Translations under genes and position numbers: made by a program
Shown here: piece after piece, positions 1-64,000 of the stretch
How the letters are laid out: each line of letters opens with the position of its first letter
Position numbering within the stretch: the first letter of the stretch is position 1
Notes under the pieces: model-generated
What the model was told of the DNA's origin: nothing
What the model saw: only the letters and a program-made list of their open reading frames with translations
Databases searched by the model: none
IMG/VR virus record: IMGVR_UViG_3300012952_000019
Span: 1 to 64,000 of that record
From: a virus
Lineage: Duplodnaviria; Caudoviricetes
Length of the DNA: 64,000 nt
Reading direction: 5' to 3' (one strand)

Positions 1-1
1 T

Positions 2-253
2 AATGTAAACTCTATTGATGTAGATTCAGCAGCAGTAGAAGCTTCACATTATATCACTTTAGGTACTACTAATGGTAATAATGAAGTAGATAGAATCACT
101 TCATTAGTCATCGGACCTGGTGAGACAGTTGTTGTTAAAAGCACGACTGCTAATAATGTATTTAATTTGATAGGATTCGAGGATTCAACAACCAGCTTCC
201 CAACTCAAACTTACACTGCTGGCTCTGATGGTGGCGGTGGCGGTGCACCATAA
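2..253 (+). CDS. 3' end of a virion structural protein (partial)
   Basis: Open frame from window start (NVNSIDVDSAAVEASHYITLG...GGGGAP) to TAA at 251-253; composition like neighbouring structural genes. Confidence 0.7.
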   Translation, partial: NVNSIDVDSAAVEASHYITLGTTNGNNEVDRITSLVIGPGETVVVKSTTANNVFNLIGFEDSTTSFPTQTYTAGSDGGGGGAP

Positions 254-259
254 TAAATA
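253..259 (+). promoter_or_regulatory. T4-type late promoter (ATAAATA)
   Basis: Match to the T4 gp55 late consensus TATAAATA core, about 20 nt before the ATG at 280. Further TAAATA copies at 4255, 4719, 5543, 21800, 32141, 34159, 36862 and 61070. Confidence 0.7.
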
Positions 260-279
260 ACTAAAAGGCGAATAGTTAA

Positions 280-3200
280 ATGTCCCTAACGAGATTAAAG
301 AATATTATTACGTCCAGAACTGGACGTATAATCTACGTAAACCCTGACGATTTTGACGCATCTGATGCTATTGATAATAGGGGTAACTCTGCATTGCGTC
401 CTTTCAAATCACTCCAAAGGGCATTTCTAGAGGTAGCAAGATTTTCATATAGAGTTGGTTTAAGTAATGACGAGTTTGATGCTTTTAGTATCATGCTCTA
501 TCCTGCTGAGTATGTGATTGATAATAGACCAGGCGAAGTATTATATACTAACGTTGCACCTATTGATGAAAACTCAAACTTAGATTTAACTTCACCTAAT
601 AACGTTCTTTATAAATTTAACTCGACTGAAGGTGGTATTATAGTTCCCAGAGGTTGTTCTGTTGTTGGAACTGACCTACGTCGTACAAAAATTATTCCAA
701 AATATATTCCATATCCAACAATCTATGCTGCAAAAGGTATTAACACCGAAGATCAAATACCACCAAGATCAGCTATCTTCAAGGTAACTGGTGGTACATA
801 TTTCTGGCAGTTCTCATTCTTTGACGGAGCAGAGGAAGGAGTATATTTCAAACCTGATTCTACAGAGACATTAGCACCTAAGTTTTCTCATCATAGACTC
901 ACATGTTTCGAGTTTGCTGATGGTCTTAATACTTTATCAAGTCTTATATCTAATGGAACAGTTCCAAACGCTGATTACTCAGCCGTTCCTAATATCTTAG
1001 AAAGAACTGACTTAGATATATACTACCAAAAGGTATCAAAAGCATTCGCAACAATTCCCGATACATCAGGTGACCCAAGTGCAGACCAAATACAGGCAAG
1101 AGTTGAGGAAAACAGAATCGTTGGTCCTATTTCTGATGAATATAGGGTATTACAGATTACAAGAAATGGTAACACTGCAACTGCTGTTACTGTTGATGAG
1201 TTTGACAACCCAAGAAATCACGGATTCTCTGTTGGTGTAAACATCAACGTTAGTGGTGTTACTGGATCAACAGGTCCTCAGTCAGAAGTTGACGCAAGTT
1301 TATATAACGGATCATTTACTGTTACATCTGCATCTGGAAACGTATTTACATATCAGATGTCAAGTGAACCAACTGGTAACGCAGTAGGTACAAACATTGG
1401 AGTTAAAACTGAGATTGATACAGTTGACTCTGCATCACCATACGCATTTAACCTGTCACTAAGATCAGTGTGGGGTATGAATGGTATGCATGCAAACGGT
1501 GCTAAAGCAACTGGTTTCAAATCAATGGTTGTGGCACAGTTTACTGGACTGTCACTACAAAAAGATGATAGAGCATTTGTAAGATATAATAGTTCGACTG
1601 GTAATTATGATGTGGCAACCGCAGGAGACGGTGCACACTTAGATGGATATGCTGAATATAGAAAAGGATGGGGACATAGACATATTGTTGCATCTGATGA
1701 TGCATTCGTTCAAGCGGTTTCAGTGTTCGCTGTTGGATACTATGGACACTTTACATGTGAGCGTGGTGCTGACATGTCAATTACTAATAGTAACAGTAAC
1801 TTTGGTAATACAGCGTTAAGAGCAGCAGGATTTAAAAAGAAATCATTCTCTAAAGATAAATCAGGTGCATTAACACATGTTATTCCACCTAAATCATTGA
1901 ATGTTATTTCTACCACAGCAACTGGTAGTAATGGTGCTAATACTATAACACTAGCTAATGATGGTAGTGTCAATGGTATTATTGAAGGTATGCTTGTTTC
2001 TGGAACAGGAATAGGTGAGGGTGCAACTGTAGGTGCTGTTAATACTAATACAAGAGTTATAACTCTTACTGTTGTTAATACAGCAGACTTAGCAAGTCAA
2101 AACGTTATTTTTGGAGAAGAGACATCTGTTAACTGGGTTAACATTGATATACCAAGAACAAAAGCAATTAACTCCTCACTAGCAGGACAAGGTGGAACAC
2201 CAGGCACAAGACTATACTTATATGGTTATGTGGTTGAACAGTCAGCACCAACAACAAGAGTTCAAGGTTATACTATTGGTGCTAGACAAGATGGTACTGG
2301 AGCAAGTGCAGTAGCAGATAAGATTAACTGTTTACTTGTAGCATCTGGTGCTAGTGAAGCAACTGTTCATTATGCTTCAATATCACCTTATGGTCCTAGT
2401 GTTTCTGGTGCTGCTGCAGGAACAGCTGGTTCACCAATACAATATGATGCAAATACATATACTATTAATGGTGTAGCAGGTCAAGTTGGTGGATGGTATC
2501 TTGCAGTTAGTTCTGTAAACAATACAATTTACACTACACTATCAGTTAATACCACTTATAATACTGTTAACTTTACTCCAACTACATTCCTTAAGAGAAT
2601 ACCTGACCCAAGAAACCTTGCTGACAGAACATATCGTGTAAGATACGTAATTGATAAAGATAAGACTAATCCATTACCAAGAGATCCTATCTCTGGTTAT
2701 GTTATGCAACCATTGAATAGTGATACTACATCATATTCATTAGATAAATGTTTCTATTTGTATGATATAAATGTTATTCAAGAATTTGAAAGAGGAACTA
2801 AAGATGGTATCTACTATCTAACTCTTCTTTGTGCATCTATAGCACCAAGTACATCTAATTTCAATGATAGATTCTTCTCTCAGAATGTTAACGAAGTTTA
2901 TCCTACATTTGACAGAGATAATCCACTTGCTGATCCTGACGCTGCTGTATCCATAGCTGATAACGTTACTATTGGATTAGTTAACGCAACAGATGGAGCA
3001 ACTCCACCTGCAATGGATCCTCAAAGATCAATTACTAAAGAATGCACAGAGTTCTTACTTACAGACACAGGTTGGACACAACCAGGTACTACACCTAACT
3101 ATGACTCAGTTAACAAAAGATTATCTAATATTGAATTAACTGCAAGAGCAGGTGATGAGGAAACTCGTAAAATTAATATTAGGGAGAACAATGATGGAAC

Positions 3201-4257
3201 AGTCGCACCAATCAACGTTGAGTTTAGACGACACTCAATCCTTAGATCAGGTAACCATACGTTTGAATACCTCGGTTTCGGTCCAGGTAACTACTCCACA
3301 GCATTCCCTCAGACACAGGTCGAGACTCTATCACAAAACCAAGTTAGATTCTCTCAGTCAATTAAGGAAGAAGGAGGAGTCAGTTTCTACTCTGGTCTTA
3401 ACTCCAACGGTGACCTATTCATCGGTAACCAGGTTATCAACCCAGTTACAGGTCAAATAACTAACGAAGATATTGCACAGTTGAATGTTATTGGTGAAGA
3501 GAACACAACTATTGAAACGTTCTCTGAATTGGTGTTAACTGATAAACTAACAGTTATTGGTGGTGCATCAAACCAGTTAGAATCTATTTTTGCAGGTCCT
3601 GTTACATTCCAGAAGCAAACAACATTCCAAGACAACTTGTCTTCAAGAAAAATTTCATATTATAACCAAGATGGTACTGTTATTAAACAGACGTTACTTG
3701 CACCAGAAAATGCAGCAGGAAACGCACCTGATTTATCATCTATAACAAACTATAATACACCAGGTGACGGTGACTTAGTTTATAATATTAACTGGAATCC
3801 TGGTAAATCACTTGGATGGATTTACTTTAATCAAGAGTGGAAAGAGTTTGGTCTTACAAACACTAAAGATATTAATATAGAAGAATATAGTGGTAATACT
3901 GTTCTTGGTTTAGGAACTGCACCTAACCAATACTATAGAGTCAAAGCACTTGGTAATATATTGATTGACGGTGACTTAGTTGTTACTGGTAATGGTGGTG
4001 TTGGTTCTGATAAGTATATTACCAGAACATATACTGGTGACGGTGTTACACTAACATTCGCACTGACAGTTTATACACCAGGTCCTAATGGTCCTATTCA
4101 GCACAGTGCTAGTTCAGTACTAGTATACTTAAATGGTGTTGCACAAGTTGGTGGCACTAATTATACAGTTGATAGTAATGGTGCTAACGTTGTATTTGGA
4201 TCAGGAGATGCACCTTTAGCAACTGATACAGTTCATATTGTTGAATTACCTATCTAA
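280..4257 (+). CDS. large virion structural / tail-associated protein (1325 aa)
   Basis: N-terminus MSLTRL...YVNPDDFDASD...RPFKSLQRA resembles cyanomyovirus structural proteins; Gly/Thr/Ser beta-rich; C-terminal 'YTGDG..TF.L...VYLNGV.Q...YTV' module; late promoter. Confidence 0.8.
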   Translation: MSLTRLKNIITSRTGRIIYVNPDDFDASDAIDNRGNSALRPFKSLQRAFLEVARFSYRVGLSNDEFDAFSIMLYPAEYVIDNRPGEVLYTNVAPIDENSNLDLTSPNNVLYKFNSTEGGIIVPRGCSVVGTDLRRTKIIPKYIPYPTIYAAKGINTEDQIPPRSAIFKVTGGTYFWQFSFFDGAEEGVYFKPDSTETLAPKFSHHRLTCFEFADGLNTLSSLISNGTVPNADYSAVPNILERTDLDIYYQKVSKAFATIPDTSGDPSADQIQARVEENRIVGPISDEYRVLQITRNGNTATAVTVDEFDNPRNHGFSVGVNINVSGVTGSTGPQSEVDASLYNGSFTVTSASGNVFTYQMSSEPTGNAVGTNIGVKTEIDTVDSASPYAFNLSLRSVWGMNGMHANGAKATGFKSMVVAQFTGLSLQKDDRAFVRYNSSTGNYDVATAGDGAHLDGYAEYRKGWGHRHIVASDDAFVQAVSVFAVGYYGHFTCERGADMSITNSNSNFGNTALRAAGFKKKSFSKDKSGALTHVIPPKSLNVISTTATGSNGANTITLANDGSVNGIIEGMLVSGTGIGEGATVGAVNTNTRVITLTVVNTADLASQNVIFGEETSVNWVNIDIPRTKAINSSLAGQGGTPGTRLYLYGYVVEQSAPTTRVQGYTIGARQDGTGASAVADKINCLLVASGASEATVHYASISPYGPSVSGAAAGTAGSPIQYDANTYTINGVAGQVGGWYLAVSSVNNTIYTTLSVNTTYNTVNFTPTTFLKRIPDPRNLADRTYRVRYVIDKDKTNPLPRDPISGYVMQPLNSDTTSYSLDKCFYLYDINVIQEFERGTKDGIYYLTLLCASIAPSTSNFNDRFFSQNVNEVYPTFDRDNPLADPDAAVSIADNVTIGLVNATDGATPPAMDPQRSITKECTEFLLTDTGWTQPGTTPNYDSVNKRLSNIELTARAGDEETRKINIRENNDGTVAPINVEFRRHSILRSGNHTFEYLGFGPGNYSTAFPQTQVETLSQNQVRFSQSIKEEGGVSFYSGLNSNGDLFIGNQVINPVTGQITNEDIAQLNVIGEENTTIETFSELVLTDKLTVIGGASNQLESIFAGPVTFQKQTTFQDNLSSRKISYYNQDGTVIKQTLLAPENAAGNAPDLSSITNYNTPGDGDLVYNINWNPGKSLGWIYFNQEWKEFGLTNTKDINIEEYSGNTVLGLGTAPNQYYRVKALGNILIDGDLVVTGNGGVGSDKYITRTYTGDGVTLTFALTVYTPGPNGPIQHSASSVLVYLNGVAQVGGTNYTVDSNGANVVFGSGDAPLATDTVHIVELPI

Positions 4258-4286
4258 ATAAATACAAGGGGTTAGAGGTATAATCT

Positions 4287-4721
4287 ATGGCAATTACCAG
4301 AATTAGCGGAAACCAAATAGCAGATACTACAGAGGCAGTTATTACTACTCTTAGTTTTCTGAATACTAATAGTGTTTTCCGATTACCAACAGGAACCGAA
4401 GCTCAAAGACCATCAGGTGTTTCTATAGGAACTATGCGTTTTAATACTACTGCTGATAGTGCAGAAGTATATGCAAATGATGATGGATCTGGTAGTGCAG
4501 GATGGATTGAAGTTGGAGCTGGTGGTGCTGTTGTTGGTGATAAAGGACAGATTAGATGTAACAATGATACCATTGAAGAAAACATTGATCTAGATCCATC
4601 AATAGGTAATGAATTTAAAGTTGGGTATATGGCAGGTGACGTTACTATTGGTAATGGTTACACTCTAGGCATATTGTCAGGAGCTACGCTATATATGATA
4701 GGTTCTGATCCTTACACCTAA
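4287..4721 (+). CDS. small tail-fibre-associated structural protein
   Basis: LPTGTEAQRP...GTMRFNTT...EVY motif common in T4-like fibre proteins; CTAAATA upstream. Confidence 0.7.
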   Translation: MAITRISGNQIADTTEAVITTLSFLNTNSVFRLPTGTEAQRPSGVSIGTMRFNTTADSAEVYANDDGSGSAGWIEVGAGGAVVGDKGQIRCNNDTIEENIDLDPSIGNEFKVGYMAGDVTIGNGYTLGILSGATLYMIGSDPYT

Positions 4722-4745
4722 ATAGTTTTATAAATCGGATAGAAA

Positions 4746-5549
4746 ATGAGTACACTACGAGTTGCTGCTATTAAAGATTTGACAGGGAATACTGGCTTCG
4801 TTCTGTCAGCTACCACTGTGCAGATGAATAACACATTGGTGATACCAGGAACAATACAGATTAATGGTAGTATAACTGGATCTACAAACAGCATACTTCC
4901 ATCACACTCTGGTCAAAATGGTAAGATGTTATATTCCAATGGAACAAGTCCTTATTGGGCAGATCCCCCATCTGCAGATAACATCTCAAGTATGAGTGTC
5001 TTTACATCATCAGGTACTTGGAATAGACCATCAGATGTTAAATTTATTAAAGTTCAAGTTATCGGTGGCGGTGGAGCTGGCGGTGGACATGGAGAAGGTG
5101 GTGGTGCAGGTGGATATTCAGAAGAAGTTATAGACGTTACAAGTATAAGTTCTGTTAGTGTTACAGTATCAGGAGAATCAGGAGGAACATATTACAGAGG
5201 TGGAGCAGGTAATGGAGGTTCATCTTCATTCGGTTCTTACCTATCAGCATCAGGTGGATATGGTGCTAATAGAAATCACCAACATTGTGGTGGTTTAGGA
5301 GGAACAGGTTCTGGAGGAAACTTAAACATATATGGTGGTGGAGGAGACTCTCATCATGGTCGTTCATCAGTTGGTGGTGGAGGATTCTGGGGTGGTGCTG
5401 TAGCAGGTGGACATCCTCAAGGTGGAAACTTCAGTCATAATCATGAATCACACTCATCACCTGGATCAGGTGGTAGTGGTGGTTACTTTAACTCACATAG
5501 AGGGTCTAACGGTAGACCTGGTTTAGTCGTTGTTACACACTTTAAATAA
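4746..5549 (+). CDS. Gly-rich tail fibre/adhesin-like protein, paralog 1
   Basis: LPSHSGQNGKML.SNG linker, then FTSSGTW.RP...V.VIGGGG.G...GGGAGG glycine-rich domain ending GRPGLVVV. Confidence 0.75.
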   Translation: MSTLRVAAIKDLTGNTGFVLSATTVQMNNTLVIPGTIQINGSITGSTNSILPSHSGQNGKMLYSNGTSPYWADPPSADNISSMSVFTSSGTWNRPSDVKFIKVQVIGGGGAGGGHGEGGGAGGYSEEVIDVTSISSVSVTVSGESGGTYYRGGAGNGGSSSFGSYLSASGGYGANRNHQHCGGLGGTGSGGNLNIYGGGGDSHHGRSSVGGGGFWGGAVAGGHPQGGNFSHNHESHSSPGSGGSGGYFNSHRGSNGRPGLVVVTHFK

Positions 5550-6383
5550 ATGAGTAGTTTAAAAGTCCTTAACATATATGATGTGTCTGGTACGTGTGGA
5601 CTTATCAGAAATGGATCTAATTGGGAAATCAACACTACAAATGGTGCTGACGAAAAATTAACAGTTAACACTCTACAAATAGATGGTAGTGTTACTGGTA
5701 ATCAATCAGCAAGATTTTTACCATCACAGTCTGGTCAATCAGGTAAGGTGTTAAAATCTAATGGTAGTTCTGGTTACTGGGAAACATATGTGGGACCTCA
5801 AGGAAACCTAACTAGTATGAGTGTGTTCACATCAGGTGGCACATGGTCACGTCCATCAGGAGTTCGTTATGCTCACGTCCAAGTTATTGGAGGTGGAGGA
5901 GGTGGCGGTGGTCACGGTGAAGGTGGAGGAGCAGGTGGCTACTCCGAAGAGATTATAAATGTTGAAGGTCTATCAACAGTATCAGTAAGCGTATCAGGAG
6001 AAGCAGGTGGAACATATTATCGAGGAGGTGCTGGCAATGGGGGATCCTCATCGTTCGGATCTTATTTGTCAGCTTCTGGTGGTTATGGTGCCAACAGAAA
6101 TCATCAACACAACGGTGGTCTTGGAGGCATTGGATCAGGGGGTAATCTAAACATCTATGGTGGTGGTGGAGATCAACATCATGATGGAGGATCATCAAAT
6201 GCCAACTCTGGAAGAGGATTCTGGGGTGCTTGTGTAGCAGGTGGTCACCCTCAAGGAGGAAACTTCAGTCATAATCATCAAAGTCATTCACCACCAGGTT
6301 CGGGTGGAAATGGCGGTTACTTTAACAGTCATAGGGGTTCTAACGGACGACCTGGCTTAGTTGTTGTAACACATTACTTATAA
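5550..6383 (+). CDS. Gly-rich tail fibre/adhesin-like protein, paralog 2
   Basis: C-terminal ~185 aa nearly identical in protein sequence to 4746-5549. Confidence 0.75.
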   Translation: MSSLKVLNIYDVSGTCGLIRNGSNWEINTTNGADEKLTVNTLQIDGSVTGNQSARFLPSQSGQSGKVLKSNGSSGYWETYVGPQGNLTSMSVFTSGGTWSRPSGVRYAHVQVIGGGGGGGGHGEGGGAGGYSEEIINVEGLSTVSVSVSGEAGGTYYRGGAGNGGSSSFGSYLSASGGYGANRNHQHNGGLGGIGSGGNLNIYGGGGDQHHDGGSSNANSGRGFWGACVAGGHPQGGNFSHNHQSHSPPGSGGNGGYFNSHRGSNGRPGLVVVTHYL

Positions 6384-6386
6384 ATA
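6379..6386 (+). promoter_or_regulatory. T4 late promoter TATAAATA (perfect)
   Basis: Exact consensus overlapping the stop of 5550-6383. Confidence 0.8.
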
Positions 6387-6409
6387 ACAAAGAGGTATTA
6401 CTCAGGCAA

Positions 6410-6910
6410 ATGAAAAAAGTTTTAGTATCAGTTGAAGGTCGTGCATTACAAATTGTCGAACCTGGTCAAGAATTTGAAATTTATAATGGTCCAGATGCTA
6501 AGTTCGTCTGGGTTGACGTAGACAATGACAACATTACTCTAGATTGGACTCTAGAGTACTCACCCGCACAAGGTAAAATGGTGTGGATTGAGAGGGATGG
6601 TAGTTATACTGATCCAGGTATGGCTCGCCAAGTTGCGTATGGAGAGGTGGGCGAACAATTAGACATGCTCTACAGAGACATCGCAGCAGGTAAAAGTTTA
6701 GATGCAACAGATGCAGAGTGGTATCAGCATGTAAAAAATGTGAAGGGGACTTATTCCAAACCAGTTGCTAAATCAGTACCAGCAACACCAACGGAATTGA
6801 AATCATATTCAGAGACAGAAGAACCAGGTGTAGATAAATTCCCTAAAATGTCTTATGAGGAATTACCTGCATGGAAGAGATATGATGGGTGGACAGATCC
6901 AAATGCATAG
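6410..6910 (+). CDS. tail-fibre-associated protein (possible assembly chaperone)
   Basis: Y...R..AY..V.EQLD.LY.DI...W...V..VK..Y.KP motif, typical of proteins next to marine phage fibre genes; the function is inferred. Confidence 0.55.
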   Translation: MKKVLVSVEGRALQIVEPGQEFEIYNGPDAKFVWVDVDNDNITLDWTLEYSPAQGKMVWIERDGSYTDPGMARQVAYGEVGEQLDMLYRDIAAGKSLDATDAEWYQHVKNVKGTYSKPVAKSVPATPTELKSYSETEEPGVDKFPKMSYEELPAWKRYDGWTDPNA

Positions 6911-6918
6911 TGTATAAT
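6890..6918 (+). promoter_or_regulatory. sigma70-like promoter for the halogenase/oxygenase operon
   Basis: TGGACA (6890-6895) - 17 nt - TATAAT (6913-6918), 21 nt before the ATG at 6940. Confidence 0.6.
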
Positions 6919-6939
6919 ATATACTAGATTGCTTATATT

Positions 6940-8358
6940 ATGAAGGTTAATAAAATTTGCATCGTAGGAGGTGGCACTGCAGGTTGGATGACCGCAGCCA
7001 CCTTTTCGCATTTAAACCCTGATAAAGAACTTACATTAATAGAGTCACCTAACGTTCCTACTATAGGTGTAGGTGAATCTACTACTCAATTTATTTCAGA
7101 TTGGTTAAGACTACTTGATATAAAACCTGACGATTGGATGGAAGAATGTGATGCTACTTACAAGTATAGTGTCAGGTTTGAAAATTTTTCTGCAACAGAA
7201 GGAGCATTTCATTATCCTTTTATAGACATCATAGAAACCGAATCATTAGCTATATCTAATTGGTTTGTAAATAAAACATTAACAGATTGTCCTGTAGATA
7301 CTTTTGCAAAGTTCTATTGCCCTCAATACAAATCTATTGTAGAGAATAGAATTATTCAACAGGATGTTGATTTTTATAATCATAAAGTACATAGAGGATA
7401 TCATATAGACGCAGCAAAGTTTGCTAACTGGTTAAGAATTAATAAATGTCAGAAAGTCAATCATATCATTAAACATGTTGATAAAAGTATTCTCAATGAA
7501 GATTATGATTTGTTTGTAGATTGCACAGGATTTAAGAGTCTACTGTCAGAAATGTATGACTATGAGAACTGGGATAAGTTTGATAAAGAATTACCTAACG
7601 ATAGAGCATGGACAGTAAGATTACCTTATACAAATAAATGTGAACAACAAAGAGTTTATACTAATTGCACTGGTATGGACAATGGATGGGTATGGAATGT
7701 TCCATTAAGAAGTCGTATCGGAACAGGATATAATTTCTCATCTAAATTTGTGAGTGATGAAGATGCACTAGAAGAATTTAAAAAACATTTAGGTTATCCA
7801 AAAGAAACTCTATCAGATTATAGATTAATTAAATTTAGAACTGGACTATCAGATAAACCTTGGAGAGGTAAAGTATTATCAATAGGACTAAGTGGTGGAT
7901 TTATTGAACCATTAGAGAGTAATAGTTTATTAAGTGTACATGACTGGTTAATTGAAGCATCTAAGGTGTTAACCCAACCAGTAATCAGAAAAGCAGACAT
8001 CAATTTCTTTAATACATATGTTAGAGAGAAGTTTATCAACTTCAAGAACTTTGTAGCAATGCATTATCATCTCTCTACAAGAGAAGATACACCATACTGG
8101 AAGTATCTTACTCAAGAGTATGAATCTGATCCATATTCTAAACTTCCTTTAGAACACTGGACAATGGGCAATTTATATGGAGCTGCTTTCATATGTGCAG
8201 GACATAATTATAACCCTTTTGATAGAGTTATGCTAGAATTACTAGAGAAGGATGGTAAATTTAATAGACAGGGATATTTCTCTGTTGCCAACTTTGACCA
8301 CTATGATAAATTACAAGAATCTTTTCCCTTTGCAGTAGATTATTATGAAAGTAACTGA
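6940..8358 (+). CDS. prnA: flavin-dependent (tryptophan) halogenase family protein 1
   Basis: GGGTAG FAD motif, IGVGEST, CDATYK (catalytic Lys position), GWVWNVPL (WxWxIP-like), GFIEPLES. Confidence 0.9.
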   Translation: MKVNKICIVGGGTAGWMTAATFSHLNPDKELTLIESPNVPTIGVGESTTQFISDWLRLLDIKPDDWMEECDATYKYSVRFENFSATEGAFHYPFIDIIETESLAISNWFVNKTLTDCPVDTFAKFYCPQYKSIVENRIIQQDVDFYNHKVHRGYHIDAAKFANWLRINKCQKVNHIIKHVDKSILNEDYDLFVDCTGFKSLLSEMYDYENWDKFDKELPNDRAWTVRLPYTNKCEQQRVYTNCTGMDNGWVWNVPLRSRIGTGYNFSSKFVSDEDALEEFKKHLGYPKETLSDYRLIKFRTGLSDKPWRGKVLSIGLSGGFIEPLESNSLLSVHDWLIEASKVLTQPVIRKADINFFNTYVREKFINFKNFVAMHYHLSTREDTPYWKYLTQEYESDPYSKLPLEHWTMGNLYGAAFICAGHNYNPFDRVMLELLEKDGKFNRQGYFSVANFDHYDKLQESFPFAVDYYESN

Positions 8359-10009
8359 ACCAGATCATTTTATGGAGTTTGAAAACTTTGATCCTTACAA
8401 GGGTAAGATTGAAAGTGTAATTATTGTTGGTGGTGGGTCATCAGGATGGATGACAGCAGCAGCATTATCAAAGTTATGTCCTCAGTTAGAGATTGCTTTA
8501 GTTGAATCACCAGATATTAAAACTATTGGTGTAGGTGAATCAACTTTAGGTCATTTTAATCAATATTTACAACTGTTAGATTTAAAAGATGAAGATTGGA
8601 TGCCAGCTTGTGATGCAACATATAAAAATGGCATACAATTTACTAACTTTAGAGAAGGAAAGGAAGAAGTATTTCAATATCCATTTTATTCTAATTATGA
8701 TTTTACTTTTGCTAACGCAGGACTTAATACATGGGCTCATCTAGCAACACATTATCCAGAAGATTTTCCACCAGAATCGTTTGCAGAATTTTATTGTGCT
8801 AATACTTTCTTATGTAATGAGAATAAACAAACTAGAAATAGTGATGGTGTAACTAGAGATTTTGATTTCACAAGACATACTGCATATCATTTAGATGCAA
8901 CAAAATTTGGTATCTATCTTAGAGATAAAATTGCATTGCCTAACGGTGTTCAACATATTAAAGGAGAGATAACTGGTTATCAATCAATGTATGAGCAACC
9001 TAATGACCATACAATTAGTTACTTAATTATGGATGGTGTTAATGCACTACAGGCAGATTTATATATTGATTGTACAGGATTTAAGTCACAACTATTAGGA
9101 ACATATCAGAGCATACCTTTTTATCTTTGTGATAAAAAACTTGCGAATGATAGTGCATGGGCTGCTCGCATTCCTTATGAAGAAGAGACAAGAGAAAAAG
9201 AAATGCGTAATGTAACTGATTGTTGGGCTATGCCTAACGGTTGGACATGGGATATACCATTATGGAATAGAATTGGTAAAGGATATGTTTACTCAAGTAG
9301 ATTTTGTAAGAAGGAGCAAGCAAGGCATGATTTTCTAGAACATCTTAAATATAAAGTTGGTGATAAGAGAGCAAATGAAGCAGAGTTATTCCATATTGAT
9401 ATACAACATGGAAGAAGAGAAAGAGCATGGGTTAATAATGTAGTTGGTATAGGATTATCATACGGATTTGTAGAACCATTAGAGTCTACTGGTCTGTTAA
9501 CAACACATGAGAATATACTTAGACTAGTATCAGTTTTAAATCAAAGGGATGGATATGTAACAAGAACAGAGAAAGAAGGATTTAACTGGATATGTAATTA
9601 CACAGTTGATAACTTTATTGATTTTGTTGGAATGCATTATGCATTCTCTATGAGAACTGATACTCCATATTGGAGGTGGTGTACACAACAAAACTTCTAT
9701 AATCCAGAATCAGTAACAGTAAACGTTCCTATGCATCAAAGTATAGAACAGTTTTGTTCATCTACACTAGGAGAAGGATGGCATGTAAACATGAATGGAA
9801 TACCATTTATAGCTGCAGGTCATGGAATCAAATCTACATCATATTTAAAACGATCATTATATCAACTAGAAGAGAATAGGTTAGAACTAGATCAATTAGC
9901 AGATGTTAGAGGAAAGTATTTGCAATGGAAAGATTACTATAGTAAATACGTTGCACAATTACCTACACATTATGAATTCTTGAGAGACGAAATATATGGG
10001 ACTCCTTAA
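8345..10009 (+). CDS. prnA: flavin-dependent (tryptophan) halogenase family protein 2
   Basis: GGGSSG, IGVGEST, CDATYK, GWTWDIPL, GFVEPLESTG. Confidence 0.92.
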   Translation: MKVTEPDHFMEFENFDPYKGKIESVIIVGGGSSGWMTAAALSKLCPQLEIALVESPDIKTIGVGESTLGHFNQYLQLLDLKDEDWMPACDATYKNGIQFTNFREGKEEVFQYPFYSNYDFTFANAGLNTWAHLATHYPEDFPPESFAEFYCANTFLCNENKQTRNSDGVTRDFDFTRHTAYHLDATKFGIYLRDKIALPNGVQHIKGEITGYQSMYEQPNDHTISYLIMDGVNALQADLYIDCTGFKSQLLGTYQSIPFYLCDKKLANDSAWAARIPYEEETREKEMRNVTDCWAMPNGWTWDIPLWNRIGKGYVYSSRFCKKEQARHDFLEHLKYKVGDKRANEAELFHIDIQHGRRERAWVNNVVGIGLSYGFVEPLESTGLLTTHENILRLVSVLNQRDGYVTRTEKEGFNWICNYTVDNFIDFVGMHYAFSMRTDTPYWRWCTQQNFYNPESVTVNVPMHQSIEQFCSSTLGEGWHVNMNGIPFIAAGHGIKSTSYLKRSLYQLEENRLELDQLADVRGKYLQWKDYYSKYVAQLPTHYEFLRDEIYGTP

Positions 10010-10781
10010 TAGAAAACCTTGGATAAGGTTTTACTCACTAGAACCTGGTGTTACTGATCTCTATCCTATTAAACCTGCTAGTAATCAAAAAAGATCGTGG
10101 GTTCAAGAAGAAAGAAAGAGATCAAAATGCCCAGTATCAGGGTTAATATCAACTGCTAATTGTCCTGGCATTAAGAATTTAATGTCATCAGGTTTTATTG
10201 TACCTGCACCTGCTGATTTTAAGATAAGAACAAATGGTGATGGTATATCAGTAGATTGGGAAGCACCTTGGTTATTTAAAATGGGTGGTAATAAAAGAGC
10301 TTATATTGGTAAGCATGATGAAACACAAGTTGAACCAATATTAGATGACCCTAGTAAATCATTAAAGACAGTAGTTAAGATAGAAACTCCTTGGAGAGTT
10401 AAAGCTAGTAATGATATTGTACTATTACAATTACCAGTAAACTATAATAATGAAAAAAGATTTACGGCAGCAACGGGTCTTTTAGACCCAAAATACGGGC
10501 ATGTTATACACGCACAATTATTCTGGCATGTATTAGAAGGTGAAACTCATGTCAAAGCAGGAACTCCATTGATACAATATATTCCAATGCATAGAAAATA
10601 CTTGCAAAATAGTAATTTTGATACTATAATAGACTCTGCAGGTGATGTAGAATGGCAGATGGAAGAGTCTTTCGAGTATGCTAATCAGTCACAATTTATT
10701 GCAGAAGATACTGTTCAGAACAGACTAAATAGAGTGATGACAGTATTCAACAAGTATCGTAACAAAGGTTTTAAACTATGA
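9996..10781 (+). CDS. hypothetical protein of phage oxygenase clusters (beta-rich)
   Basis: 261 aa; CPG...M..GFIVP.P.D and KAGTPLIQYIP motifs; overlaps both neighbours. Confidence 0.6.
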   Translation: MGLLNRKPWIRFYSLEPGVTDLYPIKPASNQKRSWVQEERKRSKCPVSGLISTANCPGIKNLMSSGFIVPAPADFKIRTNGDGISVDWEAPWLFKMGGNKRAYIGKHDETQVEPILDDPSKSLKTVVKIETPWRVKASNDIVLLQLPVNYNNEKRFTAATGLLDPKYGHVIHAQLFWHVLEGETHVKAGTPLIQYIPMHRKYLQNSNFDTIIDSAGDVEWQMEESFEYANQSQFIAEDTVQNRLNRVMTVFNKYRNKGFKL

Positions 10782-11179
10782 GTGAAATTCAATTTTCTGG
10801 GTTACCAGGTGATAACGTGCAAAACCCTGCACCTGCTGTAGACCCTAATACAGGAAAACCATTTGCAGATCATACACCAGAAGATACAGCAAATCATGTT
10901 GCTGAATTTAAAATGGAAGGTATTGATGATTTAATCAATAACTTTAATGGTCAATATAATCAAGCACATGAAAAATGCACTAAACTAGAAGAGGAATTTA
11001 AAGATACTAAATTAAATCCTTATGGTGTAACACAAATTGATTTTAGTAAGAGACAAGAACTAAAAGATCAAATGTTAAGATTAGAAGGTGCTATCAATGG
11101 ATTGAAATTAGCACAAGAAACATTTGTATTAGATAAAGTAAAAGTAAAAGACCCTGATAAAGTATATCCTCAGTTATGA
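10778..11179 (+). CDS. hypothetical protein, predicted coiled coil
   Basis: 133 aa; ATGA overlaps on both sides; helical heptad-like segment. Confidence 0.65.
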   Translation: MSEIQFSGLPGDNVQNPAPAVDPNTGKPFADHTPEDTANHVAEFKMEGIDDLINNFNGQYNQAHEKCTKLEEEFKDTKLNPYGVTQIDFSKRQELKDQMLRLEGAINGLKLAQETFVLDKVKVKDPDKVYPQL

Positions 11180-11862
11180 TAATCGCTGAAGATTATTCTG
11201 GTCAAGGTTTACATTTATGGCATCCTTATGTTTTTAAGTATGAGTTTGACTTTAGTACAATACTACCAAAACTTAGACCAACATATGAAGCAGCATTAAA
11301 TCATTGGGCAGCACAAGAAGATCAAACTAAAGTAGAAACAATACCTAAATCTACTACCTCAAGAGTTGGTAGGTATGAACATACTTTAGAACCTCATAAT
11401 CAAGAATGTTTAAAACCATTTCATGATTGGTTGGGTCCTCGTCTTGGTTGGGTGTGGGATCAATTTGGTTATCTAGGATCAGAGAGTGAGATCAGTCAAT
11501 CATGGTTCAATAGACATATAAAAGGAGGACAAACTAAGGAACATACACATAATTGTATTGAGTTAGTTGTAGCATCCTATTTGCAAAATGATGGAGAAGG
11601 TCAAGGCAATATAGAAATAAAAGATCCATTAGAATATCATAAGACAGGTTATCCATATGATGCAGAGAAAGAAGTGTGGAAAGAAATTAAATGCCCTACT
11701 AATACAGTTTTAATATTTCCTGGTTGGGTTAATCATAGAAGTCAAAAGAATGAAATAGGTGGTGAAAGGATGGTGATGACATATAATATTAATGCTAGAC
11801 TATTCAAATGTGATGTTTATGAAAACAGATATGTTTTACCGAACTCTACTTATGCAACATGA
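11176..11862 (+). CDS. 2OG-Fe(II) oxygenase, TIGR02466-like
   Basis: WFN...EHTH (HxH), IFPGWVNH, R.VMTYN. Confidence 0.8.
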   Translation: MIIAEDYSGQGLHLWHPYVFKYEFDFSTILPKLRPTYEAALNHWAAQEDQTKVETIPKSTTSRVGRYEHTLEPHNQECLKPFHDWLGPRLGWVWDQFGYLGSESEISQSWFNRHIKGGQTKEHTHNCIELVVASYLQNDGEGQGNIEIKDPLEYHKTGYPYDAEKEVWKEIKCPTNTVLIFPGWVNHRSQKNEIGGERMVMTYNINARLFKCDVYENRYVLPNSTYAT

Positions 11863-12595
11863 GTTCCCTGACCTTATAAAGGTCAAGGAGCCAAGAGAGT
11901 GGGATGTTCAGTATATTAAATTAACTGATGATATAGGTTATTATATAACTGATGACCCATTTAAAGAAGGGTCATTCGATATGTACACAGATTTAGCAGC
12001 AACCTTTCCTATCATGACAGATACAAATAGAGGTGATTGCCGAGATCCAAATCCGTTTGCAACTATTCACCTACCACATTGGTGTTGTCTTGAAGTGTTT
12101 AGATTAATGAGAGGATATTTTAGAACATGGTTCGATGATAAGACAGTAGAACAATTACATCTAACAGAGTGGGGTAATTTATATTTTAAAAATGAATCAT
12201 TCCCTTGGGATTATTTTAGATTACCTCATGTAGATGGTGCTAAGGGATTAGTATCTAATTTATGGTTCACATCTAACCCTGACTCAGGAACAAAGATATA
12301 CAAGTATCATGGTGATATTATTAAAGGTGATGATAATAAATTATACTATGATTTCATGGCTAATCCAGATCACAAATTGTTTAATGAAGTAAGAGAGTTA
12401 TGTACTAACATGAAACGATTAGACGGATGGAAAAATTTATCAGAAGATGAAGAGAGACACTATGGTTTTGAATGTGTAGGAATAGCACCTTGCAAGAAAG
12501 GAACAATGACAATATATGATACAGAAATATCACATACACCTTACATAGAAGACTCATGTGATTTTAGATGGTCACACGCATATTGCATACAATGA
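11852..12595 (+). CDS. 2OG-Fe(II) oxygenase-like protein
   Basis: LPHVD, NLWF..GTKIY, distal H in SHTPY, then R. Start moved to ATG 11852 to minimise the overlap. Confidence 0.7.
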   Translation: MQHEFPDLIKVKEPREWDVQYIKLTDDIGYYITDDPFKEGSFDMYTDLAATFPIMTDTNRGDCRDPNPFATIHLPHWCCLEVFRLMRGYFRTWFDDKTVEQLHLTEWGNLYFKNESFPWDYFRLPHVDGAKGLVSNLWFTSNPDSGTKIYKYHGDIIKGDDNKLYYDFMANPDHKLFNEVRELCTNMKRLDGWKNLSEDEERHYGFECVGIAPCKKGTMTIYDTEISHTPYIEDSCDFRWSHAYCIQ

Positions 12596-13173
12596 AACCA
12601 TTTACAATTCATAGAGGAGAAAGTAATCTCAATGATTATATTTTTGAATCAACAGTAGCAGATAAAAATGTATGTAATTATCTTATAGATCAATATCATA
12701 TGATGGAACATCATCAAGGAACAGTAAGTAGGGATGGTGAAGAACATTTTGTTGATCCTAATATGAAGATAGCGGATCAGACTTATATTGAACCTGATAA
12801 TCCTTGTAGTAAAACAATATATGAATGTATAGACAAGACAATAAACTCAATAGAGTATGGATATACAATACCATATGATATAGAATCTAGAGATTATTCT
12901 ATTAGAAGGTATCCAAAAGGTGAAGGACACTTTGGAACTCATGTTGACACAACATCCAAAATGACGTATAATAGGCTTCTTGCCTTTATATTATATCTTA
13001 ATGATGTTGAAGAGGGTGGTGAAACAGAATTTATTACTCTTAATAGATTAATAAAACCTGAGACAGGTAAAGTATTATGCTTTCCTTGTAATTTTATGTT
13101 CCCCCATAAAGGCAATACCCCTTTATCAAATGACAAGTACATCGTAACAGCATTTGTTTATCCAAAATGGTAA
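12592..13173 (+). CDS. 2OG-Fe(II) oxygenase, prolyl-4-hydroxylase-like
   Basis: HVD...RLLAFILYLNDVEEGGETEF...FPH...KY. ATGA overlap places the start at 12592. Confidence 0.88.
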   Translation: MKPFTIHRGESNLNDYIFESTVADKNVCNYLIDQYHMMEHHQGTVSRDGEEHFVDPNMKIADQTYIEPDNPCSKTIYECIDKTINSIEYGYTIPYDIESRDYSIRRYPKGEGHFGTHVDTTSKMTYNRLLAFILYLNDVEEGGETEFITLNRLIKPETGKVLCFPCNFMFPHKGNTPLSNDKYIVTAFVYPKW

Positions 13174-13742
13174 ATAACGACTACAACTTATATGAAATAG
13201 ACCCTATCCATTGTGATATAGATCATGATAAATTGATTCAATATGTAGATATGTCAAAGTCTAAATTTGAACATCTATTCAATGATAAAACACATGATAC
13301 TGGTTTCTATTATCTCTATAATTTTTTTAGTATAGCTTCATGTAATAAGGATACATATAATTTATATCTTGCTATTGTAAAATGTATAAAGGATTATTTT
13401 GAAGTTCATAATATACCAAAAGATAATGTATGGATGCAAATGTGGATGAACATACATGATAAAGATCAAGTTCTTAAATCACATTCACATGACTTTCCTT
13501 ATCATGGTTATTTCTCATTAACACCTCAAAATACTGATACTGTATTTCAAGATAAAAAGAATGGAAAAGAACTGTATAGAATAAAGAATGCACCATACAA
13601 TGTTTATATTGGACCTGGTGAAAGACATCACTATGTTGATGTATTAGAAGATTATACAGATAAAAGAATTACATTTGGATTTGATATTCAAACTAATAAT
13701 TTAGTTACTGGTAACTTTAGTTTCATACCCATAGCATTATGA
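13167..13742 (+). CDS. 2OG-Fe(II) oxygenase-like protein
   Basis: WMN...HSH, distal HYV, RITFGFD. Confidence 0.7.
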   Translation: MVNNDYNLYEIDPIHCDIDHDKLIQYVDMSKSKFEHLFNDKTHDTGFYYLYNFFSIASCNKDTYNLYLAIVKCIKDYFEVHNIPKDNVWMQMWMNIHDKDQVLKSHSHDFPYHGYFSLTPQNTDTVFQDKKNGKELYRIKNAPYNVYIGPGERHHYVDVLEDYTDKRITFGFDIQTNNLVTGNFSFIPIAL

Positions 13743-14320
13743 TTAACTTAGATTTATATTTTCCTACACCAGTATGGTGGACTGATACTAATCTTGATAA
13801 TGAATATTTAAAAGATATAGTATATAATAAAAAAATTGATTTTCCAGAAGGAAGAGAAATTAGCAACTATGGTGGATGGCAGTCAAATGTATTTCCATCA
13901 TCTCATGTACCACCATTATGTGATGTAGCAATTCAAATAGCAGATCAAGTTAAAGAAGACATGGGATTAAATCCATATACTGCCTTTGATGTAGATAATC
14001 TATGGTGTAATATTAATAATCAAGGTAACTCAAATCAAATACATATACATCATGGTTCATTCTTATCTGGTGTATATTATGTTCAAGCTAATGAGAATAG
14101 TGGTGATCTTATATTCTACAAAGATTTTAATAAACAATATATGAAAACTACTGATACAGAAATAGTAAAACATACACCATTAACAGGGGATGTAGTAAGA
14201 TATAAACCTAAAACTGGTAGGATGTTTGTATTTCCTGGTTGGTTACCACACTCAGTAGATAAGTGTATAGATAATACAGATAGAGTATCTATTGCCTTTA
14301 ACATATCAATTAAAAAATGA
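13739..14320 (+). CDS. 2OG-Fe(II) oxygenase, TIGR02466-like
   Basis: FPTPV, SNYGGWQS, HIH..SFLSGVYY, FPGWLPHSV, RVSIAFN. Confidence 0.88.
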   Translation: MINLDLYFPTPVWWTDTNLDNEYLKDIVYNKKIDFPEGREISNYGGWQSNVFPSSHVPPLCDVAIQIADQVKEDMGLNPYTAFDVDNLWCNINNQGNSNQIHIHHGSFLSGVYYVQANENSGDLIFYKDFNKQYMKTTDTEIVKHTPLTGDVVRYKPKTGRMFVFPGWLPHSVDKCIDNTDRVSIAFNISIKK

Positions 14321-14835
14321 TTCAAACTATTGAAAATATTATTCCAAAGTCACAACAAGATTTTCTTTTAAATAAGGTAACTGACTTAAGTTTTGACTGG
14401 CATTTTATGCCTGATGTCACTTATGTAGAGGAAGGAGAAGGAATAAACACACCAGGTTTTGCTAACCTATTAGTCAATGGACAGAAGAGATCAGGTCAAG
14501 AAGATTTATTCATGTCACCACTTATTGAGTACTTACATAGAACAAATCAAAAGTTAGGTGCATTACATAGAATGAGATTAGGAATGACCTTGAATAATAG
14601 TAACGAAGAACATAACAATAAACATATTGATTTTAACTTTCCACATCAAGTGGCATTATATTATATGAATGATAGTGATGGTGATACACTTGTTTGGAAT
14701 GATGATATTATCACCAGAGTATCACCTAAGAAAGGAACATTTTTTGTATTTGATGGAGCATTTCCTCATGCTAGTTCTTGCCCTAAAGAACATTCAACAA
14801 GAATTGTTTTAACATATAATTTTACGACAAGATGA
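14317..14835 (+). CDS. 2OG-Fe(II) oxygenase
   Basis: HID...LYYMNDSDGDT...PKKG..FDG..PHASS...RIVL.YN. Confidence 0.85.
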   Translation: MIQTIENIIPKSQQDFLLNKVTDLSFDWHFMPDVTYVEEGEGINTPGFANLLVNGQKRSGQEDLFMSPLIEYLHRTNQKLGALHRMRLGMTLNNSNEEHNNKHIDFNFPHQVALYYMNDSDGDTLVWNDDIITRVSPKKGTFFVFDGAFPHASSCPKEHSTRIVLTYNFTTR

Positions 14836-15443
14836 GACTACCTTTAACAGTAGTAGATAACTTTTTTGAGACACCAACACTTGTAAGAAACTTTGCATTA
14901 CAACAAGAGTTTTTTAAAGGTGATAGAGGAAACTGGCCAGGTATTCGCACTAATTTTATAGAAGATTTAGACAGAGATTTATTTAATGCAATACATGATA
15001 AACTACTAAATTATATACCTAGAAATTATAAAGGATTTCAACATTTAGAAGCAACATTTCAATTAATAGATGAGACATATGGAGAGGGATGGGTACATAA
15101 TGACGACCCCAAATGGAATGTAGCAGGTATAATATATCTCAATAATATAAAACCAAAACAACAATGTGGAACTACATTTTTTGATGATAGAGATACATCA
15201 CAAGATATAGTCTATAGTGATGAGTTTCAAGCTGATGTAAATTCTGATCCAGATCAAAGAAATAAACATCCAGAATTAAGACAACAGATAAGAGATAGAT
15301 GGGTTCATAGTATGATTGCAGAGAATAGATGGAATCGTTGTGTTATATCTGACTCAACTAGATGGCATAGTGCAGGTAAATTTTTTGGACATGATAAAGA
15401 TACAGCAAGGCTTACTATAGTATTTTTTGGGAGAGTGATATGA
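14832..15443 (+). CDS. 2OG-Fe(II) oxygenase-like protein
   Basis: VVDNFF..P..VR, WPGIR, WVHND, AGIIYL, GT, WHSA, RLT.VFF. Confidence 0.8.
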   Translation: MRLPLTVVDNFFETPTLVRNFALQQEFFKGDRGNWPGIRTNFIEDLDRDLFNAIHDKLLNYIPRNYKGFQHLEATFQLIDETYGEGWVHNDDPKWNVAGIIYLNNIKPKQQCGTTFFDDRDTSQDIVYSDEFQADVNSDPDQRNKHPELRQQIRDRWVHSMIAENRWNRCVISDSTRWHSAGKFFGHDKDTARLTIVFFGRVI

Positions 15444-16024
15444 ATGATATTATAGTTGTAGATGATTTCATATCAAAAGATTATGCAAATCATATAGAAG
15501 ACATAGTTAATGAAAAAGATTTTCCATTACATTTTAGACAGGGCATAGTAACTAACGAAGATGAACATGAAGGCAATGTAGATGGATTCATTCATATGTT
15601 ATATGAAGTTCAAAAACCTGTATCACCTAGGTTTCCATTAATATATCCTATGGTATTAAGTATTACTGAAGCAACTGGTATTCAATGGAGAGTACTAGAG
15701 AGATTAAGATTTAATTTCATGCTAGGTAATAAGCAGTCTAAACTATTACATCATGCACCTCATACTGATAACTACACACCACATTGGTCAGCAATATATT
15801 ATGTAAATGATTGTGATGGTGATACATTCTTTTTCGATCAAAAGCTTACTGAATTCACAGAGGAAGAGTCATATAGAATAACATATGAAAACGACTGGAC
15901 AATTAAAAAACGTGTATCACCTAAGAAAGGACGACTAGTTATGTTTGATGGTGTAAGATTTCATGCTAGTTCATTTACTAAAACTAAACCATTTAGATGT
16001 GTAATTAATATGAATTTTTCATGA
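15440..16024 (+). CDS. 2OG-Fe(II) oxygenase (paralog of 14317-14835)
   Basis: PHTD...IYYVNDCDGDT...SPKKGR..FDG..FHASS...R.VINMN. Confidence 0.85.
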   Translation: MNDIIVVDDFISKDYANHIEDIVNEKDFPLHFRQGIVTNEDEHEGNVDGFIHMLYEVQKPVSPRFPLIYPMVLSITEATGIQWRVLERLRFNFMLGNKQSKLLHHAPHTDNYTPHWSAIYYVNDCDGDTFFFDQKLTEFTEEESYRITYENDWTIKKRVSPKKGRLVMFDGVRFHASSFTKTKPFRCVINMNFS

Positions 16025-16551
16025 TAAACGTAGTTAAACAAGCTATTAGTAAAGATACTTGTGAAGTATTATCTCAGAGTATGGAACTTATGAGAGTGAT
16101 GATGGGCAACCCACCTGACCCTACCATTAATAATGCTTTTGGATATTATTCGCCAGTATTCTTAGAGAGTTTAATGTTGTATATGCAACCAAAGATAGAG
16201 AAAAAAGTTGGTAAGAAATTATATCCAACATACTCTTATGGTAGGATATATGGACATGGATCAGTTTTAGAAAGACATACAGATAGACCAAGTGGTGAAT
16301 ACGGTGTCACCTGTTGTTTAGAAAAAGAATGTAAGTATCCTATATTTTTTGAACGTGATGGACATAATATACAAATAGAATTAGGTGTAGGAGATATATG
16401 CATATACAAAGGCATAGACTATCCCCATTGGAGAGAACCATATCAAGGTACTAGACACATTCAAGTATTTCTCATGTATGTTGATAGTAAAGGATTGTAT
16501 CAGGATTGGAAGTGGGACAAGAGACCGAGCTTATGCCAACCACCAAACTGA
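16021..16551 (+). CDS. 2OG-Fe(II) oxygenase
   Basis: LYPTYSYGRIY..G..L.RHTDRPS.E...GD..IYKG...HWRE...QVF. Confidence 0.85.
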   Translation: MINVVKQAISKDTCEVLSQSMELMRVMMGNPPDPTINNAFGYYSPVFLESLMLYMQPKIEKKVGKKLYPTYSYGRIYGHGSVLERHTDRPSGEYGVTCCLEKECKYPIFFERDGHNIQIELGVGDICIYKGIDYPHWREPYQGTRHIQVFLMYVDSKGLYQDWKWDKRPSLCQPPN

Positions 16552-16589
16552 CCCCAAGAGCTTCACAAATAGAAAATATGTGATAGAAT
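16532..16589 (+). promoter_or_regulatory. degenerate palindrome plus early promoter (copy 1)
   Basis: TATGCCAA-N8-CTGACCCC, then TTCACA and TAGAAT at 16584 (28 nt after the palindrome). Confidence 0.45.
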
Positions 16590-16611
16590 ATATAAGACCA
16601 CATACATTATC

Positions 16612-16857
16612 ATGCCAAGATTTATTTTAACAGCCACAGATGCTGACGGGACGACCACGACCAAAACTTTCGATTCAGAATTTTTGGGAGAGATCGTAGA
16701 AAAGACTGATGACTTCTTACGAGGAGTAGGATTTGTCTATGAAGATCTTAGTGTTAAGTATAGTGACGACAATACTATTCCTAACATAAGGACAGGAAAA
16801 CCTGAGTCAATCTACAGGGATAACATTCATGACAATTCCAATATTGGTATCGAATAA
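16612..16857 (+). CDS. hypothetical protein
   Basis: 81-aa ORF directly after the promoter. Confidence 0.7.
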   Translation: MPRFILTATDADGTTTTKTFDSEFLGEIVEKTDDFLRGVGFVYEDLSVKYSDDNTIPNIRTGKPESIYRDNIHDNSNIGIE

Positions 16858-16932
16858 CACATCATATTCGATGCAGTTCTCATATTATGAGACTATATAA
16901 AATGTAGTTCAAAGTTGTTTTTTTATTAAGAC

Positions 16933-17109
16933 ATGGGCAAAACTTTTAGACGAGGCGGTAGTGAGTACGGTAACAACAGTTATGGTAAATCATTACGAGA
17001 CAAACGTTCAAGAGGAAGCAAACGTTACTTTAAGGAGGATTCAAATGGAGGACAAAAAGTCCAAAGAAAATATGAATACACCGAAGAAGACGGACGTAAT
17101 AGAGGATGA
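16933..17109 (+). CDS. small basic Arg/Gly-rich hypothetical protein (58 aa, not in ORF track)
   Basis: MGKTFRRGGSEYGNNSYGKSLRDKRSRGSKRYF...; ATG 16933 to TGA 17107-17109. Confidence 0.6.
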   Translation: MGKTFRRGGSEYGNNSYGKSLRDKRSRGSKRYFKEDSNGGQKVQRKYEYTEEDGRNRG

Positions 17110-17185
17110 ACTTGACGATGATGGACTGGACTATGAAGATGGTTACTATTCATCAATGGATATAGAATACACAAACGAATACTAA
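17045..17185 (+). CDS. small acidic hypothetical protein
   Basis: Strong SD (AAGGAGG) before ATG 17045, in the frame of track ORF 16961. Confidence 0.5.
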   Translation: MEDKKSKENMNTPKKTDVIEDELDDDGLDYEDGYYSSMDIEYTNEY

Positions 17186-17186
17186 A

Positions 17187-17435
17187 ATGATCGGCAAAGA
17201 AACCCCCGAAATTAAGTATGATCGAGCATTAACTCTATTTGAAGAGTCAGTATTACAACCTGACTCTAAACTTAGAGGTTGTGCATATAATCAAGGATGT
17301 TTTGATGAACTCATGGAGATCAGAGAACACGTTTTAGATTATCTTAAAACTTTGAGAGAGGTCACTCGTCACACTAATGCTGACGAGAGTGACGATATTG
17401 AAACTGCCAAGTTACAAACAATGAAATCAAAGTGA
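17187..17435 (+). CDS. hypothetical protein
   Basis: 82-aa ORF packed between neighbours. Confidence 0.7.
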   Translation: MIGKETPEIKYDRALTLFEESVLQPDSKLRGCAYNQGCFDELMEIREHVLDYLKTLREVTRHTNADESDDIETAKLQTMKSK

Positions 17436-17632
17436 TCGGACTTAACTCAGCAATTTTAACAACAGATCAAAAACTCATCGTCAAAGATTCTTTGATGATG
17501 TATGTCTGTTCTCTACAGAAACAATACTTTAGAGACGGAAATTTATCGTCAGTAGAATATCTCAAACGAATGAAAGAGATAGAGATTGTTGCTGACCAAT
17601 TACATTTAAAGGAACTTTACAAACATGGATGA
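17432..17632 (+). CDS. hypothetical protein
   Basis: GTGA overlap with the upstream stop. Confidence 0.6.
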   Translation: MIGLNSAILTTDQKLIVKDSLMMYVCSLQKQYFRDGNLSSVEYLKRMKEIEIVADQLHLKELYKHG

Positions 17633-17810
17633 ACCCACAGACTTATATCAAGATATGGAAAAACTCAATATGTTATATGAAGAGTTGATGTGGGATAATG
17701 ATGATGTTTTAGACTTTACACCTGATTATAAACATGATAGAATTATAATCACTAATATCTCTCAAAGGAGTAGGAGAATTAAACATGGTAAAGATTTAGA
17801 TGCATTATGA
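17625..17810 (+). CDS. hypothetical protein
   Basis: 61 aa; SD AAGGA. Confidence 0.6.
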   Translation: MDEPTDLYQDMEKLNMLYEELMWDNDDVLDFTPDYKHDRIIITNISQRSRRIKHGKDLDAL

Positions 17811-17980
17811 AATACCATTTGTACGACACTAACGAAAGACATCAAGGAACTTTTGAGTCTGTTTATGATCTTAGAAAATTCTTATGCGACAGAAAGTATG
17901 ATGAGAATTGTGATAAGGACATAGGTTGTACATTTGATTATATTAAATCTATAAAATGGTTTTTTGAAATAGAAGAATGA
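17807..17980 (+). CDS. hypothetical protein (57 aa, not in track)
   Basis: MKYHLYDTNERHQGTFESVYDLRKFLCDRKY...; ATGA overlaps at both ends. Confidence 0.7.
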   Translation: MKYHLYDTNERHQGTFESVYDLRKFLCDRKYDENCDKDIGCTFDYIKSIKWFFEIEE

Positions 17981-18597
17981 TTGAACACTTTAATCCAAAG
18001 TGGTATTTCAAGGACACACTCACAGATATAGATCAACAGCAGATAGATGACTGGTTTGCTGAATTATATACTGATGCAGAAGGATTTGGAATACCAAAAG
18101 ACTGGCAGAAATTATGTAGAGTAACATCTACAGATAGAAAGACTGATGGTAATCCCATATGGGAAGACTATTTAAAATTACTTAAACCTTATCACGATAA
18201 GTTTCTAAGTGAGATAGAGACATACTGGGATGCAGAATTAATATGTGATAACGTATGGGTCAACAGATATACAGAAGGAGATTTCCAAGAGGTTCATAAC
18301 CATTGCCATCCCGACTATAATATTGCTATGGTATATTTTCATAAGTGTCATGGTTCACAGTTTCATTTTTTTGATTCATCATGGACAGAGTATAGATCAA
18401 GCGGACTAGATCAGATAATGGATGTGGTAGGAGAAGAGATAGTACAACTAGAGATAGATCAGGGAGATATAATTATGTTCCCAACTAACTATCCTCATTT
18501 CGTATCGCCTAATATGAAAGAGGAACTAAGGATAACGTTTGCAGGTAACTTTAAACTACAAAGAAAAGCTATGACACTTGGAGAAGTGACCATATAA
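17977..18597 (+). CDS. 2OG-Fe(II) oxygenase, TIGR02466-like
   Basis: WVNRY..GDFQEVHNH, GDIIMFP..YPHFV, RITFAGN. Confidence 0.85.
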   Translation: MIEHFNPKWYFKDTLTDIDQQQIDDWFAELYTDAEGFGIPKDWQKLCRVTSTDRKTDGNPIWEDYLKLLKPYHDKFLSEIETYWDAELICDNVWVNRYTEGDFQEVHNHCHPDYNIAMVYFHKCHGSQFHFFDSSWTEYRSSGLDQIMDVVGEEIVQLEIDQGDIIMFPTNYPHFVSPNMKEELRITFAGNFKLQRKAMTLGEVTI

Positions 18598-18626
18598 GTG
18601 ACATACTGGTAATAGTGTGGTATACT
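18570..18626 (+). promoter_or_regulatory. palindrome plus early promoter (copy 2)
   Basis: TATGACAC-N8-GTGACCAT; GTGACA-17-TATACT with TG extension (-10 at 18621). Confidence 0.6.
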
Positions 18627-18648
18627 AGTATCATAGTTAAAGAGATCA

Positions 18649-19101
18649 ATGAAACTCAGACCTCAAATCGAACTCAACAAAACATACACTTATGAGTGTG
18701 ATGCTACATTTGGCACACTATCACAAGAGAAAGTTAATAAGTTATTTACTGATGGCAGAAGAGCATCTGGATTTCTTGAGATTCAATTAGAAGAGTGGTT
18801 TCCTAATCTTACATTTGTAGATGGTAAAGGTTATGACCACGTTGATACAGATGGACTCAAGTATGATGCAAAATGTTTTACCAGAGGTGGTTCAAAGTTT
18901 TGTTCATCAAAGTATTTGGGTGTAGGTAGATCATTAAATGTTGAAGAGCATGAAGCACACGCAGAAAATATTATCTACATTTTTACAGATGTGGTAGAAT
19001 TTCCAAAGGTTCAAGTTAGATTTGTAAAAGGTTCTGATTTAATCCAGACTTATAAAAAAGGTTCCATTCCATTCTCACATAGAAATGCTTTATTTGGATG
19101 A
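18649..19101 (+). CDS. putative PD-(D/E)xK restriction-like endonuclease
   Basis: E...KGYDHVD...KYDAKC pattern; overlaps the downstream methyltransferase gene. Confidence 0.5.
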   Translation: MKLRPQIELNKTYTYECDATFGTLSQEKVNKLFTDGRRASGFLEIQLEEWFPNLTFVDGKGYDHVDTDGLKYDAKCFTRGGSKFCSSKYLGVGRSLNVEEHEAHAENIIYIFTDVVEFPKVQVRFVKGSDLIQTYKKGSIPFSHRNALFG

Positions 19102-19870
19102 TTGTATTACAGGGATGCAGAAACTAGATGAGAAATCAGTTGATGCAGTTGTAACATCCCCACCATACAACTTAAATATTAAATACAGTAAATATAACGA
19201 TAAGAAACCAGTAGATCAATATCTATCATGGTTAGGAGACGTATTTACTGAATGTAAACGTGTACTTAAAGATGATGGTCATCTATTTGTTAACATGGGA
19301 TATTCTAATGTTAATCCTACAATAGGTATAGATGTATGTTGTAAGTTAAGAGAGAATTATATACTACAGAATAATATTGCATGGATTAAAAGTGTTCATA
19401 CTGATAAGACACATGGACATTTTAAACCTATCAATAGTAAGAGATTCTTATGCCCAACATGGGAACATCTATTTCATTTTACAAAAGATGGTAAGATAGA
19501 GATCGATAGATTATCAGTTGGAGTGAAGTATGAATACTATGAAGCAAACATTCGTGGTAATAATACTAAGGACAATAAACCTAACTTAAGAGACAAAGGT
19601 AACTCATGGTTTATACCATACGAAACCAGACAAAGTAAACTAGAGAAAGGTAACCACCCCGCTATTTTTCCAGTTAAACTTGTAGAGGATTGTATTAAAC
19701 TTACTGGTAAAAGTAGTGGTATTGTTTTAGACCCATTCATGGGAACTGGAACTACAGGAGTAGCAGCAGTTAACTTAGGATGGGATTATATTGGATATGA
19801 TATAGATGAAGACTATGTTAAGTATTCTAAACAAAGATTAGAAGGGGGATTGAAATCATTATTAAAATGA
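19085..19870 (+). CDS. DNA methyltransferase, beta class (N4-C/N6-A)
   Basis: VTSPPY (motif IV) before HPAIFP and LDPFMGTGTT (motif I). Confidence 0.93.
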   Translation: MLYLDDCITGMQKLDEKSVDAVVTSPPYNLNIKYSKYNDKKPVDQYLSWLGDVFTECKRVLKDDGHLFVNMGYSNVNPTIGIDVCCKLRENYILQNNIAWIKSVHTDKTHGHFKPINSKRFLCPTWEHLFHFTKDGKIEIDRLSVGVKYEYYEANIRGNNTKDNKPNLRDKGNSWFIPYETRQSKLEKGNHPAIFPVKLVEDCIKLTGKSSGIVLDPFMGTGTTGVAAVNLGWDYIGYDIDEDYVKYSKQRLEGGLKSLLK

Positions 19871-19878
19871 TATATAAT
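19850..19878 (+). promoter_or_regulatory. sigma70-like promoter
   Basis: TTGAAA-17-TATAAT. Confidence 0.65.
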
Positions 19879-19952
19879 AATGAACAACGTAATTCATGTG
19901 GAGACACACCAGTCAAGCAGGATTACAAAACGTATAACAACGGAGAAAAGAC

Positions 19953-21068
19953 ATGACACAACAATTAGTTGTGGGAGTATGGTATGAATTACCAGGAATT
20001 CCTAATGTAGTTATTTGTTTGATGAAAACAGATAATTTTTTAATGTACCCAGAGTGGATAACACAAAGAGATACAGAACTTAGATCAAAGAAGAAATCTA
20101 CAATAGATCATTTAAGAGTATTATTTCCTACTCATCATGTAGTAGCAGCAGGAGAGTTGACAGAAGATGATGTATGGGAAGATGGAACAGAATACGAAGC
20201 AGGAACAGAGTGGAGACTCGATGCTAATACTAGATCATATCTATGGGAGACTGGTCAAACAAATCAGTTACCAGAAAATGTATTAGTTGTCAAGTATTGT
20301 GAACCAACACTAGTAAAGTTAAGAAGAACTTACTGGACATTTGATAATCCCTCAGCAGCAGAAGTAGCAGCAGAAGTTGTAACAGGATGTCAAAAGTCAC
20401 TAGGTATGAACTTGAAAACTAAGAAGTTTCAAGAAGGACAATACGTTACAGCATTATCATACCTATGTAAATATGATGACCCTGATACTTATGGAGACAA
20501 AGGACTATGGTCAGAGACTGACGATAAGACTATAACTCAAAGTGAGTATCGTAGGACTAAGATGCAGAATGCTATTATGCAATATAAAGATAATATTATT
20601 GCAGTTGATGATCTCTTAAATGAGACAAAATACAATAAGCATTTCGATCAATGTTTTATGGTTGCACTATTCTTACATCATGTTAAATTTGGTTATTGGG
20701 AAAAGAGTGTAGTAAACTTATTAAAGTTAATTACAGAAGAATTAAAAGATGAGTTCGATGACCCAATACAAATACCAATGGCAACTAAAGGTAAATTAAA
20801 TGCTACTGGATGGATACAAAGAGAAAATACCAACTATGGTAACGGTAGAAAATGGATACCAGATAGAGGTAAGATGGATGGATTTGGTCAAGGCGTACCA
20901 TTCTTTAGTTATTGGTTAGCAATACAAAAAGAGAAAGGTATGAAGCACAAACAAAATTGTGGTGCAAAGCAAGGTTATCCTCAATGGTTTAAGGAGTTCT
21001 TAAAGATGCCTAATAGATCACATGAGTTAAATGATCTCAAAAGCAAAATCCTAACAGATTTTGACTAG
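19953..21068 (+). CDS. hypothetical protein, possible ParB/Srx-like N-terminal domain
   Basis: 371 aa; QRD...RLDANTR resembles the DGxxR motif of ParB-like domains; SD GGAG. Confidence 0.6.
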   Translation: MTQQLVVGVWYELPGIPNVVICLMKTDNFLMYPEWITQRDTELRSKKKSTIDHLRVLFPTHHVVAAGELTEDDVWEDGTEYEAGTEWRLDANTRSYLWETGQTNQLPENVLVVKYCEPTLVKLRRTYWTFDNPSAAEVAAEVVTGCQKSLGMNLKTKKFQEGQYVTALSYLCKYDDPDTYGDKGLWSETDDKTITQSEYRRTKMQNAIMQYKDNIIAVDDLLNETKYNKHFDQCFMVALFLHHVKFGYWEKSVVNLLKLITEELKDEFDDPIQIPMATKGKLNATGWIQRENTNYGNGRKWIPDRGKMDGFGQGVPFFSYWLAIQKEKGMKHKQNCGAKQGYPQWFKEFLKMPNRSHELNDLKSKILTDFD

Positions 21069-21094
21069 ACAAAAATACTATTCTATACTATACT
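21066..21094 (+). promoter_or_regulatory. sigma70-like promoter, probably leaderless mRNA
   Basis: TAGACA-17-TATACT, with the ATG 5 nt downstream. Confidence 0.55.
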
Positions 21095-21099
21095 AAGTT

Positions 21100-21276
21100 A
21101 TGAGAAAATTCTTTAGTCCTAAAGGACAAATCAGACTCATTAAAAAAGCACTCAAATCTGATACTCACTATACTAGTGAAGAGTTGATTAAATTAAAAAC
21201 ATCACTCAGAAAACTAGAGAAGGAAGTAGAGGAAGAGAGACAATTCCAAAATGGAGGATTTGGTTATGACATTTAA
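21100..21276 (+). CDS. hypothetical protein (58 aa, not in track)
   Basis: MRKFFSPKGQIRLIKKALK...GFGYDI. Confidence 0.65.
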   Translation: MRKFFSPKGQIRLIKKALKSDTHYTSEELIKLKTSLRKLEKEVEEERQFQNGGFGYDI

Positions 21277-21394
21277 TGTCTATGAAATTATTGAAGACAA
21301 GAAAACTAAAGTCCAAGAGGAAGAGGAAGAGTGGGTATCCGAGATCATAGGGTCAGAGGATGATGAACTTAAAAGATTATTACAGGAGTTTTAA
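21266..21394 (+). CDS. small acidic hypothetical protein (42 aa, not in track)
   Basis: SD GGAGG; MTFNVYEIIED...LLQEF. Confidence 0.6.
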   Translation: MTFNVYEIIEDKKTKVQEEEEEWVSEIIGSEDDELKRLLQEF

Positions 21395-21748
21395 ATGAAC
21401 AGGTATGAAGTCCTATTACAACGTGAAAATGGCATAAACAAAACTGTTTATGTTGATGACTGTTACTATGAAGACGAAGCAAGATTACTTGCAGAGTCAC
21501 AATATGGACTACCAGTATTGAAAGTATTATTTCAAGGTCAATCTAACAATGGACAATACCAACATGAATTAGAACCACCTTATCCTAACTATAATCAAAA
21601 CATATTCAGAAGAGGATTGTTTGACTTTCAAGTTATAGGAACACTAGGAGGTTTATTATTATTGTTTGTTTTTATACAGTATTGGTACTTATTTGTTGGT
21701 GCTATAATATTTGGAATAGTATTCAGTATCGTTAGAGACGAAACTTAA
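21395..21748 (+). CDS. hypothetical membrane protein
   Basis: SD AGGAG; hydrophobic C-terminal segments. Confidence 0.7.
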   Translation: MNRYEVLLQRENGINKTVYVDDCYYEDEARLLAESQYGLPVLKVLFQGQSNNGQYQHELEPPYPNYNQNIFRRGLFDFQVIGTLGGLLLLFVFIQYWYLFVGAIIFGIVFSIVRDET

Positions 21749-21886
21749 AATAGGCATAAATTCTTGTTACTTTTAACGTATATTATACTATCTAATTTCT
21801 AAATAATAGTGTAGAATCTAGGAGCAACAAGATGCACTAAACCTCATATATTATGAGATTATCTAAATTTTACTAGGATTATTTGT

Positions 21887-22042
21887 ATGTCAAAATTAAA
21901 CTTCAATCAGATGGCACAATGGAAAAATGGTATCAATTACAGTTCACAAGAGAATAAAATAGACGAATACTTTGAGTGCCTAATCGAATGCGAAGATAAT
22001 GATAGAGTATGCAAAACAGTATGCACACCTCTATTAGAATAG
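21887..22042 (+). CDS. Cys4 mini-protein (51 aa, not in track)
   Basis: MSKLNFNQMAQW...DEYFECLIECEDNDRVCKTVCTPLLE; CTAAATA late promoter at 21799-21805; terminator follows. Confidence 0.7.
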   Translation: MSKLNFNQMAQWKNGINYSSQENKIDEYFECLIECEDNDRVCKTVCTPLLE

Positions 22043-22061
22043 ACTACATTACAAATCCTAT

Positions 22062-22098
22062 AAAGACGGTTGCAAGACCGTCTTTTTTATTGTATAAT
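22062..22098 (+). terminator. intrinsic terminator fused with a promoter
   Basis: AAAGACGGT-TGCAAG-ACCGTCTTT plus T-run; TTGCAA (22070) -17- TATAAT (22093) overlaps the hairpin. Confidence 0.75.
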
Positions 22099-22119
22099 GT
22101 TAATGATATTATATTTAAT

Positions 22120-22203
22120 ATGAATAACATAGGTTTAGAAGTTGTATTCTGGACAGTATTAACAATTTATCTCTTAAATAAGTTGGGAGTCTTTAAAAAA
22201 TGA
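22120..22203 (+). CDS. 27-aa single-TM micropeptide
   Basis: MNNIGLEVVFWTVLTIYLLNKLGVFKK; downstream of the promoter; ATGA overlap with the methyltransferase. Confidence 0.55.
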   Translation: MNNIGLEVVFWTVLTIYLLNKLGVFKK

Positions 22204-23324
22204 AGGACACTATATTATTTGGAGATTGTAAGGAAACTTTGAGTGCATTTCTACCTCAAAGTGCTAGAACTTGCGTGACATCCCCACCTTATTATGGACT
22301 TAGGGATTATGGCACAGCAACATGGATAGGGGGAGACCCTAATTGTAACCATAGGAGAGATAGTAAAGTCAAACCTGAGAATTGTAATACAGGACATAAG
22401 AATCACGATGAAATGTATGGAGTAGGGGATGCAATATATAAAACTGTTTGCCCGAAGTGTGGTGCAATAAGACAAGATAGTCAAATAGGACTAGAAGAAA
22501 CACCAGAAGAATATATTGAAAGTCTTGTAGATGTATTTCGTAGTGTCAGGGATGTTTTAACTGACGATGGTACTTTATGGGTTAATTTAGGAGATAGTTA
22601 TTATAACTATAGACCTGGTAAAGGTCAGTCATATCCTAAACAGTCAGTAAGTAAGACTAAGCAAGACCTACCTGATAAATGTAATAAACGTGGTAACAAA
22701 TTAGATGGATTAAAAGAGAAAGATTTAATTGGAATACCTTGGATGTTTGCGTTTGCTATGCGTAAAGATGGATGGTATTTAAGACAAGATATTATCTGGC
22801 ATAAACCTAATCCAATGCCAGAAAGTGTAAAAGATAGATGTACTAAATCACATGAGTATATCTTTTTATTCAGTAAAAACAGAAAGTATTTTTATGACAA
22901 TGAATCAATCAAAGAACCAGTCAAACAAGACTGGGGAACAAGAGACCGCACAAAAGGTAAGTATCATAATATTGGTAGTGGCTTACAACCTCATAGTGGT
23001 CTTACCAAGTCTTATGACAGGAAGAATAAACGATCTGTTTGGTCAGTAACAGTTAAACCATATAAGGAAGCACATTTTGCTACTTATCCACCTGACTTAA
23101 TTGAACCTTGCATTAAAGCAGGGAGTGAAGAAGGAGATACAATACTTGACCCATTCATGGGTGCAGGAACTACAGCGGCAGTTGCAAAGTCACTTAATCG
23201 TTATTATATTGGGTGTGAACTCAATGAAGATTATGGTAACTTAATTCAGAAAAGAATTGATGATTATCAACCAATTAAACAAGTGTCACAAAATGGGTTG
23301 ACTGATCTTATGAGTGGAGTATAA
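22200..23324 (+). CDS. DNA methyltransferase, beta class, with Cys/His-rich insertion
   Basis: TSPPY, IIWHKPNPMPESVKDR, HFATYP, LDPFMGAGTT; insertion with C.H...CPKC. Confidence 0.93.
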   Translation: MKDTILFGDCKETLSAFLPQSARTCVTSPPYYGLRDYGTATWIGGDPNCNHRRDSKVKPENCNTGHKNHDEMYGVGDAIYKTVCPKCGAIRQDSQIGLEETPEEYIESLVDVFRSVRDVLTDDGTLWVNLGDSYYNYRPGKGQSYPKQSVSKTKQDLPDKCNKRGNKLDGLKEKDLIGIPWMFAFAMRKDGWYLRQDIIWHKPNPMPESVKDRCTKSHEYIFLFSKNRKYFYDNESIKEPVKQDWGTRDRTKGKYHNIGSGLQPHSGLTKSYDRKNKRSVWSVTVKPYKEAHFATYPPDLIEPCIKAGSEEGDTILDPFMGAGTTAAVAKSLNRYYIGCELNEDYGNLIQKRIDDYQPIKQVSQNGLTDLMSGV

Positions 23325-23325
23325 T
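23267..23325 (+). promoter_or_regulatory. palindrome plus early promoter (copy 3)
   Basis: TCAACCAA-N8-GTGTCACA; TTGACT-16-TATAAT (23320). Confidence 0.65.
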
Positions 23326-23350
23326 TCGAGAGTCACTCACACAGACACAC

Positions 23351-23563
23351 TTGACTACACTCGCACCAAAACCAACTCGTAAGAGAAGGACACGCAAAGC
23401 ACCGATAAATAGGACAGCAGTCACTAAACAAATGGAAGTGGTCATCACACCAGACCATATAACACTAAACAAACAAATCAAAAGACTAGATACATTTACG
23501 CTAGTCATACTTCCATTTTTATATCTTGAAGCATTTGTGAAACTGATACTACGAGTCAAGTGA
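23351..23563 (+). CDS. basic hypothetical protein with hydrophobic C-terminus
   Basis: TTG start after the promoter; KPTRKRRTRK. Confidence 0.6.
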   Translation: MTTLAPKPTRKRRTRKAPINRTAVTKQMEVVITPDHITLNKQIKRLDTFTLVILPFLYLEAFVKLILRVK

Positions 23564-23616
23564 CACTCACACAACTGTACACCCCTCTTAACAGAGGGGT
23601 TTTTTTATGCTATACT
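23559..23616 (+). promoter_or_regulatory. palindrome plus terminator hairpin plus -10 (copy 4)
   Basis: AGTGACAC-N8-CTGTACAC; ACCCCTCT-TAAC-AGAGGGGT plus T-run (23581-23606); TGCTATACT (-10 at 23611). Confidence 0.7.
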
Positions 23617-23637
23617 ATGTTTATTGATTAAAGTATT

Positions 23638-24885
23638 ATGTTCTTATTGAAAAAGCATCAAGATTATGCATACATGAAGATGCTAGACAATAAAAAAGGA
23701 CAAGTGATTGTGCCTACTGGTGGTGGTAAAACATATATTATGATTGCTGATGCTATTAGAAACAACTATCAACAGTATCAGAAATCTGATAATATTAATG
23801 TTGTAGTAGCACCTCGTATATTACTAGCACAACAGTTATGCAATGATTTTACAGATCATATTGAAGCATTTGATGATATTATTCATGTTCACTCAGGAGA
23901 TACAGAATATTACAGCACAACTTCAGCAGAAGACTTAAAGTTATGGTATTTAACTTCAAATAATATATCAAATAGAATTATATTTACAACTTATCACTCA
24001 TTACATCGTATTGTTGAGAGTGGCATTCCTATCAATACAGTATATTTTGATGAAGCACACAACTCATGTGGTAAGAAGTTTTTTGAAGCAGTAAAATCAA
24101 TATCTAATATATCAAATAGATGTTATTTCTTTACAGCAACACCTAAGCAAGGAAGAGGTCAGACTATTGAGCGTGGTATGAATAACGATAAAGTTTATGG
24201 TAACGTTATTGCTAATGTTGATGCCAAGGAATTGATAGATGCAGGTATTATATTACCACCTAAAGTAATACCATTTGATACTAACAGGAAAAGAAACAAA
24301 GTTAATGCTCATGAAGTTGATGCTAAGAACTTAAAAGATATTCTAGAGGATACAGTAGAGGATGATTCAAAAGTACTTGTAGCAGCACCTAGCACAAGAA
24401 TATTATGGAATATGCTCACAAAAACTGATATACTTGACTGGTTTAAAAAACAGAACTATGGAGTTATGCATATTACATCTAAGCATGGTGCATACGTTGA
24501 TGGTAAGAAAGTCCGCAGGGATGTATTCTTTAATACTCTTAATGAGTGGGGTAAAAGTGCTAAGAAATTTGTTGTGTTTCATTATAGTATATTATCTGAA
24601 GGTATTAACGTAGCAGGATTAACTCATACAGTATTACTACGCAATTTGCCTGTTATTGAAATGGCACAAACAATAGGTAGAGTAATTAGAGTGCATCCTG
24701 ATGATAGAAAGTCAGTTGATGATGGTATTATACCAGTAGCACAATTCTCACTATATCGCAAGGGATATGGTAGAGTAACAGTTCCCTTAAGTGGTAAGTA
24801 TGGAGAGAAGATTGCTAAAAGACTTGAGTCAGTAGTTAATCAAATCTTTATAGAAGGAATACCACCAATAGCGTGGACATCATAG
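23638..24885 (+). CDS. SF2 DEAH helicase (type III restriction Res-like)
   Basis: PTGGGKT, APRILL, TTYHS, DEAH, TAT, LSEGIN, QTIGRVIR. Confidence 0.9.
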   Translation: MFLLKKHQDYAYMKMLDNKKGQVIVPTGGGKTYIMIADAIRNNYQQYQKSDNINVVVAPRILLAQQLCNDFTDHIEAFDDIIHVHSGDTEYYSTTSAEDLKLWYLTSNNISNRIIFTTYHSLHRIVESGIPINTVYFDEAHNSCGKKFFEAVKSISNISNRCYFFTATPKQGRGQTIERGMNNDKVYGNVIANVDAKELIDAGIILPPKVIPFDTNRKRNKVNAHEVDAKNLKDILEDTVEDDSKVLVAAPSTRILWNMLTKTDILDWFKKQNYGVMHITSKHGAYVDGKKVRRDVFFNTLNEWGKSAKKFVVFHYSILSEGINVAGLTHTVLLRNLPVIEMAQTIGRVIRVHPDDRKSVDDGIIPVAQFSLYRKGYGRVTVPLSGKYGEKIAKRLESVVNQIFIEGIPPIAWTS

Positions 24886-24945
24886 GACAGTTCAACAAAG
24901 TGGCACACAGTACTACCATTATGGTATCAAATACAGTATTATAAT
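24883..24945 (+). promoter_or_regulatory. palindrome plus early promoter (copy 5)
   Basis: TAGGACAG-N9-GTGGCACA starting at the helicase stop; TATAAT at 24940. Confidence 0.75.
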
Positions 24946-24969
24946 AATATGAACAACAGCAAGAGGAAC

Positions 24970-25194
24970 ATGATTCATTCAATGCACTTCGGAAGAGTTT
25001 TTTGGTTAAACCTCGATAATGAACTGATGTCAGCACCTTGGTTAAAGGATGGCACAGTTTTAGATGGAACATTTGGAACTGAAGATCAATCTGATTATGT
25101 TAGTGAGTGGACTGACCTCGAAGGTCTTAACATGGATGCACTTTTAAACATTCATAGAGACTTGATTATTGCATCACTAGGAGATCAAAAATGA
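24970..25194 (+). CDS. hypothetical early protein
   Basis: SD AGAGG before ATG 24970; the track start at 24949 is too close to the -10 box. Confidence 0.7.
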   Translation: MIHSMHFGRVFWLNLDNELMSAPWLKDGTVLDGTFGTEDQSDYVSEWTDLEGLNMDALLNIHRDLIIASLGDQK

Positions 25195-25334
25195 ATCAAG
25201 ACATTCAAATCAATGTCACATTTGATGAAAAGTATCAATTTGACAAACTTTATGACATTTTGAGAGATATGGATTTTCCACTCACAAATAAACAACATAA
25301 TGTATTTGAAAAAATCTTAACAGGAAACAACTAA
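25191..25334 (+). CDS. hypothetical early protein (47 aa, not in track)
   Basis: SD AGGAG; MNQDIQINVTFDEKYQF... Confidence 0.65.
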   Translation: MNQDIQINVTFDEKYQFDKLYDILRDMDFPLTNKQHNVFEKILTGNN

Positions 25335-25549
25335 TGAAAACAGCAGTATTTCAAGTAAGGATTGAAGCAACACCCGATGCAGAAATCAATCCATTTCATT
25401 TAGCAGAAGAGATACAGGCATATCTCAATGCTCATGTATGTGCAGTCAATGAGACTACTGATACATACGAGGATGTTAGAGTAACAGGTTACAAATTTGA
25501 TTACGATAACTTCACACCTACCCAATTTGATTACGATCAGGAATTTTAA
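25334..25549 (+). CDS. hypothetical early protein
   Basis: 71 aa; TAATG overlap. Confidence 0.7.
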   Translation: MKTAVFQVRIEATPDAEINPFHLAEEIQAYLNAHVCAVNETTDTYEDVRVTGYKFDYDNFTPTQFDYDQEF

Positions 25550-25551
25550 TT

Positions 25552-25692
25552 ATGCAAAACGTCCCATTTTACGATTTTCCATCAAGTCCAATTTTAATTA
25601 TTGGATTCTTTGGAATACTAACAGCACTATTAGTATTATTTGTTGCTAATAGATCATACTTCTCTAGTCCATTCAATGAGGATAACAAGTAA
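25552..25692 (+). CDS. small single-TM protein (46 aa, not in track)
   Basis: MQNVPFYDFPSSPILIIGFFGILTALLVLFVANRSYFSSPFN. Confidence 0.65.
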   Translation: MQNVPFYDFPSSPILIIGFFGILTALLVLFVANRSYFSSPFNEDNK

Positions 25693-25925
25693 TGGAAAAG
25701 CATCTTAATTTATGGCAAGTAATACCAGAAGATGAGCATAACCATATTTCTAACAAGATATGGGAAGCACTTGATAGAGCAGGAATTGTATGCTCTCAAG
25801 ATGCTGAACTATCAATAAAGATATATGATGAAGAGTTAAAGATCACAAAACGTGACCCATTTGGAATTGAGTCAGTTACTGATGATGATTATGACTCAGA
25901 AGGCGAATTAATCTATGAAGCATAG
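25692..25925 (+). CDS. hypothetical early protein
   Basis: 77 aa; SD GAGG. Confidence 0.7.
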   Translation: MEKHLNLWQVIPEDEHNHISNKIWEALDRAGIVCSQDAELSIKIYDEELKITKRDPFGIESVTDDDYDSEGELIYEA

Positions 25926-25981
25926 GACAGTACATTATGTGTCACACTCTACCACGCATAGGTTATAAAATGCCTTATACT
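25923..25981 (+). promoter_or_regulatory. palindrome plus early promoter (copy 6)
   Basis: TAGGACAG-N8-GTGTCACA; TATACT at 25976 (29 nt gap). Confidence 0.75.
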
Positions 25982-26060
25982 AAAGACATCAAGGTTAATG
26001 CTAACATTCACAAGTGCTTAGGGATACCTTTAACCTTGATTCCATTTCTTAATAAAGATC

Positions 26061-26201
26061 ATGAGAACTTTAAAACTTGATGAAAAGCAGAATGAAACAC
26101 TTAAAGCAATGATTAAGTATTTCTATGAAATTAAAATCAATCCAAAATATCAAGAAGGATTTTCAGCATTGTATGACAACTTTCAAGATCAGGGAGAGTA
26201 A
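26061..26201 (+). CDS. hypothetical early protein (46 aa, not in track)
   Basis: MRTLKLDEKQNETLKAMIKYF... Confidence 0.6.
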   Translation: MRTLKLDEKQNETLKAMIKYFYEIKINPKYQEGFSALYDNFQDQGE

Positions 26202-26203
26202 TT

Positions 26204-26371
26204 ATGCCACTAATTAAACTATCAATCGAAGAGCATCAATCACTCACTAGATTTTTAAGTCATCCTAAAGCAATGAAATATAGGAGTGACTTATATGACA
26301 CAGAAACTTTTGACTCAATGGAAGATAAAGTTTATGATGCAGTAAACAATTTAACAGTAGAGGATTTTTAA
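26204..26371 (+). CDS. hypothetical early protein (55 aa, not in track)
   Basis: SD GGAG; MPLIKLSIEEHQSL... Confidence 0.65.
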   Translation: MPLIKLSIEEHQSLTRFLSHPKAMKYRSDLYDTETFDSMEDKVYDAVNNLTVEDF

Positions 26372-26536
26372 ATGCCTAACGTATTAACAACAAGAGAAAA
26401 GACCATTATCAAACTTATGGAAATGGTTATTGATACACTTAAGTATTGTGATGACCTATCTGACCCCGCATTTTCAATGTATGACGTTATGAAGGATGCA
26501 GTAGAGAAGGAAGTCCGCTATCCTATGGAGTTTTAA
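26372..26536 (+). CDS. hypothetical early protein (54 aa, not in track)
   Basis: SD GAGG; MPNVLTTREKTIIKLM... Confidence 0.65.
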   Translation: MPNVLTTREKTIIKLMEMVIDTLKYCDDLSDPAFSMYDVMKDAVEKEVRYPMEF

Positions 26537-26537
26537 A

Positions 26538-26798
26538 ATGAACTTAAATGACAAGTTAAAGCAAGAGAGAACTGGACTAACCGCACAACAGTATAGTGAC
26601 TTGCAAGAGTTATTTGTTGATCGTTATGTTGACAATATGACTACTAAAGACTTAGTAGAATATGTTTATAACGATATGATGCAGTATGTTGAGAATCAAC
26701 CAGAAAAGGAATTTTTGGATGACTGTAAGGACTACTGGGATGATGGATTCCAGGAAATTATTGAAGAAATTAAGGAGATTTCAAATGAAAACAATTAA
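26538..26798 (+). CDS. hypothetical early protein
   Basis: 86 aa acidic helical ORF; SD GGAG. Confidence 0.75.
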   Translation: MNLNDKLKQERTGLTAQQYSDLQELFVDRYVDNMTTKDLVEYVYNDMMQYVENQPEKEFLDDCKDYWDDGFQEIIEEIKEISNENN

Positions 26799-26952
26799 AT
26801 TAAATGATGACCAATTCGAGACTCTATACAATTTCGTAAATGAACGTGTAGAGGATGTAGTAGAAAGATCAATCCAATATCAAGATACTGAAATTCTTGA
26901 AGACTGGGAAGATTTATTAGATGTTCACACTATTTTGGAAATAGCAAAATGA
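26785..26952 (+). CDS. hypothetical early protein
   Basis: SD AAGGAG before ATG 26785 (MKTIKLNDDQFETL...). Confidence 0.7.
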   Translation: MKTIKLNDDQFETLYNFVNERVEDVVERSIQYQDTEILEDWEDLLDVHTILEIAK

Positions 26953-27122
26953 GTCAACACAAAGTCAATTTATCAGATAAAGAAATTACTAGAGTATGTG
27001 ATCTCTTAGATGAGCAACACGACCTAGACAAGAAATTATCTAATAAGTTAAACAACATATTGATTAAGCATTTAGCACTAATTGATAATAATAGAGCAAA
27101 ACAACCAATCGGAGAGTGGTAA
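26949..27122 (+). CDS. hypothetical early protein (57 aa, not in track)
   Basis: ATGA overlap; stop directly abuts palindrome copy 7. Confidence 0.65.
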   Translation: MSQHKVNLSDKEITRVCDLLDEQHDLDKKLSNKLNNILIKHLALIDNNRAKQPIGEW

Positions 27123-27183
27123 TGTACCAGTTAAACAAAGTGGCACAATGGGTATTGTGTTTCGCAGTAGTCTCGACTATACT
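27123..27183 (+). promoter_or_regulatory. palindrome plus early promoter (copy 7)
   Basis: TGTACCAG-N9-GTGGCACA; TATACT at 27178. Confidence 0.75.
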
Positions 27184-27207
27184 TAATTCATAAGTTACAA
27201 ATCAAAC

Positions 27208-27621
27208 ATGACTGTTAAATCTCTCAACTTTCAAGCAGGTAGTTCAGCAAAGGCAGAATACAGAAAACTTGACACTTATCAGAAATTAGTAGTAAATGCT
27301 ATTACAACTTATGGTAGTGGTAGTTGGAAAAATAACGTATCAGTCCATCATAAGCACGACCAGAGTCAATTTTCAAATATACTAATTGGTTCAGAAGTAG
27401 TTGCTAAAGTAGTTTACGAAACAGCACACGATGATATTTCTATAGAGGATTATAGAGATATTCATTTACATAAGTGTCTTTTAGCAAGTGTATCATATAT
27501 TGCATTTGGTCAGGATACAGATAATTACAGAGATTCACATCAAGTTGTAAGATATAGAAATATGCTCAAAAGGATGGGATTCACAATAATAAATGTAGCA
27601 AACAAGTGCATCCAGTATTAA
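27208..27621 (+). CDS. hypothetical early protein
   Basis: 137-aa single-gene cassette between two palindromes. Confidence 0.75.
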   Translation: MTVKSLNFQAGSSAKAEYRKLDTYQKLVVNAITTYGSGSWKNNVSVHHKHDQSQFSNILIGSEVVAKVVYETAHDDISIEDYRDIHLHKCLLASVSYIAFGQDTDNYRDSHQVVRYRNMLKRMGFTIINVANKCIQY

Positions 27622-27633
27622 GTCAAGTGATCT

Positions 27634-27692
27634 TGTGCCACTTTTATTAGTGGCACATAGTACCACTATTACCAGTAAAAATGGACTATACT
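27634..27692 (+). promoter_or_regulatory. palindrome plus early promoter (copy 8, perfect IR)
   Basis: TGTGCCAC-N8-GTGGCACA; TATACT at 27687. Confidence 0.85.
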
Positions 27693-27717
27693 TATTACAT
27701 AAGCAACTAAAGGACTT

Positions 27718-27864
27718 ATGACTAACTCTCAAAGATACAAAGCATTCCTTAGATGGGATGCAATGATTCAAAGACAACAGGCAAGAAAAGCAGGAAAAAC
27801 ACTTTCTCAACTTCATGCAGATAAGTGGTTCGATTCAAATTTCAAATTCATAGGAGACAACTAA
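27718..27864 (+). CDS. basic hypothetical early protein (48 aa, not in track)
   Basis: SD AAGGA; MTNSQRYKAFLRWDAMIQRQQARK... Confidence 0.65.
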   Translation: MTNSQRYKAFLRWDAMIQRQQARKAGKTLSQLHADKWFDSNFKFIGDN

Positions 27865-27865
27865 A

Positions 27866-28117
27866 ATGCACAACTTTAAAGAATTTCTTGATTATTGCGA
27901 ATCATTCTATAACCCTAGTCATCCTGACGTTTTATATCCTATCGATGGATTAACTAGGGAAGAGTTAGCACTTGCAACTTTAAACTATTTGGACTTATGT
28001 GCGACTAGTGAGAACATTACATGGGGAGACGGAGATTCACTAGATCGTGAGAGAGTCAGAGATTTTGTAATACAGAGGAGAGCAACAGAGCAAACAGCAT
28101 CAAAATTAGGATTTTAA
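27866..28117 (+). CDS. hypothetical early protein
   Basis: SD AGGAG; F.DYC.SFY...LYPI...WGDGDSLDRERVR. Confidence 0.75.
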   Translation: MHNFKEFLDYCESFYNPSHPDVLYPIDGLTREELALATLNYLDLCATSENITWGDGDSLDRERVRDFVIQRRATEQTASKLGF

Positions 28118-28120
28118 ATT

Positions 28121-28318
28121 ATGTTTCTAGTTACCAATATCGAAGTTTACGAAAATCTTGACGAGGACATTCAGTTTAAAATTGATAATGGTCTCGGTCT
28201 ATGGTCATCTAAAGACCATCAAATTGGGGAAGATGTAAGAAAATATATGTTACCTTATACTCTCAGAAAAGTAGAGTATGAAAAAAATAAACCACACAAA
28301 TTAACTTCTTTCAAGTAG
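28121..28318 (+). CDS. hypothetical early protein
   Basis: 65 aa; SD AGGA. Confidence 0.65.
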   Translation: MFLVTNIEVYENLDEDIQFKIDNGLGLWSSKDHQIGEDVRKYMLPYTLRKVEYEKNKPHKLTSFK

Positions 28319-28321
28319 TAC

Positions 28322-28380
28322 TGTGACAGTTTAATTACTGTCACACAGTATCACTATTATCCCTTAAAATCGATTATACT
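28322..28380 (+). promoter_or_regulatory. palindrome plus early promoter (copy 9, perfect IR)
   Basis: TGTGACAG-N8-CTGTCACA; TATACT at 28375; TATACTTATTACATAAGCAAC identical to copy 8. Confidence 0.85.
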
Positions 28381-28404
28381 TATTACATAAGCAACAAAGG
28401 AATT

Positions 28405-28875
28405 ATGACTAATCCAACTATCGAAGCACTAGTCCCAAACTGGACAGCAGATTATTGCGAAGCATTAACTCAAAATTACTTCAATTATCACGTTAGTTCA
28501 TTAAAGACTAACTCAGAGCGTTTTTCAAAACCTAACGGTAGTGTATTAGGTCATCGTCCAGATTTATCAGAATATGCGAAGTCACAACTAGCAGAAATTG
28601 AAAACGGAACAGCGAAGTTAATGAAGTTTAGAGCAATCGAAGGTAAGAAGTATTACAAAGTAGTTCAGCAAGAATGGGATGAAGATAGACAAGAATACAG
28701 AGACAGATCAGTAAATAGTTTTGTTGACAAGAAAACAGGCGAAGTATATAAAGCATCAAGTTGGAAGGCACCCGCAAAGGGAGTGAGATTTGATATGAGA
28801 ATCATCAATCAAAGAAATTTGATGCATAACCCAAATTATGTTGACTGGGCAAGTGGTCATCTTTACATACGATAG
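28405..28875 (+). CDS. conserved phage early protein
   Basis: KYYKVV...SV.SFVDKKTGEVYKA.SWKAPAKGVR motif of a widespread phage family of unknown function. Confidence 0.8.
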   Translation: MTNPTIEALVPNWTADYCEALTQNYFNYHVSSLKTNSERFSKPNGSVLGHRPDLSEYAKSQLAEIENGTAKLMKFRAIEGKKYYKVVQQEWDEDRQEYRDRSVNSFVDKKTGEVYKASSWKAPAKGVRFDMRIINQRNLMHNPNYVDWASGHLYIR

Positions 28876-28886
28876 GAGGTTAAAAC

Positions 28887-29042
28887 GTGGTTAAAATTGA
28901 AACCAAACATCACATAGTAGAATTTCACACTAAGAAGGATTCCAGGAAATTCTTAAAGAAAATCTACAAAAAAGGAATAACTCTCGATTATTATCTTTGG
29001 GAGTTTGACCTTACCACAGAATTATACGAAATAGGGGAGTAG
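28887..29042 (+). CDS. hypothetical early protein (51 aa, GTG start, not in track)
   Basis: SD AGGAGG; stop abuts palindrome copy 10. Confidence 0.65.
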   Translation: MVKIETKHHIVEFHTKKDSRKFLKKIYKKGITLDYYLWEFDLTTELYEIGE

Positions 29043-29101
29043 TGTGCCAGTACTTTTAGTGGCACAAAACTCTTTACAAGTATAGCAAAATGAACTATAC
29101 T
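29043..29101 (+). promoter_or_regulatory. palindrome plus early promoter (copy 10)
   Basis: TGTGCCAG-N8-GTGGCACA; TTTACA-17-TATACT (29096). Confidence 0.85.
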
Positions 29102-29126
29102 TATAATATAAGCAACAGAGAACTAA

Positions 29127-29357
29127 ATGAACTCAACAGCAACTTACACAGAACCAGTTAACAGAATCAAGCAGAAAGTTCTATTTGATTTTAACCTAGA
29201 TGCACTTTCATGCATATGTCATGACTGGGAAGATTTTACTATTGAAATCGCAGAGTGGGGAATCTACAAGTTAGCAGGAGTTGATTTTGATACATTAACT
29301 AAATCTGACATTGCTAGACTAGACCAGTTCATACACAATCAAAACGGAGGAGTATAA
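29127..29357 (+). CDS. hypothetical early protein
   Basis: 76 aa, first gene after the promoter. Confidence 0.7.
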   Translation: MNSTATYTEPVNRIKQKVLFDFNLDALSCICHDWEDFTIEIAEWGIYKLAGVDFDTLTKSDIARLDQFIHNQNGGV

Positions 29358-29359
29358 AA

Positions 29360-29542
29360 ATGAGTTGCATTCAAAACGAAACTATCCTAGAAAATCTTTA
29401 TGATGAAGTATGGGAAGAGTATAGAAAAGAGAACAATTTGACACTAGATCAAATGTATCACTTAGAGCAAGATGAAAATTCTGGTATTATGTCAATGCTA
29501 GGAGATCAAGCAACCGCACGTTTTGAGGACTTAATTCAATGA
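29360..29542 (+). CDS. hypothetical early protein
   Basis: SD GGAGG; MSC.QNE.ILE.LYDE...A.ARFED. Confidence 0.7.
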   Translation: MSCIQNETILENLYDEVWEEYRKENNLTLDQMYHLEQDENSGIMSMLGDQATARFEDLIQ

Positions 29543-29673
29543 ATAAAGACCTCTATGCAGAAATCGTAAAAGTTTACGAATCTACTGACGAAATCGAATC
29601 GACTGTAGCATTTGAATTTGGACTTAAAAACGATCTTTACTATTCACTTTTTCATTCCTATCAGGAGGACTAA
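29539..29673 (+). CDS. hypothetical protein (44 aa, not in track)
   Basis: ATGA overlap; SD GAGG. Confidence 0.6.
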   Translation: MNKDLYAEIVKVYESTDEIESTVAFEFGLKNDLYYSLFHSYQED

Positions 29674-29676
29674 CCG

Positions 29677-29841
29677 ATGACCAGAGCAGAATATGAGTTA
29701 TTATACTCAGCATTTAAAAGTTATAGACCATTTATGACGGATGCAGAGGAAGTGATGAGCGAGAAAATTCTTGATGACATTTTCTATCCATCATTTGATG
29801 CACTTAAAAATGTATCTGAACCAGAATTGCCAGTAGTATGA
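29677..29841 (+). CDS. hypothetical protein (54 aa, not in track)
   Basis: SD AGGAGG; MTRAEYELLYSAF... Confidence 0.65.
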   Translation: MTRAEYELLYSAFKSYRPFMTDAEEVMSEKILDDIFYPSFDALKNVSEPELPVV

Positions 29842-30053
29842 AAAACTACGATAAGAAAAACTCTAAAGAGAGAACATACAAGAGTTTTGAACAAATCGGT
29901 ATAGGAGACACCGTACGATATTTTAAAGAATATGGTCAAATCATCCTACGTCTAGATGAAACTAGGCAAGTTTATCTCACTAACGATAAACACTATATGC
30001 TTCCAATTAACTGGAAGAAAACTAAAGTAATTTCACTTATTAATGAGGATTAA
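29838..30053 (+). CDS. hypothetical protein
   Basis: ATGA overlap; IGDTVRY SH3/KOW-like start. Confidence 0.6.
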   Translation: MKNYDKKNSKERTYKSFEQIGIGDTVRYFKEYGQIILRLDETRQVYLTNDKHYMLPINWKKTKVISLINED

Positions 30054-30058
30054 CTAAA

Positions 30059-30283
30059 ATGAATCAACAGGAATTTATGACCGAAGTCTTAAGCGATTAT
30101 TGTGTAGTTGAAAAATTGCCCTTTATGTCAGCATCCGATATTTTGGTTATGTATCGCAGTATTCTTACAGAATCTCAAAGGGAGTGGTTACGCAATTATA
30201 TTGAGATCTGGGATATAATAGAAGAGAATGAAAACCAATCTAATGGAAGTGTGGATGCTCGCCCGATTTTTTCCTCTATATAA
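30059..30283 (+). CDS. hypothetical protein
   Basis: SD GAGG; 74 aa. Confidence 0.65.
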   Translation: MNQQEFMTEVLSDYCVVEKLPFMSASDILVMYRSILTESQREWLRNYIEIWDIIEENENQSNGSVDARPIFSSI

Positions 30284-30300
30284 AGTGTATAAACAGAATA

Positions 30301-30540
30301 ATGTCAACACACTTTCAATTAATTCCTTGGACTGAATTATGCCACGCTATTGACATGATAAGGTATGAAGAGGAAAATAAAGCAACTATGACTTATGAAC
30401 AGTTACAAAAGTTCCTGGAAACCCTAACACCAGAGCAATTAAAAAACGAGGTAGTCATATACGATAAGGATGTTGAGGACTATTGCAAAGCGGATGCAAA
30501 TTTGATAATCAAAAATGACAAAATTTACATAGGCATTTAA
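30301..30540 (+). CDS. hypothetical protein (may start at the internal MTYEQL)
   Basis: MTY.QL..FL..LTPEQL...V.IYD motif. Confidence 0.6.
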   Translation: MSTHFQLIPWTELCHAIDMIRYEEENKATMTYEQLQKFLETLTPEQLKNEVVIYDKDVEDYCKADANLIIKNDKIYIGI

Positions 30541-30544
30541 TCGT

Positions 30545-30793
30545 ATGACTCTCGACTATTACAACTTTATGAAAGGAGAACTAATAGAAGTAAAAAACGA
30601 TATAGGGAGAATAAATTTTATATGCGAAGAATACATAACAGTAACAACAAAGCATGAAAAGAACGATACATATAAGAAAGGATATAAAGAGACTAACGTA
30701 GTAGTAAGCAAGGCATATTGGAAAGAAATTAAATTCATTACAAGAGAACAACTATACAAAGTAACCAATAATGAACAACAGAGAGAACAATAA
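30545..30793 (+). CDS. hypothetical protein
   Basis: F.KGE.I....GRINFICEEYITV; strongly A-rich DNA. Confidence 0.6.
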   Translation: MTLDYYNFMKGELIEVKNDIGRINFICEEYITVTTKHEKNDTYKKGYKETNVVVSKAYWKEIKFITREQLYKVTNNEQQREQ

Positions 30794-30953
30794 ACCAATA
30801 CTTATGAAAACGTCCGCAGATAAGATAAAATACACTTTCACGGTACTCAAGTATATCATAATAGACTTATGGGAGTCAATAAGAATAAACAAATATTATC
30901 GGAAATCATTACCAGATGAATCAATATCGAAACCAAAAGAGGATATTAATTAA
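30771..30953 (+). CDS. hypothetical protein
   Basis: 60-aa ORF in the track; no motif recognised. Confidence 0.4.
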   Translation: MNNRENNKPILMKTSADKIKYTFTVLKYIIIDLWESIRINKYYRKSLPDESISKPKEDIN

Positions 30954-31011
30954 TATTAAAATAAATTAGGTAGTGTTGTTGTTATCGTTATTAATATGCG
31001 ATCTTAATACG

Positions 31012-31040
31012 GTCTTAGCGTGTAAATACATAAACGTCAA
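31012..31040 (-). promoter_or_regulatory. candidate minus-strand promoter
   Basis: Reverse complement TTGACG-17-TAAGAC, back to back with the plus-strand promoter. Confidence 0.4.
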
Positions 31041-31065
31041 GCATCTCTCATAAATCTTAACAAAC

Positions 31066-31094
31066 TTGACAGGCACAGAGATTTATGCCATAAT
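31066..31094 (+). promoter_or_regulatory. sigma70-like promoter
   Basis: TTGACA-17-CATAAT with TG extension. Confidence 0.7.
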
Positions 31095-31118
31095 AAGGTA
31101 TAACAGAAGTATGCCCAG

Positions 31119-31301
31119 TTGCCTATGATTTTACCAGGAAAGTTTAAAAGACTTGCCGAGGGTTATCCAAATTTAAAAAATACTGAACTTGTTGAATACT
31201 TCCAATTTCTTTTAGATACGGAACAGGTCACGGAGGAGACTCGGAGACATGTAGATTATTTTTTAATGGAAGGATTTTTGTACTATGTGCCAGTTGCATA
31301 A
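31119..31301 (+). CDS. hypothetical protein
   Basis: 60 aa after the promoter (ATG at 31125 is an alternative start). Confidence 0.6.
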   Translation: MPMILPGKFKRLAEGYPNLKNTELVEYFQFLLDTEQVTEETRRHVDYFLMEGFLYYVPVA

Positions 31302-31344
31302 GTGTCCACTAAGGGGTGCACACAGGTAACCAAAGGCTTATAAT
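31286..31344 (+). promoter_or_regulatory. palindrome plus early promoter (copy 11)
   Basis: TGTGCCAG-N8-GTGTCCAC; TATAAT at 31339 (29 nt gap). Confidence 0.75.
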
Positions 31345-31374
31345 AATAGTATACAAACAAAGGAACATTTAAAA

Positions 31375-31605
31375 ATGAATCTTACACCAATCGCTGCTAA
31401 TCAAACTGAAGTAGAGACAAAGAACGCTAGAGTATTTTTCAGTTATAGAACACCAGTTGCTGCTTATATCTTTGGAGAGGGATTTGTAAAAACTTCTACT
31501 TGGTATTCAACTACAACTAGCAGACATTTAAACAAGTGGATAGGCAGAGACATTGTAGACACAGTTAAAGAGGTTCCACAGGAGTTACTTGACAACCTAG
31601 TATAA
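31375..31605 (+). CDS. conserved phage early protein
   Basis: N.TE......VFFSY.TPVAA...YS.TTSRH.NKW family motif; SD AAGGA. Confidence 0.8.
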   Translation: MNLTPIAANQTEVETKNARVFFSYRTPVAAYIFGEGFVKTSTWYSTTTSRHLNKWIGRDIVDTVKEVPQELLDNLV

Positions 31606-31617
31606 GCATACTATAAT
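31589..31617 (+). promoter_or_regulatory. perfect sigma70 consensus promoter
   Basis: TTGACA-17-TATAAT. Confidence 0.8.
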
Positions 31618-31620
31618 ACA

Positions 31621-31645
31621 GAGGGCAGTTAAATGCCCTTTTTTC
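31621..31645 (+). terminator. intrinsic terminator
   Basis: AGGGCA-GTTAAA-TGCCCT plus T-run. Confidence 0.7.
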
Positions 31646-31781
31646 ATGCCGACAGTTAGCCGTTATTATGGTTATATTAAAATCGGCCACTACCCTAACC
31701 TACAAAGGTTCCCCAACGCAAGTTAAATATAAAAGCAAATAAAAAAAATCCCCAGTATAAAAAATTTCCCCAGAGGTAAAA

Positions 31782-31985
31782 ATGAACCCACAAGATGATC
31801 GTGTATGGTGTATTGAACAGTTAATACGTAAAGAGGGGTTCCTCGATAATAGAATGTATGAGTGTGCACAACAATGTGCTATATCTGGTAGACCTGAGAC
31901 TAAGGAAGAACTATATACATCATGGGAGTTATGGAAGAGTACACATCCAGACAATAATCCCTATAATCAGAGAAATAAACTATGA
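31782..31985 (+). CDS. hypothetical protein
   Basis: SD GAGG; 67 aa. Confidence 0.7.
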   Translation: MNPQDDRVWCIEQLIRKEGFLDNRMYECAQQCAISGRPETKEELYTSWELWKSTHPDNNPYNQRNKL

Positions 31986-32143
31986 GCAAACGATTCACTA
32001 CAAGGTTAGATGAAGACGATTACGGTGATCTTATCTTAACTATACCTTACGAAGTATGTGAAGAGCTTGGATGGGATACTGAATCTGAATTAGTATATGA
32101 CGCATCAGAGAATAAGTTTACACTGAAAAAATTAGAAGACTAA
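31982..32143 (+). CDS. AbrB/MazE-like small DNA-binding protein (53 aa, not in track)
   Basis: MSKRFTTRLDEDDYGDLILTIPYEVCEELGWDTESELVYD...FTLKK fits the swapped-hairpin pattern. Confidence 0.65.
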   Translation: MSKRFTTRLDEDDYGDLILTIPYEVCEELGWDTESELVYDASENKFTLKKLED

Positions 32144-32171
32144 ATAGCCGTGAGGCATTTCTGAAGTTACT

Positions 32172-32426
32172 ATGAGTTTTATTAAAGAACAAGTAAAAAG
32201 ATTTTTCACTACAGGTAAGTGGGCATTGAAGTTAATCTTCCTTGTAGTACTTGTTGAGTTAGGTATAGTTGTCGGTGCTATTGCAACTCAAGAGTTAGAT
32301 GAGAATGACAGCAATAACATCAAACACATCTTGTCGTTAGTTGCTACAAAGTCCTTTGCTTTATATGCAGCAGAGAAAGGTAATGGTAATGATCGGTATG
32401 TTAAACTTAAAGAATCTGAGGCTTAA
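32172..32426 (+). CDS. small membrane protein (late)
   Basis: Hydrophobic helix; CTAAATA at 32140. Confidence 0.65.
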   Translation: MSFIKEQVKRFFTTGKWALKLIFLVVLVELGIVVGAIATQELDENDSNNIKHILSLVATKSFALYAAEKGNGNDRYVKLKESEA

Positions 32427-32511
32427 GAGACTATTGCAGAGGTCTTTTCCGAATAAGAAGATAGTGATTACAGATAATAAGGATGGTTCTCAGACCATTT
32501 TGATTACTTAA
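32383..32511 (+). CDS. hypothetical protein (42 aa, not in track)
   Basis: MVMIGMLNLKNLRLKRLLQRSFPNKKIVITDNKDGSQTILIT fills the gap before 32530. Confidence 0.5.
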   Translation: MVMIGMLNLKNLRLKRLLQRSFPNKKIVITDNKDGSQTILIT

Positions 32512-32529
32512 CTTCCCGCGATCCACATA

Positions 32530-33138
32530 ATGCCGAGAATATTTGAATTATTTCCTACTCCTGTGTTTGAATCGGGGATTACTCCCTGTGAGGAGTGGGT
32601 GCGTTTCGCTTCCGAGACTCCATACGGGCGGTATCCACGTGACCCGAACTCGATTTCGATTGATAAGAACGTATTAGATAGTATTCCTGTACTAAAAGAA
32701 GAGATTACAAACGCTTGTAAGGTGTTTGCTTACGATTATTTGGGTGTGATGCAGCATAATGACATCTATATTAGTCGTTCGTGGTGTGTAAAACATAAAA
32801 AAGGGGACTGGGCGGGTCTACATGCTCATATAAACTCGATATGGAGTGGAATATATTACCTTAAGTGTGACGATCATAGTGGAAATTTAGTATTTGAGAA
32901 GAGTTGGGGACATAATACATGCTTTACTAGTACAATGCAACCTGATCATATGATTAATCATCTAAATCAGAACGCTTTTTCGTTTACTCCTGTAGATGGT
33001 AGTCTGTTAATCTTCCCTTCTCACCTTCAACATAAGGTATTAGAGAGTTCATCTGCAGATTTACGTTACTGTATTGCATTTGATGTTTACATAAAAGGAG
33101 AAATAGGTTATACTAATGGTAATGGTATTACCCTATGA
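32530..33138 (+). CDS. 2OG-Fe(II) oxygenase, TIGR02466-like
   Basis: LFPTPV, HAH.NS.WSGIYY, IFPSHLQHKV, RYCIAFD. Confidence 0.88.
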   Translation: MPRIFELFPTPVFESGITPCEEWVRFASETPYGRYPRDPNSISIDKNVLDSIPVLKEEITNACKVFAYDYLGVMQHNDIYISRSWCVKHKKGDWAGLHAHINSIWSGIYYLKCDDHSGNLVFEKSWGHNTCFTSTMQPDHMINHLNQNAFSFTPVDGSLLIFPSHLQHKVLESSSADLRYCIAFDVYIKGEIGYTNGNGITL

Positions 33139-33365
33139 GTATTAAAGAGTGTCCTAAGTGTGGTGCTTGTTGGATAGACAATCAATTATACTGGGCAGAT
33201 GGTAAAATGGCATGTCCACATGACTTAGCAGGTCTTGTTTGCAATTTACCTGACAAAGCACTCGAAGAAATGCCAAAGGGTGACTGTATAAACCCCTGTA
33301 AAGGAACCACAAGTGGCATAACATGGAAACATAGAGAGCAACTGTTGGATTTCTTTGATATATAA
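33135..33365 (+). CDS. Cys-rich small protein, possible Zn binding
   Basis: CPKCGA.W...DLAGLVCN...CINPC. Confidence 0.7.
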   Translation: MSIKECPKCGACWIDNQLYWADGKMACPHDLAGLVCNLPDKALEEMPKGDCINPCKGTTSGITWKHREQLLDFFDI

Positions 33366-33380
33366 ATTAAACTCTCCCAA

Positions 33381-33596
33381 ATGATCAACTTACGTGACAA
33401 AATTCTAGCGTCGCAAATCAGTTACTACCAAGGACTTATTTGTAAGCATCAGCAAAATGTTGAAATCTATCTTAACAACCCAGTTGGTATAGGTGAACAT
33501 CCTGATGTGATGGCTGCAATAGACCAAGAGATAGGTGCTATTGCTCAGAATCATGAAAAGATTGATATCATCAATCACTATTTCTTAAATGCCTAA
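33381..33596 (+). CDS. conserved T4-like hypothetical protein
   Basis: H..NVEIYL.NPVGIGEHPDV motif. Confidence 0.75.
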   Translation: MINLRDKILASQISYYQGLICKHQQNVEIYLNNPVGIGEHPDVMAAIDQEIGAIAQNHEKIDIINHYFLNA

Positions 33597-33855
33597 GTAC
33601 GAACTAGAAGGAGCATATGACGAACACTGGCAAGAACAATGGAAGTTCAACCAGACTGTTGGTAGTGCTTTGGAACAGATCGCAAATAGACTAACAGAAT
33701 TAGAGAAAAAGGTCTCAGAACTGCCTACAAGTGACAAAACTTTCTATAAACCGTATGGTTATGACGATTATTTGTCATTATACGACACTTTAGACGCTAT
33801 TTTTAAGCGTTTAGACAATTTAGAGGGCAAAAAACGCACTTTTGGTAAACTTTAA
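33589..33855 (+). CDS. hypothetical coiled-coil protein
   Basis: 88 aa; heptad pattern. Confidence 0.65.
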   Translation: MPKYELEGAYDEHWQEQWKFNQTVGSALEQIANRLTELEKKVSELPTSDKTFYKPYGYDDYLSLYDTLDAIFKRLDNLEGKKRTFGKL

Positions 33856-33865
33856 CACTATTTTT

Positions 33866-33970
33866 ATGAAAAAACCTAAAAAAACCCGTCAAGGGAACAG
33901 TATTTGCACAAAATATGCTGCATCTTCGCGGAATGGTAAAAGAAAGAAATATCGTGGGCAAGGTAAATAA
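33866..33970 (+). CDS. very basic 34-aa protein ending YRGQGK (not in track)
   Basis: MKKPKKTRQGNSICTKYAASSRNGKRKKYRGQGK; TAATG overlap with the next gene. Confidence 0.65.
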   Translation: MKKPKKTRQGNSICTKYAASSRNGKRKKYRGQGK

Positions 33971-34161
33971 TGGATGAAGTTGAAGAGTCTTGGAGCGAGT
34001 CTCGACTCAATAAACCAAAAAAATATCCGATGCCTTTATGGTTAACGGATGAAGAATTTGACAAAATGGTTGAATCACTATGGATCCGAAGGAAGTCGGA
34101 TCAGTTGTGTGAAAAATTATGGACTAGAATGAGTGCAATAAAAGATGTAGTGCGTGACTAA
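33970..34161 (+). CDS. hypothetical protein
   Basis: 63 aa. Confidence 0.6.
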   Translation: MDEVEESWSESRLNKPKKYPMPLWLTDEEFDKMVESLWIRRKSDQLCEKLWTRMSAIKDVVRD

Positions 34162-34186
34162 ATAATAATTAGTTAGATTATGAATC

Positions 34187-34516
34187 GTGACTTATCAGGC
34201 ATTACCCGAAGGACTGTACATTAAAGACTCCCCTATAGCAGGGCAAGGCATATTTACTAGTAAATCCCTTGAAGTTGGTACAGAATTAGGTATGTCTCAC
34301 ATAGTTATCGCAGATGAGATCATCAGAACTCCTCTTGGAGGGTTTATTAACCATAATGATGTCCCAAATTGCGAGAAATTATGTCCAAGGGTGGAAAAAA
34401 TGTATAATTTGACCAAAACCCATTATAAGTCAATAAAGAAATATTATGTAAAGGTAATAAAACCTATTGGTGAAGGTGAAGAATTATTCTTGAGTTACAC
34501 TTTCTATAAGGTATAA
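34187..34516 (+). CDS. minimal SET-domain methyltransferase
   Basis: S.IAGQGIF, GFINHN..PNC, I..GEELFLSY SET signature motifs; late promoter CTAAATA at 34158. Confidence 0.85.
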   Translation: MTYQALPEGLYIKDSPIAGQGIFTSKSLEVGTELGMSHIVIADEIIRTPLGGFINHNDVPNCEKLCPRVEKMYNLTKTHYKSIKKYYVKVIKPIGEGEELFLSYTFYKV

Positions 34517-34935
34517 TGGCAATTAAAGAGATAAGAGGATCTAAAGAGAACCTTTCAAGAGGTTTTAAGGACGTTGGTATTGGATTTTTACTTAATACGT
34601 TCACTAAAGATGCTGCAGTTGTTAAAGATGCGAATGCCATTAAACAAGCTATCAAAAATTTAGTGCTTACACAGCAGGGGGAAAAGTTGTTTCAACCTGA
34701 GATAGGATCTGGTGTATATGAATTACTCTTTGAACCTATGGATCCGTTTACAGCAGATTCTATTAGGGATGAGATAATAAATACTCTTGGTCAGTACGAA
34801 CCTAGAATTACCATATCAGAGGTAACTGTTCTAGCTAACGAAGAAACTAACCAATTTGATGTAACGGTTGAGTATAGAATTGTAGGTCAACCTATTGTGG
34901 AAACAGTCAATTTCATCTTGCAGAGACCTGAGTAA
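34516..34935 (+). CDS. gp25: baseplate wedge subunit gp25
   Basis: AIKQAIKNLVLT..GEK.FQP.IGS....LFE...I......EPRI family pattern; upstream of gp6. Confidence 0.92.
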   Translation: MAIKEIRGSKENLSRGFKDVGIGFLLNTFTKDAAVVKDANAIKQAIKNLVLTQQGEKLFQPEIGSGVYELLFEPMDPFTADSIRDEIINTLGQYEPRITISEVTVLANEETNQFDVTVEYRIVGQPIVETVNFILQRPE

Positions 34936-36956
34936 TGCAACCAAATAATTTAACAGCATTAGATTTTGGCGATATTAAAGCGTCAATCAAATCATATCTA
35001 AGAACCAGACCTGAGTTTACCGATTATGACTTCGAGGGTGCTGCTTTATCGTATCTAATAGACACTTTAGCATATAATACGTATTATACATCATTCAATG
35101 CTAATATGGCGATGAATGAGGCATTCCTGCCATCCGCTACAGTAAGAGATAACGTTGTTAATATAGCAAAACTACTAAATTACGTTCCGACCTCTATAGT
35201 CGCTTCTAGGGCAACTATATCGATGACAGTTCAGTGTCTTAAGACAAGTGATGTTTATCCTAGTAATGTTACCTTAAAGAAAGGTGCAATATTACAGGGT
35301 GGATCGTTTATGTGGAATATTCTATCAGATACTACTGTTTCTGTTGATCCTACTACTGGTCTTGCAACATTTAGTAACATAGTTGTCAAACAAGGAACTA
35401 TTCTTAACTTTGCATACACTGTTAATACCTTTGCTTCTCAAATTTACAAGATTCCTTCAGAAAACTGTGATATTTCTACTTTAACAGTAAATGTAAAAGC
35501 AACTGAGACATCCACAACATCTGATTTATACAATAGAGTAGATACTATTAGTAATCTCTCTGCTACATCTCGTGTATACTTCATTCATGAAGGTGAAGAT
35601 ATGCGTTATGAGTTAAAATTTGGAGATGATAGTATTGGTAGAGCATTAAGTGATGGTGAAGTTGTAACACTAGAGTATCTTGTTACTGATGGTGAACCTG
35701 CTAATGATGTTAATGTATTCAACTTCATTGGTAGATTAACTGATAGTTTAGGTAGAGCATATACTGGATCAAGTGTAACTATGACTTTAGATGAGAAGTC
35801 TGGTTATGGAGAAAATGCTGAAACTATAGAATCTATCAAATATAACGCTCCTAGGTACTATTCCTCTCAATATAGAGCAGTTACTGCACAAGATTACGCA
35901 ATCATCACTAAAAAGGTGTATGATAACGCACATTCCGTAGTTGCGTATGGTGGAGATTCATTAAATCCTCCAATTTACGGTAAAGTTTACATCGCTATTA
36001 AGACAAAGACGGGATCTTTGCTTAATGATCAAACTAAAAAGAGTATTGCTGCAGATTTACGCGGTTATGCGATGGCATCTATTGATCCTGTGGTCATTGA
36101 TCCAGAAAATGTATACATCTATCCAAAAGTTTTCGTTCAGTATGATACTGGATGCGGAAGTGATACATCAACTATAAAAACAAATGTAGCATCAGCAATA
36201 GAAGATTGGGCAACACAGACTGAAATTAATAACTTTAATTCTACCTTTAGATCATCACAGTTTGAAAAAGCGATTACACTAGCAGATAGATGTGTTAGTG
36301 ACGTATCACTTCAAACTACAATACTAAGATACATCTTACCTACTACCAATCAAACTAATACTTACACAATCTCAACTGGATCTGCACTCTATAATAGTGC
36401 TCCTTCTAAAGACGGTAGTGACGGAACTAATCCAAAAGAACCTATTCTACTCTCTGGATCGTTTAGAACCGCAGATAGACCTGGTGTCGATCAACAGTTT
36501 GAAGATGATGGATATGGAAATCTAAGAACATACTACAATACAGGAACACGAAAAATCTATACAAATAATACTGCGGGTACTTGTAACTACGATACAGGGG
36601 AAATTGCTTTTGGTCCTGTTGCAATTATAGGTGCGGGTGCAAATTTTGCAACTGCAGGAATAAATATCACTAATTCTACTACTGGAGCAGGTTCAGTTAC
36701 TGATGCAACTCTACTCCCTGTAGATTTACAAATTCCAGTTCAATTTATTCCAGCAAACTCAAATAGCATTCCTGCTTCAACACCTGGTACAATTATTAAT
36801 ATTGTGTTACCAGAAATTACTGTAGCACCTGTAGGAACAGCACCACCTCCAACTATACCACTAAATAGTTTGACACCGACTATTTTTGACCAGACACCAG
36901 CTACGGTGACAGTCACAACAACAGGATCAACCAACTTAAATACTGCTTCTTACTAG
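34935..36956 (+). CDS. gp6: baseplate wedge subunit gp6
   Basis: LDF.DIK.S...F.DYDFEG..LS.L.D.LAYNT.Y, FGD...G, E.IESIK..AP....Q.RAVT..DY. Confidence 0.93.
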   Translation: MQPNNLTALDFGDIKASIKSYLRTRPEFTDYDFEGAALSYLIDTLAYNTYYTSFNANMAMNEAFLPSATVRDNVVNIAKLLNYVPTSIVASRATISMTVQCLKTSDVYPSNVTLKKGAILQGGSFMWNILSDTTVSVDPTTGLATFSNIVVKQGTILNFAYTVNTFASQIYKIPSENCDISTLTVNVKATETSTTSDLYNRVDTISNLSATSRVYFIHEGEDMRYELKFGDDSIGRALSDGEVVTLEYLVTDGEPANDVNVFNFIGRLTDSLGRAYTGSSVTMTLDEKSGYGENAETIESIKYNAPRYYSSQYRAVTAQDYAIITKKVYDNAHSVVAYGGDSLNPPIYGKVYIAIKTKTGSLLNDQTKKSIAADLRGYAMASIDPVVIDPENVYIYPKVFVQYDTGCGSDTSTIKTNVASAIEDWATQTEINNFNSTFRSSQFEKAITLADRCVSDVSLQTTILRYILPTTNQTNTYTISTGSALYNSAPSKDGSDGTNPKEPILLSGSFRTADRPGVDQQFEDDGYGNLRTYYNTGTRKIYTNNTAGTCNYDTGEIAFGPVAIIGAGANFATAGINITNSTTGAGSVTDATLLPVDLQIPVQFIPANSNSIPASTPGTIINIVLPEITVAPVGTAPPPTIPLNSLTPTIFDQTPATVTVTTTGSTNLNTASY

Positions 36957-36961
36957 AGTAG

Positions 36962-39900
36962 ATGACAAATATCAATAAGGTATCACAAGCGGTTGTCTCA
37001 CAGACACCAGATTTCGTAGAGTCAGATTATCCCCTCTTCAATAGATTCCTTGAGTACTACTATGCATCTCAAGAGAAAACTGGTCTTGGTCAAAACATTT
37101 TAAACAATTTTCTAGGATATCTTGACATTGATAAACTAGACATCAGTATTTTAGATGGTTCTACTAATGTCAGAGAAGCAATCACTACTACTAGTGATAG
37201 AATTGTTGTAGAGAGTGTAGATAGTTTTTTAGATAAGAATGGAACAATATTAGTTGATAATGAAGTAATATTTTACGAAACCACAACTCCTGCTCCTAAC
37301 ATTGCTCTAACACCTGGTATTAATTACGATCAGGTAAAATTAAAGTGGGATGAGTTAGCAAGTCCTTTAACAAGTTTTGATGGAACTACATCAAGATTTC
37401 CTTTAACATCGCAATCTAATCCCGTAGGTCCTCCATCTGCACAACATTTGATTGTAAGAGTGTACAATGAATGGTTGCTTCCTAATATTGATTATACTAT
37501 TGATGGTGATCATATTGTATTCACTAATCCACCAAGAGCAAGAGTTGTTGCTGATGACGCAGCATATACCTATATTACTTACTTAAACGGTTTTGTTGAG
37601 AATGAGATAGTTGCTATGGACAATATCTCTGGTGCATTTGGTGAAAATAAGAGACAATTTACTATTACACGGAACGGAGTAAGATATGAACCGACTGTAG
37701 ATGAATATGTTCTTGCAATATACGATAACAAGTTAATGATCCCTAAAGTGGACTTCTTTATTGATGGTGATCAGTTTATCTTCAAAACTGCTCCATTAAA
37801 CGGAAGACTACTTTCTTTCTACGCTATTGAGGCACCTATCCCCTCATTTGGTAAAGATGCTGTTGGATTTGCTCAAATTGATGATGCAGGTACACTTACT
37901 GGCATTAGTGTTAATAATACAGGTTCTCAATATAGATTCCAATATCCTCCACAAGTTTCCGTAAACTCTACTACAGGAACTGGTGCATCTGCAACTGCCC
38001 TTGTAAACGGTGTTAAGTCACTTTCTCTACTAAACGGTGGTTTTGGTTATAGTGAAACTAACCCTCCAGTAGTTCAAGTTCAATCCCCAACTCTAGATGG
38101 TTCTCAGCAAGCAACTTTAAAAGCAACTGTTACTAATGGTGCTGTATCTGCCCTTGAGGTGGTCAATTCTGGATCAGGGTATACATTTACACCTAGAATC
38201 ACTTTTAGACAACCAGGAGGTTGTACACTAGGCACAGGACAGATCTTAAATGGATCTATTAGTGCAGTTCCTCCTATTACTTACGGTGGATTTGGATATA
38301 CGACTGCACCTACCGTTTATGTTGATGAACCTACAGGTGAATCACCAATTAGAGCAAATATTCAAGCAACTTTAGCTGATGATGGATCTATCGCTAGTCT
38401 TACAATACTAAATGCGGGACAAGGATATACAACTACACCTAGAATTGCGATTATCGATCCAGTTGGTGCACAAGTCTTAGAAACTGTTATTGATAATGAC
38501 GGAAGATTAGTTTCTATTGAACTTTTAGCGGGTGGTAGTGGATATGAGGATATTCCTTCAGTTTACATTGTTGACAACAGATTAGACGATAGAGGAACAT
38601 TTATTGGTGGAAGCGGAGCTAAAGCAGTAGCATCTATATTCAATGGTAGAATTACTGATATTAACGTCACGGAGTTTGGAACTGGATATAGTCAGACAAC
38701 TCCTCCAACTGTTGTTATACAAGCACCTCCAGAAGCGGAAGCATCTGCAACTATAGGTGTTAACGAGGTTACTGGATTTAATATTAATCAAAACGGAAGT
38801 GGATACACAAAAGCACAGTTTATTGGATGTGCTAGAGCTGCAAGTGCTATTACTTCATACACTCAGAATGGTAATGCTGTATTTACTGATACTTCTACCG
38901 CATCTAATCATTCATTAAATGCACCAGTTAAGTGTTTAGACGCATTATTTGTTAAGAGATTACTCGATAAGTACACTGAGCAGTTTTTACCTGATGTTCC
39001 TTCATTAGATTACAATACAATAGATGTAAGAACCGCAATCAAGACTATTAAAGACTTTTACAGTTGTAAAGGAACTTCTTACAGTATTGCATATCTTTTC
39101 AAACTTCTTTATGGTGAGCAAGTCAATATATCATATCCTAAAGATCAAATCATTAAACCATCTGCAGCAACATGGTCTATTGATACAATTCTTCGTGCAA
39201 CTATAGTAAGTGGTAATCCTGCTGACATTAGAGACGGTCTTTTAACTCAAGATGCTGATATTGCTGATGAAAACATAAGAGCAGCAAGTGCACTTGTAGA
39301 AAACTTTATTTCGATTAAAACATCAGAAGTTGAGATATATGAATTAATATTATCAGAAGAAACTATTGATGGAACATTTATAGTTCCTTATAAGACAAAA
39401 CTAGCAGAACCTCTTGATCAGACAGAAGGTATTATAACTGTTGACTCTACAATCGGTTGGCCAGAAAGAAACGGTGAATTTTTGATTGGTAGTTCATCTG
39501 ATACTGCAGAACTAATTCAATATAAGGAAAAATCACTAAACCAGTTCATTGAGTGTACTAGATCAGTAAATGGTGTAGTTGAGGACTGGGATTCTGCTAC
39601 TGAAGTAAAATCTAACTTTAAAGTCTATGTTAACAAAGGAACTGCTCAAGAAGTAGTCATGAACGTTGTTGGTATCGTTGATGCTCAACAAACTACTCTT
39701 ACTGATACTGGTTCTTACTACTTACCTGGTGATAAACTAGCAATTTCTAAATTAGGTGGAACTGATGTTAGTTCAGAACTTACAACTTGGTTGTATAACG
39801 TTAAAAAGTTAATTTCAATTACTGGAATTACATTTGGTGGTATTAATGATCAAGCTGCTACTGTAACTTGTGCAAACCCTCATGGTCTACTGGTTGGAGA

Positions 39901-42900
39901 TCAGGTTACCATCTATGGTGCTAACCCAATCATCTATAATGGAACTTTCTTAGTTACATCAAGAGATTCTACCACTGTATTCCAATATGAACTACCTCAA
40001 CCAGGTGGAGTAATACCACAAGGTAATATTCTTGTTTCTATTGACCTTAATAAGGGTAAATCATCAAGTGCACAAATTTTAACTGCGATTGGTTCATATA
40101 CTACTAACGTTCAGAACACATTCTTCAATGACAATTATGTTTACGTTGCTTCTACAGGTATTCCCAACTATGACATAGGTCCGTTTCCTGGTTCTGCACT
40201 ATTACCTGGTAACCAAAGAAAATTAAACAGATTCCCAAGAGTTGCTCAAACTATCTCTACAAAGAACTTAATTAATCCAGGTCCTGTTGGAACTTGGGTT
40301 AACGGTGTTTCTATATGGTCATATAAGTCATCTCTATTCAAAACATTCGGTGCTGTAACTGCTATTACCATTACTAACGTTGGTCAAGACTATGATGCTG
40401 CATCTCCTCCAAATATTTCAATTACTGGTGGTGGAGGATCAGGTGCAACAGGTTCAGTTGTTGTTAATGGTTCTTTAAGCGAAGTAGAGGTTCTTACAGG
40501 TGGATCTGGTTATACATCCTCACCATTGGTCTCTATAGTCGGTGGAGGCGGTTCTGGTGCTGCTGCAACTGCTATTATCACTAAAGGTGTTGTTTCACGT
40601 ATTCTAATCAATTCTGGAGGAACTGGATATGTTTCACAACCTTCAATTACTATTGTTGGAGGCGGTGGAACTGGTGCAACTGCAACTGCAAACGTCAGAG
40701 GTCCGATCCAATCTATTGCTGTAACAAGTGGTGGTGCTTCATATACATCTAATCCTACTGTTACATTGAGTTCTGGTAGTGGTGCTGTTGCTCAAGCAAT
40801 TGTACAGAATGGTCGTATTATATCAATCGCTATTATTTCTGCAGGATCTGGTTATACAACTGCTCCTATAGTAAGTATTCAAGGTGATGGATTTGGTGCT
40901 GTTGCAAGAGCAGGTATTGATATTGATGGTGAAAACGCAGGAAGAGTAACAAGTGTTGAGATTCTCAACAGAGGTATTGGATATATTCAAGGAACTACAC
41001 TTATTAACTTAACTTCTGTTGGACAAGATGCATTGTTTACAGCAAACGTATTCCAATGGACTTATAACTTACAAGCAACTAGTTCATTAGATACTGCAAA
41101 AGGTGGAGTATTTGAAGGATTTAATAATCAGTATGGTGGAGAATATGCTCATTTATCAAACCCACAAAGATTAAGATACGTTCTTGGTGATAATTTACAA
41201 GAACCAACTGCAGGAAATATAGTTGAACAGGCAGAACAGTTAAACCATTCTCCTATTGTTGGATGGGCATTTGATGGTAACCCAATTTACGGTCCTTATG
41301 GTTACGCTGATCCTACTGATCAATCATCTGCTATCAATAGATTAAACACTTCATATCGTCTTAAAACAGAACTTGTATATGATGTAGTTACTAATCCTTA
41401 TCCTGCTAGAACCGCAGGTCCTTTACTTACTGATGAGGCAGCAGGTAATTTTGTAGAAGATTATGAGTATGTGTTTGGTTTAGGTGATCTTGATCAGTAC
41501 AATGGTCGTTTCTGTAAGACACCTGAGTTTCCTGGTGGTAGATATTGTTACTTTGTTACTGTTGACACTACTGAGCAAGGTAATCCAGTATTCCCATATG
41601 TTTTAGGTCCTAGTTTTAACTCAGTTGTTGATACTTGGAACTTAACTGACGGTGCAACTCAACAGAATATTCCTACTGGTGTTGTTAGATATCGTGATCC
41701 ATATGAGAACGTTGATATTGACGTTGAGAGGGCACCAAATGCCTCTACAAACGCTCTAACTACCGAAGATGGTGAATTGCTTGTATTTGAAGTAGAAGAC
41801 GAGAATAGGGACGCTGTGATCTCTCAGGATGAGATAGATGATCCAGATCAAATCTTTGAAGAGTCACCTCTACAGTTATTTGATTATTTCCCTAAAGTTA
41901 AGTTTGACTCTAAGGTTGATATTGAAGTTGAAACGATTACTAAGTTTGAAGATGCTTCTGTAACTGGATTTACAGTAGAAAACCCTGGTGCTTCTTATCA
42001 GGTTAATGACCGACTAGTATTTGATAATACAGATACTGATGGTACTGGTGTTTCTGCTCGTGTTTCTCATATTAAAGGAGAAGCAGTTTCAACATATGGA
42101 TATGAAAGTATTGGTGGTGTCAACTATGGTGTTCTAAAGACTACAACTCCACATAACCTAACTGTTGATGATCAGGTAGTCGTAGACTATACACCTATAA
42201 TGAACAACACTAATAAGACTTTTGTTGTTAAACAAATTAAAGGTGTTGAAGAAATTGTTATTGATCAACAAGGTTCTGGATATAATAGTGAATTACCTCC
42301 TACAATTATTCTTGATGGTGATGGAACTGGTGCAGCATTAGAAGCGGTTGTAACATCAGTAGGATCTATTTCCTCAGTTAATATTACTAACTCTGGTCAA
42401 GACTATACTACAAACCCAAGAGTTATATTATCACATCCTCAAATCTATAAGAAAGCAGATTATTATATTTCTAAGATTACAAGTAATGATTATGTTAAAG
42501 TTAATGATGTATTTGTAAATGATCAGAAAGAAGTATTCCTTTGTGGTAAAACAAAAGATTCATTTAATTATACTATAGCATTTGTAGCAAAATTATCTGC
42601 TACTGGTGTTAAAGACTGGGAAAAGACAATTAAGAGTACTGATGGTCAAAATGAAGTAGAGTTTGAAAAAATATTAGTTGATGGTCAAGATGTTTACTGT
42701 GTAGGTCATAATAGACCAAATGCAAGTATATTAGAAGCATATAACCCTGATGTTGTTCTTTGTAAGTATACACAGGCAGCAAATGGATTAAGTGCTACTT
42801 TACAGTATCAAAAAGCATATGCAGGTATATCAGGTTCTACTCGTTCTGATAATGTTAGTGCTATTGCCAAATATTCAGATACTAGATTTGTTTTAGGTGG

Positions 42901-45900
42901 TTATACAAATACTAACTCTGGTAATCCATATGATGCTTATATTGCTGTTGTAGATACACTTGGTAACTTTGCTGTTAAGAGAAAACTTACTTCTGTTAAT
43001 GTATCTGAAAAAATTACAGACTTACTTGTTGATGGAACTGACATATACTATACATTAGAAATTGCTACAAGTCCTAATGCATCAAATGTTGATACAGGTA
43101 TTGGTAAAGCAAATGTAGGTACTAGTGCCATTACTCTTCTATGGAATAAACAATTAAGTAATACACTGTATTCTTTTGAAGATTCAAGTCTTACAATAGA
43201 TGAGTTTAGTGAACTTTATATTACTGCTACAACAAAACTTAAAGCAGATAATACTACAAAAGATGGATTCTGGATTGGTAAGTTAAGCACAGAAGGAGTA
43301 TTCCTATGGAACTATCGTTATGCAGTAACTGGTGGATATACTATTCATGCTGCTAAGAGAAGTCATATTGATATTTTTGGTGATCTAAACGTTGCAATCA
43401 ACAAATATCAAAATACAGATGGTGAATTAACTGTTGACGTAGTTAAACTTGGATACAATGGTATTATTAAGAGTCATACTAATAATAAGTTTGATGTTAA
43501 TAACATTGAAGGATTAACTGCTCATACATTATATCCTGATAGTTCTGGTGATATTCATGTATATGGTCAAACTTCTTGGAATAGGAATGAACTATTATTA
43601 CCATTTACAAGTGGTGCGTCTACAGATGTTACAGGTCATTATACACCAACTTATATTTCAGAGGGTAATGGACTTCAATTTGATGCTACTAATGGATATG
43701 CAAAAATATTAGGAAAAGACTCTACTACTCCTACAACATGGGTAAATTCAGTTATACAACTTAATGGTTCTGATTTAGGAACTAAAATGACTAACGACTG
43801 GACTATTGAGTTCATGTTGTATAAAGATGCTGTAGGTAATAACAATACACATAGTCAAACACAACAAACATTAATAGCAATCGGTGATGCTACCTTGAGT
43901 ACAGGTGGTCTATGGTTGTATTATGATATTTCATCTGGACAAATGCAGTTAGTTGTTACTGCAAATGGAACTGCACTTAACTCTGCATCAGGTTCTCTAC
44001 AATCTACAGTTACTACAATGTTTGCCGATAATACTTGGCAATTCATTGCACTTACTAAATCTGCAGGTCAATATACTGCATATGTTAATGGTATACAAGT
44101 TCTTCAAGGAACTATTGATAATACTGCATTCCAGAATCAGAATTTATATATTGGTAATATTCCTGGTAAGAGTGGAACATTAAATCAATTCCTTTCTTCT
44201 TATCAAGGTCAATATCATATTGATAATCTTCGTATTAGAAACAGAGCAGTTACTCCTACAGTTCCTACTGATGTAACTAACTATCCTATTGCAGGTGAGT
44301 TTAATGAAGGATTTGATTGGCAAGATACAACATGGTTCTCTACTTACGTTAACAAATATGATTATATTGATTATGTTGGTTGGGGTATTAAGATTGATAA
44401 GAATGCCGATGCAGCAAGATTAGGTACACAAACAGCACAAACTAATACTGGAATTGGATTTACTAGAGCTAATATAGCGATTGTAGAAGGATCAGCATTA
44501 ACTGTTAATAATACAGGATTTGCTTTAGCAGAAGCAGGATTCCAAAACTTAGACTTTGATGATGCTGATACATCAATGACTCAGGATTCTTCAACATTAT
44601 CATATCTTCAAGATGTTTGGAGTTCTAGAACTGCTACTGTTCCTTCACCAGGTTCTCAAAAACTAAGAGTTACTGCTAATGTTAAAGACAGATATTACTT
44701 TAAGGTTACACCTACAGTCAAGATTGACAATATTCAAGAACTTACTCTTAATCAACAGTTTAGATTTACTACAGGTGCAAAATTAAGACTTAATAATTCA
44801 TCTGGAGTATTCCAAAATAGTGGATATATTATTAGACAAGATACTACTAATAATAAGATATATCTTGCTGTTAATATTAATGCTTGGTCAGATGATCTTA
44901 ATACTGGTGAATTAGTTACAGAACAGTTTAATGAACAAAGCACTTATGGTATTGTAGGACCTATACCTGCTGATGTTAATGAACTTATATTTACATTCCC
45001 ACTAATAAACAACACTACACCTGGTACATTTGATATTGATTTAAACAATTTCAATCACCCAGAGGGAGGTTCAAATAATCTTGATGAATTAACTAACTTT
45101 AAACCTTATACTGATGATGATTATTCTATAAGAATTGATGAAGTAGCTGGTGGTTCACCCTATATTGTTGGATCTGTTATTAACATTAACTCTGGTGATA
45201 TCAGTTACAATGCTGCATATACCACTGCACAAATTACTAATTTAACTGGTGTTCTTAAAATTACTTTAGTAGCAACACTTAAGAAGATTATACAAGTTAC
45301 TGCTGTTGCTAATAGTGATGAAGTTTATATTGTTACTGCAAATAGTCATTACCTTACTGAAGGTGAGATGGTTAACATTGATGGTAACCCATCACAAACT
45401 GTTGATAGTGTAGTTTATGATGAATATGATGGTGCTTTCCCAGTCTTCAGTGTTGTAAGTCCTGTTGAATTTACATATAAATTACCTTCTGCTGCAATAA
45501 CTTCACCAGCTACAAGTTCTGGAAGTGTTAATATCTACGTTAAGTCACCTGTTCTTAAAATGTATTATGGACATCAATATCTCTTTGATGTCAGTCATTC
45601 TTCTATGGCGGGTGGTAACTTATCATTCTCTAAAGATAATCTTTATAAACTGGAATATTCATTCAACTCTATTGAAAGAGTAGGTACACCTGGTATTACT
45701 GGTCAAGGTGTTCCTAATCCTACTGTTAAGTTAAAAGTTGATACTGAAATTGTTACTAATATTTCTTACTACTTTGATCCTTCTAGAACTGGTGCTGATT
45801 CTCCTGTTAACCCTGCAAGTTACTTAGATGTTGTTGATTCTCCATACGTAGGTAACTTTACCATTAGTTCTATATCTGGTGCAACTATTACTCGTGGTGC

Positions 45901-48900
45901 AGATACATTTAAGTTTGTTCTTGCTAATGAACCAGAAGGAAATGCTGATGTTATCAATACATCTTATAGCACAAGTTCATTGAAGGCAGTTGGTTCTATC
46001 AATGATATACGTATTGTCAATCCTGGCGGTTTCTATACTAGATTACCTGTTGTCACAACAATTCAATCATCTAGACAGATTGAGAGAGTTCAAATTGATG
46101 CACCAGGTACTGAATATGCTGTAGGTGTTTATAATAGTGTTCCTATTGCAGGTGATGGAGAAGGTGGATTTGTTTCTATTACTGTTGCTGATGGAACTGA
46201 TGATGAAGGTGTAACAATTCCTGGTCAAATACAAGAAGTTGTAGTTACATCACCAGGTAAAGGATATACTACTGCAAGTATTGATGTTGAATCTATATCA
46301 GGTATTCTTGGAGCAGGTCTAACAGGTTCTGGTGTTGATTTGAATGTTGTTATTCCTCCTGCAGGATCAGGTGCTTCTATCTTTACTAAAGGAATTAAAG
46401 TTGGTAAGATTAAGAAATTACAGAACAACAACTTTGGATATGATTATCCTCATGACTATACTTTACGTCCTGAGATTTCATTCCCAATTAACGCACAGTT
46501 AACATCTACAAGTATACTTGATAGTATTACAGTTACAGATCCAGGTTCTGGATATTCACAAGCACCAACCGTTGTTATTACAGGTGGTGGTGGACAAAAT
46601 GCAACTGCTGAAGCATCAATTAAGAATGGTCGTTTAGATGATATTATTGTTAAAGATCCAGGCTCAGGTTACTCTTCTGCTCCTACCGTTGCATTAAGAT
46701 CTTCTTTCAACTATGTTGTTAACCTTGACTTAGGATTACTACAATTTGCTTTCCCACATGGTATTGTAAATGGTTCTGAAGTTACATTGACAGTTACTGA
46801 TACTGGTGATGGTGCTGAGTTCCCATTATCAGCAGGTGCTGTTGGTCGTTTGAATTCTACTAACACATATTACGCTATTGCTGGTACTGCAAACTCACTA
46901 GAAGAAAACCAATTAAAGATTGCTATTACTGCTGCTAACGCTGCATTAGGTGACTCCTTATCGTTTGTTAACGCAGGAACAGGTCGTCAAACAATATTAA
47001 CTGAATCATTTGGTGGTGCAGCAACTGCAAACGTTGTCACATCTACATTCTTAGAAGGTGAACTTGTTTATCAAGGTGATAGTTTAGACGCTGCAACTGC
47101 TAGTGGATATGTTTCTACTAACCAAGGTTGGCAGGTAGGACCTAGAATTATTAAGATTGTTGATTACACTGGAGACTTTAATGCTAACGAAAGAATAACA
47201 GGTGTTATTTCTAAGTCTTCTGGTATCATTAGTGATCTTAAGATTGCTCGTGGTGTTCTTGAAATTGGTTCTATTACTAAAACAACAGGTCAGTTTATTG
47301 ATGACATTGGTAAACCATCCGAAATTATTCAGAAGATTCAAGATAGTTACTATTATCAGGACTTCTCATATGCTGTTAAGTCTGCTGTTTCTATTGGTGA
47401 GTGGAAAGAGATATTACTTAAGAACGTTCACCCTGCATCATTTAAAGTATTTGGTGAATTAAATCTATCTGATTATGGTCAAATTCCTAACAAGGAAACT
47501 GATTTCCAGATAACCAAAGCTGTTGAATTAGCAAGAGAAGCGATAGTTCCTAATATACAGAGTTTCTCTCTAGTTGAACCAGTTTATTCACAGTTTAATA
47601 ACTCAGAAGTATTATTCAGACAAAAAAGATTAACATCTTCAGAAAACATTTTAACATCAGTTGTACAAAGATTAGATGATATTTCTAATCAATTTGATGG
47701 TGTTAAAACTCAGTTCCCATTAAAAGTTAATGGTGAAAATGTAGTTGCTAATGCTAACCAATTAATGATTATCTTAAATGGTGTTGCTCAAACTCCTGAG
47801 ACATCATTTAATATTCAAGGTGATTCTATTGTATTCAGTCAACCACCACAACCTCCTGCTAGTGTCAAATATGTAAACGCTACTATTTCAGAGATTAATA
47901 TATCTGAAATAACATTTACTAACGTTAGTGGTATATTCCCTATCATAGGAAATACAATGGCTGGACAGACTTCTTTAGCAAGATTTACTGTCACATCTGT
48001 TATTGGTCAAGCAATTAGAGGATTCTTTGTAGAAGGAAGTGCATTTACATTTGGTGAATTGGTAAGTAATAGTGCTACAGGATTTATTGCTAATTATGAT
48101 GCTGTATCATCTATTTCTAATCTTGGATTATTTACTTTTGGTGAGCAAGTTAGTAACCTTGATGGTAAGACTGCTAGAGTTGAATCAATTAACTTAGCAG
48201 GTGGATCTTCTGATCCATTAGGTCAACTTCGTTATGGTGTAGGTCCTTCGACTGCTGCTATTGAAGTGGTAGCATCTAAAGCAGTTTCAACTGATCCTGA
48301 CACACCTCCTGCTACAGGAACATTTGCTCTTAATGCTAATTATCAAGTTGGTTCTGAGATTGTAACTGTTACTCAAATTACTGAGAATAATGATTCTACT
48401 ATATTAGAAGTAACTAGAGGTCAATTAGGTACTACAGCAGCAACACAGGCAGAAGATGGTCCTGTATATGCAACCACAGTTCTTGTTAATGATAAATTAA
48501 CTTTAAGTAAAACTACTGGAACATATCAGTCTACACCTGGTTTATTTGATCTTGCTCTTAATGATGTTATTATCGGTGCTCAGTCTGGTGTAGTTGCAAG
48601 ATTAACTGCTACATCTACATATCAAGATCCTACAACTCAAGAATTTATTGGTCAGGTTAATATTTCAGAAGGATCTTCATTCTTTGGTCTCTTATTCAAC
48701 AGAGTTACATCTATCACATATCCAAATATTGTTTTAGATGATATTTCAATATCAACAATTAGTGTTGTTGATTATGACACATATACAACTGATATTGATT
48801 CTCAATTCCCTGCTAATGAATTCATAAGTCAAATTGTTATTCCTTATGATAATGCCTCTGGTAAGTTATCTGTAGGTGAAATGATCAGGAATTATAAACT

Positions 48901-51900
48901 TGATTACGGTAATAATGTTGGAACATTTAATAGTGGTGAATCTGGTAAGTCTAGAAAACTAACATTTAGAGAAAAACAAGGAACTGGAATATTCTCTGCA
49001 GGTCAAACAATTAGAACTAGAGATACTAAGGCAGAAGTAATTGGATTTGATTTCTCAGGTGATACCATATATCTTGGTAAGATTGGTAGATCACTAAGAG
49101 GTGGTGCTGACTATCATCAATTTAACTTCTCTGGTAGTGCTCAATTAGATACTTCAATTAAGAAATTTGGAGATGCATCATTACAACTTGATCTAGCAAC
49201 AAGTGATTATATTCAAATTCCTGCATCATCTGAATTTACCCGTGGTACAGGTGATTATACTATTGAATTCCAAGTTCGTTTAGATGCAGTATCTTTAGCA
49301 GATACTAAGACTTTAGTTGATATGAGAACAAGTGCTACTGAAGTTGCACTTAGAATTTACTTACAAGCAGCACAAGTTCGTGTTAATGTTAATGGTTCAG
49401 ATATAGCAACTTCTGGTGGAAATGCTCTAAACAATAATGTTTGGTATCATCTTGTAATTCAAAGAACTGGAACTTCTCTTAAGATCTTCTCTAATGGAGT
49501 TGAGATAGGAACTGGAACTGATAGTGGTAATTATACATTAGATAGACCAATTAGAATAGGTGCTGATTATGCAGGTCTTAATCCTATAACTGCACATATT
49601 GACGAGTTTAGATATTCTGTTGTTTCACGTTATGCTACAGTACCATTCACTTCACCAAATGGTATTTTCCAAGGAGATGCAGATACTAAAGTATTATGTC
49701 ACTTTGATGGTGCTGATGGTGCAACTAAGACTGAAGATTGGTCAGGTGGAGAATCATTTACTCAAGAAGAATATTTAAACAACGATGCTCTTGCTGTAAC
49801 AGATGCTTCTTCTGCTAATGCTCCTGCAGGATTTAATAAGAAGAGTCACAGATATCTTAACGCTGCAGATTTAATGTTAATGAACAAGGAATATCTTGCT
49901 CAAGAAACAGTTTATATTATGAAGGAAGTATTCCCTGCTCATAGTGTTAAGGGTAGTGAAGTTGATTGTGAAGATGATGTAAGAGATGTTGTTGATTCTA
50001 TTGTAGATGACTTACGTAATGGTAGTAATCATCATATGTGGAAAGCAGCTTCATACTATGTTAATAGAGCTGTTAATCCTATTCAAATTGTAAACGTAGA
50101 AGATGATGTCTCTATGACAGTCTATGTTTATGAAATATTAGATAAACTTGCTAAGTATATTGTTAATAATGTTCCTTGGAGTACTCAAGGTGATCATGGG
50201 TTAACTCAGAAGTTTGACACTTCTATCACATTTGATGGTTATACATCACAAACATTAACTAAGTTTAGTCCAACTGCAATCGACTATCATCCATCAATGG
50301 GTGACATGGAAATAACAGCTGCAAGTCATGGACTCGCGGCCCCTAGAACTATAACAGCATCATCGTCGGGATACACTGCTACCACTGGTGTTTTGACAGT
50401 TGAATCTGTTGGGCACTCTCTAGAAACTGGGGACAGAATTAAGTTTGAGCCTAATTCTATTACCATGACTTGTACTTGTGATGGTAATACAGTATCACAA
50501 AGTTACCCTAGAGATGATGATCCAGCAAACCAAGGCTGGTTAGAAGTAGCGAAGATTGATAATGATAACTTTAGTGTAAATGTTGGAACATCTCCAACAG
50601 TTAACTTTACTGCGACTGCAGCAGATTATGATAGTAATACTGGTTTCTTAACTATGGACATTGGTGACAATGACCTAAGACCAGGCAGTAAGTATACTGT
50701 TTCTAGTGCAGCATATAATCCTACTAGTGGTGTAATGACAGTTGGTATTGGTAATGACCAGTACAATGTTCATGATGCTGATTACAGTCCTACAAGTGGA
50801 GATTTAGAAATCTATACTGGAACACATAATTTAAAAACAGGACAGTTTATTAAGATTGCTAATAATGGTATTACATTTAGATGTTCTCAAGATGATTATG
50901 CTACTAATCATCCATATCCAAGAGCAACTGACCCTGCACGTGATACAGCATTAGAAGTTCTTCATGTAACTGATACATCATTCACAGTAAACGTTGGTAA
51001 ATCTCCTATCGTTGAATACGATGTTTCTAATGCAACCTTCAATCCTAATACAGGTGAGATGACATTGACTATTGGAAATCATAGTTTATCTGCAAATACT
51101 TCTATTAGAATTAAGACTCAAAGTATTGGATTTACATGCACATATGGTGCAGGTGTTCATTACTATCCAAGACCTCTAATTGATGAGCATAACGTAAGTG
51201 ATGCAGCATATAATCCAACAACAGGTGTAGTAACATTAACTATTCCTCAAGGACATGGTATGAAGGATGGTGATAAGGTTAAGATTCCTGATTACTCACT
51301 TTCATTCACATGTGATAAAGATAGTAATGCAACTACTCACAGATATCCTAGACCTTATGATCCTATTAGTGATAGATGGATCGAAATAAGTAATGTTCAA
51401 TCAACAAGTATTGATATTCAAGTATTAGATACTGCTCCTTCCACAAATACATCTACTCACACCTTTATAAGTTTCACAGGTGCAATTCAACAGAAACGTG
51501 ATAAGTCATTTGAACAATCTATTTCTATTGCTTCAGTAGGTCCAACAACAATTACTCTTAATGTTGGTATCTCAAGTAATACAACAACTCATACATATTC
51601 AACTTCATTAGCGGGTGCTGTTCAAACTGGTGGTAATTATAAACATAAGTTTAGGTCCGCACTGACTAATGCTATAACTGTAGAGCATGGCTTATATGTT
51701 GGTGATAGAGTTATGTTTGATAGAGACTCACTAACATTTACATGTCTTGAAGACGGTGGTGCTACTGAGCACACATATCCAAGAATTACAGATCCTTACT
51801 ATAACAAGTGGTTACCTATTTCTAATGTAACTCATACAACATTTGATGTTCAGGTACTAAGTTCTACACCTTCTACTAACCAAACTGCTCACACATTTGT

Positions 51901-54900
51901 TCGTGCTAAAGCAAATGGTTTAACAAGATCTGGTGAAACACTAAAACTTGCTAAAGATGCATTATCATTTACATGCTCACAAGATAATGATGCTACTGTT
52001 CATTCTTATCCTAGAGTTGATGATAGTGTTTACAATACTGCTATTCCAATTTGGAGTAATGGTAGCACTAGAATGACTGCCCAGAGTGCACTTTATAATA
52101 CTGCAACTGGAATGTTAACCATTACAATTTTGAATCATGGTTTAACAGTAGGCACTGAACTAAGATTAGAGAATAAATCATTAGTCTTTACATGTGCTAA
52201 AGATGGAAATAAAACAGAGCATGCATATCCAAGACCTAAAGATCCATTTGCTGCTAGATGGTTAAGAATTAAAGCAGTTACTGATCATACATTTACATTG
52301 TTTATTGGTGAAGCAAGTGCTACAGGTCAATATGCTCACACATTTATAAGAGCAGTTAAAGATGGTATTGTAAAACGTGATAATACTGTTACTGTTAACG
52401 TTGGTGCTACTCCAACTAAGGCGTATACTCCATCTGCTGCAACTTATAATGCTAGTACTGGTGCTTTAGAATTAAATGTTGGATCACATAGTTATCCTGC
52501 TCCAACACAACATACACCAACTGATGTTGCTTACAATCCTGTTAGTGGTGTAATGACTCTGACTATTGCAGGTCATAACTTCTCTAATGGTGAGAAAATT
52601 AAGATTGCTGATAATGGTATTAAATTAAGTTGTCCTTATGGTGGTGCAACTGGAACTGCTGCACAAAAAGACTATCCACGTTCTACTGACCCAGTTAGCA
52701 ACAAATGGATTCCAATATTCAACGTAACTACAGATACTTTTGATGTTCAAGTTCTAGATTCAACTCCTTCTACTAACGTTGATACTCATACATTTGTAAG
52801 TGCAGTTAATAACTGCGTTAGCAAGGCAAATTATACTGTTAAACTTGCTCCTGATTCATTAGTAATGACATGTGATATGGATAGTGGTGCTACTAAACAT
52901 CTATATCCAAGATCTAATGTTGCTACTCATACTCCATCTACAGGTACATCTTACAACCCAGTAACAGGTGCTCTTACAGTTTCAATTCCTACTGAATCAT
53001 TTACTGCTAGTGCTGCAAATTATAACGTTACAACTGGTGCTTGTGTATTAACAATATCTCAGAATGCAGGATCATATAATGTTACTGGAGCAACTTATGC
53101 ACCTACAACTGGTGTTCTAGTTCTTACACTTGGAGGAGGATCTCATAGTTTAACAACTAACGATAGAATTAAAATTACTCCAGAATCACTTAAATTTACA
53201 TGTGATTATAACAACGATAATAATACAACAATTCATCCTTATCCTCGTGCTGCAGGTGCTTACAACTCAACAAATTCAAAAGCAGATTATGCTTATGATA
53301 CATGGTTAGATATCACTGCTGTAAGTTCAACAACTATCACTGTTAATGTTAATGGTGGACAGGGTGCTATTACTGATATCAGTAACCATACATTTGTTGG
53401 TGCACTTGATGGTGCAGTTCAAGTTGGTCATGGTATAGTACCTGGCAACAAAGTTAAACTTGCTCCTAACTCACTAACATTTACTTGCACATTAGATGGC
53501 AACACTGCACAAAAATCTTATCCTAGATCAACAGGTGCTAATACAACAAGTGGTGCTGACTATGCTTATGATAAGTGGCTCAGAGTTATGGATGTTGGTG
53601 ACAATACTATAACTGTTAACTTGAATGGTGGTCAAGGTGCTATCTCAGATACATCAGCACATACATTCGTTTCAGCTACTGCAAATGGTATTACCCTTGG
53701 ACACGGTATGGTTGCTGGTACACCTATTAAGATCAAAGATGGTGGCGTAACATTCAGATGTGCCCATGATAATAATGCTACTTTACATCCTTATCCTAGA
53801 GCAACTGATCCTGCAAGTGACAAATGGTTGTTTATCAAGAATGTAAGTGATACTCAATTTGAAGTTGATATTTTACAAGGAACAACTCCTACAAATACAA
53901 CAACTCATACTTATGCAGGTTCTATGGATAATTGTATTATCCAAGGAGATCCACTTGTTGCTCAAGCAATTCCTATTGATGCTGTAACAGGAAGTACTAT
54001 TACTATCAATGCTTTAGATGGATATACACCTTCATTCACACCAAACCATACTTTAGATTCTGTATCTACATCTCAATTTACACCAACTAATGCAGTTTAC
54101 GATGGATCTACAGGTGAGATAGCAATAACAGTTGCTACCACTACGTTTACTCCTTCTACTGTTGCTTACAATGCAATAACTGGTGAGATGCAAATGACTA
54201 TCGGAAGTCATAGTTTAGCAGTTGGAGAAGAGATATTAATTGCTGCCAACTCATTAACATTTACTTGTGATTTCAATGGAGATGGAAATACTACAAATAA
54301 AACATATCCTAGAGCAACAAATGCATCGACTCCTACTGGTTCTGACTTTGCGTACAATAATCATTTACAAATTACTGATACAACAGCAACAACAATTACT
54401 GTTAACGTAAATGGTGGTGGAGGAGCAATTACTGATACAACTAATCATGTATTTGTTTCTGCAACTGCTGATGCTATCAGTGTTTCACATGGAATTAAAA
54501 CTGGAGAGAAAATAAAGATTGCTAATAATGGTATTACATTTACATGTCTTGAAGATAGTAATGCGACAAATCATCCATATCCAAGACCAACTGATCCTGC
54601 TAGTGGTAGATGGTTAGATGTTGTTGCAACTACAAATAATACATTCACTGTTCAAGTATTAGATGAAATCCCATCAACCAATATTACAGCTCATACATTT
54701 GTTTCTGCTACAACAAATGCTATTACAAGAGCGATAATTTCAACTGGTGGTAACTACAAACATAAGTTTATATCTGGTCTTACAAATGGAGTTAGAACAG
54801 GTGGTGACTATACTCATACATTCGTTTCTGCAACTACTAATGGAATACATGTTGCAGGTGACTCAGTATACCTTGAGGATAATTCAATAAGATTTACTTG

Positions 54901-57900
54901 TTCTCAAGATAATCATTTAACACAACATGATTATCCAAGAGTAACTGATCCTGCAAGTAAGCATGTAATGGAAGTTAAGACTGTAGATAATGATAGATTT
55001 GTAATTAACGTTGGTAAGTCACCACAAGAAAAACGTTACGATCATTTATTTGTTAGTGCAAATGCTAATTCTGTTATTAAGTCTAAGTATCAAATTACAA
55101 ATTGTTCTGATGTTTATACAACTACAAATAACTTAATTGATATTCTTAGAGATACAATAACTCAAGCTGCTTTACCATCTCCTGTAGATCATCTTGCAAC
55201 TATTACTGATCTTCTTCCAGTACAAGAGTTTGTTGGTGGTAGAGTATATTCATATCTTGAGGTTCCATTTAAGATCACTTATGAAGATGATGCTCAGGAA
55301 ATGGTATACACAGATAGAATCGATGTATTCAGTCGTTACAGATTCCGTGATGCTGCTAATTTAATTCGTCAGAATACAGGTGCTATTGTAGATAAGGCAT
55401 CATATGATATGTTAGTTCGTTATCCTGCTCTTTATCAGGATATGCCTAGAAACCAAGGTGGTGCATCTACAGATGGAATTGAGCGTTGTAAGACTGACCT
55501 TACACAGGTTTGTGGTGGAGTTGCTAATGATATAGAAAATGGTGGTAATGATAATGTTATTACTGCTGCAGGATTCTACATTGGTGCTAATAATATGATC
55601 CAACATATTAGATTACAGTTACCACAATCTATCTACGTTCATGAGCGTTTAATATATTACTTAAAGCAAGCAATAGATGGAACTTTAACAACTGATAATA
55701 CAGAAAATCTTATCGTTGGAGATTGGGGTATTACAAATGATGATAGTGTAACAACCTACGATGTATATGGTGCAACTTATGATGCAGGTTCTGGTGATTT
55801 AACAATGACTCTTGCATCAAACACTGGATCATATAGTGTTACTGGTGCAGTTTATAATCCAACATCAGGTGATTTAACACTTACAATCGGAACTCATACT
55901 TTAACAACCAATGACAAGGTTGGAATTGCTACTGAGTCATTAGTCTTTACTTGTGATTACAATAGTAATGGTAACCAAACTCAAAAGAGATATCCTAGAT
56001 CATTCGGTGCTAATACTACAAATGGTGCTGATTATGCATATAATCAATTCCTTGATATTACTGCTGTAAACCAATCAGGCGGTACAATCACTGTTAATGT
56101 CAATGGTGGTCAAGGTGCAATTACAGACACCACAACTCATAACTTTGTATTAACCCCATCTGCTACAAACGCTGTAACTGTTGGACATGGATTTAGTGCA
56201 GGTGATAGTTTACAAATAGGAAATGAAGCATTAACATTTACATGTTCAATGGATGGTAACGTTTCTAATAAAACATATCCTCGTGCAACTGACCCTGCAT
56301 ATGGTAAGTCACTTACAATTACAAATGCTACTGCTACAACTGTAACTGTTAATGTAGGAACTACTCCAGAAGTTAAATACACACCAACATTTGCAACTTA
56401 TAACGCTCAAAGCGGTATAATGGTTCTTACTATTGGTAACCACAATTTACAAACTGGACAACCAATTAAGATCAATGGTGGTGCATTGAAGTTTACTTGT
56501 GAGATGGATGGAAATGAAGCAATCAAATCTTATCCAAGAACAACTGATCCATTCTATGACAAACCTATTGATATTACTGCAACTACAGCAGATAGTATTC
56601 AGTTAAACGTTGGAACAAGTCCAATAGTTTTACATAATGTTTCTAATGCTACTTACAATCCTACTACAGGTGTAATGGTATTGACACTCAATGTAAACCA
56701 CGGATTAGTTGCTGGTACTAGCATTAGACTTGCTACTGAATCATTAGTCTTTACTTGCACATTAGATGGTAATACAGTTCAGAAATCATATCCTCGTTCT
56801 ACTAGTGCTAATACAGGAACAGGTGCTGACTATGCATATAATACTGCAATCAATATTGATTCTGCAGATCAAGCAGCAGGAACAATTACTATTAACGTAA
56901 ATGGTGGACAAGGTGCTATATCTGATACATCAGCACATACATTTGTTTCTGCTAATTCTGGTGCTGTAAGATCTGGTGGTGATTATGTTCACACATTCTA
57001 CTCTGCAGATACAGAATCTGTAATAGCAGGTGGTGAATACACTCACGTATGGGCAGGTGGTACTGCTACAGATGCAGTTAGTGTTATCGGTGATTGTGCA
57101 GATGTTAAGACTAATATTGAATCATTAATAACAACAGTTAATGATATAATTGCACCTACTGGAAAAGATTTTGATACTGCAGGTAATAGACTATACTTCA
57201 ACAGAGAACTTATTGCACAAGATGTTACTTCTAATATGGTGCAGGAGTTTACATATCAAGCAGGTCCTACAACATACTATGGATTCCAATTTGGTGGTAA
57301 TAATTTATTAGATACAGAATTCCAAGCTGATGTAGAACTTCTAGTTAAGTCATTAATATCTGACTTACAAACTGGTGGTAATAATAGTTCTGTTAAGGCA
57401 CTTGAAGATACATATCTCAATGCAGATGGAACTCTTCATAGAATTGAAGATATGGTTATGGCAACTGTATTTGGTATGGAAAAACTTAAAGAAGTTGGTC
57501 GTGAAGTAATTAGAAATAATGTATATAACGCATTTGAGAGTCAACCATTTGGTGCATATTCAACACAATCTGGTTTCACTGCATATAGAGATACAGAAGA
57601 AACAGTTGATATAGATGCTGTTGTTGGAGAATGGAATAATCTTCTTGATCATGTAATTGAGTTCTTCTCACCTGGTCAAAAGATTATGAGAAGTGGTATG
57701 AAACAAATACTGTTTAATTCAAACTACTATAAGAATGAATTAAACAATCTTGTTAATACTCAGTTTGGTAATGGTCAGTGGATTTATAATGATTTTGTAG
57801 ATGAGTTACTTGGAAATATGATCCAAGATTCTATTACAACTGATGTATCTCATATGCAAGATGCATATAGATTAACTCTTACAAGTGTAACTGGAGAGTT

Positions 57901-60900
57901 TAGAGTTGGTGAAGTTGTAACTGCTGCAGGTGGTGGATATGCTACGATTCTTGAATGGGATAGTAAAGATAGACATCTTTATATTAGTTCATTCCTTAGC
58001 GGTACAATCTCTGGTGGTGAAACTGTTACAGGTCAAACAGGTGGTGCTGCAACTGTAACTACTGGTGGAGTTGGTAAGAAATTTGACTGGTATACACATC
58101 CTGCAAACGTAGAAATTCTTAGAAATGCAAGATTAATTAGTTCTCAGGTTCAAGATCAATTAATAGGTCAAAACGTTGGTTATAATTATCCAGAAGATTT
58201 ATCTAGTGGAAATACACTTACTAATTTAACAGTATCAGCAGACGTAACTGCTGCTCCTGATAATGCATTAAGTGCTGATAAACTTGTTGCTACCACAACT
58301 GTTGGAGAACATTTTGTATTTAATAATTACAGTTTGAATGCGTTTGAAACATTTGACTCTGGTAACGTTACCTTCGATACTAGTGGAGAAACATTTGATA
58401 CTGGACAAGTAGGAACTCAGGAATCTCAGCAATTTACTTATTCTGTATTCTTGAAGCAAGGTGAATATACTAAAGCACGTTTCATGGTTTCTCTTGATGA
58501 AGATACAGCTCAGAGACAGCAAGCATTCTATGATATTGATTTAACAAATGGAACTACAGGTAGTATATTCCAACCTCAAGGTGGTCTTACAATAGATGCA
58601 TCTGGAGTTATACCTTATGGTGGAGGATGGTATAGAGCATACATTACAATTACATGTTCATTCGGTTTCCAACAACTTCGTCAACAAGTACAAATTAAGA
58701 ATGCTACTGGTCAAACTAGTTTTGCAGGTAATGCATCTGATGGTTTATTTGCATGGGGTCAAAAGTTAACTAAAGGATTAATTGATCCATATGCTGCTAC
58801 ATCTGGAGATGTATTCTATGCTGATACAGAGTATAACATTAAGACATACACAATCGATAAATTAGAAAATTGGATTTATGATGCATTAAAAGATCAATTA
58901 CTTAATCCTTCTCCAGAGTCAGGTTTCGTACCTTACTTTAGTGATAGTGATGCACAGAATTATCATCCAGAGTCAGTTCATAGATTAGTAAGATATAGTT
59001 TAGATATTATCCGTAATCAATTATTAAATAGCACTTACTATACTGACATTATTGTTCAAAATGGAATAGTTGCTCCTGCTAAAGATTATGGAACATTTGA
59101 TATTCCTGTTGGATTAGCAGGTGGTCTAAACAATGCTGATTACTTATATGGTTTAGAAAGTGGTTCATATGCTGAACTAGAAAAAGTAACTATGAACGAA
59201 GGTGAAGTCGTTCAAGTATATCAAAGATTCCGTATTGATGCTAATATTGTTGATGGTCCTTACTTCATGAATGAAGTAGTTCAGAAACAAGGTGATAGCA
59301 CAGTTACAGGTATTGTTTATGGATTCTATGAAGATGATAACTTCAAATATCTTGATGTTGCAGTTACTGGTGGAACATGGACAGTATTAGATTATGTTGT
59401 TGGTGCAACTAATACAACAACTGCACAAATTAATGCTATTGAAGATAGGATACAAATCACTGATCTTATGGGTGAGTTCACAGATAATATTCCATTCAAG
59501 GGATATGATTCTGGTGAAACTGCAATTCCAACTGGATTCTTAAAAGCACAAGCTGCTGTTACTGACAATAGTGGTGGTAAATTAACTGTTGATACTGAAA
59601 CATTAATAGGTACATTTGAAACTACTGCTACAATATATCCTGAGCAATCTAAATTGTTTATTGATGTTACTAGGTATGAAGGATTAGATGTATTAATAGG
59701 TTATAGAATATCATCTGCAGGACATACAAGAATTGGTATTACAATTCAGAATAATAAAAATGTATTTGTAGTAGGTAATAAACTTAATAAGATTACAAAT
59801 GGTATTATTGACGCTAACAACTTTGGTTATATTACTGAAATTGATCTTGATAATAATATTCTTTACTACATCTTAGCATCAGGAAATATTACTAATGGTG
59901 ATCAGGTTGGTGATTTTGGTGTTGCTCCTGATCCACTCAATCCATTAGGACATGCAGTAATCAATACTAAGTTAGATGTTGCAGGTGCTGCTACTGCAGT
60001 AATTCAAGACATTAAAGAAGTTGGTGTTAACAAACGATTCTATCTAACAAATGTAACAGGAACATTCAGTGGTAGAGATGGAATCTTTAGTAAGGATAAT
60101 TACAAGGCAGCTATCATAACTAAGACTGATCTTAAGGGACGTGTCGAACGTGCATTCAGAGGATTTGATGGATCACAAACTAACTTCAAGTTAACTATTT
60201 CAAACGGAACTCCATACTTCCCAGATCCTGCAGGACATATGTTGATATTCATTAACGGTGTTCTACAACCACCAGGTTCAGCAAATGCTTATACAGCATT
60301 CTCAGATAACATTCAGTTTACTGAAGCACCTGATCTTGGAGCATCATTCACAGGATTCTATGTTGGTAAGTTAAGACAGTTAGATGATATATCATTTGAG
60401 TTTGATTCATTACGTCAGTCATTCAACTTGAAACGTGACGATGTGTTCTACTCATTGACGCTGACTGATGGTGTTCAATCTTCTACAATCTTACCAGAAA
60501 ATAATATTATTGTTTCACTCAATGGTGTTATACAGGAACCAGGCGTTGGTTTTGAATTGGTTGGTTCTAGAATAATCTTCTCTGAGATTCCTCGTGTAGG
60601 ATCAACATTCGTTGCATTCTCATACGTTGGTTCTGAGGCAGACGTTGATGCTGCAGAAGTTGTACCACCAATAGAGGTTGGTGACTTTATTGATATACAA
60701 GGTGAGACTGAAGACAGACAGGTTGCTGTTATTGAATCTTCTAATTCACTTATTACATTTGATTATCTTGGATCTGTATTTGGACAGAATGCTAAAGCAT
60801 CCGCGACTTTAGTATCTGGAACTATTGATAGAGTTCAAGTAACATCTGGTGGATCTGGTTACACAACTAGACCAAATGTAAGAGTTGACTCTATATCTGG

Positions 60901-61072
60901 ATTTGATGGAAACATCCGTGCACTAATAGGTGTCGCAGGTGTTGAAGTAAGTAATGTTGGTTCTGGATATCAAAACCCAACAGTTGCTGTTGAGACTTCA
61001 GTCCCAGATGACTGGACTGCTCCTGACATAAGTCTATATGGAGAAGAACCAGTTGACCCCGAAACCCCATAA
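36962..61072 (+). CDS. gp7: giant baseplate wedge initiator gp7-like structural protein (8036 aa)
   Basis: Follows gp6; FLEYYY, IKDFY..KGT..S...LF..LYG and IQDSYYYQDFSY...HPA.FK.FG motifs; GSGY beta repeats; YHYH-type region (HSPIVGWAFDG.PIYGPYG, DLDQYNGRFC.TPEFP); two LamG-like domains; 19 nested modules. Confidence 0.8.
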   Translation: MTNINKVSQAVVSQTPDFVESDYPLFNRFLEYYYASQEKTGLGQNILNNFLGYLDIDKLDISILDGSTNVREAITTTSDRIVVESVDSFLDKNGTILVDNEVIFYETTTPAPNIALTPGINYDQVKLKWDELASPLTSFDGTTSRFPLTSQSNPVGPPSAQHLIVRVYNEWLLPNIDYTIDGDHIVFTNPPRARVVADDAAYTYITYLNGFVENEIVAMDNISGAFGENKRQFTITRNGVRYEPTVDEYVLAIYDNKLMIPKVDFFIDGDQFIFKTAPLNGRLLSFYAIEAPIPSFGKDAVGFAQIDDAGTLTGISVNNTGSQYRFQYPPQVSVNSTTGTGASATALVNGVKSLSLLNGGFGYSETNPPVVQVQSPTLDGSQQATLKATVTNGAVSALEVVNSGSGYTFTPRITFRQPGGCTLGTGQILNGSISAVPPITYGGFGYTTAPTVYVDEPTGESPIRANIQATLADDGSIASLTILNAGQGYTTTPRIAIIDPVGAQVLETVIDNDGRLVSIELLAGGSGYEDIPSVYIVDNRLDDRGTFIGGSGAKAVASIFNGRITDINVTEFGTGYSQTTPPTVVIQAPPEAEASATIGVNEVTGFNINQNGSGYTKAQFIGCARAASAITSYTQNGNAVFTDTSTASNHSLNAPVKCLDALFVKRLLDKYTEQFLPDVPSLDYNTIDVRTAIKTIKDFYSCKGTSYSIAYLFKLLYGEQVNISYPKDQIIKPSAATWSIDTILRATIVSGNPADIRDGLLTQDADIADENIRAASALVENFISIKTSEVEIYELILSEETIDGTFIVPYKTKLAEPLDQTEGIITVDSTIGWPERNGEFLIGSSSDTAELIQYKEKSLNQFIECTRSVNGVVEDWDSATEVKSNFKVYVNKGTAQEVVMNVVGIVDAQQTTLTDTGSYYLPGDKLAISKLGGTDVSSELTTWLYNVKKLISITGITFGGINDQAATVTCANPHGLLVGDQVTIYGANPIIYNGTFLVTSRDSTTVFQYELPQPGGVIPQGNILVSIDLNKGKSSSAQILTAIGSYTTNVQNTFFNDNYVYVASTGIPNYDIGPFPGSALLPGNQRKLNRFPRVAQTISTKNLINPGPVGTWVNGVSIWSYKSSLFKTFGAVTAITITNVGQDYDAASPPNISITGGGGSGATGSVVVNGSLSEVEVLTGGSGYTSSPLVSIVGGGGSGAAATAIITKGVVSRILINSGGTGYVSQPSITIVGGGGTGATATANVRGPIQSIAVTSGGASYTSNPTVTLSSGSGAVAQAIVQNGRIISIAIISAGSGYTTAPIVSIQGDGFGAVARAGIDIDGENAGRVTSVEILNRGIGYIQGTTLINLTSVGQDALFTANVFQWTYNLQATSSLDTAKGGVFEGFNNQYGGEYAHLSNPQRLRYVLGDNLQEPTAGNIVEQAEQLNHSPIVGWAFDGNPIYGPYGYADPTDQSSAINRLNTSYRLKTELVYDVVTNPYPARTAGPLLTDEAAGNFVEDYEYVFGLGDLDQYNGRFCKTPEFPGGRYCYFVTVDTTEQGNPVFPYVLGPSFNSVVDTWNLTDGATQQNIPTGVVRYRDPYENVDIDVERAPNASTNALTTEDGELLVFEVEDENRDAVISQDEIDDPDQIFEESPLQLFDYFPKVKFDSKVDIEVETITKFEDASVTGFTVENPGASYQVNDRLVFDNTDTDGTGVSARVSHIKGEAVSTYGYESIGGVNYGVLKTTTPHNLTVDDQVVVDYTPIMNNTNKTFVVKQIKGVEEIVIDQQGSGYNSELPPTIILDGDGTGAALEAVVTSVGSISSVNITNSGQDYTTNPRVILSHPQIYKKADYYISKITSNDYVKVNDVFVNDQKEVFLCGKTKDSFNYTIAFVAKLSATGVKDWEKTIKSTDGQNEVEFEKILVDGQDVYCVGHNRPNASILEAYNPDVVLCKYTQAANGLSATLQYQKAYAGISGSTRSDNVSAIAKYSDTRFVLGGYTNTNSGNPYDAYIAVVDTLGNFAVKRKLTSVNVSEKITDLLVDGTDIYYTLEIATSPNASNVDTGIGKANVGTSAITLLWNKQLSNTLYSFEDSSLTIDEFSELYITATTKLKADNTTKDGFWIGKLSTEGVFLWNYRYAVTGGYTIHAAKRSHIDIFGDLNVAINKYQNTDGELTVDVVKLGYNGIIKSHTNNKFDVNNIEGLTAHTLYPDSSGDIHVYGQTSWNRNELLLPFTSGASTDVTGHYTPTYISEGNGLQFDATNGYAKILGKDSTTPTTWVNSVIQLNGSDLGTKMTNDWTIEFMLYKDAVGNNNTHSQTQQTLIAIGDATLSTGGLWLYYDISSGQMQLVVTANGTALNSASGSLQSTVTTMFADNTWQFIALTKSAGQYTAYVNGIQVLQGTIDNTAFQNQNLYIGNIPGKSGTLNQFLSSYQGQYHIDNLRIRNRAVTPTVPTDVTNYPIAGEFNEGFDWQDTTWFSTYVNKYDYIDYVGWGIKIDKNADAARLGTQTAQTNTGIGFTRANIAIVEGSALTVNNTGFALAEAGFQNLDFDDADTSMTQDSSTLSYLQDVWSSRTATVPSPGSQKLRVTANVKDRYYFKVTPTVKIDNIQELTLNQQFRFTTGAKLRLNNSSGVFQNSGYIIRQDTTNNKIYLAVNINAWSDDLNTGELVTEQFNEQSTYGIVGPIPADVNELIFTFPLINNTTPGTFDIDLNNFNHPEGGSNNLDELTNFKPYTDDDYSIRIDEVAGGSPYIVGSVININSGDISYNAAYTTAQITNLTGVLKITLVATLKKIIQVTAVANSDEVYIVTANSHYLTEGEMVNIDGNPSQTVDSVVYDEYDGAFPVFSVVSPVEFTYKLPSAAITSPATSSGSVNIYVKSPVLKMYYGHQYLFDVSHSSMAGGNLSFSKDNLYKLEYSFNSIERVGTPGITGQGVPNPTVKLKVDTEIVTNISYYFDPSRTGADSPVNPASYLDVVDSPYVGNFTISSISGATITRGADTFKFVLANEPEGNADVINTSYSTSSLKAVGSINDIRIVNPGGFYTRLPVVTTIQSSRQIERVQIDAPGTEYAVGVYNSVPIAGDGEGGFVSITVADGTDDEGVTIPGQIQEVVVTSPGKGYTTASIDVESISGILGAGLTGSGVDLNVVIPPAGSGASIFTKGIKVGKIKKLQNNNFGYDYPHDYTLRPEISFPINAQLTSTSILDSITVTDPGSGYSQAPTVVITGGGGQNATAEASIKNGRLDDIIVKDPGSGYSSAPTVALRSSFNYVVNLDLGLLQFAFPHGIVNGSEVTLTVTDTGDGAEFPLSAGAVGRLNSTNTYYAIAGTANSLEENQLKIAITAANAALGDSLSFVNAGTGRQTILTESFGGAATANVVTSTFLEGELVYQGDSLDAATASGYVSTNQGWQVGPRIIKIVDYTGDFNANERITGVISKSSGIISDLKIARGVLEIGSITKTTGQFIDDIGKPSEIIQKIQDSYYYQDFSYAVKSAVSIGEWKEILLKNVHPASFKVFGELNLSDYGQIPNKETDFQITKAVELAREAIVPNIQSFSLVEPVYSQFNNSEVLFRQKRLTSSENILTSVVQRLDDISNQFDGVKTQFPLKVNGENVVANANQLMIILNGVAQTPETSFNIQGDSIVFSQPPQPPASVKYVNATISEINISEITFTNVSGIFPIIGNTMAGQTSLARFTVTSVIGQAIRGFFVEGSAFTFGELVSNSATGFIANYDAVSSISNLGLFTFGEQVSNLDGKTARVESINLAGGSSDPLGQLRYGVGPSTAAIEVVASKAVSTDPDTPPATGTFALNANYQVGSEIVTVTQITENNDSTILEVTRGQLGTTAATQAEDGPVYATTVLVNDKLTLSKTTGTYQSTPGLFDLALNDVIIGAQSGVVARLTATSTYQDPTTQEFIGQVNISEGSSFFGLLFNRVTSITYPNIVLDDISISTISVVDYDTYTTDIDSQFPANEFISQIVIPYDNASGKLSVGEMIRNYKLDYGNNVGTFNSGESGKSRKLTFREKQGTGIFSAGQTIRTRDTKAEVIGFDFSGDTIYLGKIGRSLRGGADYHQFNFSGSAQLDTSIKKFGDASLQLDLATSDYIQIPASSEFTRGTGDYTIEFQVRLDAVSLADTKTLVDMRTSATEVALRIYLQAAQVRVNVNGSDIATSGGNALNNNVWYHLVIQRTGTSLKIFSNGVEIGTGTDSGNYTLDRPIRIGADYAGLNPITAHIDEFRYSVVSRYATVPFTSPNGIFQGDADTKVLCHFDGADGATKTEDWSGGESFTQEEYLNNDALAVTDASSANAPAGFNKKSHRYLNAADLMLMNKEYLAQETVYIMKEVFPAHSVKGSEVDCEDDVRDVVDSIVDDLRNGSNHHMWKAASYYVNRAVNPIQIVNVEDDVSMTVYVYEILDKLAKYIVNNVPWSTQGDHGLTQKFDTSITFDGYTSQTLTKFSPTAIDYHPSMGDMEITAASHGLAAPRTITASSSGYTATTGVLTVESVGHSLETGDRIKFEPNSITMTCTCDGNTVSQSYPRDDDPANQGWLEVAKIDNDNFSVNVGTSPTVNFTATAADYDSNTGFLTMDIGDNDLRPGSKYTVSSAAYNPTSGVMTVGIGNDQYNVHDADYSPTSGDLEIYTGTHNLKTGQFIKIANNGITFRCSQDDYATNHPYPRATDPARDTALEVLHVTDTSFTVNVGKSPIVEYDVSNATFNPNTGEMTLTIGNHSLSANTSIRIKTQSIGFTCTYGAGVHYYPRPLIDEHNVSDAAYNPTTGVVTLTIPQGHGMKDGDKVKIPDYSLSFTCDKDSNATTHRYPRPYDPISDRWIEISNVQSTSIDIQVLDTAPSTNTSTHTFISFTGAIQQKRDKSFEQSISIASVGPTTITLNVGISSNTTTHTYSTSLAGAVQTGGNYKHKFRSALTNAITVEHGLYVGDRVMFDRDSLTFTCLEDGGATEHTYPRITDPYYNKWLPISNVTHTTFDVQVLSSTPSTNQTAHTFVRAKANGLTRSGETLKLAKDALSFTCSQDNDATVHSYPRVDDSVYNTAIPIWSNGSTRMTAQSALYNTATGMLTITILNHGLTVGTELRLENKSLVFTCAKDGNKTEHAYPRPKDPFAARWLRIKAVTDHTFTLFIGEASATGQYAHTFIRAVKDGIVKRDNTVTVNVGATPTKAYTPSAATYNASTGALELNVGSHSYPAPTQHTPTDVAYNPVSGVMTLTIAGHNFSNGEKIKIADNGIKLSCPYGGATGTAAQKDYPRSTDPVSNKWIPIFNVTTDTFDVQVLDSTPSTNVDTHTFVSAVNNCVSKANYTVKLAPDSLVMTCDMDSGATKHLYPRSNVATHTPSTGTSYNPVTGALTVSIPTESFTASAANYNVTTGACVLTISQNAGSYNVTGATYAPTTGVLVLTLGGGSHSLTTNDRIKITPESLKFTCDYNNDNNTTIHPYPRAAGAYNSTNSKADYAYDTWLDITAVSSTTITVNVNGGQGAITDISNHTFVGALDGAVQVGHGIVPGNKVKLAPNSLTFTCTLDGNTAQKSYPRSTGANTTSGADYAYDKWLRVMDVGDNTITVNLNGGQGAISDTSAHTFVSATANGITLGHGMVAGTPIKIKDGGVTFRCAHDNNATLHPYPRATDPASDKWLFIKNVSDTQFEVDILQGTTPTNTTTHTYAGSMDNCIIQGDPLVAQAIPIDAVTGSTITINALDGYTPSFTPNHTLDSVSTSQFTPTNAVYDGSTGEIAITVATTTFTPSTVAYNAITGEMQMTIGSHSLAVGEEILIAANSLTFTCDFNGDGNTTNKTYPRATNASTPTGSDFAYNNHLQITDTTATTITVNVNGGGGAITDTTNHVFVSATADAISVSHGIKTGEKIKIANNGITFTCLEDSNATNHPYPRPTDPASGRWLDVVATTNNTFTVQVLDEIPSTNITAHTFVSATTNAITRAIISTGGNYKHKFISGLTNGVRTGGDYTHTFVSATTNGIHVAGDSVYLEDNSIRFTCSQDNHLTQHDYPRVTDPASKHVMEVKTVDNDRFVINVGKSPQEKRYDHLFVSANANSVIKSKYQITNCSDVYTTTNNLIDILRDTITQAALPSPVDHLATITDLLPVQEFVGGRVYSYLEVPFKITYEDDAQEMVYTDRIDVFSRYRFRDAANLIRQNTGAIVDKASYDMLVRYPALYQDMPRNQGGASTDGIERCKTDLTQVCGGVANDIENGGNDNVITAAGFYIGANNMIQHIRLQLPQSIYVHERLIYYLKQAIDGTLTTDNTENLIVGDWGITNDDSVTTYDVYGATYDAGSGDLTMTLASNTGSYSVTGAVYNPTSGDLTLTIGTHTLTTNDKVGIATESLVFTCDYNSNGNQTQKRYPRSFGANTTNGADYAYNQFLDITAVNQSGGTITVNVNGGQGAITDTTTHNFVLTPSATNAVTVGHGFSAGDSLQIGNEALTFTCSMDGNVSNKTYPRATDPAYGKSLTITNATATTVTVNVGTTPEVKYTPTFATYNAQSGIMVLTIGNHNLQTGQPIKINGGALKFTCEMDGNEAIKSYPRTTDPFYDKPIDITATTADSIQLNVGTSPIVLHNVSNATYNPTTGVMVLTLNVNHGLVAGTSIRLATESLVFTCTLDGNTVQKSYPRSTSANTGTGADYAYNTAINIDSADQAAGTITINVNGGQGAISDTSAHTFVSANSGAVRSGGDYVHTFYSADTESVIAGGEYTHVWAGGTATDAVSVIGDCADVKTNIESLITTVNDIIAPTGKDFDTAGNRLYFNRELIAQDVTSNMVQEFTYQAGPTTYYGFQFGGNNLLDTEFQADVELLVKSLISDLQTGGNNSSVKALEDTYLNADGTLHRIEDMVMATVFGMEKLKEVGREVIRNNVYNAFESQPFGAYSTQSGFTAYRDTEETVDIDAVVGEWNNLLDHVIEFFSPGQKIMRSGMKQILFNSNYYKNELNNLVNTQFGNGQWIYNDFVDELLGNMIQDSITTDVSHMQDAYRLTLTSVTGEFRVGEVVTAAGGGYATILEWDSKDRHLYISSFLSGTISGGETVTGQTGGAATVTTGGVGKKFDWYTHPANVEILRNARLISSQVQDQLIGQNVGYNYPEDLSSGNTLTNLTVSADVTAAPDNALSADKLVATTTVGEHFVFNNYSLNAFETFDSGNVTFDTSGETFDTGQVGTQESQQFTYSVFLKQGEYTKARFMVSLDEDTAQRQQAFYDIDLTNGTTGSIFQPQGGLTIDASGVIPYGGGWYRAYITITCSFGFQQLRQQVQIKNATGQTSFAGNASDGLFAWGQKLTKGLIDPYAATSGDVFYADTEYNIKTYTIDKLENWIYDALKDQLLNPSPESGFVPYFSDSDAQNYHPESVHRLVRYSLDIIRNQLLNSTYYTDIIVQNGIVAPAKDYGTFDIPVGLAGGLNNADYLYGLESGSYAELEKVTMNEGEVVQVYQRFRIDANIVDGPYFMNEVVQKQGDSTVTGIVYGFYEDDNFKYLDVAVTGGTWTVLDYVVGATNTTTAQINAIEDRIQITDLMGEFTDNIPFKGYDSGETAIPTGFLKAQAAVTDNSGGKLTVDTETLIGTFETTATIYPEQSKLFIDVTRYEGLDVLIGYRISSAGHTRIGITIQNNKNVFVVGNKLNKITNGIIDANNFGYITEIDLDNNILYYILASGNITNGDQVGDFGVAPDPLNPLGHAVINTKLDVAGAATAVIQDIKEVGVNKRFYLTNVTGTFSGRDGIFSKDNYKAAIITKTDLKGRVERAFRGFDGSQTNFKLTISNGTPYFPDPAGHMLIFINGVLQPPGSANAYTAFSDNIQFTEAPDLGASFTGFYVGKLRQLDDISFEFDSLRQSFNLKRDDVFYSLTLTDGVQSSTILPENNIIVSLNGVIQEPGVGFELVGSRIIFSEIPRVGSTFVAFSYVGSEADVDAAEVVPPIEVGDFIDIQGETEDRQVAVIESSNSLITFDYLGSVFGQNAKASATLVSGTIDRVQVTSGGSGYTTRPNVRVDSISGFDGNIRALIGVAGVEVSNVGSGYQNPTVAVETSVPDDWTAPDISLYGEEPVDPETP
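50264..55081 (+). repeat. 15 recursively nested copies of a ~110-aa module
   Basis: 15 'FTC...YPR' cores, each matched by one 'A.Y.P.TG.M.LT' opener and one 'HTFVSA' closer. Confidence 0.85.
55757..57085 (+). repeat. 4 recursively nested copies of the same module
   Basis: 4 openers, 4 YPR cores and 4 closers. Confidence 0.85.
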
Positions 61073-61093
61073 ATAACTAAAAAATAGTGAGCG

Positions 61094-62320
61094 ATGGCTA
61101 AACAAACACTAGGTCTTGGATCTGCTGCAAACGATAATACAGGTGACACTCTTCGTGCAGGTGGTGACAAGATAAACGACAATTTTAGCGAAGTATATAC
61201 TGCTTTAGGAAATGGAACTAACCTAACGGTGACTCTTGCCAACCCTGCTGTTGGACATGTGTTGCGTTATAATGGTTCAACGTTCACTCCTTCTGATTAT
61301 ACACAGTTAACTTCTGCTCTTGACGTAAATAATAATTCTATAATTTCTTCTTCCAATGGCAATATTGTTCTTGCTCCTAATGGAACAGGTGATGTCACTA
61401 TTTCTAACGGTGGTATTACTAGTACTTTTGAAGGAACTGACGGGACTATTGATTTCCCTACTACTATCAAATATAAGAACGAATACGCAGCGATAGGATC
61501 AACTCCTTCTGCTGCAACATATACTGGATATTTCTTTACTGTAGATGGTGATGATAATCCATATGTTAATATTAATATTACTGCAGGTGGTGTTGGAGAT
61601 ACACAAGCAAAACTTTTAACAGAGTATTCTACTCTTGGTCAAATTGGAAACGTAGATACAACATCGAATGCTCCTACTGATGGTCAATTATTAAAGTGGA
61701 GTACTTCATTAAGTAAATGGGCACCTGCAGATGATCTAGCTGGTGCAGGATCACAAAATTTATGGGAATCTATTGTTGCTGATACAGGAACTACAACTGC
61801 CGATTCTGCAACTGATTCTTTAACATTCACTGGTGGAACAGATATTGCAACTGCTATTACTGGTGATACAGTAACGATTAATTATACTGGAACTCCTGTA
61901 ACAACATTTGCTGCTCTAACTGATACTGATCTATCAGGAATAGTTAAAGGTGATGCAATTTATTGGAATAATACTGACTGGGTTGTATCTAGAAGTCCAG
62001 TTATTTGGTGGAACTTAAACTCTAGTGGTGCATCTGATTACACCTTCTCTGGTCCTGGTTTTACTGGTGCTGTAAATGACCCAACTCTTTATGTTTATAG
62101 AGGATTTACTTATATCTTTGATAACTCAGTTCAAGGTGGTGCTCATCCATTTAGAATTCAAAGCACACAAGGTTTAACTGGAACTCCATATGTGGCAGGT
62201 CAGTCAGGTAGTGGATCCAATATTCTTTATTGGACAGTTCCATTGGATGCTCCTGCAACTCTTTATTATCAATGTACACTCCATTCTGCTATGAATGGAA
62301 CAATCAACGTAGCGGTATAG
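61094..62320 (+). CDS. gp9: baseplate / tail-fibre connector gp9-like protein with C-terminal cupredoxin-like domain
   Basis: N-terminus MAKQ.L.LG..AND.TGDTLR.GG.KIN.NF.E.Y of T4 gp9/gp10; C-terminal HPF...LYYQCTLHSAM; ATAAATA at 61069. Confidence 0.8.
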   Translation: MAKQTLGLGSAANDNTGDTLRAGGDKINDNFSEVYTALGNGTNLTVTLANPAVGHVLRYNGSTFTPSDYTQLTSALDVNNNSIISSSNGNIVLAPNGTGDVTISNGGITSTFEGTDGTIDFPTTIKYKNEYAAIGSTPSAATYTGYFFTVDGDDNPYVNINITAGGVGDTQAKLLTEYSTLGQIGNVDTTSNAPTDGQLLKWSTSLSKWAPADDLAGAGSQNLWESIVADTGTTTADSATDSLTFTGGTDIATAITGDTVTINYTGTPVTTFAALTDTDLSGIVKGDAIYWNNTDWVVSRSPVIWWNLNSSGASDYTFSGPGFTGAVNDPTLYVYRGFTYIFDNSVQGGAHPFRIQSTQGLTGTPYVAGQSGSGSNILYWTVPLDAPATLYYQCTLHSAMNGTINVAV

Positions 62321-62323
62321 TAA

Positions 62324-64000
62324 ATGGCAAGAACAGTTCCTGGTTCTGGTGCTGTCATTGAACCAATTTTCGATGAGATTTTTGGTGTTCGTGCGGTAGA
62401 AGTCACAGATGGTGGGAGTGGATACTCTGTATCTGATCCTCCTCGTTTGACTATAACTGGTTGTGGAACTCCTGATGTAGAAGCATTATTATATCCTATT
62501 ATTGATCCTGACTCAGGAAAAATTATACACGTTAGAGTTCTGAGTAGAGGTAGAGGATATGATCCATTAAGATTACAGATAATTCCAGAACAAGAAACTC
62601 CTAATGTTGTAACGTCATTTGATATAAGAAGAATATTTCAATCTCATCCTAATAGTCCTACTACATCATCTTTTACAAGTGATAGACTTAGGATAGTATC
62701 TGATAATCATCCTAAACCTTCACAGCATATATTTGCTGAAAGGGAACCAGGTGGTTCTACTACAGTTCTTGATAGATCTTTTGATCAGACTTTTATCTAT
62801 AGAGGTGGTAAAGATGTTCCTCATCCAGATGCTGCTAATAGACAATATCAAGGTGATAAAGCAACAGGCATTATGGCAAATGGTGTTTTGCTTCATACTC
62901 CTGAGTGGGGACAAGATGGAAATCCACCACCAGGATTTACTATTGATGCTGTAAAATATCCTTATATTAAAAATAATAATGCATATGATGCAGTACTTGA
63001 TAATCAAGTTTATTATTATCAAACAAATAAACTTAGAACTGAATGGAACTTAGATAATGGTGTATTTGATTGGGGTAGAATAAGACAGTTTACTTGGCAA
63101 GTTAAAACAGAACATGACAATGTTCTAATAGAATTAGGAACTTTAGATCAAACTATAGGTTCAGTTGAAGTAGGTAGAATCGTAGATTGTATTACATCTA
63201 CTGCTAAAGGTGAAGTAGCAAAAATTGTTAAAGATAATTTAGGTAATCCAACAAAAATATATTTAAGAACTCTTACTGGTGTTCCTTTCCAAGAGAATGA
63301 TGTTTGTTTAGGTGCTAATGGATTCCAATTTAGAGTTCAAGGTATTCCTAGAACATTCCCTACTGGTATATTTTATATCGAGTTTGGAGAAGAAGCACAT
63401 GAGTTTGGACCTTTTACACCTGGTCAATTTTATTTTGCTCCAGAAGATATTAAAGTTCAAAGAAATTATTTAATTATTTGGGATCAAAGTGATAGTTCAA
63501 ATAATACTGGTGGAATGTCTCATCCAATGAGATTCAGTACAACTGCTGATGGAACTCTTAATGGTGGAACTCTGTATTACAATAGCACTGGTGTTACACA
63601 AGCACCTGCTGCTGACTATGAAAATGAGTATCAAGCATTATTCTTAATGAATGCTGATGAGAATAATAAAATTTATTATCATTGTGCTTATCATCGTTAT
63701 ATGTCTGGTTATCAAGGTGATGAAGGTTATATGACACTTGCATCAGAAATAGATGCTGATCCTACTGTTAACACATATTACTTTACAAATTATTATCAAT
63801 CAGATGCTAATGATCCTAATACTATTGATTATAGTAGACATGTAGATGGTCACTCTAAAATATTAGGTATGTCTTATGATGGATATCCTATTTACGGTCC
63901 TTATGGATATAATTCCAGTGGTGCAGTTGCTAGAGAAGTATCTGGACATAGATTAAAAACTACTGCTGAGTTAGCAGGTAATCGTCCTCAAGTTAATACA
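62324..64000 (+). CDS. large virion structural protein (partial; YHYH-type and cupredoxin-like segments)
   Basis: ATG 62324 MARTVPGSGAVIEP..., apparently open to the window end; GGSGY repeat, GIMANGV, HPMRFS...YYHCAYHRYM, DGHSKILG..YDGYPIYGPYG. Confidence 0.85.
   Translation, partial: MARTVPGSGAVIEPIFDEIFGVRAVEVTDGGSGYSVSDPPRLTITGCGTPDVEALLYPIIDPDSGKIIHVRVLSRGRGYDPLRLQIIPEQETPNVVTSFDIRRIFQSHPNSPTTSSFTSDRLRIVSDNHPKPSQHIFAEREPGGSTTVLDRSFDQTFIYRGGKDVPHPDAANRQYQGDKATGIMANGVLLHTPEWGQDGNPPPGFTIDAVKYPYIKNNNAYDAVLDNQVYYYQTNKLRTEWNLDNGVFDWGRIRQFTWQVKTEHDNVLIELGTLDQTIGSVEVGRIVDCITSTAKGEVAKIVKDNLGNPTKIYLRTLTGVPFQENDVCLGANGFQFRVQGIPRTFPTGIFYIEFGEEAHEFGPFTPGQFYFAPEDIKVQRNYLIIWDQSDSSNNTGGMSHPMRFSTTADGTLNGGTLYYNSTGVTQAPAADYENEYQALFLMNADENNKIYYHCAYHRYMSGYQGDEGYMTLASEIDADPTVNTYYFTNYYQSDANDPNTIDYSRHVDGHSKILGMSYDGYPIYGPYGYNSSGAVAREVSGHRLKTTAELAGNRPQVNT

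Follow-up and report, generated by a model that had tools for sequence, protein, structure and literature searches.

The analysed window, a stretch of 64,000 nucleotides, is part of a 94.5-kb, 53% complete contig of a T4-like cyanomyovirus. Its small-gene region carries a repeated dyad followed by a -10 box, of which the initial annotation had listed eleven copies as palindrome elements (Table 1). The ORF map bears out that copies run into the preceding stop codon or directly adjoin it, with the copy at 27634 beginning 12 nt past the stop, and the additional sequence said to be common to the eighth and ninth entries (27634 and 28322) is present.

Table 1. Units listed as palindrome elements in the window, with their arms, promoter boxes and neighboring genes.
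Position	Strand	Classification	Arms	Distance to -10 and promoter boxes	Context
16532..16589	+	sigma70-type promoter, not a dyad copy		TTCACA-16-TAGAAT with TG	
18570..18626	+	ambiguous copy	left half-site only, TATGACACTT	-35 GTGACA; TG-extended TATACT	
23267..23325	+	dyad promoter	weak left arm TCAACCAA, perfect right arm GTGTCACA	29 nt; TATAAT at 23320-23325; consensus scan TTGACT-16-TATAAT	overlaps 3′ end of methyltransferase gene 22200-23324
23559..23616	+	terminator plus sigma70-type promoter, not a dyad copy		intrinsic terminator 23581-23600 plus T run, overlapping TTAACA-17-TATACT	adjoins helicase gene on its 5′ side; kept in L384 and L385
24883..24945	+	dyad promoter, 2 mismatches	TAGGACAG-N9-GTGGCACA	-10 TATTAT or TATAAT at 24937-24945	first 3 nt are the helicase stop codon; heads ORFs 24949-25925; dyad identical in L384 and L385
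25923..25981	+	dyad promoter	TAGGACAG-N8-GTGTCACA	29 nt; TATACT	
27123..27183	+	dyad promoter	TGTACCAG-N9-GTGGCACA	30 nt; TATACT	heads cassette B (ORF 27208-27621)
27634..27692	+	perfect dyad promoter	TGTGCCAC-N8-GTGGCACA	29 nt; TATACT	heads ORFs 27718-28318
28322..28380	+	perfect dyad promoter	TGTGACAG-N8-CTGTCACA	29 nt; TATACT	heads ORFs 28405-29042 (DUF7717 protein and 51-aa ORF)
29043..29101	+	dyad promoter	TGTGCCAG-N8-GTGGCACA	29 nt; TATACT; -35 TTTACA	heads about 10 small ORFs, 29127-30953
31286..31344	+	dyad promoter	variant right arm GTGTCCAC	29 nt; TATAAT	heads ORF 31375-31605; dyad identical in L384 and L385

Mismatches were counted against the reference consensus TGTG(A/C)CA(G/C)-N8/9-(G/C)TG(G/T)CACA. 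Only three copies (27634, 28322, and 29043) match it exactly, and no exact match occurred in 100 shuffles. At up to two mismatches, four sites with N8 and two with N9 were found, namely 24883, 25923, 27123, 27634, 28322, and 29043, whereas the shuffles gave means of 0.27 (N8) and 0.20 (N9), i.e., about 0.5 copies expected by chance. A cut-off of four mismatches yields 73 matches per strand in the 94-kb contig, which is noise. The copy at 31286 has three mismatches; its right arm is unchanged in the close relatives L384 and L385 and recurs in copies of the cyanophage Syn9. The copy at 23267 has four mismatches, yet a perfect right arm, and only two mismatches are counted in its L384 counterpart. 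At 18570 a half-site-like left arm is present and nothing more of the dyad, while L386 (67% identity) carries a dyad with one mismatch at the corresponding place. The units at 16532 and 23559 deviate from the dyad consensus by more than four mismatches. The claimed repeat is real, with eight credible copies (23267 and 31286 being included as variants) that are all confined to 23.2-31.3 kb, but eleven is an over-count, as one copy is ambiguous and two are unsupported.

The distance from the dyad to a TATACT/TATAAT box, originally given as 27-32 nt and mostly 29 nt, was found in all eleven listed copies; for the credible ones it is 29-32 nt (8/8), with 29 nt in seven of them. Several copies had also been described as lacking a -35, and indeed a consensus scan identified a good -35 in just three of the eight credible copies (23298, 29073, and 31317), and a -35 together with a TG-extended -10 at all three weak copies (16562, 18598, and 23588). 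Among the matches listed from IMG/VR, 153 of 206 N8 copies have a strong -10, with offsets of 29 nt (n = 90), 30 nt (n = 32), and 28 nt (n = 19). The module consensus used here, TGTGCCAGTTGTnnAAGTGGCACA, is our own derivation from the 121 strictly oriented IMG/VR copies among the matches listed. Every -35 column stays within about 0.4 bit in these 121 copies, and TTG occupies the -35 window in 30 of them. The layout of the module would be TGTGMCAGTT-N4-AASTGKCACA, then 29-30 nt without a conserved -35, then TATAAT, and because it has no conserved -35 it is unlike host sigma70 promoters.

At least 200 loci of IMG/VR carry the dyad in the form TGTGCCAS-N8/9-STGGCACA, many contigs having three to seven copies among the matches listed; the module is common among cyanophage contigs from the environment. 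P-TIM40 carries an array of seven copies at 48.9-55.0 kb and Syn9 has seven modules upstream of gp61, 63, 68, 73, 75, 78, and 89/90; these dyad-plus-(-10) arrays lie in the syntenic small-gene region. Since the layout recurs in the IMG/VR loci and in both arrays, the module is very probably the early-gene regulatory element of T4-like cyanophages (the Doron 2016 element), i.e., a promoter type common to related phages. The genes behind the modules in Syn9 and P-TIM40 are presumably the published early genes. The early-gene regulatory element was reportedly described for these two phages by Doron et al. (2016, ISME J 10:1437).

A palindrome at such a position might also work through a hairpin formed by RNA or single-stranded DNA, as a terminator or stabilizer of the upstream transcript, which would make it the stem-loop half of a true promoter-early stem-loop (PeSL). 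The placement of the copies directly at the end of the preceding gene would suit this disfavoured and very improbable reading, as would the three of eight window copies that fold below -12 kcal/mol (-12 to -15 kcal/mol), but the remaining five reach -5.2 kcal/mol or weaker, the dyads are not followed by a T run and relatives have arms of mixed type, e.g., TGTGCCAC...CTGTCACA. Moreover, positions 8/17 are pairable in 68 of 208 distinct dyads compared to 104 expected under independence, and positions 5/20 in 6 of 17 compared to 8.6 expected. Because the variable arm positions pair below chance, the dyad is, judged by this co-variation, a protein site and not a hairpin.

CRP sites follow the consensus TGTGA-N6-TCACA. 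Cyanophage promoters of the NtcA type (Sullivan et al. 2010, PMC3037559) have the site GTA-N8-TAC and set a precedent for the borrowing of a host regulator of nutrient status by cyanophages; the dyad differs from them by its arms and by its location about 12 nt further upstream. A site of the NtcA/CRP type was rejected, the arms being 8 nt apart (TGTGA...TCACA would be N14) and GTA-N8-TAC being present in none of the eight credible copies.

The host set comprised 30 loci of the small-RNA gene yfr2 (90,245 nt). At up to one mismatch the phage half-site TGTGMCAGTT has 25 matches in these loci; 19 of them, spread over 13 loci, lie at most 100 nt upstream of yfr2, and the left-arm form TAGGACAGTT of the copy at 24883 is also present in host yfr2 promoters. 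The position relative to the -10 corresponds as well: from the start of the half-site it is 52-54 nt away in 8 of 15 host yfr2 promoters (15 of the 30, picked for a visible half-site) and 53 nt in six of the eight credible phage copies, the range being 55-57 nt for both copies with N9. Full phage-type dyads at up to two mismatches are absent from all 30 host loci. In five host genomes, the exact 10-mer shows no genome-wide excess (24 matches vs. 25 for the reversed control).

According to Lambrecht et al. (2018, PMC6191309), yfr2 promoters of Prochlorococcus and marine Synechococcus contain a palindromic element, CGRE1, that is responsive to and bound by PMM1637 (PlmA, GntR family), which raises yfr2 promoter activity. 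Because the phage arm equals the yfr2-promoter half-site at a matching distance from the -10, where PlmA binds CGRE1 and raises expression, PlmA would be the best candidate reader of the phage dyad. The two arrangements nevertheless differ, as host half-sites are everted and abutting (CTGKCAC-N1-GTGMCAG) or single, whereas phage half-sites face each other across 4-8 nt, and as CGRE1 heads yfr2 while the phage sites head protein-coding genes. The 21-22-nt CGRE1 palindrome CTGKCAC-N1-GTGMCAG occurs in six host loci and is absent from the 94-kb phage contig. A single symmetric dimer cannot contact both half-site arrangements alike. No GntR domain is encoded in Syn9, P-TIM40 or the contig of the window, and the host genome G001 has one.

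The dimeric activator site that had been postulated would fit the fixed distance to the -10, the missing conserved -35, the lack of hairpin co-variation, and the half-site and register shared with PlmA-activated yfr2 promoters. We consider it likely that the dyad forms the upstream half of a small-gene promoter class of T4-like cyanophages and that the modules also serve as homology patches. This class would precede small genes in the variable region, which runs from the 2OG-oxygenase/methylase block to the baseplate genes, and we infer for it both early timing and activation: a DNA-binding protein present at DNA entry, for which the host regulator PlmA (PMM1637) is the best candidate, would most likely recruit or stabilize host RNA polymerase at the dyad. 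Alternatively, the dyad might be an operator for a phage-made regulator, e.g., an early protein shutting these promoters at the onset of middle transcription, with basal activity provided by the often TG-extended -10. In the 121 oriented copies, the frequencies of T at -3 (0.40) and of G at -2 (0.41) suggest that a share of them have a TG-extended -10, which could work without an activator, and there are dozens of small ORFs of unknown function that might encode such a regulator (26 of 36 match PHROGs of unknown function). However, the 31 larger proteins yielded no DNA-binding domain, and half-site and register recur at host yfr2 promoters, where the bound protein activates (PMC6191309). An operator function is therefore rather unlikely, and it can coexist with a host-read promoter.

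The initial annotation had further suggested that the palindrome might be a recombination site, and that breakpoints in related genomes be compared with the motif. Two close relatives, L384 and L385, were aligned. The modules, about 90 bp each, cover 5.4% of the region from 22 to 35 kb, and 9 of 25 alignment ends fall inside them and 16 outside (binomial p = 3.5e-6, or 0.0045 against a null with ends only at gene boundaries, the ends being non-independent events from two relatives). Collinearity is lost in both relatives at 25993, 12 nt past the -10 of the copy at 25923. Cassette B (27173-27707) sits elsewhere in L384, with modules flanking both positions, and at 14250 L384 has a mosaic promoter pieced together from three window modules. 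These cassette moves suggest that the repeated promoters recombine by homology, as coliphage PeSLs do. The module is a repeat of about 90 bp consisting of dyad, -10 and shared 5′ leader, and would therefore also be a homology patch, so that general recombination between its copies could move, delete or exchange cassettes. The recombination-site reading is supported only in this sense: crossovers are scattered across the module and do not lie within the AT-rich core of the palindrome.

The 8-bp arms with their 8-bp core, the cassette junctions within modules, and some metagenome contigs that switch partner exactly at the palindrome edge (27657, 28322, and 28346, with short sides) would also be compatible with a site-specific recombination site, i.e., arms and an asymmetric core, in an integron-like cassette system. 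This disfavoured reading has next to no probability in our estimation, given the scattered crossovers including the three-part mosaic, and a spacer that is partly conserved (TT..AA), symmetric and without a directional core. Domain searches for Phage_integrase (PF00589) and Resolvase (PF00239) gave no match in the 53% complete contig or in complete Syn9 and P-TIM40. The proposed integron-like array is not supported: integrons combine a dedicated tyrosine recombinase with promoterless cassettes under one common promoter, whereas in the contig, Syn9 and P-TIM40 no tyrosine or serine recombinase was matched and every cassette of the contig has its own promoter with its own -10 box.

PlmA is tied to the PipX-PII sensor of carbon, nitrogen and energy status. 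It is conceivable, though we hold this only tentatively, that the first promoters of T4-like cyanophages are assembled from the PlmA half-site. If true, the nutrient and light state of the host would, through this tie, gate the onset of infection, and the repeated modules would act as homology patches that move early-gene cassettes between co-infecting phages.

PeSL cassettes are known from T4-type coliphages and vibriophages (Arbiol 2010, PMC2839356; Comeau 2014, PMC4122927). The dyad modules resemble them in being promoter repeats of about 70-100 bp within a hyperplastic small-ORF region, and in the indels and cassette moves between close relatives with junctions in modules. They differ from PeSLs in that their palindrome has not been selected as a stem-loop or terminator, and in mostly lacking a -35, whereas PeSL promoters are near-consensus sigma70 promoters (PMC4122927). 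A PeSL mechanism was considered unlikely in the cyanophage S-PM2 (PMC4503421). A true terminator is seen only at 23559-23616, a unit that does not count as a dyad copy and combines terminator and promoter in the style of a PeSL.

The initial annotation had described eleven palindrome-promoter elements, each a two-armed dyad (TGTG(A/C)CA(G/C)-N8/9-(G/C)TG(G/T)CACA) ahead of a −10 box. The elements are real, and their distances to the −10 box, their location where the preceding gene ends and the additional sequence shared by copies 27634 and 28322 (copies being named by their start in the window) were found as described; their number, however, has to be lowered to about eight on the basis of mismatch counts against shuffled sequences and of comparison with relatives. 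The consensus occurs exactly at three places and not at all in shuffles, and with up to two mismatches at six places, compared to shuffle means of 0.27 (N8) and 0.20 (N9). Relatives were found via the helicase protein, two of them close (L384 and L385, with 95% and 97% amino-acid identity, respectively) and one more distant (L386, 67%). The right arm of copy 31286, GTGTCCAC, is identical in L384 and L385 and also present in copies of the T4-like cyanophage Syn9, while in copy 23267 the right arm is perfect and the L384 counterpart is a two-mismatch dyad. For copy 18570 the window contains the left half-site (one arm) only, with a one-mismatch dyad at the corresponding place in L386. Copies 16532 and 23559 do not stand out from background, the 94-kb contig giving 73 hits per strand at up to four mismatches. 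All three weak copies (16532, 18570, and 23559) possess a recognizable −35 and a TG-extended −10 and look like ordinary sigma70-type promoters; the one at 23559 overlaps a true terminator. A generic sigma70 promoter scan revealed no enrichment in the region (83 found, 85 expected).

The window makes up the initial two thirds of a virus contig (94.5 kb) that is 53% complete by the record's own estimate. At the DNA level it is matched best, in patches and with about 83% identity, by myoviruses of Prochlorococcus and Synechococcus (P-RSM4, S-TIM4, and P-SSM4, among others). The promoter array is flanked by 2OG-Fe(II) oxygenase paralogues and two DNA methylases (12.5–23.3 kb) and by the gp25/gp6 baseplate genes (34.5 kb). 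It contains about 35 small ORFs, every one on the + strand, and its gene order is matched in Syn9 at 44–60 kb. Since 26 of 36 small ORFs match PHROG families of unknown function, they are regarded as real phage genes without known role. No known RNA was detected in the window by Rfam or tRNA scans, and Cyano-1/Yfr2 was not found in the phage contig. A search of RNA runs for 24800–31500 yielded none containing this stretch. Further features of the window are compiled in the table; among these, the unit carrying a perfect sigma70 consensus may give rise to a small RNA or a very short transcript, or may be a promoter overlapped by a terminator.

Coordinates of dyad copies and other features in the window
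Feature	Position	Strand	Remarks
Credible dyad copies (starts)	23267, 24883, 25923, 27123, 27634, 28322, 29043, 31286		
Tryptophan-halogenase-family gene pair, adjacent	6940-8355 and 8345-10006	+	Pfam E-values 1e-88 and 3e-98; after two glycine-rich-domain proteins; cyanophage setting
2OG-Fe(II) oxygenase paralogue run	12568-18597 and 32530-33138	+	at least six ORFs with Pfam hits, plus one DUF6445; immediately upstream of promoter array
True terminator overlapping TG-extended sigma70-type promoter	23581-23616	+	ahead of helicase gene; conserved in L384 and L385
Helicase gene	23638-24882	+	within promoter-array region
Perfect sigma70 consensus TTGACA-17-TATAAT (12/12)	31589-31645	+	GC hairpin and T run a few nt later, then gene-free 176 nt with repeated CCCCAG
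Small SET-domain protein	34187-34513	+	Pfam E-value 5e-07; just ahead of gp25
Single ORF of 8035 aa	36962-61069	+	directly after gp6; Syn9 counterpart position: gp101, 18-kb 'virion structural protein, putative fiber'

A narrower pattern, TGTGCCAS-N8/9-STGGCACA, is present at no fewer than 200 IMG/VR loci, with up to seven copies in a 6-kb stretch of a single contig. Among the IMG/VR matches listed, a strong −10 box was found on one side of 153 of the 206 N8 copies with enough flank, at a sharply peaked offset from the dyad (29 nt in 90 copies, 30 in 32, and 28 in 19); the side was picked by the better −10 score, which biases the presence of the box, but not the offset peak. The consensus from 121 strictly oriented IMG/VR copies is TGTGCCAGTTGTnnAAGTGGCACA, which extends each arm to 10 nt (TGTGMCAGTT); the 29-nt interval from the dyad to the −10 carries almost no information, with TTG in the −35 window of 30/121 copies. 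P-TIM40, another T4-like cyanophage, contains seven copies at 48.9–55.0 kb, and the syntenic region of Syn9 contains seven modules (dyad, −10, and shared 5′ leader, about 90 bp), all in intergenic gaps, at 44774, 46289, 47204, 48558, 49078, 51000, and 52996. Doron et al. (2016) reportedly found that early genes of exactly these two phages are under the control of a new regulatory element, which is said to be conserved across T4-like cyanophages and metagenomes. The dyad promoter is very probably this element, so that the promoter class would already be published for T4-like cyanophages; the identity is a strong inference. A dyad scan over 596 Gb of prokaryote genomes gave at least 121 hits and was uninformative, almost all of the matches listed belonging to unrelated bacteria. 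One of the listed matches, L268, falls on a Synechococcus MAG contig of 194 kb (G001:C1), which bears dyad promoters of the phage type with four exact half-sites. Its length is that of a T4-like cyanophage genome, and the contig probably belongs to a phage and was binned together with host sequence.

If the palindrome were selected to fold, as a hairpin or terminator, its variable positions should co-vary. The opposite was observed for the variable arm positions, pairing being rarer than expected: positions 8 and 17 are pairable in 68 of 208 distinct dyads from the IMG/VR matches listed, compared to 104 expected under independence, and for positions 5 and 20, compared across the 17 orientable dyads of 79 loci anchored on the helicase, pairing is possible in 6, with 8.6 expected. 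Three of the eight window copies fold at −12 to −15 kcal/mol, the other five at −5.2 kcal/mol or weaker; arms of mixed type occur in relatives, and no T run follows the palindrome in the window copies. The hairpin or terminator reading was therefore rejected, and the dyad is, judged from these sequence features, a putative double-stranded binding site. An NtcA- or CRP-type site was likewise rejected. A sigma54-type −24 element was set aside because cyanobacteria are not known to possess sigma54.

T4-like cyanophages do not encode Alt, Mod, MotA, and AsiA, the proteins by which T4 re-programs host RNA polymerase (PMC2984593). The half-site and its register, which the phage dyads have in common with host yfr2 promoters, point to one concrete host protein as candidate reader of their early promoters, PlmA (PMM1637), which binds the CGRE1 palindrome of these promoters. 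Rfam Cyano-1 (Yfr2) is present in 39 of 41 host genomes, namely the Synechococcus genome reached via L268 and 40 further genomes of its family. In 30 yfr2 loci (90,245 nt) the phage-derived half-site was hit 25 times at up to one mismatch, 19 of these hits lying within 100 nt upstream of yfr2 and being spread over 13 loci; ten promoter-strand hits start 58–70 nt before the RNA model, nine of them at −58 to −64. A −10-like hexamer is located 52–54 nt after the half-site start in 8 of 15 host promoters, all selected for a visible half-site, and the corresponding distance from the start of the phage left arm is 53 nt. The odd left arm of copies 24883 and 25923, TAGGACAGTT, also occurs as a host form. 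According to PMC6191309, the GntR-family protein PMM1637 was recovered in pull-downs with the yfr2 promoter; it shifts CGRE1-bearing promoters and raises their activity in a reporter. An EMSA and an E. coli GFP reporter for such promoters already exist. According to PMC6778093, CGRE1 is found nowhere else in the MED4 genome than in yfr2 promoters. A GntR domain is encoded neither in Syn9 and P-TIM40 nor in the contig of the window, and the host G001 has one GntR-domain gene.

Host half-sites, however, are either everted and abutting (six loci) or single, whereas those of the phage face each other across 4–8 nt; neither was the phage arrangement found in host loci, nor the host arrangement in the phage. 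The exact 10-mer is not commoner than its reversed control in five host genomes (24 vs. 25 hits), with four of the 24 hits at yfr2 promoters and four on the phage-like contig of the MAG. Given the differing arrangement and the unenriched 10-mer, PlmA is thus a well-motivated candidate reader of the phage dyad promoters, proposed tentatively, and not a result. The papers retrieved by a literature search on this point contain no link of PlmA, PMM1637, or CGRE1 to cyanophage promoters. The dimeric activator site proposed initially remains a reasonable reading of the dyad, half-site and −10 register being as at yfr2 promoters. If PlmA were the reader, the very first step of infection would tie its success at sea to the nitrogen and light status of the host, and PlmA-read promoters would stand beside the NtcA-type cyanophage promoters proposed earlier (PMC3037559). 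Some marine Synechococcus yfr2 promoters (L351, L354, L359, L370, and L383) carry a CGRE1-type palindrome at about −33 to −15, replacing the −35, and a weak dyad-like element further upstream; CAGTAYCACTATTA, common to window copies 27634 and 28322, has a similar position.

Compared to the window, the region is collinear in L385 apart from small replacements, and in L384 the cassettes are reordered. There, the B unit (27173–27707), headed in the window by the 27123 promoter, is flanked by genes G and H, the 25923 promoter is directly followed by gene D (27863–28119), and the leader of the 27634 unit is joined to the 27123 promoter. Nine of 25 distinct alignment ends (22–35 kb) lie inside the eight modules, which make up 699 bp or 5.4% of the region (binomial p 3.5e-6, or 0.0045 with ends restricted to about 58 gene boundaries), the ends not being independent and one of them (25993) being common to both relatives. 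The L384 promoter at 14250 is a mosaic of the upstream flank of 29043, the middle of 27634, and the leader and gene of 27123; this places the crossovers at various points of the module and not at a single one in the palindrome core. Leaders are shared by the copies within each genome (CTATACTTATTACATAAGCAAC in the window, TATTCTATAAGAGTCAAAGGAA in Syn9), which fits repeated exchange among copies. The earlier suggestion of a recombination site holds as homologous exchange between promoter repeats, but not at the palindrome core. Integron-like site-specific recombination was rejected because of the spread crossovers and since no encoded tyrosine or serine recombinase was found in the contig, Syn9 or P-TIM40, and with it the analogy to an integron-like array fails.

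Cassette exchange at repeated promoter modules resembles the PeSLs of coliphages and vibriophages as presented in PMC4122927, with two differences: the dyad palindrome is no stem-loop, and the dyad promoter lacks the form of a sigma70 consensus. PeSL-type exchange was considered improbable in cyanophage S-PM2 (PMC4503421). The terminator-promoter unit ahead of the helicase gene does look like a classical PeSL. The cassette junctions show a reshuffling route for the large pool of small unknown-function genes in the most abundant marine myoviruses, and this promoter-bounded exchange, together with the candidate reader PlmA, is the part worth following.

Metagenome contigs from four studies were also compared with 24800–31500. 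Of the 14 joints listed, eight touch a module with one or both ends; among them are 28346 to 29125, seen in two studies, and joints with an end at 27657, 28322 (twice), 28324, or 31338. Most joints have sides below 30 nt in repeated sequence and possibly reflect repeats or other phages, and they count as weak evidence. A joint that 'goes back' from 29799 to 26204 through 25 other letters, with no module at the joint, is present in contigs of two metagenome studies, and the gene at 26204–26371 therefore stands in another context in related phages.

What the first reader, a model, noticed from the sequence alone, without database searches (positions are those of the whole stretch)
50264..55081. 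Recursively nested (Russian-doll) domains encode a branched, tree-shaped protein
Seen: the module has four ordered parts: A 'A.Y.P.TG.M.LT', B 'H.L..G..IKI....L.FTC..D.....H.YPR', C 'TDP....WL.I......FTVNVG' and D 'HTFVSA..NAI'. Read linearly the order is A1 A2 B2 C2 A3 A4 A5 B5 C5 A6 B6 A7 B7 C7 D7 C6 D6 D5 B4 C4 D4 B3 C3' [A8-D8] C3'' A9 [A10-D10] B9 A11 A12 [A13-D13] B12 C12 D12 B11 C11 D11 C9 D9' A14 [A15-D15] B14 C14 D14 D9'' D3 D2 B1 C1 D1. Every opener closes in last-in-first-out order, giving the tree 1(2(3(4(5(6(7))),8,9(10,11(12(13)),14(15))))): 15 domains, depth 7, two three-way branch points, five different insertion sites. Domain 1 is completed about 1500 residues after it starts. 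Inference: the module has adjacent N- and C-termini and tolerant loops, so repeated copy-into-loop events build a dendritic, multivalent appendage, and folding must proceed inside-out. I know of no described example at this depth.
Basis: partly seen in the sequence, partly recalled or inferred. Interest (0 to 1): 0.92.

Follow-up and report, generated by a model that had tools for sequence, protein, structure and literature searches.

The report
Russian-doll domains in cyanophage baseplate protein
A giant tail-baseplate protein of a marine cyanobacterial virus contains 19 copies of one small module, most of them inserted inside loops of other copies up to seven levels deep, which is a larger example of an arrangement so far described mainly in cyanobacterial RNA polymerase.

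Summary
The finding lies in one 8036-aa ORF (36962-61072, +) at the gp7 position of a T4-like cyanomyovirus baseplate gene block. Profiles built only from contiguous copies recover the parts A, B, C and D in last-in-first-out order. Each reconstituted domain matches full length a profile made from other phages' contiguous copies.

Inserts use five sites (profile positions 18, 24, 55, 70, 81-83). The same five recur in 571 split domains across the family. Four coincide with small-indel hot spots.

Supporting evidence:
- Couplings from 1152 contiguous copies put the N- and C-termini in contact.
- Split pieces keep 46-93% of the partner-specific coupling of intact domains.
- Orphan pieces are under the same purifying selection as intact domains.
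- Relatives differ by gain or loss of whole sub-trees.

I corrected the tree: 14(15) is a sibling of 9, and D9 is not split.

Recursion of this kind is already described in cyanobacterial RNA polymerase Si3 (six levels), so this is a new, larger variant rather than a new principle.

The parts
36962..61072 (+). Giant ORF, 8036 aa (P0001). It occupies the gp7 position of the baseplate wedge block and is a 'virion structural protein'.
   Evidence: phrog_701 matches over aa 2-4000 and Pfam Baseplate_wedge PF23786 matches at aa 674-730 (40.8 bits, cut-off 27). The flanking ORFs match phrog_219, phrog_677 and phrog_708, all baseplate wedge families.
50252..55081 (+). Nested cluster 1: domains 1-15, aa 4431-6040. 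Tree: 1(2(3(4(5(6(7))),8,9(10,11(12(13))),14(15)))).
55751..57085 (+). Nested cluster 2: domains 16-19, aa 6264-6708. Tree: 16(17,18(19)).
50252..50344 (+). Domain 1, piece 1 (A1 plus the start of B1, cut at site II).
54848..55081 (+). Domain 1, piece 2 (rest of B1, C1, D1). It resumes about 1500 residues after piece 1.
50345..50599 (+). Domain 2, piece 1 (A2 B2 C2, cut at site V).
54800..54847 (+). Domain 2, piece 2 (D2).
50600..50686 (+). Domain 3, piece 1 (A3, cut at site II).
51926..52069 (+). Domain 3, piece 2 (B3 plus the first half of C3, cut at site IV).
52376..52417 (+). Domain 3, piece 3 (second half of C3, cut at site V).
54740..54799 (+). Domain 3, piece 4 (D3).
50687..50758 (+). 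Domain 4, piece 1 (A4, cut at site I).
51677..51925 (+). Domain 4, piece 2 (B4 C4 D4).
50759..51013 (+). Domain 5, piece 1 (A5 B5 C5, cut at site V).
51626..51676 (+). Domain 5, piece 2 (D5).
51014..51181 (+). Domain 6, piece 1 (A6 B6, cut at site III).
51497..51625 (+). Domain 6, piece 2 (C6 D6).
51182..51496 (+). Domain 7, contiguous. It is the innermost copy, at depth 7.
52070..52375 (+). Domain 8, contiguous, inserted inside C3.
52418..52504 (+). Domain 9, piece 1 (A9, cut at site II).
52826..52921 (+). Domain 9, piece 2 (B9, cut at site III).
53939..54070 (+). Domain 9, piece 3 (C9 plus the degenerate D9).
   Evidence: This is the weakest reconstituted domain: 71 bits, profile positions 1-93.
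52505..52825 (+). Domain 10, contiguous.
52922..52993 (+). Domain 11, piece 1 (A11, cut at site I).
53693..53938 (+). Domain 11, piece 2 (B11 C11 D11).
52994..53068 (+). Domain 12, piece 1 (A12, cut at site I).
53420..53692 (+). Domain 12, piece 2 (B12 C12 D12).
53069..53419 (+). Domain 13, contiguous, long-C subtype.
54071..54139 (+). Domain 14, piece 1 (A14, cut at site I).
54479..54739 (+). Domain 14, piece 2 (B14 C14 D14).
54140..54478 (+). Domain 15, contiguous, long-C subtype.
55751..55825 (+). Domain 16, piece 1 (A16, cut at site I).
56177..56371 (+). Domain 16, piece 2 (B16 C16, cut at site V).
57023..57085 (+). Domain 16, piece 3 (D16).
55826..56176 (+). Domain 17, contiguous, long-C subtype.
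56372..56626 (+). Domain 18, piece 1 (A18 B18 C18, cut at site V).
56969..57022 (+). Domain 18, piece 2 (D18).
56627..56968 (+). Domain 19, contiguous, long-C subtype.
34935..36956 (+). Upstream neighbour: gp6-like baseplate wedge subunit.
   Evidence: phrog_219, E 4.2e-220.
61094..62320 (+). Downstream neighbour: baseplate wedge / tail fibre connector.
   Evidence: phrog_677, E 3.3e-189.

Best explanation
What it is. The region is part of the giant gp7-position baseplate protein of a T4-like marine cyanomyovirus. It is built from 19 copies of one beta-rich module of about 100 aa that has no Pfam family. Twelve of the 19 copies are discontinuous, because one to four further copies sit inside them.

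How it arose (inferred). Whole module-coding segments, or whole already-nested sub-trees, were repeatedly inserted in frame into five permissive loop positions of existing copies. They were also lost again as whole units.

How it works (inferred, not shown). The module's chain ends lie next to each other, so a guest closes the host's loop without any linker. Each host can then still assemble from sequence-distant pieces. The polypeptide folds into 19 complete domains whose connectivity is a tree: depth 7 in cluster 1 and depth 3 in cluster 2.

Likely role (inferred). The array probably forms a peripheral, rapidly remodelled part of the baseplate, acting in adhesion or as a spacer.

Shown here: the grammar, the exact tiling, the five sites, the coupling pattern, the selection on pieces and the sub-tree indels. 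Inferred: co-folding of the pieces, the 3D shape and the function.
For: 1. LIFO order. Three parser faults are observed, all from one weak D, against at least 36 in 4000 shuffles.
2. Exact tiling. The two clusters tile once into 19 domains of 99-117 aa. Each is a single full-length hit, 71-134 bits, to an outside profile. Split domains score 71-134 bits and contiguous ones 92-134.
3. Five discrete sites in the window. The same five hold family-wide in 571 unique clean split domains: junction counts are 72, 106, 141, 86 and 271 at profile positions 18-19, 24-25, 55, 68-70 and 81-85.
4. Loop character of the sites. Small-indel hot spots of 1158 intact copies lie at positions 18, 55, 70 and 78-80.
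5. Fold from couplings. Mean-field couplings from 1152 intact copies (effective number 706) give antiparallel ladders A(13-18) with C(72-77), B(28-31) with C(60-65), and B(39-42) with D(87-92). They also give N-C terminal contacts 2-99 and 2-98.
6. Partner specificity of inter-piece coupling energy. Real split domains give mean z 0.64-1.33. Held-out intact domains cut virtually at the same sites give 1.24-1.59.
7. Nest pairing against crossed pairing. Nest pairing wins in 201 of 205 non-redundant parent-child pairs. Outer pieces alone prefer each other over the inner domain's pieces in 137 of 205 and 161 of 205.
8. Selection. dN/dS of orphan pieces of 35 aa or less is 0.18-0.23, the same as for intact domains (0.18-0.23).
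9. Whole-unit indels. P0012 lacks exactly 5(6(7)) (aa 4599-4908) and 12(13) (aa 5352-5580). L010 and P0003 carry an extra complete ABCD between A2 and B2. L010 carries one more inside B6.
10. Conservation of a nest as a unit. The 3-level unit 5(6(7)) aligns almost without gaps at 39-47% identity across lineages.
11. Stability among close relatives. 8 of 8 close relatives whose held DNA spans both clusters share the topology.
12. Baseplate context.
Against: - No structure could be predicted, so co-folding of the pieces is inferred only.
- The coupling and pairing tests cannot fully separate physical contact from common descent of the two pieces of a once-intact domain.
- The signal is weakest at site V, the commonest site: z 0.64, and outer-N prefers outer-C in only 64 of 107. 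The three 'GG.Y.H.F' closers (D5, D3, D2) are assigned by the LIFO rule, not independently.
- Family-wide, my caller leaves 1685 violations and 1119 open domains among 15,839 elements. Many sequences are fragments and weak A or D elements are missed, but real departures from nesting cannot be excluded.
- Only 7 of 25 large indels in five pairwise alignments are balanced sub-trees. The other 18 are out of register or unresolved.
- D9 is degenerate, and domain 9 reaches only profile position 93.
- The function has no direct evidence.
Confidence: 0.8

Rival explanations
1. The sequence is nested, but the 3D structure is interdigitated or domain-swapped. The order arose by insertion, yet neighbouring copies exchange strands and pack into one elongated compact body, as in RNA polymerase Si3, rather than forming 19 separate domains on a free tree.
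For: The only solved precedent behaves this way. [quoted passage not shown] There are no linker residues between host and guest. Partner preference at site V is weaker.
Against: Nest pairing beats crossed pairing in 201 of 205 pairs. Split domains keep 46-93% of the intact-domain coupling specificity. Every reconstituted domain is full length.
Confidence: 0.15
2. The pieces are decayed or partial tandem repeats. The orphan A and D pieces are relics or linkers that no longer complete any domain, and only the contiguous copies and the long B-C-D pieces fold.
For: Some outer pieces score weakly: A1 8.8 bits, A2 4.8 bits, D9 not called. No structure is available.
Against: The tiling is exact with nothing left over, and the counts of A, B, C and D are equal. 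Orphan pieces have dN/dS 0.18-0.23, equal to intact domains and at or below the non-repeat spacer (0.21-0.44). The pieces retain partner-specific couplings. The same split pieces are conserved at about 40% identity across lineages.
Confidence: 0.04
3. The pattern is an assembly artefact or a chimeric contig that produces scrambled repeat order.
For: None was found. G000 is a linear fragment estimated at 53% complete.
Against: There is one uninterrupted 8036-aa frame. The copies are only 60-84% alike at DNA level. The identical element string occurs in 8 independent contigs. The same architecture occurs in 238 cultured cyanophage records.
Confidence: 0.01

Closest known systems
Si3 insertion of cyanobacterial RNA polymerase beta-prime (RpoC2): recursively inserted SBHM/HABAS domains
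   Same: Copies of one small beta domain are inserted into other copies of the same family. This gives discontinuous domains, multi-level nesting and hosts with more than one guest. PMC10895346 (passages) reports eight SBHMs, four of them built from distant segments. PMC13114784 (passages) reports '6-level recursive insertion architecture', 8-10 domains and bifurcating nodes. PMC11515920 (passages) reports HABAS domains inserted into HABAS domains. HABAS carries a GD-box-like motif, and the phage module has a conserved 'G-D/E-x-I-x-I' after its 'H-G'. That resemblance is a lead only.
   Different: No sequence similarity was detected. The profile of 120 copies finds no RNA polymerase chain in the PDB at E up to 10, and no RNA polymerase family is among the 25 Pfam families listed of 43. 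The phage array has 19 domains, depth 7 and five insertion sites. It sits in a virion baseplate protein rather than inside an enzyme's trigger loop. Its tree varies widely between relatives.
T4 gp7 (baseplate wedge protein) and the cyanomyovirus 'gp7 / virion structural protein' giants (phrog_701)
   Same: The gene lies between a gp6-like gene and further wedge genes. Pfam Baseplate_wedge matches above its cut-off. The P-SSM4 homologue is annotated 'gp7: baseplate wedge initiator'.
   Different: At 8036 aa it is several times the size I recall for T4 gp7 (about 1000 aa; recalled, no call). The nested-module region has no counterpart in any named family.
Ordinary single-level domain insertion (A1-B-A2), e.g. 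small beta barrels such as E1 FCCH or the endosialidase beta-barrel, which I recall as inserted domains
   Same: The guest's ends are adjacent and it sits in a host loop. There are weak Pfam hits to E1_FCCH (17 of 120 copies) and End_beta_barrel (12 of 120).
   Different: The hits are far below the cut-offs (13-16 bits against 29.5) and cover only about 22 residues. Here host and guest belong to the same family, and the insertion is iterated.

Membership tests
Recursively nested same-family domain insertion (the type described for RNA polymerase Si3) | The parts of one domain family occur in properly nested (last-in-first-out) order, and excising the guests restores full-length hosts. | tested here: met
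   exact tiling, 19 of 19 full-length reconstituted domains, and 3 faults against at least 36 in shuffles.
Recursively nested same-family domain insertion (the type described for RNA polymerase Si3) | Discontinuous domains are seen to fold from sequence-distant segments in a solved or confidently predicted structure. | not testable with these tools
There is indirect support only, from couplings and selection.
HABAS / SBHM domain family (CATH 2.40.50.100) | Detectable homology to SBHM/HABAS domains. | tested here: inconclusive
   No RNA polymerase chain appears in the profile-against-PDB search at E up to 10. No profile-profile or fold comparison was possible. I could not fetch a cyanobacterial RpoC2 sequence (one search gave no loci).
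T4-type gp7 baseplate wedge protein | Position in the baseplate wedge gene block, next to gp6-like and other wedge genes. | tested here: met
   phrog_219 upstream, phrog_677 and phrog_708 downstream.
T4-type gp7 baseplate wedge protein | A match to a wedge-subunit family above the curated cut-off. | tested here: met
   PF23786 Baseplate_wedge scores 40.8 bits against a cut-off of 27, but over only aa 674-730, profile positions 165-221 of 284. phrog_701 and phrog_2885 also match.
T4-type gp7 baseplate wedge protein | Presence in the virion baseplate. | not tested
   The only basis is the annotation 'virion structural protein' in the P-SSM3 and P-SSM4 records. There is no proteomics or structure for this phage.
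Pfam E1_FCCH (PF16190) / End_beta_barrel (PF12195) | A score above the gathering cut-off. | tested here: not met
   The best window copy scores 13.1 bits and the whole region 16.1 bits, against a cut-off of 29.5. Only profile positions 3-24 of 70 are covered. 17 and 12 of 120 copies hit at E up to 1.

The most novel reading that the evidence does not exclude
This may be the deepest and most branched natural case of recursive domain-in-domain insertion. A phage-specific module with five permissive loops acts as a 'grammar'. By gaining and losing whole sub-trees, it generates many different tree-shaped baseplate appendages across marine cyanomyoviruses. Each tree would fold into complete discontinuous domains and would tune adsorption to Prochlorococcus and Synechococcus.
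Probability: 0.4. Interest if true: 0.85.

Novelty: new variant of a known kind. Interest (0 to 1): 0.72.

Why it matters
If the pieces do co-fold, this family is a natural library of hundreds of different nested architectures built from one module. It has defined permissive sites and needs no linkers. That makes it a test bed for three questions: how discontinuous domains fold (order of folding, co-translational constraints over 1500 residues), whether structure predictors can handle deep nesting, and how to design domain insertions.

It also explains part of the extreme size and size variation of the largest gene of marine T4-like cyanophages. It points to a baseplate region that is remodelled by sub-tree gain and loss and may bear on host range.

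The principle itself is already known from RNA polymerase Si3. The value here lies in scale, diversity and a second independent family, not in a new principle.

Tried and rejected
Structure.
- Structure prediction was called with alignment A3 (26 rows for 4(5(6(7)))).
- Complex prediction was called with A5 and A6 (the N- and C-halves of split domain 6, 22 rows each). It was unavailable.
- No fold, fold search or complex result therefore exists.

Other closed or empty tools.
- The protein-atlas search does not hold the sequence.

Family naming.
- Pfam gives nothing above cut-off on the module.
- PDB search finds nothing by sequence at E up to 1. By profile the best hit is E 0.055, an iota-carbonic anhydrase, taken as chance.
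- PHROGs gives only unnamed or generic families: phrog_1276 and phrog_5342.

Link to HABAS/SBHM. I tried to obtain a cyanobacterial RpoC2 through the genome search with TIGR02388. Only control tallies came back and no sequence, so the link stays untested.

'Copy into the neighbouring loop'. Rejected for this protein: parent-child identity is 0.369 against 0.376 for other pairs.

Pairwise alignments with P0006 and P0009. They gave only out-of-register gaps, 0 of 12 balanced, so I draw nothing from them.

Technical failures.
- The search for related loci with the 7-copy alignment A1 failed because it had no conserved stretch.

Literature. Searches for a description of this phage architecture found none:
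- cyanophage / nested domain / domain insertion
- cyanophage baseplate cryo-EM gp7
- cyanomyovirus giant / largest gene / virion structural protein
The library lacks most subscription journals. Supplements were closed and may hold proteomics of these proteins.

Full report
Context. The finding lies inside a single open reading frame, 36962-61072 on the + strand, 8036 aa. The only other ORF of 80 aa or more overlapping 48000-58000 is an 81-aa frame on the minus strand. The window is a T4-like marine cyanomyovirus. The nearest cultured records are Prochlorococcus phages P-SSM3, P-SSM4 and P-RSM3, at only 74-77% nucleotide identity over 5-9% of the region. The held record is a 94,483-base linear fragment estimated at 53% complete. 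The giant gene follows a gp6-like wedge gene (phrog_219) and precedes phrog_677 and phrog_708 wedge genes. Its first half matches phrog_701 'virion structural protein', Pfam Baseplate_wedge (aa 674-730, 40.8 bits against a cut-off of 27), YHYH and Laminin_G_3. The P-SSM4 homologue is annotated 'gp7: baseplate wedge initiator'. No Pfam family covers the region of the finding. No PDB chain matches it by sequence.

Checking the observation. A regular expression finds seven contiguous A-B-C-D copies of 100-131 aa. Sub-profiles for A, B, C and D were made from these seven only. Iteration and a second pass on the unassigned stretches recover the weak pieces, including the two halves of C3 with complementary profile coordinates, 5-14 and 17-29. 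With profiles broadened on 121 homologues, the caller gives 76 elements: 19 A, 19 B, 20 C and 18 D. A stack parser closes 18 domains and leaves 3 faults. All three follow from one uncalled, degenerate D ('TPNHTLDS', aa 5693-5702). In 2000 shuffles of the element order the minimum was 38 faults, and 36 when only B, C and D were permuted.

Excision test. I assigned every residue of aa 4431-6040 and 6264-6708 to one of 19 domains. The assignment covers each residue exactly once, with no linker left over. Each reconstituted domain is 99-117 aa. Each gives one hit spanning profile positions 1-3 to 93-101 of 101 against a profile built from 113 contiguous copies of other phages, with the window's own copies left out. 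Scores are 71-134 bits for the 12 split domains and 92-134 bits for the 7 contiguous ones.

The tree. My tree is 1(2(3(4(5(6(7))),8,9(10,11(12(13))),14(15)))) plus 16(17,18(19)). Only two D elements follow D14 (aa 5932 and 5950), and domains 3 and 2 need them. D9 must therefore be the weak unsplit D at 5693-5702, and 14(15) is a second guest in site V of domain 3, not a guest of 9. Depth 7 and the roughly 1500-residue gap inside domain 1 stand.

Insertion sites. In profile coordinates the cuts fall as follows:
- position 18: domains 4, 11, 12, 14, 16
- position 24: domains 1, 3, 9
- position 55: domains 6, 9
- position 70: domain 3
- positions 81-83: domains 2, 3, 5, 16, 18

The family. A region search returns 285 giant homologues at E up to 0.001 among 631 scored candidates. 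A profile of 120 contiguous copies finds 752 representative proteins among 1.84 billion, 248 of them at E up to 1e-30. A tblastn search of cultured phages finds 238 records, all cyanophage or marine virus, under names such as structural protein, gp7, tail fibre and short tail fibre. The parser finds 1314 clean contiguous and 804 clean split domains, with clean sub-tree heights up to 7. It also records 1685 violations and 1119 unclosed domains among 15,839 elements. Many of these sequences are fragments and weak A or D elements are missed. I cannot exclude some real departures from nesting. In sequences with 40 or more elements there are 1972 faults in 12,926 elements, against 9228 after one shuffle of each.

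Sites across the family. In 571 unique clean split domains the junctions cluster at the same five sites: 72, 106, 141, 86 and 271 at positions 18-19, 24-25, 55, 68-70 and 81-85. A further 31 fall at position 101, which I take as boundary artefacts. In 1158 intact copies, small insertions and deletions concentrate after positions 18 (16%), 55 (25%), 70 (5%) and 79 (14%), with deletions at 78-80 (30-43%). Four of the five domain-insertion sites therefore coincide with loop-like indel hot spots. Site 24 does not, and the hot spot at 41-47 is hardly used.

Fold inferred from couplings. Structure prediction was off, so I computed mean-field direct couplings from 1152 unique contiguous copies (effective number 706, 101 positions). 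The top pairs form antiparallel ladders: A(13-18) with C(72-77), B(28-31) with C(60-65), a hairpin B(36-40) with B(45-50), and B(39-42) with D(87-92). The pairs 2-99 and 2-98 join the two chain ends. This is a compact all-beta domain in which A touches B, C and D and the termini are adjacent. It is a statistical inference, not a structure.

Do the split pieces still belong together? Four tests bear on this.
- Partner specificity. Couplings were trained on 80% of the contiguous clusters. Held-out intact domains cut virtually at the five sites prefer their own other half with mean z 1.24-1.59. Real split domains give 0.93, 1.18, 1.33, 1.13 and 0.64 at sites I-V, from 21, 28, 33, 20 and 115 non-redundant cases.
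- Nest against crossed pairing. For parent-child pairs, the nest pairing beats the crossed pairing in 20/20, 25/25, 33/33, 20/20 and 103/107 cases.
- Outer domain alone. The outer N piece prefers the outer C piece over the inner one in 137 of 205 cases. The outer C piece prefers the outer N piece in 161 of 205.
- Selection. Against five close relatives, dN/dS of orphan pieces of 35 aa or less is 0.18-0.23. Intact domains give 0.18-0.23, long pieces 0.26-0.28 and the non-repeat spacer 0.21-0.44.
These results fit continued co-folding. The coupling tests cannot fully exclude a signal inherited from the time before each split.

Evolution.
- The eight close relatives (83-87% identity over the 5(6(7)) unit) whose held DNA spans both clusters share the identical element string.
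- More distant relatives have different trees.
- In E-INS-i pairwise alignments, 7 of 25 indels of 60 aa or more are exactly balanced sub-trees. P0012 lacks 5(6(7)) (310 aa) and 12(13) (229 aa). P0012 and P0003 lack the spacer plus cluster 2. L010 and P0003 have an extra ABCD between A2 and B2. L010 has one inside B6. The other 18 indels are out of register or unresolved, including all 12 in P0006 and P0009.
- The 3-level unit 5(6(7)) aligns nearly gap-free at 39-47% identity with units from other lineages. Nested units are therefore inherited, and probably moved, as wholes. Some homologues carry 5-7 tandem copies of a 4-level unit.
- Parent and child are no more alike than other pairs, 0.369 against 0.376.
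- A 'long-C' subtype (domains 12, 13, 15, 17, 19) is enriched among leaves: 153 of 1090 leaves against 25 of 429 hosts, Fisher p 3e-6.
- The DNA copies are 60-84% alike, so the duplications are old.

What is known. The profile has no significant PDB match; the best is E 0.055. Pfam gives only sub-threshold hits to the small beta barrels E1_FCCH (17 of 120 copies) and End_beta_barrel (12 of 120), covering about 22 residues around the 'H-G...G-D-x-I-x-I' motif. The principle is not new.
- Passages of PMC10895346 describe eight SBHMs in cyanobacterial RNA polymerase Si3, four of them built from distant segments.
- Passages of PMC13114784 call this a six-level recursive architecture with 8-10 domains and bifurcating nodes, the most complex case in a survey of 48,551 insertion events.
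My searches found no description of the phage architecture. The library is incomplete and supplements were closed.

Verdict. The nested-insertion reading is well supported at the level of sequence, evolution and covariation. The claims about a branched 3D shape and inside-out folding are untested, because structure prediction and complex prediction were unavailable. The claim of no precedent is wrong. I rate this a new, larger and more diverse variant of a known kind, in a module family without a name, in the largest gene of marine T4-like cyanophages.

Noticed in passing
window 55751-57085 (aa 6264-6708): A second, self-contained nested cluster 16(17,18(19)) lies 223 residues downstream of the finding. 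It is flanked by non-repeat sequence and would be a natural 445-aa construct for experiments.
   Followed up: yes
module profile positions 21, 40, 49, 89 (e.g. aa 5205, 5224, 5274 in domain 10): His21, Cys40, His89 and Phe91, with Tyr51, Pro52, Arg53 and Asp56, are present in at least 90% of 120 copies (these are dom.hmm positions; one search lists the same residues as H21, C40, Y54, P55, R56, D59, H92 and F94 of domain 10). His49 is often Lys or Gln. Cys40-His89 and Tyr51/Pro52-His89 are coupled. This could be a structural metal site or a buried polar cluster.
   Followed up: no
P0022, P0030, P0049, P0054, P0057, P0059: These homologues consist of 5-7 tandem copies of one 4-level nested unit (element string ABCABCABCABCDCDDD). 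Whole nests are therefore duplicated in tandem. P0022 and P0030 lie on contigs of 238 kb and 258 kb.
   Followed up: partly
window domains 12, 13, 15, 17, 19: A 'long-C' subtype has 8-10 extra residues after profile position 55 and an 'N-G-G-x-G-A-I' turn. Its members are the most similar copies in the protein (up to 64% identity). Family-wide it is enriched among innermost leaves (Fisher p 3e-6).
   Followed up: partly
aa about 330-620, 1090-1290 and 7950-8030 of the giant ORF (window about 37950-38820, 40230-40830, 60810-61050): Another short repeat family, with 'G-G-S-G-Y-T/S ... P-x-V-x-I' units, recurs in several blocks of the same protein. I saw it in the translation. It has not been analysed.
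   Followed up: no
aa 1355-1537, 2265-2432, 4080-4217 of the giant ORF: The same protein holds a YHYH domain (PF14240, E 1.8e-31) and two Laminin_G_3 / concanavalin-like domains. The second Laminin_G_3 domain lies about 215 residues upstream of the nested region.
   Followed up: no
homologues P0008, P0010, P0026, P0039, P0044-46 and others: The precomputed Pfam lists of several giant homologues include PF00502 (as I recall, the phycobilisome protein family). That is odd for a phage structural protein and may be a spurious or repeat-driven hit.
   Followed up: no
L010 (IMG/VR contig; 70% identity over the aligned residues): This relative has about 10 more domains in the same region (115 elements against 76), including a 596-aa extra block opposite window aa 4963 that my caller could not parse cleanly.
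   Followed up: partly
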